Shown: positions 1 to 64,000 of the stretch, piece after piece
How positions within the stretch are numbered: the stretch's first letter is position 1
How the letters are laid out: every line of letters starts with the position of its first letter
Assembly (NCBI GenBank): GCA_004764695.1
Contig: SMSO01000033.1
Span: 2,837,526-2,901,525 of the forward strand
Reading direction: 5' to 3'
Source of the DNA: Schizochytrium sp. TIO01
Taxonomy: Eukaryota; Protista; Bigyra: Labyrinthulomycetes
Length of the DNA stretch: 64,000 bases
Translations under genes and position numbers: made by a program
The notes under the pieces: model-generated
The model's database searches: none
The model's input: the letters and a program-made list of their open reading frames with translations, nothing else
Told to the model about the DNA's origin: nothing

Positions 1-699
1 TAGAGATTGGGTACGTTTTGTTTATGCAAAGTGTGAGAATATGAGAGACTTGGCCCTTTCACGTGTGGAGAATATTGAGTAGAAAGATGTGCCAAGATAG
101 ATGTCATTGTTTTCAACGTTTTGTATTGTTTTATATGTGTCTGGAATTGAAAACTAATCATGTTATTGCGAGCAACTACAGGGCAAATTGTACAGTTGAT
201 CGGGGAAGCTGGCGCGACACAACGATAAGCGATGGCACAAAAATGGATAATTTGGTACGTTGTGGTAGTCTTCACAAATGTTGAAAACAGAATTGAGATG
301 AACTGACAAAAAGAAGAGTTAAATTGGTTTATATTTTCATGGAATCGAGGGATACAATAGATCCAAGTTGGGCACAATGTGCAAATTGGGTCACGTTGCC
401 TTATCGCGGCGCAAGTGGGTATTGCAGGCAGCACAACAATAGGAAACTTTGTTTTGATCGGGGGTCAGGCGGGGATTGCGCAACATCTGCAGATAGGAAA
501 TGGTGTCCAAATTGCTGCAAAGAGTGGTGTTATGACAGATTTAAAGGATTACAGTAAAGTTGGGGGAGTCCCCGCAGTTCCCATCAGACAGTTTCACAAA
601 CAGTCAATTATACTGCGAAGGCTGGTCGACACGATGGGGTCCACAAATACAGGTAGCACAGCTGCGTCAAATGATGGTGAAGAAGCAAAGGGCAAATAA
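1..699 (+). CDS. lpxD: UDP-3-O-acylglucosamine N-acyltransferase LpxD, 3' part (exons <1-10, 182-254, 361-699)
   Basis: Splicing GT-AG introns 11-181 and 255-360 gives [27 protein letters not shown]|[10 protein letters not shown]...AAQVGIAGS...GGQAGI, the LpxD hexapeptide-repeat signatures. The 5' end lies outside the window. Confidence 0.9.
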
Positions 700-1358
700 T
701 TTAACGCGGCTTGTTTTGTAACGTTGAGTTGAGTTTCGTTCAAACAGCCCTACAAATATGGAAAGAATGTTCACCTCCATTCCCCTCTTTTTCTTTTTAT
801 TTTTATTTTCCGTGCGAGTTTTGTCGGCTGAAGGAAAATGATCATGGGAGAGGATATTAAAGAATTAAAAGGATAGCTGCATGCTAAGCTCCTAGCTCGC
901 TAGCTTCCTTGATGAATAGTGCTTTATACACGTAAATAGTGTTTTGCCATAGAAAACAAGATCCGGGAGCCCCAACCAAATTAGGAGCTTTTTCAGTATT
1001 TTCCCGACAGCAGGTAGCCAACCACCAAGTACCACCGCTTTGAGTCATTCATTCACTACTGCTCTTTGTAAATATAAGAATAGATTTTACTTGAGCTGCG
1101 TCTCGTTTGTTGATTTGCATTGATTCCTCTTGCTGGCTTCACAAAAAGTGTAGAAGTGTAGTAAAGAGGTTGTGTAAAGAAGGAGGAAGTGGCGAGGCAA
1201 AGCCTGTGCGATTCGTCAAGCGCAGGGCCTCTTTAGATGAATAGGCAAGCATAGTAAAGGAGGTCGCGTAACAACTTGAAAAGGATTGCCCGGCGGTTAG
1301 TTAAAGAAGACAGAGAGAGCAAAAGGTCACAGAATAAAATACGGTCGGGTACCCAAGC

Positions 1359-2735
1359 TCAATTCTTCGTGTTGGAGCGAGCAGCCCCGCGATTCCTGCG
1401 GCGACTACGGCCTTTGTTTTGCGTGCGGAAACCGTCTTCACTAGCAGCAGAGGAACTATCTGCGCTTGCTGGTTGAGGTGGTTGTGATGGTAATGAGGTT
1501 TGTGCAGTGCCGGCGTCAGTGTTTGTGATGACGGTTTGACCGTCGATAAGGATGTAATCTGAAGTACTGTCTGCTTCGATAATGCCCCCCTTTAGTTTCT
1601 GTTGTTCAAATAGGCGTTGGCGCTCCTGTGCTTGCTTTTTAAAGATCTCCTTTTGTTCTTTTGTCAAACCTGTTTCCTCCGGTGCTGTTTGTGCGTTGTT
1701 CCAGTCTTTGGGCAACAGAGTGCCATGATCGGCATCTACAGGAGCTAGTGTGCTGAGTGTTTCCTCCAGTACTTCTTGAAACTCGCTGTACTTGATCGGT
1801 AGTTTGCACATGGGGCAATCAATGCCTTGTTGATTGGCAAGTTCATTCTGTGCATCGTATTGGGTCTGCATAACTGCTAGTTCTTCCTCTGCCCTGACTA
1901 GTTTGGCTTTTATAGATCCGATTTCCGCCTTGGCAGCCTTGGCTTCTGCGTCAATTGCAATCATTTTCTTTTTCGCAGAGACTACTGTGAAGCCTGCGCC
2001 TGCCAAATCCTCAAAGTCATTCTCACTACCTCCTGCTTCCACGTGTTCCACGAAATTTTGAAGCCGAAGCCTCTCTGCAGCGACCTTCTCTACTCTTTCC
2101 TCAGCTTTGCCAATTGAAGACTGTCTCTCCATCACCCTTGCGGTCATTGCACTCAATGCCTGCTTCCTCTGCAACGTTGCTTGTGATTGTGCTGTGCCCG
2201 CCTCCGTGCGCCGCGACTCAACCTGTTTCCACCACGCCGCAAAACATGTTCCGTGGAATGCATGCCAGCAGCTGGCTCTGAATGCCGTCGAATCGCCAGC
2301 CTGGATCTCGCACAAGCATATGGCACAAGACCCTCCCTGATCATTGCGTTCCTGCGCGAGGTCTTTGGCGAGCAGTAGCACATCGACGAGGCCATAGCGG
2401 CCCATAATTTCCTTGCTCTCAGCGAGTTGGCGGATCAATTTTCTACGCATATCGGCCTCCTCTGAGTCAAGCAAGCCGCGACTTCGGGAGATTGAAATAA
2501 GCGGCGCCTCCGCGAGCGGAAATTTGGCGGGTAGGTCGAACCTGAAGGAGACGAGCAAGGTGTCGAGGGCGACTTGGAGCACCACGGCGGAGGGAACGTC
2601 TGGTTCGGAGGGCGCGCGAGAGGAGGTCTCTACCTCGAGTTCATCTGGGGTGTACATGGCCTGAAGAAGCTCAATCTCTTGTTCAAGCTCCTCCGCGTTG
2701 GCGGCGGCGTCCCAGGGTGCGTCAGCATCGCCCAT
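1359..2735 (-). CDS. RWD-domain RING-H2 E3 ubiquitin ligase (RNF25-like)
   Basis: N-terminal RWD (EIELLQAMY...LPAKFP...P.ISI) and RING-H2 ligands CAIC...CWHAFH..C, with the last CPMC pair after a long coiled coil; C-terminal LFEQQKLKGGII resembles RNF25. Confidence 0.8.
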   Translation of the reverse strand: MGDADAPWDAAANAEELEQEIELLQAMYTPDELEVETSSRAPSEPDVPSAVVLQVALDTLLVSFRFDLPAKFPLAEAPLISISRSRGLLDSEEADMRRKLIRQLAESKEIMGRYGLVDVLLLAKDLAQERNDQGGSCAICLCEIQAGDSTAFRASCWHAFHGTCFAAWWKQVESRRTEAGTAQSQATLQRKQALSAMTARVMERQSSIGKAEERVEKVAAERLRLQNFVEHVEAGGSENDFEDLAGAGFTVVSAKKKMIAIDAEAKAAKAEIGSIKAKLVRAEEELAVMQTQYDAQNELANQQGIDCPMCKLPIKYSEFQEVLEETLSTLAPVDADHGTLLPKDWNNAQTAPEETGLTKEQKEIFKKQAQERQRLFEQQKLKGGIIEADSTSDYILIDGQTVITNTDAGTAQTSLPSQPPQPASADSSSAASEDGFRTQNKGRSRRRNRGAARSNTKN

Positions 2736-3067
2736 GGTGCAGGAAACGAGAAATCTGCCGCGAGACCTTCAAACGTGACTGCTAGCCTGCCGCGAGGCTG
2801 TCTGCTGCTGGCTTCCGGTTGCCACAGAGAGAGCGAGAGAGGGGAGAGGGCACGAGAGCAGAAATACGCCCTGAGAGGCGCACTCACGAGCAGCGGCGCT
2901 TAGGGTGCTCTGCGCTGCTGGCAAAGCAACGGGAATGGTCTCTCCAAAACGCCTGACCGTCTCATTCACTCATTTTATCCCTCTTCTTATCATCATCTTC
3001 ATTTGTAGGTGCCCCTATTACTGACCATCATTATTGTCTCCTACGCATTACCATATTTCATGGTACT

Positions 3068-3215
3068 ACATATATATAAATATATATATATCCTGAGGTG
3101 TATGACGATAGCGATAGCTACTACTAGTAGTAGTAGCATAAGATAGTTACTACAACTACTACTACTACCACCACCACCTAACTAGGTACTACCTAACCTA
3201 GCAGTAGTTAGCAGT
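3068..3215. repeat. Low-complexity (TA)n / (CTA)n / (TAG)n / (CCA)n tract
   Basis: Short di- and trinucleotide runs seen directly upstream of the IS607-type element. Confidence 0.6.
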
Positions 3216-3343
3216 GATGGTATGCGATCGTATGACAAAAAACGTAAAAGTTCGATAACTTATATTTCGATGTGCTTGTTTCATATTAATCATATATTAT
3301 ACTTAGTTAGATCTTTAATAAGAAGTGGAGGTTAGGTAAGAAA

Positions 3344-4042
3344 ATGGGGAGGCCAAGGAACCGCCAAGCTCCAAACACTGCAAGTGGAGCAAACCTCGAA
3401 TACAAACCAGCAAAGTTCTTTCACCGGAAGTTTGGGATCTCAGCAAGCGCCCTTCGGGGCTGGGCCGATGGCGGACGCGTGCGCTGCGCGCGCTTCCCCG
3501 GAGGCAAGCGCATCTACGCCTGCGACGATGTTGAGCGCATCTTTGATTGCGGTTCCACCGGCCGCGAGCAACGCAGCTCTGGATGTACCGTTATCTACGC
3601 CAGAGTGTCCTCGGCCAAGCAAAAGGAGGACCTCGAACGCCAGGTTGGCGATCTCCAGCGCGCCTACCCAGATGCTTCCGCCGTCTACAAAGACATCGGT
3701 AGCGGGGTCAATTTCAAACGCCAAGGCCTGTGCTCCCTACTGGACGCCTGTGACCGCGGCGGAATCGGCCAAGTTGTGGTCATGCACCGCGACCGACTTG
3801 CGCGAATCGCAGTCGACCTCCTGGAACACCTTTTCGAAAGAAAAAATGTCAAAATCGTGGTACACGGCCAAGATGCACATGCCGGAGACTCAGACACCTT
3901 CACCAAAGACCTCCTCGGAATTATCACCGTCTTTGTGGCATCGCATCACGGAAAACGAGCAGCGCAAAATAGACGGCGACGACGCAGCGAGGAAGAAGCG
4001 AGCTCGCACGAAGGCGCGCAAGACCACCAAGAAAGAATATGA
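3344..4042 (+). CDS. tnpA: IS607-type serine recombinase/transposase TnpA (MerR-like HTH + resolvase domain)
   Basis: FGISASALRGWADGG...PGGKRIY HTH; catalytic VIYARVSSAKQKEDLERQ; DIGSGVNFKR.GL; HRDRLAR. Intronless, no stops. Confidence 0.95.
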   Translation: MGRPRNRQAPNTASGANLEYKPAKFFHRKFGISASALRGWADGGRVRCARFPGGKRIYACDDVERIFDCGSTGREQRSSGCTVIYARVSSAKQKEDLERQVGDLQRAYPDASAVYKDIGSGVNFKRQGLCSLLDACDRGGIGQVVVMHRDRLARIAVDLLEHLFERKNVKIVVHGQDAHAGDSDTFTKDLLGIITVFVASHHGKRAAQNRRRRRSEEEASSHEGAQDHQERI

Positions 4043-5324
4043 CCTTGTCCGTGCCAGAAAGGTTAGGGTATACCCTACTAAAGATCAGCGTACACAGTTG
4101 CTCAAATGGTTTGGTGTCACTAGAAGAGCCTACAATACTGGCGTTGCGTTTCACCGAGACGTGGCGAAGGGCGAGGAAGAAGCCATCAAATTGCATCAAG
4201 AAGCGTGCATCAAAAAGGATTCCAAGACGAAGCAGGTTTTAGTAGATGGAGATGGGAATCCCCAAACGTATGGTGCCCTCTATGGAGAAAAGAAAGCCGT
4301 TCGATCTAAAGAAAGGCATGATGCTCCTGAATGGGTTCTCGAGGTCCCACAGGCTATCCGTGATTCCGGGATTCTGGATTTCTTCAAGGCTCTTAACTCT
4401 GGACGAGCCAAAAACGAAGAACTCGCTGTACAAAAGAAAGTTCATGAGCAATCTTTTTATAAGTTTCGGACCAAGCGTGATGAATCACAGATTTTCGAAG
4501 TGAACGCACGTATCTGGAATACGGAGAAATCAAAGACCACCAGCTTTCTAAAAAAGTTTCGTACGCACAAAGAAAAGTTCCCCAGTCAGATTAAGAACGC
4601 CATGCGTGTGCAAATGAATCGCCTTGGGCATGTGTACTTCTGCTTCTTACGAGAAGAAGAAAAGCGTCCAATGGACCAGGCACCCAAGGCGCACCACAGT
4701 GTCATTGCTCTAGATCCAGGTGTTCGCTCGTTTCAGACGATGTATGATGCCGATGGCCGCGCCATTGAATGGGGCACAGGGAAAGATTTTAGAACCATAT
4801 TCTATCTCTGTCGCCGCGTTGATAAGATCCAAAGCAGGATTGATAAAGCTCAAGAAAATAAAAAGAAAACTGCATACGATTTCAACACCCCCTTGAAGCG
4901 CGCCTTCTATCGCGCCCAACTCAAGATCAAGAACAAGATCACTGAGATTCACCGCAAGCTCGCGCTTTGGCTTTGTGAAAACTATCGTGTTATTCTCTTG
5001 CCTAAATTCGAAACCTCTAAGATGAGCAGGAGGATGGAGCGACGGATATCCAAGAAGTCTGTTCGAATGATGTGTCGTTGGTCCCATTTTGGGTTCCGCC
5101 AAGCTCTCATTCATAAGGCTGAGATGTTCCCGTGGTGCAAGCTTGTTCTTTGCCAAGAGAGCTACACTTCAAAAACATGCAATGAGTGCGGTACCCTCCA
5201 CCATAAACTCGGGGCATCCAAGGTTTTCCAATGCCCTAATCCCAAGTGCAACCATGTAGCAGACCGTGATGTCCATGCCGCAAGAGGCATCCTTTTACGC
5301 TACCTATCCAAGGACATGATTTAA
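3468..5324 (+). CDS. Fanzor2 / TnpB-family RNA-guided endonuclease (first in-frame ATG 3468; true start uncertain)
   Basis: KVRVYPT..Q...L.KWFGVTRRAYN helical domain; RuvC-I ALDPGVRSF; LLPKFETSKM; Glu in QESYTSKTC; Zn finger CNEC...CPNPKC; RuvC-III DRDVHAARGI; basic NLS-like RKKRARTKARKTTKK. Confidence 0.93.
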   Translation: MADACAARASPEASASTPATMLSASLIAVPPAASNAALDVPLSTPECPRPSKRRTSNARLAISSAPTQMLPPSTKTSVAGSISNAKACAPYWTPVTAAESAKLWSCTATDLRESQSTSWNTFSKEKMSKSWYTAKMHMPETQTPSPKTSSELSPSLWHRITENEQRKIDGDDAARKKRARTKARKTTKKEYDLVRARKVRVYPTKDQRTQLLKWFGVTRRAYNTGVAFHRDVAKGEEEAIKLHQEACIKKDSKTKQVLVDGDGNPQTYGALYGEKKAVRSKERHDAPEWVLEVPQAIRDSGILDFFKALNSGRAKNEELAVQKKVHEQSFYKFRTKRDESQIFEVNARIWNTEKSKTTSFLKKFRTHKEKFPSQIKNAMRVQMNRLGHVYFCFLREEEKRPMDQAPKAHHSVIALDPGVRSFQTMYDADGRAIEWGTGKDFRTIFYLCRRVDKIQSRIDKAQENKKKTAYDFNTPLKRAFYRAQLKIKNKITEIHRKLALWLCENYRVILLPKFETSKMSRRMERRISKKSVRMMCRWSHFGFRQALIHKAEMFPWCKLVLCQESYTSKTCNECGTLHHKLGASKVFQCPNPKCNHVADRDVHAARGILLRYLSKDMI

Positions 5325-5451
5325 AAAAAATCATTTCATTGAGTCGCGGGCTAGTCTAACTAGCTCGTGATGGAGTCTTAGCTCCTTCTATGAAATGCAA
5401 GTTTTGCAAATTTTGTAGTTTAACATCTAAGAGAAGCGCCGCGACCTTTGC
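5325..5451 (+). ncRNA. Putative omegaRNA (scaffold to ~5431, guide from flanking DNA ~5432-5451)
   Basis: Hand-folded: 11-bp stem 5344-5354/5360-5370 with two G-U pairs; GGAG/CUCC hairpin 5372-5385; bulged stem 5388-5400/5404-5418; loop UCUUAG (5376-5381) is complementary to CUAAGA (5427-5432), giving a pseudoknot. Position matches TnpB/Fanzor omegaRNAs. Confidence 0.7.
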
Positions 5452-6573
5452 AAGTAACCCCACAGCACCGATGCTCAAGGGTAGTTTTGCATGAGGAGGG
5501 GGGGGGTAATGAAGAAGTTGAAGTGCGCTCATATAAAAAAGTTTATTGCTTCAAGTTGGATAAAAACATCAAGCCAAAACAAGCTCTGCTTCTTTACTGG
5601 GAAATGCGCCAGAGGTGCCCAGGGACTCTCTGGAGAGTGAGTAGTAGCCTGAGGTATTGCTTTGGATTTTAGACACGAGCCTGGGTCTCTCATGTGACTG
5701 CTATCACGAGTTGCGTTAGTTTTGTAAAACGATTTGAATGCAAGCTGGCCCTATTGAATGTCCTCAAAAGGTCTCTTTGAGAGGTACCTCTAGAGGCAGT
5801 TTGGTTGTGGACGCAATCCGCGATTGTTTTGGCGTGAAACCCAAAGACTTTAGCCGATGACCTCTGACTAAATGTAAGCTAGTTGTGTGTTTTCATAGAT
5901 CAAGCCACATTTATTCAAGGAGGCATGCGTTTTAACCAACTATTACTATTAGGTGTGGTTTGGAAAATCATGCATGAACACGGATTAAGCACAACTTTCT
6001 GACTTTGATTACCAAACTTCACAAGAGGGGCAGGCAATGTCGCATTGCACACCATGTGCAATTCAATATCAAGAGGCGAGCTCAGCTCATCAAGCATGCC
6101 GTTGTTCGGAAAACACAGCATTGTTTCCTGTACATATAAACAATTTTTCATTGCATCATGTTGTTAGTTGAGGGAAGCTAGGCTATGTTAGGACTGTATA
6201 ATAGGTTATCGAATTCAATCTCTTTGGTTGAAGTAGAACGGCTATCGGACAACAGAAACAAGCTATGCAGAAATGTATGAGCCATCCCGCAGATTGCGTG
6301 AAAAACATTCATTGCCACATGTAGGAATCGAAATGTTTTTCTCAACAACTTAACTGGCCCCTTCCACCGTGCAATATGGTTTTGAGTGATAGAATCGTAC
6401 TATGGTAGGTAGGTAAAAGAGTTGACAATTTGATTTGGCGACTTTTTCTCTTTTTCTTTCTTAAAAAAATAAATAAATTAAAAGATGAAGAAGAACGATG
6501 AAGAAGGACAGAGATAAGAGAAGTGATCTCAGCAACCTAGCCTGCGCAAATTAAGACAGACCGCGATCTGCTG

Positions 6574-7494
6574 ATGCGCGGTGCTTGGTCACAGAGCGGT
6601 CTTGCAGGCAGGTCCCGTGCGATGTTTGACCGTAAGGATGGCTCTAGCCAGGGTGGAGGCGCAGCCTCTTTCAATGAGTTCATGGCGGCCTACGAGGCAG
6701 ACCCGACCGCGACAATGAGCGGCGTAAGCGGCGACTCTGGCTTGAGCTCGGGATCTGCGACGGCTTCCTTCGGAGGCTTTGCGTTCCCTTCATCCTTTGC
6801 TGCTCTGGGCGACTCTATCGGCGGTTCTATGCAGGCTGGTATGCGCTCTGTGGGGCGCTCAAGCTTCTTAGCCGGCACTCCACTTGCCACCGTGGACCTG
6901 GAGGCGGGCGAGGACGTAGCCATGCTCGAGATGAAAGCCAAATCTGGAGCCAACAATGGGTCTGGCGAGGCAGGTATTGCGGGTTCTGGCTCTGCTGCGG
7001 CATCTTCGGGAGACTCTTGGAATTCTTTGTCCCGGTCAGAGCGTTTCCGAGGGTTCGTTTTGCTGCTGGGCTTGAGCGTATTCTTCTTCCTGCTGGCGTT
7101 CTTCTTCACAAGCGTTATCGTGGTGTTCCCAGCCAAGTTTGCGTTTTCATTCACGATGGGATCATTGTGTTATATGTCGGCGTTCGCGCTCATTAAGGGA
7201 CCGGGGGCCTGGGCTAGGTCTGTGTGCAGCGGGGGGCAGCTACCTTTCACGGTGGCATACTTCGTGTCCATCGCGGGCACGCTGTACGCCTGTCTGGTTA
7301 TGCGCTCGTACATCTTTGTCATGATATTTTCGGTCGTGCAGGTGTGTGCACTAGGATACTACGCCTTTGGCAATCTGCCAGGAGGACGTTACGGTCTGCA
7401 ACTCATCGCAACATTTGTGCGCCAGATGGTGCGCAACGTGTGCTGGCCATGTGCGAAAGGCGTAGTTGTGATGTTCCAAAAGTTGTTTTCATAA
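6574..7494 (+). CDS. Got1/Sft2-family vesicle transport protein
   Basis: LSRSERFRGF, PAKFAFSFTMGSL, FT.AYF.SI.GTLYA, NLPGGRYGL; four hydrophobic segments after a low-complexity N terminus. Confidence 0.88.
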   Translation: MRGAWSQSGLAGRSRAMFDRKDGSSQGGGAASFNEFMAAYEADPTATMSGVSGDSGLSSGSATASFGGFAFPSSFAALGDSIGGSMQAGMRSVGRSSFLAGTPLATVDLEAGEDVAMLEMKAKSGANNGSGEAGIAGSGSAAASSGDSWNSLSRSERFRGFVLLLGLSVFFFLLAFFFTSVIVVFPAKFAFSFTMGSLCYMSAFALIKGPGAWARSVCSGGQLPFTVAYFVSIAGTLYACLVMRSYIFVMIFSVVQVCALGYYAFGNLPGGRYGLQLIATFVRQMVRNVCWPCAKGVVVMFQKLFS

Positions 7495-8638
7495 ATTCAT
7501 TTCTACTTGGGGGTATCTCAGAGTCTTGTCTCGTAAAACCCATCCCTTTTCGTTCGCCATGCCTCCATTTGCCCTTGTCCTTCTCCTCGTTCCTCTTAAT
7601 GTCTCAACAATCAAGTGTGAAGTTTTTACCCAACAAACAACAGACCATTTCCTTTTGCTTTACTGTACTGCCATTTAAGATCTACTTGTCTCTTTTCATT
7701 ATCATATATATAAAAGTGACATTATTTTGCAATTTTTATTTTCGTAGAACTAATATTAAAGAGTCAGGAATGACGGACAAATTAACATCCTCAAGCGAGA
7801 CGGTTTTGAAGGCTCAAAGATAACGGGAAACACAAAGAGTCTGATGCTTCGGCTATGAATATAGCCCGCATCAAAGCATGCTAAAGGTCACTAAAGAGAA
7901 ATCATGGAAACCATTTTCGACAAAACGAAACTCTTAAACGTCATGATTTTAGTTGTGGTACCTCAATATACATTGTTGAAAAGTTCACAAACCTAACGTC
8001 AAGGTTTCATTTGCTCTCTTCTGTTTTTGGTTTGTTTGTAAAGGAAGTAGCTATAATATTTCATGTACACTGTGTCTATTATGGCAGTTAAATACGCTTC
8101 CATCTCTAGTTTTACTAAAGATTCTAGAAAAATCGATCCGCAATTTAAAAATAAAGCGTACAAAAAGCCACCTCACTCGCAGGCCCCCTGAAGACGGCAC
8201 TGGCCGCAGAGCTCATCAGAAAAATCATTTTTGATATGAAGCACCCAGTAGAAAGAGAAGAATAAGACACGTTATTTAAAGAGTGGATGTTGATCTCACA
8301 TAATAATAAAATAGAATGCAAAGCAGGCGCAATATCGTCATCCAACGCCGACATACAGAGCCGAAAAAGGGAGGCCAATGCTACTGTTGTTTCAGCAACT
8401 ATAAGTACAACAGAGAGCACAACTCTAGTACCAGCAACCAAACTATTTGCCACTGATGTATTGTCATTTGGCCTTTTACTCTCTCCTGACCATTGCTCTT
8501 GTGTTAGAGAGTATTAGACTCAAAAGAGAGCTGCCCAGAAAGAGCATAATTTGATCTTTTGCATTTGCCAAATTTTTTACAAAGAGATACATGAGCATTG
8601 CATAGCAAAAAGTACAGAAACAAGAGCAAGAAGACCCA

Positions 8639-9886
8639 TCAACCAAAGATATCATCAAACTCATTCATAGGTCCACCAGCAGTGTTCATTCCACCATACC
8701 CATCTCCCACTCCGTTGCCATACATACGGTTGCCGTACATTGAATTACTGTACATAGAAGACCCATACGGAGAGCTTCCGTACATTGATGATCCGTACAT
8801 AGAACCGTTGCCGTACTGAGACCCATACATGGAATTCCCATACATGGGGGATCCATACATCCCTGGAGAATTGTACATTCCGTACATGCCACCAGCATTG
8901 GCCATCATGGAGCCAGCACCAGCAGGCATCAATCCACCTTGATTGTTGATACTGTCCCATTGCTGTGAGAGCATATTTTCATTTGGAGTCTTGCTGCGTG
9001 ACATGCGCTTTAGAATAATCTTGATACCCCGGTAGCCAGCGTACAAAATAACAATGCCAATTAGCCAGCGAATCATGCGCCGACGACGCTCTGCCTTAAT
9101 CTCCTCGGGCGACGGAAGAGGCAAAGGCTGGCCAGTGTGAGGATCAATTTGCGGTAATGGGGGGGCGCCGGTAAAAAAGCCAATGACCTCGTGAGCTGCA
9201 CCCCCGATACGCTCGACAAAATGAGCAAATGCTCCAAAAGCATACTGAATAGCTTCCGCATTCATACCAAGAAGCTCTGTCATTTGACCCAGGTTCCCCA
9301 CAGTCTGGTGCATAGCTCCGAGCCAGCCCATCTGACCCATCATCATTGGATTCATGCCCATACCCATGCCGCCATACATACCGCCACCGTACATTCCACC
9401 GCCGTACATGCTCCCGCCATAGCCTCCATACATACCGCCTCCATAGCCACCGTAGCCTCCGTAGCCGCTGCTGCCATACATACCGCCTCCAAATCGATTT
9501 CCATACATACCACTGCCATACGAGCTACCATAACCTCCGTAAGAACTGGCACCATAGCCACTATTCTGACCGTACATAGATGATCCATATGTGTTCGCTC
9601 CGTACGGCGAGTTTGCCGCGCCATACTGGGAGCCATACGCAGCGCTTGCGCCGTAGGGGCTGGCAGCAGTTGTCGCGGCAACACCATTTATGCCAGGCAT
9701 AGCAGCACCGGCTGTCGCGGCAGAGACTGGAGCACCAGGTGCTCCAGGCACATTTGTTGTAGCAGGCGAGACTCCTGGAGCAGAGCTAGCGGCTGTGGCA
9801 TCGACAGTTCCTGCTGGTGAAGCGGTTGTAGCTGCAGAAGCGCCCGAGGACGTCTCCCAAGGCTTAGGTGGTGATGCCGTGGCCAT
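8639..9886 (-). CDS. PEX13: Peroxisomal membrane protein PEX13 (no SH3 domain)
   Basis: MATASPPKPWE N-terminal motif, long YG-rich region, amphipathic segment (VGNLGQMTELLGMNAEAI) and a TM helix. ATG at 9886; the ORF-track start is TTG. Confidence 0.85.
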   Translation of the reverse strand: MATASPPKPWETSSGASAATTASPAGTVDATAASSAPGVSPATTNVPGAPGAPVSAATAGAAMPGINGVAATTAASPYGASAAYGSQYGAANSPYGANTYGSSMYGQNSGYGASSYGGYGSSYGSGMYGNRFGGGMYGSSGYGGYGGYGGGMYGGYGGSMYGGGMYGGGMYGGMGMGMNPMMMGQMGWLGAMHQTVGNLGQMTELLGMNAEAIQYAFGAFAHFVERIGGAAHEVIGFFTGAPPLPQIDPHTGQPLPLPSPEEIKAERRRRMIRWLIGIVILYAGYRGIKIILKRMSRSKTPNENMLSQQWDSINNQGGLMPAGAGSMMANAGGMYGMYNSPGMYGSPMYGNSMYGSQYGNGSMYGSSMYGSSPYGSSMYSNSMYGNRMYGNGVGDGYGGMNTAGGPMNEFDDIFG

Positions 9887-10662
9887 GGTAGCTGTTAGAG
9901 TTTCTTGCTGCAAGGTTCACGGGGAGGAAAATGAAGGCGACCTTGTTTTTCCCACCCTCTAGAGGAGCTGGTTGCTACGAGTTTGATGACGAAGAAATCA
10001 GAAGGGATTTGATTTGTTGATCACCTGAAAAGGGAAAAGCAAGGTGCTCACACGAGCGGGCCCTTTCTCACTCAGTTGAGCAGAAGTTGAGCAGAAGGAT
10101 CGATGTGCAAATGTACCGACGACTCTCCCTTCTTCGGAGGAGCTCTTCGTTCGCTTCTGCGACTTTCACGCGTGAGATAAACCTCACGTGCACCTGGAAC
10201 TCGAGTGGAGCTGTATACAGTCGCTTTGCCGTGGGAATATGTATGCCAGGGTTTCGGGTTTGTGGGAATAAATGAAGAAACAACAGACAACAGTGCCACG
10301 ATGAGCGCCTTGAAGTCTTCGATTCCCATAGGCCGATGGAACCAACGCGGACCCAATGCAGAACACTAATATTTGCAGTAAAAAACATAATCACTAGTAA
10401 TTAACCTAGGTACTAAGCCTATTCGTTAATTCATTCATTAGCGAGCGCTTCAAGTTAAAATGAGGAGCTCCAGCATTCCCAAACTGCCGGAGAAGGCAGC
10501 AAAGGACCAGAAATCTAGGCTAATTTGGGCTGAAGGAGAAGAAGAGGGAGGAAAAGAAGTTGCTGTGGCTTGGCCTACGCTTGACGATTTTTGTGCTGCT
10601 ACGGAGGAGATCAGTTGTTCTTGTTGTGATCAATCTTCAAAGGCTACTAGTTTGACTGCAAG

Positions 10663-11368
10663 ATGGCAAACGTCCAAATGGTACGTGTTTGCAAGGGATG
10701 GCGTGCCCATTTGATGGAAGAGAAGGCAGGCTGAGATGTGGTCACTGTTTTCAATTAATAAGTAGGATTTCTTGACGCGATGTACAAAACTCCGGCGCTA
10801 ACGCTTTGTGTATTCTTATACGTTCGTGGATGAATATAGTCACGCATCAAGCGTGTTATGCAGGATGTGCAAGGCACAGGGCAAGTGCCTAAGTCCGTGT
10901 GCGAAGACATGGCACTCATTGTTGGTATGTTTGTAGATGACGTAGTGGACAAAGCGGTTCAAGCTGCACCTAAGTCTGACACTGGTTTAGTCACTCTGGA
11001 TGAGCATATGATGTAAGTTGTATCTCTTTTTTCTTCTATTTTCGCTATTGGGCATGCTCGCTAACCTAACACATTATAGTCGGGCTGTTGTAGAACGTGA
11101 GAAATCGTTCGACTTTCTACGCACCATCCGTGTAGCTCCACAACCTGCGAATTATGCGCCAAGAGGAGCCAAGCGGCAACGAAAAGGTGAGAAAGATTCG
11201 AGTGACTCTGCAGACAAAAAGATGAATGAGGAATTAGACTCCCAAATGGATAAGAATCGGTTTGATACAGGGACTTACCAACTCCAATCATCAACTCTGC
11301 CTATGGGGTTAGAGACCAAAGACGGACAAAATGACCGATCATCTGATGAAGACTCAGACTATGATTGA
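10663..11368 (+). CDS. Histone-fold protein, NC2-alpha/DRAP1 (NF-YC-like) family; exons 10663-10680, 10840-11012, 11080-11368 (159 aa)
   Basis: Spliced product MANVQM|SRIKRVMQDVQGTGQVPKSVCEDMALIVGMFVDDVVDKA...EHMI|RAVVEREKSFDFLR has the RIKxxMQ...FDFL signature. Canonical GT-AG sites and a CTAAC branch point. Not captured by the ORF track. Confidence 0.8.
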
Positions 11369-11889
11369 AGCAATGCTTCCCATGGTTGCCCCAATAATGC
11401 ATGCTACCTTCGAGATAGGCGGCGCCTCTTTTATGCACAAGCTTGATGAAATACGGTGTTGGACTTTTTTCATTTTAAGCGAGGCATCTTTCGACTACAT
11501 TTAATCTGTCCAGCACTTGTAATGTAGTATATATGTACCCAACCATTTGGATTCATTTAAAATAATGAGAAATCGAAGGACAGGTCTTCTAGAAAGAATT
11601 AAACACAAGCCAAAAATTACAAAGTGATAGAATATGTGAGCTAGTAGAACTTGGGACTGCGTAGAAGGTCCCCCTTTTTTACTTTAGAGGAGAGGATCAA
11701 ATAAGTGTTGTTAAGATGGTCTGTGTGTGAACGACAAATTGACGTATGGTATAATTAGCTTGCCCCGCGTGACCGAAGACAATGAATAAGCCATTGATAA
11801 TGCTTTAGCATCAAAGAAGTCTCCCATGTTTAAATGCACGCATGAGCATAGTCAATCCCCCAAAGAGGGCTAAAAAAAATTATCTGTAC

Positions 11890-12978
11890 CTATGGCAAAA
11901 CTTGCAACTCGGAAGGTGGAGTGTAGACTGTATTAATACCAGTGTGTGGGGGACATTTGTTGAAAGGGGCCGCTTGGAAAGCGCGCACGGTGATGCCAAG
12001 TGCGCAATCAATTGGCGCAAAGCCAGGCTCTCCAATTAAACTAAGGCCTGTGATCGAGTAGTGTGCATGGAGAATATCTGGATACGCGTGTGGTGGTTTC
12101 CCAGCGTACTTGGAGAATCCACCTATTGGGGATTGGCAAGACAAGAGGAAAGATCGGGTGGTAGCTTGATCAATCCAGTTCACACGGCCCAGCATTTGCA
12201 AAGCGCCACCTACCCAGAATGTATAGCATGTATCAGGAACCTTGTTGATGCGGCCGTTAAAGCCACCGCACTGGCGGGATACCAGAAAGCGCTCAAGGTT
12301 CTCGCGGTCAATGCCGTCAAGGCGGCCAAGCAAAGTCAATGAGGCCACGGCGGTATAGATTGCACCTGCGTGGGTTTCTTGGTCCGGCAAAATGCCAAAG
12401 CCTCCGTCAAAAGACTGAGATGAGCGAATAAATTCTGCAGTTTTGTCCACATCGATACCGGAAAAATCTTGCAACATGAAAGATACAGCACAAGCACAGA
12501 AGACAAATCGCATATCGTTTTCAGTACCACAAGCCACAGCCTGGAAAGAACCGTCAGGTTGCTGCAGACTCCGTAGGCCAGCAATAATGGATTTTTTATC
12601 TAGACGCGAGTAATCGTCACCCAAGATAGCAAGCACAAGGAGAGCACAGTAAGTCATAGATACATGTGCTTGATGATAACGACTGACCTTGGCGTCTTCG
12701 TCCATGGCCCCAAGAAAGCCACCACCAAGAAAGCCACCACTCCCAGCTCCATTTGAATCAGTCACTCTAACCTGGTTTGCATAAACCCAGTCGATGATCT
12801 CCTGTTTGTTAGGCACACGGTCCAACGCCCCAAGCATGTCCAAAGCGTTGAGTGCAAAGTAGACCATCATGAGTCGACTCGTGTCCAGAGAGGTATACGC
12901 AGATGGCACGAGGCCAAGAAATGAGTTGAAGTAGCGCACATGAAGCTCTCTCGCTACGCCACCTCCCTCGCCGTCCAT
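11890..12978 (-). CDS. PGGT1B: Geranylgeranyltransferase type I beta subunit
   Basis: YTSLDTSRLMMVYFAL, HVSMTYCAL, ENDMRFVFCA, GFNGRINKVPDTCYTFWVG, PDILHAHYS prenyltransferase repeats. ATG at 12978. Confidence 0.92.
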   Translation of the reverse strand: MDGEGGGVARELHVRYFNSFLGLVPSAYTSLDTSRLMMVYFALNALDMLGALDRVPNKQEIIDWVYANQVRVTDSNGAGSGGFLGGGFLGAMDEDAKVSRYHQAHVSMTYCALLVLAILGDDYSRLDKKSIIAGLRSLQQPDGSFQAVACGTENDMRFVFCACAVSFMLQDFSGIDVDKTAEFIRSSQSFDGGFGILPDQETHAGAIYTAVASLTLLGRLDGIDRENLERFLVSRQCGGFNGRINKVPDTCYTFWVGGALQMLGRVNWIDQATTRSFLLSCQSPIGGFSKYAGKPPHAYPDILHAHYSITGLSLIGEPGFAPIDCALGITVRAFQAAPFNKCPPHTGINTVYTPPSELQVLP

Positions 12979-15329
12979 GGTTTTAGTCTCGTTCAAACTT
13001 TTAGGTCTGTGGGCTTGACGGGCAAATACAATGTGCTTCAACAGATCATTTATTTTTTTACTGTTTCTGCAAGACTCACACGATATTGGTATTGTTTTCG
13101 CTAGTCACGATTAATAGTACTGTATTTTTAACTGACTCAGAAAAGCTATAGATCAGAAAGAAGGAATTCGGTGTATGTAACGGAGACAACTCATTCGACA
13201 GCAAATAGCTACCACTTAGTTTATTGCTTCTTATTTGTAGTGATAATTTCTACACGAGCACCGAGACTGTATTCCAAACAGCTGATAAGACCAACCTTTT
13301 TAATTCTCAATTCTCAAATTAAAGCATGTATCTTGCTATAGATGACCTAGACCAATCGCTAGAATCAATTGATTTATTGCATTAGAAGAACCTTTCTTTA
13401 CTGCCCTTGTGCATGATTTGGGATAGACAAACGAAGCAGTAAATACTGAGATCCTAGTTACTTTTTTGAATAACAAACTGAGATTTAACTCGGGTAGAAA
13501 GTATCTCGCACGACCTCTGACAAGTGAAATACGCATTGCAACATTTGATCAGGTTCTGTAAAAGTATCTCTTCTGAAATGTGAAATACGAATTGCAACAT
13601 TCGAGTTTTTATCACGCCTAACTTTTGACGATAAAAGGGTCATCTCAACTTGACCTCCTTTGACACATACGACAACCAGCAATATCATCTGTAGGACAAA
13701 CTATGATCAGTGTCTCAAAGAAGAGTCATCCTCCCTGGCCTTTGCATGTGAGGTGCTAGGTTTAAGAGCAGTAGTGAAAGGGCTAGAGGAAAGGCTATGA
13801 AAGATGGTAGGGCTTCCATTCTCTTTCTTTTCTTACCTTTTCTTTCTTTCTTTCTACAAAAGAAAAAATCAAAATGGCCGTGTTGATGAATGACAGAACC
13901 ATTTCAAGGAACAAAAAGTCTCACACACGATCAAGACGCGTGCCCCATGTGGTCCCGACTGCAGCGTATGCCGCTTCGGTAAGTTAGTGATTGGTGCTCA
14001 TAGATGCAGGGTTATCTGGAAGCCTGTATGAGCGAGAGGAGTACAAGTTACATGTGTTGAGCGATGCGTTGTGGCTTTGTGCGATCATGGCTATACTCTG
14101 CAGACTTCTGAGGATAGCACGAAAGAGATGGCGTGCAATGCAACTTTGTGATCAAAGCGAACGTGAGGGGCATTAGAAAAGGATTGAAACCTGCATCAAA
14201 GGAAGTCTGTTGTTTCAAGGTTCACGAGTACTGTATCGAAGGGGCGACCAGCAGCCATGAATTAAAAAAAGACCATACCCTCTGCACTCTAGCAGTGCAT
14301 ATGAGATACAGTAGAAGTCCTCCACCACATAATATGATGTTCTTGTCAGTGAGTGCTCAAGATTCCCATGGAATGGTGATTATTTTCATGTGCTCATACC
14401 TTGATTCTTCGCAAAAACACCTCTTGTTTGTGGTTCATGGAGGTACAGCTACATCGTCTTGGCTCCTACAAGCGTAGAGAGTTTGTAATTTCCTTCTGAA
14501 TGAGGCATTTAGATTTTGTTGTCATACACTCCCTCTGCCAATAAGAGAGGCTTTATAGCATATTATCCTGTGATGTTGTTTCCTACAAAAGCAAATGTCA
14601 TACACATTTTAGTCAGAAACAAGGCTATACATTTCATCACCATCCTCTTCGTCTACATTTCGCCGAGGCATGTTCTTTGAGACAGTTGCTAAGTTAAAGA
14701 TGAAAAGGCATTGCTTCGGCTTTTATGCTCCTAAGCCATCTATTAGAAATTATTGGAGCCTTCTTTTGGGACAGTGGGTTGCCCCCGTGTTTCATTATAC
14801 TCAGACTGTGAAGTGACTCGGTATTGTTTCTATGACATAATCGACCAAATACATAATATTCCAGCAGCAACAGCAGCAGCGCTAACAGAAGAAGAAGAAA
14901 AAGGAGAAAACAAACTTATTCTTTAATTTAAAGAGAGTTTTTTCTTTAAATTTAAAAAAAAAAACAGCTGCTGCTGGAGGATCGGCAAGAGAGGTCTCTA
15001 GCTATAGCTAGGTAGGAAGGAAACCTAGGAGGGCACCAAGGGAGAAAAAGGTAGGGTGTGCAGGTGATCACAAAACTAAGCTTGAAATGTCTGGCAGATC
15101 ATTAATGAACGAAAATTACTAACTTGAATTGCACGACGTGGGGACTCGACGACTGGCTGGCACACGACTCGATCTCACAACAGGTGGAAAATTCTGCTTG
15201 GAGGCCAGGCAATAGTCACTGTTGTGATTGCCAGGTCACGGCTGCACACGTTGCAAGAGCTCGAGAATCAACAGCTGCACGGCAGCGCTTTCGGAGGCCT
15301 CCAAAAGCAAGAGCAAGCCCAACAGCAAA

Positions 15330-16782
15330 ATGCCCGGGATGATGAAGATCATTTCGGTGGTTTTACCGATTCTCATCGCAGTTCACGCGATTAGATTATA
15401 TGATTCGCTGGGAATTAACAAAGATCTAGGACCTAATAAACCTCAAGGCTGTGCACTTATCGCAAGTGATATTCTAGGTGTCGAAGATCTCGTCCAGTAT
15501 CGCCCAGGAATTCTAATTGGTACGTCTAAAGCTGAAGCTGGATCATTGACAAATGGCATGGCGGCAACCATGTTTGCAAGGCGAAACCCATTTGCTTTCC
15601 TTGAACCCAACTTTGCATGCCTCAAGCAAATATGATAGCTTACTTTTAGGAATCGATTCTCTCACTTTTCATTTTAATATGCTTGTCTTCTATTTGTGGC
15701 TCTTTAAATGCGGTTTCGTTTGCGACCATGCATCAATTTGCTTCATTTCCAAATGTGCTATTTGAAACACTCGTCGCGTTTCCACAGGTACGGCTGCCGG
15801 AGTTTTTGTAGCAGAACAGCAAGGTCCGCAAACTCGGGAACCCGGTTATCTAATCCTTGTAGATGGCCGCAACGGCAAGCTGCCTCTGGTGCGGAAGCTT
15901 CGAGTTCAAAATTTGCCAGATATGTGGTTTATTCCCCATGGTATCTTTTATTCAGCAAACACAGAGAGGGTGTACGTGGTGAATCATGCAGTTGTATCTG
16001 GACAAGGAACCCGCGTAGAAGTGTTTGCGGTCAAATCTGACGAAGAGGGTTTGCCGCAACTAAAATGGCTCATGTCAATTGGTGGTAAAGACACCTTTTT
16101 TGATTTTGCGCTCAACAGTGTTGTTGAGGGTAGTGAGAACGAGATTTACGTGACGCAGTGGCAATCAACCCCAGTGCCAAAGAAAGGAAGTCTACATCCT
16201 GAGACTTGGCAAGAGGTCTTGAGCCGCATTGTTCAGCTTCTTCTAACATTTTTCATGCTCCCGGGCAATCAGGGAATCTATCGCTGCACCTTTGACGCAG
16301 AGACATTCAAGACAGAAGCCACGCAATGTAAAATTGCGTCGTGGTACTTTGTGGGAGCCAATGGTCTTACTATCTCCCAGGACCTCACTCGAGTTTACCT
16401 TGTAGACCTTTATGCGCATAAAATTTACTCGCACTCACGGAACAGGACCAATGGCGATCTAACGCTGCTTCTTAATGAAACCATCAACTGCCCACACGCA
16501 ATTGATAATGTCCACTACGACGCAGAGACTGGTGAGCTCCATACGGGAACAATCCCAAAGATATCTCAAATTTTGAACCACGAACCTGTGTCAGGGACGT
16601 TTCAAGTGTTTTCAAAGTCAAACAATGCCTTCAACTTTTATGACAAGGTGGAACAGCGTGTTGTTCATGATGGATCTCTTCTAAGCGAGTTTTCTGTGTG
16701 CATGCCTCTGAAAGTTTCTAATGCATCGTGGTCCCTTTGCGGCGGCCCTGTTGAGAATGGGTTACTTATTTGCCCTGCCTAG
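15330..16782 (+). CDS. Paraoxonase/arylesterase-like six-bladed beta-propeller; exons 15330-15519, 15788-16782
   Basis: Signal-anchor, C..I...ILGVEDL, FIPHGI, VYVVNH, RVEVF, LNSVV, GANGLTIS, IDNVHYD motifs. The phase-1 GT-AG intron joins two ORF-track fragments in frame. Confidence 0.85.
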
Positions 16783-17633
16783 CCTACGCTTCAGTCTACT
16801 ATACCTCTAAATGAATATTTAGGTATGAGCGGTCTTTTGTTCAATATTATTTTGTGTTACAAGAACTAAATTCTGCAGCCGTACTATTTCGCTCATCAGT
16901 GTCATCTGTATGGATTCAGGTCTCCATCCTGTCATGATTCTCTCTCTCATGGTGATACACAATGTGTCTCTGAACAAATACTTTGTCCTGAGTTTTATTT
17001 GTGTAAATGAAAGATCCGATTCATTAGGAGTCTCCAAAAATGAGATTTGAATTGGCTTAGATGTAACTTATTGTTCGAGTACGACTGTTTTTGCACTGCG
17101 ATTGTGCATAATAAACACGGATATGAAGTGAGAGATCTGAAGCAATATAAACTTGAATGTTTTTCACATTGGTTGATCACAGTGAAAACACAAACGTTGA
17201 TGCGAAGCAAAGTGAAAGATGTCGGCGGATCTATCATTTAGAGAGATGGTCTGATGAATGACGCTCCTAATTGTTCAAAAGACATGGGGGGTGAGAGTAC
17301 CCTCGCTCTTACAAGTGATTGATGCACCTAAGGAGGGTAGTTCGATATGATCTGGATGTGCTCGTGTTGACAAAGTTATGTGCAATTGAAGTTTTAATGA
17401 CGCAGTCCAAGGAAGCAAATCAAGATAGGGAAGTTCAAGTACTGGAAAACTCTACAAAGAGGAATTACGATTGCAACTTTGCCCGCCTCCAAATCTTCCC
17501 CCTTGATCAGGTTACATCCAATTGCATAGCGGGTGTTCCAGAGTAGAACAAATGTAAAACGACAGTATCATCCTATTCAACTAATAAGGCACTTGCAAAT
17601 AGACTACCAACATTAAGCTTTTGGCATTCGTTG

Positions 17634-20600
17634 TTATTTTTGAGCATCTCCTCTGATGAGGAAGTGAATCATATCATGCAGTTCCTTGACTTTATCTTGG
17701 GTATCACCATCCGACATATCAACATACAGAGGATTCATTCCCCACGATGCGCCAAAGATGCCTATCCATTCTGACGTGCTCAAGAGAACTTTGTCAATCA
17801 CAACTGGGATCATAAGTTCCCGATATTTTCTCTTAACTAAGTACTCAAACTCGTAACGGCAATAGTCTTCCTGGACAGGTTTCGAGTTTACCTTCTCCAT
17901 GTATTCCCGTGTAACAAAGACAACGCCCACTTTGGAATCATCAATACCCTGAGTCATAATACGAGTAATGTCGCCATGCTGCATCTCGTTTCGATCGAGC
18001 CAGCACGATAAGCCATGATCTTGTTCTAATGCATCACTCACGCGACATACAAGGCTATGCACAGACATGTCTTTGCCCCACGCGTGTGATAAGAAAACAT
18101 CATATTTTTCCTTGCGTTGCAATGCTGACCTTAAGTTCATCTTCTCCGCATCGTCTCTGCTTGCGAAAAAAAGGGAGAAACATTCGAAGGGCAACAGCCT
18201 ACGGGCTCTAGAAAGGACTACGCATTTTTTTGGTTTGGCCAAAACACTGATAGAGGCGCAGCTCTTATCCTCCATAGTACCATCGCAGCTGAGAAACAAC
18301 TTCGGATTCAGATTTTGTTTCATGAAAGCTTTATCAATCAACTGTAGTTGAGATTGCAATAGCTCCACACAACTCACCAATCTTCTCTTTTCCGAGGTAT
18401 CATCCTCGTCCGTTAAGAAGCGGAAGATAATGCGACATTTAGATGTATCTGCAAAAAGAAATACATATATTCCATCAAAGATTATGCTTGCCACATTTGC
18501 ATACACCTGTGCAACCTCAACAAGCCCTTCTGGAAACTCTGAAACCATACTTGCAACCAAGCGTTGAAACACTCCGCCAGGGAAAAAGTCCAACTCAATA
18601 TACATTAAATCGGCGCCTTCAAATTGCAATTCCAGATCATCGCGCTCATCCTCAGAAATAGGCGCCAACAAACTGGGAACTAGCAAAGCACCCTCTGTAT
18701 CCAAGTCTCCAATCCATGGGCTTCTGCTTGCGAGAAGCATCTCTGTCATGAGTACAGAAAAGTAGCCAACTAAGAGTGGCTGACCCCAGAGTTTTGACAA
18801 CAACAACTGGCTCACCACACCACGTTTCTCCCATGTATCTAGGTCCCCGAACCAATCTGTTGGTATATCAGCCTCTATAGCCACTTCTTTCATTTTTTGC
18901 ACATGCTTTTGCATATGCATTGGATCACAAACAACTCGTGACAAGTTGTCCAGCAGCCATTGAGGTTGCAGAATCACATATTTTGCCAGAGTGGGCGTAG
19001 AGGTGAGATGCACAATTACACCTAGCTCGTGCATGAGCTCCAACATATCCATGGTCTCATCTCTTGAAATACCACAGGAACTTGTTGCAAGCTCATACAC
19101 AGCATCAAGCTCAAAGTAGTCTCTGTTGGTTGCAAACATACGATCTAAACAGAGAGACCATCGTAGTGGCACCTCCTCTTTTACATAAGGCTGTGAGGCT
19201 GCAGTCGTCGTGAGAAGCTTGCGAAGAAGCTCGCGGCGCGATGGGTCACTTCTTTCGGTGTTGTCCAGAGGGTGAAAGTGCAAACCCTCTGTTTTGTTTG
19301 TTACAAGGAAAAGGCCTTTGACCCCAGGCAAGAGCCCTTCCAACGCAGTGTTAACGAGCTTCAAATCTTCGATAGGATCACGCAGAGCATCAAGGTATGT
19401 TCCCACAAGAAGAAACGTGGCTCCATTCGCATGTAAGCGTATTGAGTCTAGCCAGAATCGAATCGTGTTCAGTGCCGTCTCTTTGTCCTCCATTAATGCA
19501 TAGTCAGAATAACCCTGGAAATTATGCTTTCCAATCACTTCTCGCATATCGAAAACGATGACATACACGCCAAACTTGGTTAAAAATAGGTGGTGCAAAG
19601 CGTAGAATACCTCCTGCCCTCCATAATCCCAAATGGAGAAACTGACATCCTCTTTAACTTTTTCGCTGCCCCTCTCTTCTAGTTCAAGCTTTACAGAAGC
19701 CTTGAAAGACTTAGCCACCTCATCAGTCTTAACCTTAAGCTCAGGTTTCAATCTTTTATCCGTCCGAGGCCCAGACAGTCTGGCCAGTGATTTACGTAAA
19801 CTTCGGCGAATACTCTTTCGCCCTCCAAGCACCTGTTGCTTCGCAAGAGCCTCACTGAGGTCCGCAGACTGATAGCCTCTGGGGTCCTCTTGCCAATCTG
19901 TTGTACGGATCAGCTTTAATTCTACACCAACAGTCGAGTGATGTTCCGGCACAAAAGACTGATTAAGTAACGTCCGAATAGTTGATGTCTTACCACCACC
20001 TCCCTTTCCAACCACCATAAGCTTTGCTCGCCCCCACCGAACCTTTTCATTTTTTGAGAACGCATTCATCGCAGAATTTACAAACTGATCCGCAATATTT
20101 TTTGCCAGCATCAACCGACTCCCAATTTGGTCTCGCACGGTTTGAGGGATATTATCATTTAGACTTTTGGAACTGTTAGTTTTTTTTTTTTAACAATTCT
20201 ATTCTCCTCTAGAAAAACTTAAAAACCTTCTTCTTCCGTTAGGGTTTTAAAGAGAAGATGAAACTTACAGGATATTACAAAGGACCTTATTTACGTCTAA
20301 CGCTCCAGCCACTGCCTTCGCACCCTCTGAGCCGATATCATTCCATTGAAGACTGTTGGATTGATTGAATAATGCATTCAACATACACAAGGATGTGAGC
20401 TATCTAATTGCGCGTATCATATATTTCTTCAAAGCAATGGTCGAGAATCAGAAACATTCTTTGCAAGCAAGTAAGAAAGCGTCGACCTACTCAAGTGATT
20501 TTAACGAGCGATTCTCTCTCAGTGCTGCAGCCATTGCCTGTGCTCCCTCGTCACCAAGTTTATTGTTTGGAAGGCTTTTGGGTTGATTGTACGAGCGAAA

Positions 20601-23600
20601 GGCCAAAAGCAATAAGCAATATATAAGAGCATAAAAACATTCATTCATGCATGGCCATCAGTCATTCAGCTCAGTTCTTAATGCTAACTTTCAAATTTAG
20701 AAATGTAACTGCAAACAAAGTATTTCAACAATGCTCACGCAAAACTATGAAACTGTGCAAGCCTTACAAGCAAACTTGATACAGTATTTCGCGTGTTAAA
20801 TAAACTTACTTGAGCAATGTCAGCGACTTGTTCTCTATCAGTGCCGCGGCCACTGCCTTCGCACCCTCTGAGCCTATTTCGTTGGCTCCAATGCTGTTTT
20901 ATTGGTTGCAATATGGGAAAAGTTAATAATTCAACATACATTCAAACACACAAAGTGTCAGTCATCTAGTGTAGCATGCACTCAAATGAAAAATTAGATA
21001 CTAAATGAAGATTCGCAAGAGCATTCATCCAATATATAACGTTTGGCCACGAGCTAGAACAACCTACTCAAGTGATGTCAGCTTTCGACTTTCTATCAGT
21101 ACCGCAGCCACTGCCTTGGCACCTACAACGCCGATGTTGTTGCCATTAAGACTGTTGATTTTAGTCAAATGTAGGCACGCATGTAACATGAAGACATATA
21201 GATGGCTGTTAGGCATGTAGCTAATATACTCTCACCCACCAAACTACCATTGTTTGGCCCATAAGAGGACCCCAGACAACCTACTCAAGAATCTCCAGCG
21301 AACTATTCTCGTTCAGTGCTGCAGCTACCACCTTGGCACCCTCAACGCCGATATTGTTGTCAGCAAGTCTAATGCATTAGAAAATAAATCCAAAATACCC
21401 ACGCGTCTATTAGTCATCTAGTTTAGATGGTTGTGCACTCATAAAAAATAATCTCAAATACACCTGATCAATGCAGTGTGCAACCAAGCTTTGTGAATTA
21501 AGTTCAAACAACCTACTTGAGTGATATCAAAGACTTATTCTCTATCAGCATCGTAGCCAACGCTTCTGCGCCCTTGTAATTGACATGGTTGTCTCCCAGA
21601 CTGGTGATGGATTAAAATCGATACCAAGAGTTGAACAGGAAGTACCCCAAACGCACAAAATGGTCAGTTGTTAAGCACAACTTATTAAAGCAGATGTCAA
21701 TATGCCAACAATCAACAATTGTAAATTTCACGCCCCCAAAATAGCGGGCGACCATCAAGCAGACGTTGCGTACAACGTGATAGATTAACTTACTCTATAA
21801 ATTTCAGCGAATTGTTTTTATTCAGCGCTGCACTCACTACTTTGACGCCTTCGTCACCAATTTTGTTTGATGAAAGACTGTTGATTGGAATTAATAATGG
21901 CAATAGATTTTTCAAAAGATTGTGCGTTCACAAATGTCCTCACTTCGGTGTCAGGCATCTAGTTTTGCGCCGCTGCATCCACACAAGCAAAATAATCATG
22001 AATAAGCCAAAACAAGCATGGAAAAAAGCCACGTATGCATAAGCTAAACCAACCTACAAAAGTGAAGCGAGTGACTGGTTTTCTTTCAGCATCGCTCCCA
22101 TTGCTTTAATTCCCTCTGAACCGAAAGTATTACCCTCAAGTCTATCAATCGGATCCAACATTTACAGAGTTCGGAAAATTGAAAAGCGCGTACACACGTG
22201 CATTCAAGATGCAGGTTAGCCCCCTGGATTTAGTATTTGCTACATCTACCCAGTCAAATAATTCACATAAAGGAAAGTACTCTGGTTAGAATGCAAAGAT
22301 TGCATATCAACCATGCCAGAGGTACATGTACAAAGTTTATTTACTTACTTGAGTGACGTTAGCGATCTGTTCTCTTGTAACGCCGCAGCCACAGCCATGA
22401 TGCCATCATCGCCAATTTTGTTGCTTCGAAGGCTAATGAATTGATTAAATAAGATTAGCAGTTGGAAGTTCATTTATTTGCCATGCAGGGACGTCAGTCA
22501 TTTTGCTTCATTCATGGTTATCCTTTCTATCCATGATCATAATTTATTAGCAGGTGGGCAGTATGAAGCTGGAACCACTTACTCAAGTGAATTCAGTGAA
22601 CAGTTGTGTTTCAACGCCTCGGCTACTGCGGCAGTGCCCTCATTAGCGATCTTGTTGCCTTGAAGTCTATCGGTAGGTTCAAGTGATCACAAGGTTTTAA
22701 AGTATATATATGTATAAACGTATGTCTGTCAGTAACCTAGCTTAGTTCTTGCCACGTATTTCATACACGTAAGAAATAAAGCACTGCAAAATATGTTAAA
22801 TCTAACAAGTAAGCCTCAAATAGAAGCATGTGCGCTATGAATAACTTACTTTAGCAACCTTAACGACCGGTTCTCTTTCAGTGCCGCGCCCACTGCTTTA
22901 GCACCCTCTATGCCGATTTTATTCCATTGAAGACTGTTTGTTTGGGTGAATGATGGCAATAATTGAAAACCAAGACGTGCACATACACACAGTCAGCTAT
23001 CTAGCTTAATAGTTGTGAAAAAAAATAATAATAACAAAATAATACATCAAAATAGTACAGAGAAGCAAGCCTGTTCTACGAGCATACGAGATAAAACAAC
23101 TTACTCAAGTGATGCTAGCGAAAAATTCTCTTTCAATGCTGCGGCCATTGCCTTGGCGCCTTCACAGCCGATTTTATTACCTCGCAGACTGCCAGTTCAA
23201 TTAAACAACAACAATAGTTAAAAGGAAGATATACGAAAATTTATACATTCATTTGGCTAGCATTAGTAATCTACTTTAATACTTCAATTGATTCATATGA
23301 ACGAGCAATCAAGCCAGCATGGCATATAAGTTCACGTTCTTATCAACTTACTTGAGTGATACCAGCGATTGGTTCTCTTGGAGCACCGCAGCCATGACTT
23401 TAGCGCCCTCCGGACGGATTCTATTGTTTTGAAGTCTAAATTGTTGAATTAATCATGGTAATAGGGGGGAAAATAGGCACACATGATACAGGTCACTCAT
23501 CTAGCTTAGTTTTTGGTTCATTCACTCGTTTATAGAACACCCCACATCAAGCAAATACATTAAATAAGATACAAGCAAGTCTGATATACAAATAGATGAG

Positions 23601-43840: not shown

Positions 43841-44342
43841 GAGACCCCTGGTCAATTGAGAGGCAATCGCGGGGAAAAGGTATCCGTAGGAGGATAGGCT
43901 AGCCTGCGGAAAGGTGAACGAAGAGGATGCGTGCGTGGAGCGCAGTCGCAACTCTTTGAACTTTGAGAAAACTAAGCTGATGAGTGAGTTAGTTTAGCTA
44001 AAGCGGAGACTAAAGAAGCCTTGCTGGGTGAGCTCGGCGAGACTCGGGTGGCCGTGAGTAGTCAGAGGTTTTGGGTATGCTTGCCGGCGAGGCTTCCTCT
44101 TAGGTAGGTGTGTGATTTCCTTGTTGCACGATAGCGTGGACGGTAAGAGGAAATATTTTATCTGTAAAAAGATGTTCAATTAAAAAGGAAAGTCCTTTCA
44201 ACCTTTCTTTTAAGTGAAAAGTAAAATAAATTTTAGGCTTGAGGGGATTGAAAGTTTTCTCTGGTTTTTCTTGATGATATGGAATATGAGGCGAATGCAT
44301 TCATTGGACAACTTGTTTGGAAATATCCTAGAGGGCCAGGAC
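43841..44342 (+). repeat. Dispersed ~0.5-kb repeat, copy 2 (downstream of rDNA and tRNAs)
   Basis: Diverged direct copy of 33901-34449. Confidence 0.9.
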
Positions 44343-47289
44343 AAAAAGGAAGATACCCAATATGGTGAAGTTGACCTTACCCCAAGTTTACTGGAATGTC
44401 AGGTATCCCAAGATATCTGTTACGACAATATGTGGAGCAACGATTGTGATGAAGGTGTGTAGTAGAAAGGAATTCATGCTGCTTTGAACAATTGAAACAT
44501 GAAGATACTCATGAGGCTAGAACCTTTGCGATCTAAAGTAGAAGCGTTAGTATCGAAATGGCCTCTCAGATTTGTTGGCCGCACTATGCCCAATGGTTAC
44601 TGTGTATTGTATAATTGGATGCGACGCTTTATGCAGCACCACATTGTCAATATACTCTTCGATAATAACGATACTTTTAAAAAGAATTTATTTGAATAAA
44701 TAAATAAAGACAAACTAAATAAATATTAATAGTTTATATTAAATTAAAAAACTTATCTGAATAAATGTCTTTGTTTTAATTTTTATGAATTTCTATTATT
44801 ATTTAAAGTGCTTTCCAACACTAATCATTCTATTAATAGCAACATGAATTGGTGAAGCATATCAGGATGCCGTATCCCATCGAGAGTATTCATTGCAACA
44901 CGTTTCAACGTCAAAGACATATCTTCTCCTGCAATGTATTCTTCAAGGTACCTCTCGGCATGAAGACACCGTATTCGCGTGGATTGCTTATTCTCATCCT
45001 ACGGTCATTAACTACACGATCAACAATTACATCACAAATTGTACACAAGGTGTTACTAATGCATAATGAATGCTTCGTTTAGTTTATTTTGAGCATAGTA
45101 ATACGTTATGTACAAGAACAAAAACGTCCACTAGCGTTTGATCGATTATATTATTGTTTTGCTTCAACCTTGAAAAGTAAATGAACATTCAGATAGTCTA
45201 GATTTATTGCTGGAATTAAATGAAGCACCGTCCCTCAGTGGTCCTTTTATATGATTCTTGAAAGAGCAAGATAATGTGCATTCGCTTTTCGTGAAAGACT
45301 GAAATATATTCGCAAACGTTGGCATTCACTGTGTGAGATCTTCCAGCCTCTGTAACTTCGTCCCACTTGCTATAATAATTTAACTCCTTATAGATATGTA
45401 AAACATGTCTTTACCACTAAACCAATCTACAAGAGATGTTTTACTTTTCTCTATCAACAAGAGTACTGATAAGCATGGAATGGATCCAGTTTTAAAATTG
45501 TACAAGGTACGATCTGTCTTTGTAAAAACAAACAAAAACACCAAAAACTCATTGTTTAATATTAAATTAAACTTTTTAATTTGAAAAGTTAAATATTTTA
45601 AACCAAAAGTAAAAGTTTAATTAAAACAGAACAATTTTGTTTTTATATTCTGTTCTAATACATTTTTGTTTTTAATCTTTAAAAGTTAAAAGGAGTAAAA
45701 GTATTTGCAAATTTTTAAAGTGACAGAAATTATTGATGTAGCCTGAATGAGATCTTCGAGAGACTTAACGAGTCTTAACTAGTTTGCTGCTGCACAGAAT
45801 AGAGCATCTTCAGATCAAGGGTTGCACAATAGTATAGGCGCCACTGCTTAGACAGGTGACAAGCCGACTTGCTGTTTAGAAGCTCAATCCAAATGAATCC
45901 TTGGTGTGTGAACTTTCCGAAACCAATGTTTTTAGCTCGTTAAGCATTTTCAAATTGGTCATAAAGCTGTCCAACGTTGTTTACTGCAGCATGGCTTTCT
46001 AGGAATCACGTTTGTCTTTAAACTTTCATGCTCAGAGCACTCTGCAGTATGGTGATGATGTAGATTTGTTCGACGGAAGGGCTCTGTCGAACAAAGAAAT
46101 TATCAAATTGTGCTTCCTTAGAGAGTAGACCTTTTGTATGACCTCATCTATCAAAAAACATTATTGGGGCGATTTCGCGAGTGTTTTGAGCAGCCGCAAC
46201 AAAGTCAAGCTTTCGTTTTGCTGAGTCTTGTTTAAAAAGTTTTAAAAAAGGTTGTTTTTGTTGGAGGCAAACTCAGGTTAAAATTCTCTCAAGTATTGTA
46301 CGTTCGATGAAGGCAAGGGATACAAATTTTCACAAGACTCTGAATCAACAATTAAGTACTTTATACAAAGGTTTTCCAGTGTAATAGCAGAATTCAACAG
46401 CATGCCTTGTATGCATTAGAATATTTATTAAAAACGATATCATGGAGCTTGGTGCAAACGACAGAACACCACAAAATATTTCTAAATAGATTCACGGACG
46501 TTCGAAATACGATATGTTGCAGCTTTTTCGAAGCAAGTCCTTTGGGAACCGGAAATACTAGTCAAATGTGTGGTAAGTACGCTTCGTGCCTGCACATCAA
46601 ATTATTTCGATAGCATCAACATAGAAAACCTGATTTGAAGGGAAAACAGTGCAATAAGGAATTGCACAAAGAATCACAAATTGAGAACTACCACTTATTT
46701 TGTGACTAGTCCCTTTCATGGTTAAGAAAGGTCATTTGTTAATTTGGAGATGCCGCAAAGAGGAACTCATAATGGATTTCTTATTTAAAAAACGCATTTC
46801 GTGAGAGCACCCCCTAAAATATAAAGAAACAGCTATCGAACGATTTGCAACTTAATCTTTGACAGTGATGTGCTTGGGAGAAAGCTCTGTGCAAAGGCCC
46901 AGTGAAGGAATCGCAGGCACTCATTCGTCACAATTGATATGCTTCAAAATACTTCAAAATTTGCAGTCATCGTACAGATTCGAAAGGAAAGAAGAAACTC
47001 TCTCTCCAGTTCAGTAGAAGATGCTGTGCGGTCAAAACATGCAATATCTTGCTTTGACGGTAGTGTAGGTAAAGTTGTTGCTGGGCAATCATTGTTCTCA
47101 ACAGTAGAATTGCAAGTTCTAATTTATACGCTAAGGTTCTGTTAGTCCTAGTTAGACAATTCTTCAAATAAAGTTCTAGATAGATTAAACTCTAGTCTGT
47201 ATTTTCATTTCTATAATAAAGTGCTGGAAGATCAAAAGGAAAAGCATCAGAACTTGAATCAAATCATAGAGGACTGCTCTAGGCGCCCC

Positions 47290-47722
47290 GGCCGTGAGCA
47301 GGTAGAGCATAGTGGGTGGTTCGCTTGGCCTTAGCAAAGATGCTGGGTTGACTACCTGCGCTTGTAGGTTGCTTCCGGTTCCTTCTGCTTTGCCTCCAAA
47401 CGAACGAAGCTGTGAGATGAGATCACATCAACCTTGGCTCTGCGAGACTTGGACGAGGCTCGAGCTCCTGCAAGCACCGCTGCTTTGGCAAGATGGGTCT
47501 CTGTCTCCGCCAGCGAGCACAGAGTTAAGTGAGAACCTTTGTTTCTCAATTATAGAAGGTGTTTTTTATGCCTCAGAAAGGTCTGTGAAACAAGTGAGGT
47601 CTTGTTGGAGAATCAGCTGTCCACCTGAAAGGAGGTCTGCCACCAAGCCTAAACCATGGCCTCTGGAGAAAGAAATCAATGCTGGGTCATAAGCCTGGTC
47701 ATTCTCACTATGCGGCTATTTT
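47290..47722 (+). ncRNA. Candidate structured RNA of unknown family
   Basis: GC-richer island in AT-rich DNA; pairable ends, adjacent 8- and 9-bp helices, several hairpins, followed by TTTT. Hand-folded only. Confidence 0.3.
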
Positions 47723-48945
47723 GCTCGTTGGTATGTTTTTGTAAAATTCGCCGCTGACTAGAGTAATGAACAATTATTCATAAACACGAGCGACTTCACG
47801 GGTCGCAAAAATATTCAAAGTGATCTGCACATTTTGGCCAGGACAATAGCATTGCGAGACTTTTTGAATAAAAGATTTTTTTAATATGGTTCCTCTACAG
47901 TGTAGAACCTTTTACGACATAAGCAATTACCGCGGTGACCATTGCAAATGTTAAAAGTGGCCATGAACTTCGCAGTGCATTTAATTGGTCCACATGTAGA
48001 TGCCATTTTCCCGTATTGTTGTTCGCACTGAGCTGTGCACGAAAAGCAGTCAACTGTACATTGGAATTATACTGTTGCAACAATAACAACGTTCTGTTGA
48101 ATTTTATGCTAGCTAAGTTATGGCTTTGGTTTATTGGTCTAATGAATATGTTCCTTGTAGTAGGTATCTGCCGAAGTACCAATCCTAACTTAGTTTAGGA
48201 AAAATGAAAAATAAAATGTCGTACATCACCAGATGGCCAAAGTTTCTCCTCTAAAAATCCAGATCAATTCAGGTCGCTGGAGAATTGAAATCAGAATTCC
48301 TGGTACCTGACTTTGTTTCGAAAAATAGTAAATTAAACACGGCTGTCTTCAGGGAAGCTACTAAAAATTTTATTTCCTCAAATCTGCTGCTGAAGGGTAT
48401 CTTTAATATATACGACTTTTGTGCTGTTGCCTAAAGCTTGTCACCCAGGCAAAGGGAGAAGAGAAAAAGTGCAGCCTCGGGCAAGCGAATGGAGTTTTAA
48501 ATAAACAATATATCTCGATTGATTGCGGCGACGAGAATGATATTTGAAAAGCAAGTACGACCTTTTCTGTGGAACCTCTATTTATTCTACCGAGATCTTA
48601 AATTTGTTCCTTTCATTTGTTTCTGCAAGCGTACTTTCCAGAGAATGCAGTTACTGACCATGGCTTTCCTAAGTAGATCACCGATTGATGCAAAGTAATT
48701 TCGATTCTTTATCTCTTTGTGCCTAACTTTTAATGCATTGCAAAAAATAGGATACATCAATTTTCAGATTCCCTATCAATTTTTTTAATTCGGGAATGTT
48801 GATAGTAAGCCAACGTCACCAGTACGTATGTCAAAAATGAACAGATTAACCCCGCTTTGTGTGGAGAACTGATATCATTGCTTAATTATTAGTGATTCAT
48901 ATCAAAGTACCAAAAATGAGTGGTTTGGGAAAAAATTGCAAAAAG

Positions 48946-49064
48946 AACATTCAACACCGGGGCTTCGCATGCAGTCCCCTATCATACTACTGACCCGGCC
49001 CTACGCGACTTTACTTCTCAGTGCGAATGAGATGAGGTGTTACCCGCGTGGTATGATCGAATGT
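48946..49064 (-). rRNA. 5S rRNA
   Basis: 119 nt, ACATTCGATCATACC...GGTCAGTAGTATGATAGGGGAC...GTTGAATGTT, paired ends, T5 terminator downstream. Confidence 0.95.
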
Positions 49065-49087
49065 GAACAGATAAGTCGAACTCTAGC

Positions 49088-49094
49088 ATTTATA
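49088..49094 (-). promoter_or_regulatory. TATAAAT box at -30..-24 of 5S
   Basis: Conserved position in all three 5S copies. Confidence 0.7.
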
Positions 49095-52000
49095 CTCCAG
49101 ACCTCTATTTCATTCTATAAAAAGTAACAACGCAGAAAGTAGCTTTCCTTCGAGTCTCTCTGGCCTGCCATGAAGACAAAAGCCTCCTTGCAGGCTTTCT
49201 GTTACAGAGTGCTTTATTTGCCTTTGTTGAAATACAAGCTGATGCCGAGCAACAGTAAAGTTTGTGAGAAGGAAAACTGACGCCATGACTTCGCAAGGCT
49301 CAAAGGAACACCTTCATGACCAGATCATGTTGAAGCGTCAGTCAACATAGTGATGAGGGAGGGAAGGGCACAAAGCAAGCCTCAAAATGACAAGGCAATT
49401 CGACGAGATTCGTAAAGCTGTAGGTCCTCTACCCCCCTGGTTGAGTTGAAACACACGCATTTCGAGCAATCGATTATTTATTCTGTGCATATTACAAATC
49501 GTGTGCATAGTCAAGAAATGCTTCATATTTCTTTCCCTAGCACGAAGTTATCCGCCATGATTGAGAATTCTAAAGCTGTCTTGAATAGGTTAATGGTTAT
49601 AAGTAGTTGCTTTAGTCTAGTTTGCACAGTTTTAAATAAATACATTTAGAAAAAAAATGAATCTTTACAATGTTCTTTAGTTGTGGTGTTCCGCATTATT
49701 GAGTTAATGCAGGTCAGAAAAAAAAAAAATTAAAAAAAAAATGAAACTGGTATACTTGTTGTTTCTTGCATGGTTTGCCGTTCTGTGGTAGAAGGAAAGG
49801 TCACACTTGTTCACTTCAATATGTTCCTTTGCGTGTCCGAATCTCACCGATATAGTTCGACTCTCTCCTTCTGAAGATTCTTCCTTTCACAGATGCAAGA
49901 TGTTCTACGTTCAGGATTAAGCTTGCATTTGTGTATTTCCTAGGAAACATCAACGAGATAATTCCCCAAGCTGGAGACAAGAAAGAAAGTTACTGGGCGC
50001 TACTATTCCTAATGAGTTAATAATATCTCGTGTTACAAAGTTTACTATAACGAGAAGTGCGTATAAAAGCAAATGAAGAGACTAGCCAAGCACGGTTGTG
50101 CGCATTCTGTTTGCCTGTGTACTCACATGTGTCTCAACTGCTTTGAAACTGACTCGAACAGAATCCTTAATGTGTGTTTGTAGAACAAAACAATCTTCAG
50201 TGGGACACCATCACAGAGATCTCGTGGGAGAAGTAAACCGCTTAACACTTTCGTTGACACTCTCAGCACATGTTGCTTAAATATGTGTGTTTCCCTCTTA
50301 GAGGTATATTGCAAGTTAGCGTGAGGCGATCACCAAGAGATAGTGTAGGTAGAGAAATAAAGGAAAAGAAAAGTTAGAATTAATATTCAGGAACTGCTGA
50401 CAAGGCCCATTGTCAAAGTCTATGGGCTTTGGTCTTGTGTTCGGTGTTCGGCACCTTGAGATGATCCGTCCGACACATAGGTGTGAAACTTCGATAAGGC
50501 ATAAGTATGTAAAGCCAATAGTTTCTTTCAACAGATGAAGCATACTGTAGAGGAGTAATTTTAAATTCATCATTGTAGTTGGAATACTGATAAAGCTTAT
50601 CATGTGGGATTCTGTTAAGTCAAGTAGCCAGATTAAAATATGCAGTTCATGGGGCGCAGCAAAATTTATATCATCTGTGCTGAGATTACCAATCAGAGCT
50701 CTGTGGAGAAGAGTCATTGTCACACTATTATAAGTCCTCGTAGTCTAGGACTTGTAAGAATATGAATATCAAATACGAAGGAGTGAGACCAAGGAAATAC
50801 ATGAGTGAATATGAAATACACAACCAAAGAATTGTTCTGAACAAACGAGCTAGCCTAACCCCTTGAGCTCTGAGTTTTAACGGTCTTAGTCTCATACTCA
50901 GGGTATGAACTGTTCCACCTGTTAAATATCTTTACGCAGCAGTAGCTGATCATTTACTAGGACAGTAAATCCTTGAATGCACAAAACTCTTGAAGTTTTG
51001 GTGCTGAATGTTCATCTCCAAGGTTTGCAATCGCTAACTGCGTACGCCGAAGCATTGAAAAATGCCTCCATCTTCCCATACAACCTCTGGCTGCTTAGAG
51101 ATAATCTTTTAATAGCCTCCTCCTATAGCGATTGTGCATTTACTTTGTAGCTTCTCTGGTATCCACAATTCTGTCATTGTCTCGCAATCTCAGATTGATG
51201 GAGTAAACTGATTCCTTTATCACTCTGTGTGTTATTGCAATGCTCTCTTCTATAAAATCTTTGAAGAACAACTTAAAGAGCCGACCAGAAACGCAATGTT
51301 TTGTCTTTGAAGGTTCGTTGCGTCAACTTTGATCTGAGAGTTTAAGATGTGGAAATTAAATGGTTTTCTTGAGAAGAGTCCATGCTTCGAATAGTAAATC
51401 TGGATACATGGCATATCAAGATCAAAGAGTTTCGAGGATTAAATAACTAATGGTTTCATTCTAGCTTTCAAAAGTTGTCTGGAGTGCCAAGGCTTGTGTT
51501 CAGAGTCTGATCTTTACGATTAATTTATTGTGTAATAGTAAATAGTGACCAAGACAGAGCTACTCTCCTATTACCCAGGTTATCACATGTACGGAGAAAG
51601 GGCTGTGTCTGTAATACTACTCTTGCTCCTGCCTTTGATGGAGTTCTTATGTAAATTGGAAACGCCCAGCACCTCGTAACCGTAATATCATGGTATTCTA
51701 TGTTTGATAGGACTGTACAATAAAAAGTTGCGTATTACAGGCCCTCTGATGCTAGGGTGGAGTAGCGATTGGTGTGCAGAATTTAAATTGAAAACTGAGA
51801 GGAAATTGTCACATTAAGGGTTTCAGTGCAGTTAGAAGAACTGCATTTTGGCTTTGATGAATAAATAAATAAAAAGTTGCTTTCCGAAATGAGAACTATT
51901 GAGAACTGCCAAAGAGAGATAAATCAAAAGAGTATTTTTGAGTTTATTTTGCAACGATTTGGCTTAAACATAGAGCTTCTGATACCTTGAGGTGTTGCTG

Positions 52001-52328
52001 AATGAATTATCGCAGGAACCAAGAAAGTAAAACTAAGAAAGGATTCGTATCTAATAATAAAGTAAATATGCTCCTCAAACTGGAAAATAAAATTAAGAAA
52101 GCATATATATCATCAGTGAAATGTTAATGAATCATTACACTGTTCTAAATTATGTTTAGTTTATGTTAAGTTTTAGTACGTCCCCTCACCAAGAACCTTG
52201 CCAAAAAAAACATTATAAATTTTGATCCTGTTGGCAGACGTCGGTAATATCTGGAAGAGAGCAGTTGCTTTTTTGCATTCTAGTCAACGGCGCTTAAGCA
52301 AAAGATAATCATTTAAAATTCGATTAGT

Positions 52329-55300
52329 TTATTCCAATCTAAAGTTTGCGCCAACGATATCTGGTGTTAGCAAAGGTGACAATAACTCTCTCAGAACGAG
52401 TCGAAGATTTCTATCCTGAATTTGTGCATTCCAGTACTCACGCAGCCGTTCAGCGCGGAGCAACTGCCACGCCTCACGAACCTGCTGAAATGAATAAGGA
52501 AAAAATGGATCTTGCCCAAGCTTTTTCAAGCAAGTTCTCACATGATCATGACATGCATCTTCATCCTGAGAACTGTAGCCAAGACACCAAGCGCAGAAGT
52601 GATGACCACAAGTCTCATTACCACACTCTACAGCACAGCAGCCGTCAAAATCGTGTACATATGCCTTACAGTTCGGACAACATGTGCTCAAGATCTTCTC
52701 TTGAATATGAAGTAAATGAAGCCGTGCGTCGCGATTCTGTTCATCAGCACGTAAAACTTGTGCTATACGCCTTTGGATCTCCTTCTCCGCCCAAGCTGCT
52801 GCTTCATTTTCTGCCTTCATCTTCGCAATCAACAATAGGTGATTCAAAGCAGTTGGTGCAAGACGGGTGATTTCTTGACCTGATATTCTTCCACTACATT
52901 CAGGTTTCATGCATGCCATTGTTCCATCAGCATCCACTCTTACGTTAGCAAGTGGCCGTGCCGCCGCTTCTACAGAAGATTCGATACAGTCTCGGCAAAG
53001 AAAGTCTCCCTCCTCGCAGCTCGTGCCCTCGGAAAGCAGACGCTCCTCCATGCATACTAGACATATCTTGACAGGGATCTTAGGAGCTCCAAAAGCTTCA
53101 TGTTGGAGTGCTTGGCGAGCGGTTGGACGCTGGCCAGGGTCTGTTGCTGTAAGAGCATCGATAAGTTTCTGCATTGCAGCGGTTCGCTCAGTAGGATACA
53201 GCTCCTTTAAGCTGATGCCCACAGAGTACATGTCCATCGCTGTTTCAAACCTATCTACAGGCCCATTCTGCAACTCGGGGGCAACGTACCGTGGCGTTGC
53301 CTGAAGTGATGTGTAAGTTGCAGTGTAGTCCGCAACCTTGATGCCGTCAAAGTCGCCGATCAATGGTGTCCCGTTGCTTGTGAGGAAAATGTTTTCTGGT
53401 TTGATGTCACAATGCACAATGCCGTGGGTATGTAAATCCGCCACACCGATAAGCAGGCCCATAGCAAGTCGGTCGCGCGCTGCTTTGCCTTCGTTAGGGT
53501 GACTCTCAATCCACCTGGCAAGGTCACCTTGCTCGTAGAAAGGCATGACGATACAGCCACGCGGTTCTCCATTAGAGGTATCCACAAAAGCGCCAGTAAT
53601 ACGTATCACGTGCTGAGACACCACTTTGCCCATATTTGCAGCTTGCCTGTAAAATATTTTGTGTTGGCTCGAATGGCCGAGTTGAAATTGTTTCAAAACC
53701 ATAGTTTTACCAGCGTTGTCAAGAACCTTTTGTACTCTCTTGCCACCTCTGGAAGCAAGGGGCTCGCCAACAGGCTTGAAGTCCGAAACTGTGACATTCG
53801 TCAACCAAAGGTCAGAACATGCTACTTCAAAAACACCCTCTGCACTTACGTGAAGCCTTTCCAGCCAGGCGCTATCTTGCAGCAACTCTGGATAATGTTC
53901 CTGCGCGTGTTGCAGAGTCTCAGCAAGCTTATGACGAAAAGCTTTGCTAAGGTCGATAGGGTTGCCTTGAGAGAGAATGAGCTCTTGTTTTTTCATTCTA
54001 TTTCTAAAATATGTTCGCTCTTCCTCATCCAAGTCCTCTATTTCAAGTTCTTCTTTGGCTCTCTTCAAAATTTCTGTGGCTTTCCTCGACTTGTCAAGTT
54101 TCTGGAATAATGCTTCAACATCTGAGACAGAAGGTTCTTTCAAACCCAGTGCTGCAAAGTCATACAGATTAAAGAGATCTGTTGGTGTGCACTTGCTTGC
54201 ATCATTCAACACTGTGCTTGCAGAGTATCCTTCAAATCGAGCGAATGTTGAACTTATCGCGCAAAGTATTTCCCACAATTGGGTACGAAGTGTATCTCCT
54301 TGTAGATCTTCGATCTCTTGCTTGAGAGCACTCTCAAGTTCAGACAACTCTGGTTCTAGCTCCATGGCCTGCTCAGGTGTCCTCAGGGCAACCGATAATC
54401 CATCACCAAGTTCTAGCTCAGACAATCGAGAGATGACGCGCTTTACAGCTTGTTGGCTTCGTTCACCAATGTTGTTGTGTTGGCCTTCTCCACTCCTCTT
54501 GTACCCTTCCACGCATTGGACAGCCTGAATAACGAGTTCTTGGCAGTGTTTGAAGTCATCAGTGCTGGTTTCTTCATCGACGGGTGCAAGGTTGATCTTT
54601 AGATCGTTTACGAAACTTTCAAATCTCACTTTGAATTCTCGCACTGCACTCTCATCACTTTCGCAAAGGTTGGCGCGAACCCATGGGTACACAACCTGCA
54701 AAAGTGAATACAGGTGCCTCCGTTCGGTGTTCCGCTTTTCGATGAGGCTGGCAAAGCCATCAGCAGAGCTTGCACGAATCTGGCCTTGTAGCACGTCAAG
54801 ACTCTCTTTGGAGTTCTTGATGTCAGCGAAAACCTGTCGCAACTTCACTTGGCCAAAGTAGCCCTGGATCGCCGGTCGAACGAATTCCTCAAGCAGGGCA
54901 ATCCCAGTCAGCAGGGAATTTCCTCTGACCCCGCCTCGGTCCGCGCGCAAGTCCGAGACTTTCTTGGCAAGCTGCACCACATCAGCGAAACTCACGCTCG
55001 CTCCATCCGGCCGTTCTCTGAGGCGAACAAGAAGACGTAAGCAAACGAGCAAAATGATGTTAAGGCAGCAACAAAAGCAGACGCAAAAGTTAGGATACCC
55101 TCTATCTCAATAACACAATTCGTGGAATGAATCATTACACGATCCCAAACAAAGACTGACCGCATGAACTTACCCAGATCCATCCAAAGTAGCAAGCCCG
55201 GCGCCATCAATGCCGTCTTGTTCGTTCTTGGGCTCTGCAGAAGGCTCGCTTTCTGCAGCCTCTATGGAAGCAGAGGAATCGAGCTCTGACGAGAAATCTG

Positions 55301-58300
55301 CAATGTCCTCTCCAGGAGAACACACCCTTTCGAACAATTCTTTAGGAGTTCCAGAAAAATTGTCATAGCTGCATTTTGTAAATAAATGAACGAAAGAAAG
55401 AGAATAAAAGCGCTTGTTAGAAAACCGATGCACGCAACTAAAGACGGCCTTCTCACAAGTCCATATGGAGACATGGAGAGAACCAGCGAAGGCAAGGCTC
55501 TGCACATGCTGGGAATAGCAGCAGAGGGAACGGAACTTACGAGATTATAACAGAAGGACATGCTTTGTGCAGAGACTTTGCGACGGCCTTTGCGCCCTCA
55601 TCGCCAATGTTGTTATTGTCAAGACTGTGAGTATAAATGAATAAGTTTGTTTTGTTGATTCGTTGTCAGGAAAGACAGGTCCAGTCAGTTGATCCTGTTT
55701 TGTTTTGTTTTTCCTCACAATAAAAAGCAATCAGCTCTTCTTCTTCTGCTGCTGCTGCTGCCTATCAAATTATATAGATTTCCTTCTTCTCTTTGTAAAA
55801 AAGAAAAGACTTCTTTGCCTTTCTTTGCGTACCCAACTACGTAAACTACTTAGGTAGTCTACCAGCAGTACTACAAACACCAAGAACTAAAAAGAAAGAA
55901 AGAAAAAGCTTGGTCCTGACTATTACGATAGCTTTCCCTCGTGGATGATTCCACCAACGTACTACAATAGTTCAAGGTTCTTGCATCCCTCGAGTGCCTT
56001 TGCGACGGCCTTTGCGCCATCATCGCCAATGTTGTTGGTATGAAGACTGTGAGTATAAATGAATAAGTTTGTTTTGTTCATTCGTTGTCAGGAAAGACAG
56101 GTCCAGTCAGTTGATCCTGTTTTGTTTTGTTTTTCTTCACAATATAGCAATCAGCTCTTCTTCTTCTTCTGCTGCTGCTGCTGCTGCCTATCAAATTATA
56201 TAGATTTCCTTTTGCCCTTCCTTCTTCTCTTTGTAAAAAAGAAAAGACTTCTTTGCCTTTCTAAAGTACCTAACTACGTAAACTACTTAGGTAGTGTACC
56301 AGCGGTACTACAAACACCAAGCACTCAAAAGAAAGAAAGAAAAAGCTTGGTCCTGACTATTACGATAGCTTTCCCTCGTGGTTGATTCCACAAACGTACG
56401 ACAAAGTTTGAAGGTTCTTGCATCCCTCGAGTGCCTTTGCGACGGCCTTTGCGCCCTCCGAGCCAATGTTGTTGCCCCCAAAAAAACCCCCACCAAGACT
56501 GTGAGTATAAATGAATAAGTTTGTATTGTTCATTCGTTGTCAGGAGAGACAGGTCCAGTCAGTTGATCCTGTTTTGTTTTGTTTTTCCTCACAATAAACA
56601 GCAATCAGCTCTTCTTCTTCTTCTTCTGCTGCTGCTGCTGCTGCGTATCAAATTATATAGATTTCCTTCTGCTCTTTGTAAAAAAGAAAAGACTTCTTTG
56701 CCTTTCTTTGCGTACCCAACTACGTAAACTACTTAGGTAGTGTACCAGCAGTACTACACACACCAAGCACTAAAAAGAAAGAAAGAAAAAGCTTGGTCCT
56801 GACTATTACGATAGCTTTCCCTCGTGGTTGATTCCACAAACGTACTACAATTGTTGAAGGTTCTTGCATCCCTCGAGTGCCTTTGCGACGGCCTTTGCGC
56901 CCTCATCGCCAATGTTGTTGTCCTGAAGACTGTGAGTATAAATGAATAAGTTTGTTTTGTTCATTCGTTGTCAGGAAAGACAGGTCCAGTCAGTTGATCC
57001 TGTTTTGTTTTGTTTTTCCTCACAATAAAAAGCAATCACCTCTTCTTCTTCTTCTTCTGCTGCTGCTGCTGCTGCCTATCAAATTATATAGATTTCCTTT
57101 TGCCCTTCCTTCTTCTCTTTGTAAAAAAGAAAAGACTTCTTTGCCTTTCTAAAGTACCTAACTACGTAAACTACTTAGGTAGTGTACCAGCGGTACTACA
57201 AACACCAAGCACTCAAAAGAAAGAAAGAAAAAGCTTGGTCCTGACTATTACGATAGCTTTCCCTCGTGGTTGATTCCACAAACGTACGACAAAGTTTGAA
57301 GGTTCTTGCATCCCTCGAGTGCCTTTGCGACGGCCTTTGCGCCCTCCGAGCCAATGTTGTTGCCCCCAAAAAAACCCCCACCAAGACTGTGAGTATAAAT
57401 GAATAAGTTTGTATTGTTCATTCGTTGTCAGGAGAGACAGGTCCAGTCAGTTGATCCTGTTTTGTTTTGTTTTTCCTCACAATAAACAGCAATCAGCTCT
57501 TCTTCTTCTTCTTCTGCTGCTGCTGCTGCTGCGTATCAAATTATATAGATTTCCTTCTGCTCTTTGTAAAAAAGAAAAGACTTCTTTGCCTTTCTTTGCG
57601 TACCCAACTACGTAAACTACTTAGGTAGTGTACCAGCAGTACTACACACACCAAGCACTAAAAAGAAAGAAAGAAAAAGCTTGGTCCTGACTATTACGAT
57701 AGCTTTCCCTCGTGGTTGATTCCACAAACGTACTGTAAAGTTTGAAGGTTCTTGCATCCCTCGAGTGCCTTTGCGACGGCCTTTGCGCCCTCCGAGCCAA
57801 TGTTGTTGTCCTGAAGACTGTGAGTATAAATGAATAAGTTTGTTTTGTTGATTCGTTGTCAGGAAAGACAGGTCCAGTCAGTTGATCCTGTTTTGTTTTG
57901 TTTTTCCTCACAATAAAAAGCAATCAGCTCTTCTTCTTCTGCTGCTGCTGCTGCCTATCAAATTATATAGATTTCCTTCTTCTCTTTGTAAAAAAGAAAA
58001 GACTTCTTTGCCTTTCTTTGCGTACCCAACTACGTAAACTACTTAGGTAGTCTACCAGCAGTACTACAAACACCAAGCACTAAAAAGAAAGAAAGAAAAA
58101 GCTTGGTCCTGACTATTACGATAGCTTTCCCTCGTGGATGATTCCACAAACGTACTTTAAAGTTTGAAGGTTCTTGCATCCCTCGAGTGCCTTTGCGACG
58201 GCCTTTGCGCCCTCCGAGCCAATTTCTCCAAAAGAACTTCTGTTTCGAAGGCTGTGTTTGTTTGTTTGTTTATTTGTTGGTGAACAAGTGAGAGTAAGTA

Positions 58301-58460
58301 TATGACTAGTTCAAAACTATTCTTCTTCTACAAAGCTGACTACTACAACACATCGACGACGCGATGCTTCCTTCTTCTGTCTCCTCCCTTCTGCATCGTG
58401 AACTTACTCTATCTCCGTCGTATCTTCTGTGATGCCCTTAATGCTTTTTGCCACAGTCAT
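52329..58460 (-). CDS. Gene C: 7 LRR - helical region - atypical protein kinase - RING - Rcat/IBR-type zinc domain (10 exons, ~1188 aa)
   Basis: Exons 58460-58408, 58251-58156, 57817-57734, 57386-57288, 56929-56846, 56498-56400, 56046-55963, 55624-55541, 55368-55174, 55017-52329; all junctions are phase 2 and the frame stays open. Kinase: VLK, HCDIKPEN, IGDFDG, YVAPE, DMYSVG. RING: CLVC...C...LCRDC...CMKPEC. Then CPNC...DFDGCCAVEC...CGHHFCAWC. Confidence 0.88.
55541..58230 (-). repeat. Tandem array of intron+exon units (period 422-446 bp) in gene C
   Basis: Six near-identical introns containing (CTT)n(CTG)n, each abutting an LRR exon with the shared core GAKAVAK (ALEGCKNL in six of the seven). 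Confidence 0.97.
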
Positions 58461-59691
58461 CTTGTTTTGCAGCAGTGAGTGTCACCTTTAATGGATGGAT
58501 TGATCAATCGCGTTGATTGGCTTTGCTTTTCTTTGTCTTCGCTTTGCTTTGGCGCTCGAAAGAGAGAGAGAGAGAGAGAGTAGTTTGAGTCTTCGCTCGC
58601 GCTGCTGATCAGGAACGGAGACTCCTGCTCTGTCTTCTTCTTCTCTTTCTTCTTCGCAGCAAGGAAGGAGGAACGGGCGGACTACTCGCGATGCCTCGAA
58701 AGTGCCTCTGCAGACCAAGCCTCGCCCACGAGCAACGAACGCGTGGAGGGGTGTGGCGCGCGAGAGGTTGCGGGGGCGTGGGTATCGTGCGTGCGCGCTG
58801 CCTCGTGTTGCGGGTTTGCGAGGATGGCTGGCTTTGGCGAGAGTAGTAGGTTGCTGGGTATGATAGTTGGTTGTATACGTAGTAAGCGCTGCTAGTGTTT
58901 TCGAAGGTCCGTTGAGTCAATTTTTTCCTGAGAGCGCAAGGTGTGAAAATAGATTCTGCTCTTGAAGAAAGACGAGGAGGCGTTGTGCTTCTATCAAGTC
59001 ACACACAATGCAGAACGTGGTAGAAAGGTCCCTATCCATTTGTGATCGTGTATGGGTGCTATTGTTTTGGTTTGATAATATATAGCATTGAGTAGGGTTT
59101 GGTTGGTCGAGTTTCGATTGGCACGGCGTTTTGTGTAACGAGTAGTAGGCAAGAAGAGGTCCTTGTATCGGGGTCAATTTGACAGAAGAGCCAAAAACTT
59201 GTAGTCTTTTCGTTGTTTTTGGTGAGGTCTTGAAGCGACGAAAACTCGTAACTGTGTCATACAAGAAATAAATTGCTTGTCGGGAGTAGGTTTTTGTCTA
59301 TCAGATAGTAATAGGTTTGTGATGCGATCTATGATAGATTATCTTGAGATCGGGAAAGCTTGGGAGAGAATGGAGAGCAAGTCGACAATTTTCGGATTTC
59401 AAAGATGTGTTGAGTTGCTTCACGGCTTCAACATGAAGAAAGCGGAGAGGCGCTTTCAAGGATCGGAGCTACTGGCGGCTGCGACCAAAGGTGTACCAGA
59501 AAGAAGGGAAGGAAATTTAAAAAAAGAGGAGAATCTTTGACCGAGAGTAGATGCCTAGTTGCCTTTCTTACAGTGCTGTCAATCCTCTTCGGGCAGGTTT
59601 ATTTTCATGAAATTAATCTTTAATAATATTGTGATATCAACCGTGGAGTTGCTTTCTTTTAGTAATAGGGTTAAAAATAAAAGGAGAAAAA

Positions 59692-59810
59692 CACATTCAA
59701 CACCGGGGCTTCGCATGCGGTCCCCTATCATACTACTGACCCGGCCCTACGCGACTTTACTTCTCAGTGCGAATGAGATGAGGTGTTACCCGCGTGGTAT
59801 GATCGAATGT
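59692..59810 (-). rRNA. 5S rRNA
   Basis: 119 nt, nearly identical to 48946-49064; T5 terminator follows. Confidence 0.95.
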
Positions 59811-59833
59811 GCTGAGGAGAGGGTGCATGATGG

Positions 59834-59840
59834 ATTTATA
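59834..59840 (-). promoter_or_regulatory. TATAAAT box at -30..-24 of 5S
   Basis: Conserved position in all three 5S copies. Confidence 0.7.
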
Positions 59841-60016
59841 CTCAGTATTAGGTTGGTTGTTGTTTACTTCTATGTAGTGCAACAAGACAAGATAGTGGTA
59901 GTGGAACGTCTGGAGCAAACATCACTGCAAAAGATATTAGAGTAGAAGTTATTAACTAGTTTGGTAAAGATAGGCCTAGTAGATATTGTTAGAAAGAACT
60001 CAAGTGCAGAAAAAGA

Positions 60017-63000
60017 ATGCAGAACCCAAGTGTCGCTGCAGAGATTGATCAAATCACTATTTACGACGGAACAGCAGGTGTGGCGCAGCAGAGAGCTGGG
60101 AGCATAAACAACATCAGCAGCGACGAGCAACACGATTGCGAGTCGGCGACCCTTTTCTTCGCGAGCGTTGGCTTAGCAAGGATTGGCAAGAGACAAAGCT
60201 CGAACGAACGATCGGCGAGGGAGGGCGCTCTTGAAGTGCAGTATACACAGGGAGCTTCTACTACACGCTGATCGTGTAGCGTAGAAACGGGTGGCGGGAG
60301 ACTAAGTGGTGTTTTCTTAGGTTCTTCTCGGAGTCAACTGTTGAAAGTACCGTCGCCAGGCACGAACGAGGGACGAAAATGATTAGAGAAAACATGATTT
60401 CAGATCACTCTTGTGACTTCTTTGGCGAAATGAACAAGCGGACGCTTCGAAAGCTTCGTGAAGGTTCAGTTACCAAAAATATAGAGTAAGTGTAAAAGTA
60501 AGAGAAGATCTTTGGACACAGAAACACCAGACCAAGAATATCTAGCCAGTTAGTAAAAATTTGACTTCCCCGACTTGCGTGTTGATCTGCCGTGCGTGCT
60601 TTATTCATGTGCTGGATACAGATTTGAAAGGGTTGCTGACTTTGAACTTGTTGATGATGCAAAATCTCTTTTTTTAATATAATAGACTAAGTGGGTACCA
60701 TTGGGCACGAGTTCAAATTAGCAACGAAGGTTGGCAAGCCTTGACTGAGGCAGTCAAGGAAAATCGTGTGGGATGAACCTTGAAGTGAGTTTTCGTTAAA
60801 GGTTCCGTATTCGCGCGGCATTGTAGACGATCATTAAATTAATGACTGACGGAAGCTGTTCTTTCTCGGTGTTTCGGGGGAAATTCTCGATGAATAGACT
60901 CAAGAACATTAATATTAGCAATGATCATTGGGTTGCTCTCGCAAACGCACTGAAGGAGACTACAGTAATGTCTGGACTCATGTAAGTGAGAATTAACATT
61001 TCGTGTGTTGAGGCAATGGATCTGATGACACCATTTCATGTTTAATTATATATACACTAACATGAATAATTACCCGTCGAGGCACACAATACCATTCTTT
61101 GATGGTGGCTAACAAGCAGCTTGTGTAACGTCCCATTCACCACTGAAATGATCAAGGGCTTGGATGGTGTTCTCCAGAAGAATCGAGCTTTGAAGCGTTT
61201 GGGGTGAGTTCAGCTAAGTCAAGGTGAAATGTCATCTAGGTCCCACCTGACAGGTTGTCATTTTTTTTGTTGACGAGCATGTCATTGGGGACGACTTTGT
61301 AGGATCATTATTTGAAAACTGCTAACAGTGAGATTATTTGGTGGTTACTATAATACTCCTTGTTATCAATGGGGGGTGCGCAGGCTTTTGGATAACAATT
61401 TGGGGAGTGAAGCTTTTGCGATTTTGGTGGAAGCCCTGAAGATGAATGAGACGCTGAAATGTTTGGAGTGAGTTTGTTGAAGCAGGAAGACACGATATCT
61501 GGTCTCTTTGTTGTTTGTTAAAGAGTTTTTTGGTAACAAAATGAGAACGACGACTGACGATGTTATAAATTGATGTGCTTTTACTTGTGAGCGAGCAGGA
61601 TTGAAAGGAATATCGGGGCTGACGATTGCGTCGTTTTAGCTGATAGTCTAAAGAACAACCAGTCACTGAGTACAGTAAAGTGAGTATAGTCGGCCTTTGC
61701 AATATTTGCTAGATGTTATGTCTTGTCGTGCATATAAGAGAGTTATATGATAGGTAGCTAACAAATTGTGCGATGCATTGGCATGATGGTCTCTTGAATG
61801 AACAGTCTTGATGACAATACGATTGGCAGCAAAGGTTGTTTGGCTTTGGCCGAGGTGCTCAAGGTAAACGAAACGCTGAGAATTCTACAGTAAGTATATA
61901 TAGTCTATGTATGCCGCCGGATACAGGAATGTTTCTGATAGTCGTGCAGGAAGTTTGCTGACGTTACTGTCGATTGATTAAACGATACTGTTGCATAATT
62001 TTTGACAAGCGGGGGCTTACAGAATTCGTGGTAACAACGTTGGCAGCAATGCTTGTGCAGTGTTGGCAGATACACTGAAGAAGAACAAGACGCTGGCAGA
62101 ATTGGGGTGAGTTGAACAAGACCTTGAAATAGATTCATGATAATGGTGAACATGTGGGGCACAAGGAGAGGTTTTGCCTTGATCTTTTTAAAATTATAAA
62201 TGCATGGTGAGAAATGTTTGAGCAAGGTGGCTGACGTTCAAACTTGAGTGAAATCACTTTTATTTTTTCATTGTCAATTGTGGACCAACAGGCTGGGGAA
62301 CAACAATATTGACAACAAAGGTTGTGCAGCGTTGGCGGATGCACTCAAGACAAACCATACGTTGACCATGCTAGAGTGAGTTGACTGTTATACCCTTTGC
62401 ATGCATGCAAAAAGAGGGATAGTCATATGACATACTGACAGGAAGCATTGGAATGATTACGATTCTGAAAACAATTTATTGTCTTTGGCGGAGTACGGAT
62501 GCGCAGCCTTACATCTAACAAAATCAACGATGAAGGATGGGTGGGCTTGGCGGAAGTACTGAAGGAGAACAAGACAGTGGAAACGTTGCTGTGAGTTAGA
62601 CTAGCAATTTATCAGGCTATTGCCGGTACGAGAAGTTACCCATTGTAGCTTCTTTAGCAAAGAAATGACTGACTTTGATATCAATTGACGCATTTTTCTT
62701 TTTCAACAGGATGAATGGAAGCATTGTTGGCGATAAAGGTTGTGCGACGTTTGCTGAGGTACTCCAGAAAAACCATTCGCTGAAAAACCTAGGGTGAGTT
62801 GAGCAATCTATGTGTCAGACGATTCTGAGAATACACGGGCCTTTGTTCAAATTCTTGGCTGTTTCGAGTGAATATTGAAAGTTTAGAAGCATAGAGTTGC
62901 ACTTAGAGTGGCTCCGTACTGATTGTGCAGGAAGACTATTTGTTAAGATAACTGACTTTGATGTATAAATGGAAACAAATGAAATGATTTGCTATTTCGT

Positions 63001-64000
63001 TTTTGACTAATAGTCTGGGTACAAAGTACTTTGATAACACAGGCTTTCGCGCTTTTATGGATGTACTCAAGGAAAACAAGGTTTTGAAAGCGCTATTGTG
63101 AGTTGAATGATTTTGTTTTTTTTTGGGGGGGGTCTCTGACTGATGCAGAAATGATCAGAGGATCGAAAGAAGTTGTGTAATTACGTGTTTAATTCAAGCA
63201 AGTAGAAGGGAGCGATGCTTGCTTTTTGAAACCATGAGGAAGCCATTGGTGACGCTGTCAGAGGACTAACATTGGGTTGGAACGGGTTATGCCACGCAAC
63301 AACGTTTTCATTTTATTGCTAACTGCAATCTAACAGCTTGAGCGCAATGAGCATTGACGACAAGTTTTGTGTGGCTTTGGGTGAGGTGTTGAAGAAAAAC
63401 AAGGTTCTGACAGCATTATCGTGAGTTAAACAAGCTATTTTGGGCACAAAAGTGGTAAGGGTCAAAATCATTGGTGTACACTACTGCGGTTGATAAATAT
63501 GGAACACTTGGAAGATATAAGAGGAAATCTGGCGATGTCCTTGAAAATTGCAGTTTGATAGCAGAGATCTAACTCTATTCATTATTTGTAAATCGTGTTA
63601 TAGTATCAATGGGAAGGACAAGAGCAGCACAAGAGGTCGTATGGTGGTTATTGAAGGACTTCAGGTGAACCGCAGTATCAGCAGTCTTTGAGTACGTTGA
63701 AGAAAAACATGAAGAAAAGGAATTGTTTGTCTAACAGAATGATGTATTGATTGATAGACACCCCTGGCGAGGTGATAAAAGCATCCAAAGTGAATAACCA
63801 GATTTATGCTGAACAGGAAAGGGAAGAAAAATCTTGAACAGGTAGCTCGTGAGCTTCGTTGCATCCATGCCGTGAACAGGACCCTAGCTATGGCCGCTTG
63901 CAGGGAAACGTGGCAAACAAGTTGCGCAGAGTAGTTTAACTAGCAACAAGACCAATCTAAGAGGTAAAGAGCAATGCCTTGATGAACAGAAGCTGGAAGT
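60017..64000 (+). pseudogene. Gene D: disrupted 12-LRR gene with 'RELRCIH' tail (paralogue of gene B); runs off the window, 5' exon uncertain
   Basis: LRR exons start at 60686, 61120, 61384, 61599, 61806, 62023, 62292, 62507, 62710, 63014, 63337, 63604 (mostly 84 nt, AG/GT). Last exon from 63738 aligns with the gene B tail. Lesions: TGA at 60774-60776 and 63748-63750, an extra base near 63688 and another near 63810-63832. Confidence 0.82.

What the first reader, a model, noticed from the sequence alone, without database searches (positions are those of the whole stretch)
17634..64000. Repeated head-to-head 'effector-LRR / 5S / LRR-only' receptor pairs: candidate paired immune-receptor system in a marine protist
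Seen: the same three-part layout occurs twice. Pair 1 is gene A (-, LRR-Roc-COR-TIR), a 5S copy (-), then gene B (+, LRR + RELRCIH tail). Pair 2 is gene C (-, LRR-kinase-RING-Rcat), a 5S (-), then gene D (+, LRR + the same tail). Starts are about 1.6 kb apart in both pairs (gene D start uncertain). The two 5S flanks share an identical 20-mer, ACATCACTGCAAAAGATATT (25611-25630 and 59919-59938), which I do not see beside the unpaired 5S at 49 kb. Established: plant NLR sensor/executor pairs such as RRS1/RPS4 are divergently transcribed, and TIR, ROCO, kinase and RBR domains are immune or death-signalling modules. Inference: a duplicated module in which an LRR-only partner (sensor, decoy or inhibitor) is co-regulated with an LRR protein carrying an interchangeable effector. 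I do not know of this arrangement being described.
Basis: partly seen in the sequence, partly recalled or inferred. Interest (0 to 1): 0.92.

Follow-up and report, generated by a model that had tools for sequence, protein, structure and literature searches.

The report
Head-to-head LRR genes flanking 5S
In this thraustochytrid-like protist a short 5S rRNA unit sits between two divergently transcribed leucine-rich-repeat genes at about 34 chromosome-end loci, but this looks like a duplicated, recombining gene block, and nothing yet shows that the two genes work as an immune-receptor pair.

Summary
Both three-part layouts, the three 5S genes, the shared 20-mer and the shared tail motif are at the stated coordinates. 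Gene A is transcribed and spliced exactly at its 84-nt LRR exons.

A census by match positions of the whole genome splits the claim.
- The kinase-type gene / 5S / tail-gene layout (pair 2) is a common module. 34 of 50 scored kinase-type genes face a tail gene head-to-head. A 30-mer beside the 5S marks 40 loci, 34 of them complete pairs.
- The Roc-COR-TIR / 5S / tail layout (pair 1) is unique: 1 of 17 such genes.
- 46 of 98 tail exons have no such partner within 25 kb.
- Left and right flanks re-assort around a conserved 5S unit of about 370 bp. The 20-mer is the outer end of that unit.

The LRR arrays of genes B and C match the published "LORE-TEARS" spacers of Aurantiochytrium limacinum subtelomeres in unit size and position.

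Best reading: a subtelomeric gene block spread by duplication and by recombination at the 5S unit. Functional sensor/executor pairing remains possible (about 0.2) but untested. The one complex prediction gave no verdict.

This scan had already noted head-to-head LRR pairs with a 5S between them on other DNA of this genome (s1-835704, s1-831125).

The parts
17634..20163 (-). Gene A last exon, encoding Roc GTPase, COR-A and a TIR domain
   Evidence: ORF 17634-20138. Pfam Roc 1.9e-17, COR-A 1.1e-10, TIR_2 1.1e-12. Splice joint 20163|20269 in 4 runs.
20269..23971 (-). Gene A LRR region: 15 exons of exactly 84 nt, one ribonuclease-inhibitor-type LRR each, with diverged introns
   Evidence: Exon scan. 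Joints with CT..AC ends at 20352|20491, 20574|20810, 22666|22850, 22933|23105, 23188|23352, 23435|23614, 23697|23888, and spliced contigs joining 21285-21368/21517-21600/21794-21877.
24280..24491 (-). Gene A exon 1 (ATG 24344-24342; N-terminus MSNQ...ALEQLRQGATTLK)
   Evidence: Joint 23971|24280. RNA contigs end at 24491, with an adapter as loose end in X19. Sequence read.
25368..25481 (-). Degenerate 5S rRNA copy between genes A and B
   Evidence: Rfam RF00001 at 59.6 bits. 89% identity to the canonical copy, with a 5-nt deletion.
25311..25340 (+). Effector-side 30-mer beside the 5S (2 mismatches here); genome-wide it marks the head-to-head module
   Evidence: Pattern search: 40 loci, controls 0. 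38 have an effector gene on this side and 34 have both genes.
25611..25630 (+). The 20-mer: outer end of the conserved region upstream of the 5S
25973..26091 (+). Gene B exon 1. It holds a 54-nt internal tandem duplication, so there is a second in-frame ATG at 26027. Its end is an inverted copy of the end of gene A exon 1.
   Evidence: Sequence. TRF 25969-26072. Inverted repeat 24273-24317 / 26054-26098, 80% complementary. RNA contig cover in X15 and X19.
26598..32861 (+). Gene B LRR array: 17 exons of 84 nt inside homogenised exon-plus-intron units of about 402 bp
   Evidence: Matches LORE-TEARS group 0 in unit size and position.
33146..33466 (+). Gene B tail exon (106 aa): two long helices joined by a disordered linker, holding the RELRCIH motif
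   Evidence: 99 matches in the genome. AlphaFold model with H2-46 and H72-104. No Pfam hit.
48946..49064 (-). 'Solo' canonical 5S about 3.3 kb 3' of gene C; itself a recurrent part of the block
   Evidence: Eight 5S copies on contigs C3-C13 lie 3.3-6.3 kb 3' of a kinase-type gene.
52329..55052 (-). Gene C last exon: helical region, protein kinase, and a Cys-rich RBR-like C-terminus
   Evidence: Pfam Pkinase 1.7e-29. RING/IBR only at E 3-4. Foldseek top hits are RNF216, HOIL-1L, ARIH1 and parkin, best E 3e-3. At least 50 copies in the genome.
55541..58250 (-). Gene C LRR array: about 6-7 exon-plus-intron units of 422-446 bp
   Evidence: Matches LORE-TEARS group 5 in unit size and position.
58408..58460 (-). 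Gene C exon 1, coding part (ATG 58460-58458)
   Evidence: Sequence read. Inferred from frame and GT donor, not from RNA.
59629..59658 (+). Effector-side 30-mer beside the 5S (exact match)
59692..59810 (-). 5S rRNA gene between genes C and D
   Evidence: Rfam 91.9 bits.
59919..59938 (+). The 20-mer, second copy
60379..60485 (+). Gene D exon 1 (inferred; a second in-frame ATG at 60394)
   Evidence: Sequence. Inverted repeat with the end of gene C exon 1, 58402-58425 / 60468-60491.
60690..63690 (+). Gene D LRR exons (diverged; at least 7 of exactly 84 nt)
63815..64000 (+). Gene D tail exon. Its frame is broken by extra G bases at 63821 and 63892 (and at 63681 in the exon before). The intact paralogue's tail would run past the window end.

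Best explanation
The two 'pairs' are instances of a mosaic, subtelomere-type gene block. A conserved 5S rRNA unit of about 370 bp lies between two divergently transcribed members of one large, lineage-specific gene family. The unit is made of the 5S, about 150 nt upstream that includes a TATA-like box and the 20-mer, and about 90 nt downstream that includes a 30-mer. In the flanking family every 84-nt exon encodes one LRR.

On the side the 5S points towards lies an LRR gene ending in a large effector exon. This is nearly always kinase plus an RBR-like domain. Here, once, it is Roc-COR-TIR. On the other side lies an LRR gene ending in a helical tail of about 105 aa.

The block spreads among chromosome ends by segmental duplication. 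It is re-assorted by homologous recombination whose junction is the near-identical 5S unit, and this automatically keeps the head-to-head orientation. The two genes are separate Pol II units, with a Pol III gene between them.

Shown: anatomy, copy numbers, orientations, flank re-assortment, and splicing of gene A. Inferred: the family members are pathogen-sensing receptors, recombination at the 5S is the shuffling mechanism, and the neighbours act independently.
For: - The 20-mer occurs 24 times in the genome, almost always 100-250 nt upstream of a 5S.
- Maps of all 24 loci: 12 are kinase-type / 5S / D-type tail. 3 have a left LRR gene with a B-type gene on the right. 5 have a tail gene with no left LRR gene. 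3 have a Roc-COR-TIR gene on the right. 1 has a Roc-COR-TIR gene in tandem upstream.
- Census of 5' neighbours: 34 of 50 kinase-type genes face a divergent tail gene and none has a tandem tail gene. Only 1 of 17 Roc-COR-TIR genes does so. 46 of 98 tail exons have no such partner within 25 kb.
- Partners of the kinase type are of all three tail subtypes: 15 B1, 14 D and 5 B2.
- The 30-mer marks 40 loci: 38 with an effector gene (37 kinase-type, 1 Roc-COR-TIR), 36 with a right-hand gene, 34 with both.
- Flank identity matrices show mosaicism around the 5S. L017 shares its left flank with L001-L003 but its right flank with L011 and L018. L018 has that same right flank with an unrelated left flank. 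L019 has a D-type right flank, and its left flank resembles that of L020.
- The window's pair 2 is identical over 9072 columns to a copy on contig C24, apart from 3 bases. Gene C has a copy on C35 that is 100% identical as protein.
- Unit sizes and positions of the arrays match the LORE-TEARS groups 0 and 5 described at A. limacinum chromosome ends. The genome has TTAGG telomeres.
- The gene A 5' end is about 870 nt from the 5S, and RNA contigs do not cover the spacer.
Against: - The layout persists through considerable divergence: kinase-type exons are 79-100% identical and tail subtypes only about 40% identical. 14 of 18 D-type tails are paired. Selection for pairing could also explain this.
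- The census rests on match positions only. The kinase search scored 50 of 328 candidates and the 5S search 40 of 144, so the fractions are lower bounds.
- Only 22 loci could be fetched as sequence.
- No expression data were obtained for genes C and D.
Confidence: 0.6

Rival explanations
1. A true paired receptor system. The tail-type LRR protein acts as sensor, decoy or inhibitor, and the adjacent LRR-kinase-RBR-like protein (or LRR-Roc-COR-TIR protein) acts as executor. The two are co-regulated from the shared spacer and bind each other, perhaps through the helical tail.
For: - There are 34 complete head-to-head pairs, and no tail gene lies in tandem 5' of a kinase-type gene.
- 14 of 18 D-type tails are paired.
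- The tail is predicted as two long helices, a shape typical of oligomerisation modules.
- The effector domains are of kinds used in immune or death signalling: TIR, Roc-COR, kinase, and weakly an RBR-like region (their roles are from established knowledge).
- Gene A is expressed, and a B-type exon 1 appears in 2 of 4 RNA-like runs.
Against: - 46 of 98 tail exons and 16 of 50 kinase-type genes are unpaired.
- Tail exons stay open at loci with no left partner: L007, L012, L016, L020.
- Partners re-assort.
- Orientation is preserved by recombination at the 5S without any selection.
- The spacer is 1.6-1.9 kb and holds a Pol III gene, so it is not a compact bidirectional promoter.
- The LRRs of C and D are no more alike than those of any two family members (46% nt).
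- The window's gene D has a broken frame while gene C is intact.
Confidence: 0.2
2. The 5S unit is kept between the genes because it works as a chromatin element. As a Pol III/TFIIIC-bound barrier or nucleolar tether, it would insulate or position subtelomeric receptor genes. It might, for example, limit the spread of silencing from the rDNA and telomere, or govern which copies are expressed.
For: - About 37 of 45 5S copies on contigs C3-C13 sit in a fixed position and orientation next to family genes.
- The 5S copies are 100% identical while the flanking genes diverge.
- Conserved non-5S blocks flank the gene on both sides.
- Pol III genes act as barriers and cluster at the nucleolus in yeast (established knowledge, not tested here).
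Against: - In pair 1 the 5S has decayed, yet gene A is still expressed.
- The identity of the 5S copies is expected anyway from selection on the rRNA and from concerted evolution.
- There are no chromatin or Pol III occupancy data.
Confidence: 0.12
3. Assembly artefact or dead DNA. The layouts would be mis-joined repeats or pseudogene debris with no expressed genes.
For: - The region is highly repetitive.
- The window's gene D differs from its twin only by three single-G insertions, which could be long-read errors or decay.
- The rDNA is internal to a long contig here, unlike the published typical chromosome end.
Against: - 14 DNA-type runs from several studies hold 81-95% of the words of 17634-26095.
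- Gene A is precisely spliced in four RNA-like runs.
- Nearly all the large effector exons and tail exons are open across dozens of copies.
Confidence: 0.03

Closest known systems
[quoted passage not shown]
   Same: The unit sizes and positions match. Group 0 has about 9 units of 385 bp between a 5S and the 18S gene, with the 5S pointing away from the rDNA. Group 5 has about 5 units of 421 bp between two consecutive 5S genes. TTAGG telomeres also match.
   Different: [quoted passage not shown] Here the units are exon-plus-intron cassettes of LRR genes that have proper first exons and large last exons. I cannot prove that the genome is the same strain. This assembly holds many more 5S copies (about 144 candidates), and some clusters are internal to long contigs.
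Ectocarpus LRR-ROCO and NB-ARC-TPR candidate receptors with one repeat per exon (PMC3341825; PMC11378527)
   Same: Both are stramenopiles. An LRR array precedes Roc-COR, each LRR is its own exon in a frame-preserving phase, and the genes are clustered with rapid birth and death.
   Different: Here the LRRs are of ribonuclease-inhibitor type with 84-nt exons. The effector exons include TIR and kinase plus an RBR-like domain. The family is subtelomeric and interleaved with 5S and rDNA genes. No head-to-head arrangement is mentioned in that paper's text (0 occurrences).
Plant head-to-head NLR pairs such as RRS1/RPS4, RGA4/RGA5 and Pik-1/Pik-2 (own knowledge)
   Same: Divergent orientation of two repeat-containing receptor-like genes, one with and one without an obvious signalling domain.
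   Different: There is no NB-ARC domain in either partner and no integrated decoy. The spacer is 1.6-1.9 kb with a Pol III gene in it. Partners are often missing and re-assort. No genetic or physical coupling has been shown.
Subtelomeric contingency gene families spread by ectopic recombination, such as Plasmodium var and yeast subtelomeric families (own knowledge)
   Same: Multi-copy, variable genes at chromosome ends, with mosaic flanks and near-identical recent copies on different chromosomes.
   Different: Here the recombination junction appears to be an rRNA gene unit, and the genes are intracellular-type LRR proteins built from exon cassettes.
5S rRNA genes linked to other multicopy genes, such as spliced-leader RNA, histone or rDNA repeats in various eukaryotes (own knowledge)
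   Same: 5S copies are dispersed as part of a larger repeated unit.
   Different: The linked partners here are Pol II genes that code for proteins of a receptor-like family, one on each side and in fixed orientation.

Membership tests
Plant-type paired NLRs (sensor/helper) | Both partners are NLRs with an NB-ARC (STAND) nucleotide-binding domain | tested here: not met
   Pfam finds Roc, COR-A and TIR_2 in gene A, Pkinase in gene C, and nothing in the tails. No NB-ARC.
Plant-type paired NLRs (sensor/helper) | Head-to-head orientation with a short shared promoter region | tested here: inconclusive
   The genes are head-to-head. The ATGs are 1.63 and 1.92 kb apart with a 5S gene between them. The gene A 5' end is about 870 nt from the 5S, and no RNA contig covers the spacer.
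Plant-type paired NLRs (sensor/helper) | One partner carries an integrated decoy domain | tested here: not met
   The tail has no Pfam match and only 5 relatives among 1.84 billion representatives. It is predicted as two helices.
Plant-type paired NLRs (sensor/helper) | Physical or genetic interdependence of the partners | not testable with these tools
   The complex prediction for gene C residues 1-430 with a D-type tail gave no verdict. This needs co-IP or genetics.
ROCO proteins | Roc GTPase directly followed by a COR domain | tested here: met
   Gene A: Roc 1.9e-17 and COR-A 1.1e-10, both above the Pfam cut-offs.
TIR-domain proteins | TIR fold recognised by a profile | tested here: met
   TIR_2 at 48.9 bits against a cut-off of 28, residues 681-795 of the gene A last exon. 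Catalytic residues were not examined.
RBR (RING-between-RING) E3 ligases | RING1, IBR and RING2/Rcat zinc modules with a catalytic cysteine | tested here: inconclusive
   Pfam IBR_2 E 3.1 and zf-C3HC4_4 E 4.3. PDB sequence hits E 0.04 or weaker. Model pLDDT 70, with the top Foldseek hits RNF216, HOIL-1L, ARIH1/2 and parkin, best E 3e-3. Cysteines are invariant in 5 homologues.
One-LRR-per-exon receptor genes (Ectocarpus LRR-ROCO type) | Each LRR is a separate exon of constant length in a frame-preserving phase, and is really spliced | tested here: met
   There are 15 (A), 17 (B), at least 4 (C) and at least 7 (D) exons of exactly 84 nt, all in the same phase. Splice joints for gene A appear in 4 runs. 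Splicing of B, C and D was not tested here.
5S rRNA | Rfam RF00001 above the gathering score over the full length | tested here: met
   96.5, 91.9 and 59.6 bits against a cut-off of 38. The 59.6-bit copy has a 5-nt deletion and is probably not functional (inference).
LORE-TEARS groups 0 and 5 | Tandem units of about 385 bp between the 5S and 18S genes, and of about 421 bp between two 5S genes | tested here: met
   402/379-bp units x 15.7 at 26910-32873, between the 5S at 25368 and the 18S at 35506. 422-446-bp units x 6.1 at 55576-58238, between the 5S at 48946 and the 5S at 59692.

The most novel reading that the evidence does not exclude
The LRR-kinase-RBR-like proteins and the adjacent LRR-plus-helical-tail proteins are obligate sensor/executor partners. 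Recombination at the invariant 5S unit between them deliberately shuffles left and right partners among about 50 chromosome ends. That would give a combinatorial, subtelomeric repertoire of receptor pairs in a unicellular stramenopile that carries persistent mirusviruses.
Probability: 0.12. Interest if true: 0.85.

Novelty: new variant of a known kind. Interest (0 to 1): 0.6.

Why it matters
The repeats published as non-coding spacers at thraustochytrid chromosome ends would in fact be a large family of expressed, exon-cassette LRR genes. Their arrangement around 5S genes has a simple rule, and about 34 loci follow it.

That gives a concrete system for three questions. How does a protist diversify candidate immune receptors? 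Can an rRNA gene serve as the junction for shuffling neighbouring genes? Did head-to-head receptor pairs arise outside plants?

It also matters for annotation. Gene finders and repeat maskers will miss these genes.

Tried and rejected
- Complex prediction for gene C residues 1-430 with the intact D-type tail of L005 scored 0.00 and gave no verdict. It is no evidence either way.
- Pfam found nothing on either tail.
- A HMMER search of 1.84 billion representatives with the tail found only 5 hits. These were same-lineage fragments and low-complexity proteins.
- A metagenome scan with the tail alignment found no relative.
- The search for homologous proteins on the gene C C-terminus gave only 4 hits, none with an IBR annotation.
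I could therefore not test whether the arrangement exists on contigs of other strains or species.
Control 5S loci without the 20-mer, and the sequences of all 34 pairs, could not be fetched. The census for those rests on match positions only.
- No fold search was run on the tail model. Two helices with pLDDT 67 would give meaningless matches.
- I considered that the 20-mer is a promoter element specific to tail genes. I rejected this as unproven. It also lies upstream of Roc-COR-TIR genes in the right-hand position (L013-L015), and it is simply the outer end of the conserved 5S upstream block.
- Spliced protein models were not joined or searched.
Full report
WHAT IS IN THE WINDOW

Rfam finds a complete rDNA unit: 18S at 35506-37289, 5.8S, and 28S to 41015, all on the + strand. 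It also finds three 5S genes on the - strand, at 25368-25481 (59.6 bits), 48946-49064 (96.5 bits) and 59692-59810 (91.9 bits).

The two large open frames carry the stated domains. Frame 17634-20138 (-) has Roc, COR-A and TIR_2. Frame 52329-55052 (-) has Pkinase.

A scan for AG + 84 nt + GT with an open inner frame finds the LRR exons: 15 in gene A, 17 in gene B, at least 4 of exact length in gene C and at least 7 in gene D. All are in the same phase, and each encodes one ribonuclease-inhibitor-type LRR.

Tandem Repeats Finder sees gene B's array as 15.7 units of 402 bp (26910-32873) and gene C's as 6.1 units of 422-446 bp (55576-58238).

Both + strand genes end in an exon holding LEQxxRELRCIHxVN.

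GENE STARTS AND RNA

Four runs that look like RNA hold spliced contigs with GT..AG joints at nine gene A exon borders. The contigs stop at 24491, in one run with a sequencing adapter.

Gene A therefore runs from about 24491 down to 17634, with its ATG at 24344. Its 5' end lies about 870 nt from the 5S.

No contig covers 24700-24899, 25100-25299 or 25500-25899. The first exon of gene B (25973-26091) is covered in two of the four runs. These are assembled contigs, so they show presence and splicing, not expression levels.

The first exons of A and B end in the same peptide (…QL.QGATTLK versus …QLQKGATTLK) and form a 45-nt inverted repeat. Those of C and D do so more weakly.

ATG-to-ATG distances are 1.63 kb for A/B and 1.92 kb for C/D.

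CORRECTIONS TO THE OBSERVATION

- The pair-1 5S is 89% identical to the canonical copy and lacks 5 nt. It is probably a decaying copy.
- The RING-Rcat call for gene C is not significant in Pfam (E 3-4) or by sequence against the PDB. An AlphaFold model (pLDDT 70) has RBR ligases as all its best Foldseek hits, but the best E-value is 3e-3. I rate it RBR-like, unproven.
- The window's pair 2 is identical over 9072 aligned columns to a copy on contig C24, apart from three extra G bases at 63681, 63821 and 63892. These break the frame of the last two exons relative to intact paralogues, whose tail is about 105 aa and would run past base 64000. They may be long-read errors or recent decay.

The window is contig C32:2837526-2901525 of a 64-Mb assembly in 37 contigs.

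1. The 20-mer occurs 24 times (up to 1 mismatch; reversed control 0), nearly always 100-250 nt upstream of a 5S.

2. I fetched the other 22 loci at plus or minus 5 kb. I mapped 5S, LRR exons, tails and the two effector exons on them.
   - 12 of the 24 loci are kinase-type(-) / 5S(-) / D-type tail gene(+), like pair 2.
   - 3 have a left LRR gene with a B-type gene on the right. Pair 1 is one of them.
   - 5 have a tail gene but no left LRR gene within 5 kb.
   - 3 have a Roc-COR-TIR gene in the right-hand position and no left gene.
   - 1 has a Roc-COR-TIR gene in tandem upstream of a D-type gene, with a truncated 5S between.

3. Whole-genome searches give 99 tail exons: about 56 of type B1, 15 of B2 and 18 of D. 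They give at least 50 kinase-type last exons at 60-100% identity and about 17 close Roc-COR-TIR exons.

4. I looked from each gene towards its 5' side for the nearest family feature within 25 kb.
   - 34 of 50 kinase-type genes face a divergent tail gene. None has a tail gene in tandem.
   - Only 1 of 17 Roc-COR-TIR genes faces a tail gene, and that one is the window's own gene A.
   - 10 tail genes have a Roc-COR-TIR gene in tandem upstream.
   - 46 of 98 tail exons have no such partner.

5. On contigs C3-C13, where the 5S list looks complete, about 26 of 45 5S copies have a divergent tail gene 2-9 kb upstream. Three have a divergent Roc-COR-TIR gene. Eight are 'solo' copies 3.3-6.3 kb 3' of a kinase-type gene, exactly like the window's 5S at 48946.

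6. A 30-mer just downstream of the 5S, on the effector side, occurs at 40 loci (control 0). Of these, 38 have an effector gene on that side (37 kinase-type, 1 Roc-COR-TIR), 36 have a right-hand gene, and 34 have both.

The module is real for the kinase type. Pair 1 is a one-off variant of it.

WHY THIS IS NOT YET A PAIRED RECEPTOR SYSTEM

- The copies are not independent. They sit mostly near contig ends, in clusters, and some are identical.
- The flanks are mosaic.
  - The right-hand flanks fall into a D class and a B/A class.
  - The left-hand flanks fall into at least two classes plus several unique ones.
  - The classes combine freely. L017 has the left flank of L001-L003 but the right flank of L011 and L018. 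L018 has that right flank with an unrelated left side. L019 has a D-type right flank, and its left flank resembles that of L020.
- Kinase-type genes of similar identity pair with all three tail subtypes.
- The only stretch shared by all classes is the 5S unit itself. The simplest reading is homologous exchange at that unit, which preserves orientation without any selection.
- Tail exons remain open at loci without a partner.
- The LRRs of C and D are no more alike than those of any two family members. A and B are somewhat alike: 68% nt identity against 60% within A.
- The tail is predicted as two long helices with a disordered linker. That suits self- or hetero-association but proves nothing.
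- The single complex prediction gave no verdict.

CONTEXT IN THE LITERATURE

A telomere-to-telomere assembly of Aurantiochytrium limacinum (bioRxiv 10.1101/2023.06.15.545109) describes several matching features:
- subtelomeric rDNA transcribed towards the telomere;
- a 5S pointing away from it;
- 'LORE-TEARS' repeats, with group 0 (about 385 bp x 9) between the 5S and 18S genes and group 5 (about 421 bp x 5) between two consecutive 5S genes.

The paper says these repeats lack similarity to GenBank sequences and suggests that they act in chromosome-end maintenance.

Gene B's and gene C's arrays match them in unit size and position, and this genome has TTAGG telomeres at contig ends. I therefore take the organism to be this species or a close relative. 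That is an inference, because organism names were coded.

No paper in the searchable library holds the term LORE-TEARS apart from that preprint. None describes LRR receptor genes in Aurantiochytrium.

The closest described gene family is the Ectocarpus LRR-ROCO set, with one LRR per exon, clustering, and rapid birth and death (PMC3341825).

This scan had already noted that the spacers are LRR genes (s1-821853, s1-834077). It had also noted head-to-head LRR pairs with a 5S between them on other pieces of this genome (s1-835704, s1-831125).

VERDICT

A head-to-head kinase-type / 5S / tail-gene module exists in about 34 complete copies, and the 20-mer belongs to a conserved 5S unit.

The module is duplicated and its orientation is fixed. 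Co-regulation, interaction and an interchangeable effector are not shown, and block duplication with recombination at the 5S explains the pattern.

I give the block-and-recombination reading 0.6, functional pairing 0.2, a chromatin role for the 5S unit 0.12 and artefact 0.03.

LIMITS

- The kinase and 5S searches scored only part of their candidates.
- Spliced proteins were not joined. Exons were searched singly by reference.

Noticed in passing
window 26910-32873 and 55576-58238: The tandem arrays of about 402 bp and about 422-446 bp match the published LORE-TEARS groups 0 and 5 in unit size and position, but they consist of one 84-nt LRR exon plus one intron per unit. Those 'spacers' are therefore coding.
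   Followed up: partly
window 25969-26072: A 54-nt tandem duplication inside gene B exon 1 repeats the start codon and the N-terminal peptide (MSDH… / MSDQ…). This gives two in-frame ATGs at 25973 and 26027.
   Followed up: no
window 26102-26354 and 26788-26888: Perfect microsatellites (GCTT)63 and (TTGT)25 lie in the first two introns of gene B. They account for the longer distance to its first LRR exon compared with paralogues.
   Followed up: no
window 63681, 63821, 63892: Three single-G insertions are the only differences from the C24 copy (L005) over 9 kb. All three fall in the last 320 bp and all break the frame. They are either long-read errors or very recent decay of gene D.
   Followed up: partly
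window 24900-25082: RNA-like contigs of very high depth (up to about 1300) match only this segment of about 180 nt between gene A and the 5S, then run on into unlike sequence at 25079-25082. An abundant transcript from a paralogous locus shares this piece. Its nature is unknown.
   Followed up: no
window 48946-49064: The 'unpaired' 5S is itself a recurrent part of the block. Eight 5S copies on contigs C3-C13 lie 3.3-6.3 kb 3' of a kinase-type gene. This class lacks the 20-mer and the 30-mer and shares only a TATA-like box with the other class.
   Followed up: partly
window 41715-41829 and 43229-43303: Rfam calls two tRNAs just beyond the 28S gene. ARAGORN confirms only tRNA-Arg(ACG) at 43229-43303. 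The 115-nt match at 41715 may hold an intron.
   Followed up: no
G000:C35:2708734-2711451 and C35:2643441-2687842: Contig C35 holds a kinase-type exon 100% identical to gene C. It also holds a similar run of Roc-COR-TIR gene, tail gene, kinase-type gene and tail gene, which suggests a recent large duplication of this whole region.
   Followed up: no
G000:C30:62273-79575: This is the only locus where a kinase-type gene is head-to-head with a Roc-COR-TIR gene across the 30-mer-marked spacer. It is a second kind of exception to the rule.
   Followed up: no
L013, L014, L015 (G000:C7:38092-48091, C7:1022964-1032963, C8:58787-68786): Here the same 5S unit and a B-like right flank (80-85% identical) lead into LRR-Roc-COR-TIR genes instead of tail genes. 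The 3' effector exon has therefore been exchanged behind a common gene head.
   Followed up: partly
G000:C4:412544-412573 and C4:1184324-1184348: TTAGG telomere-type repeats occur inside a contig as well as at contig ends (C3 has them at both ends). They could be scaffold joins or interstitial telomere repeats.
   Followed up: no
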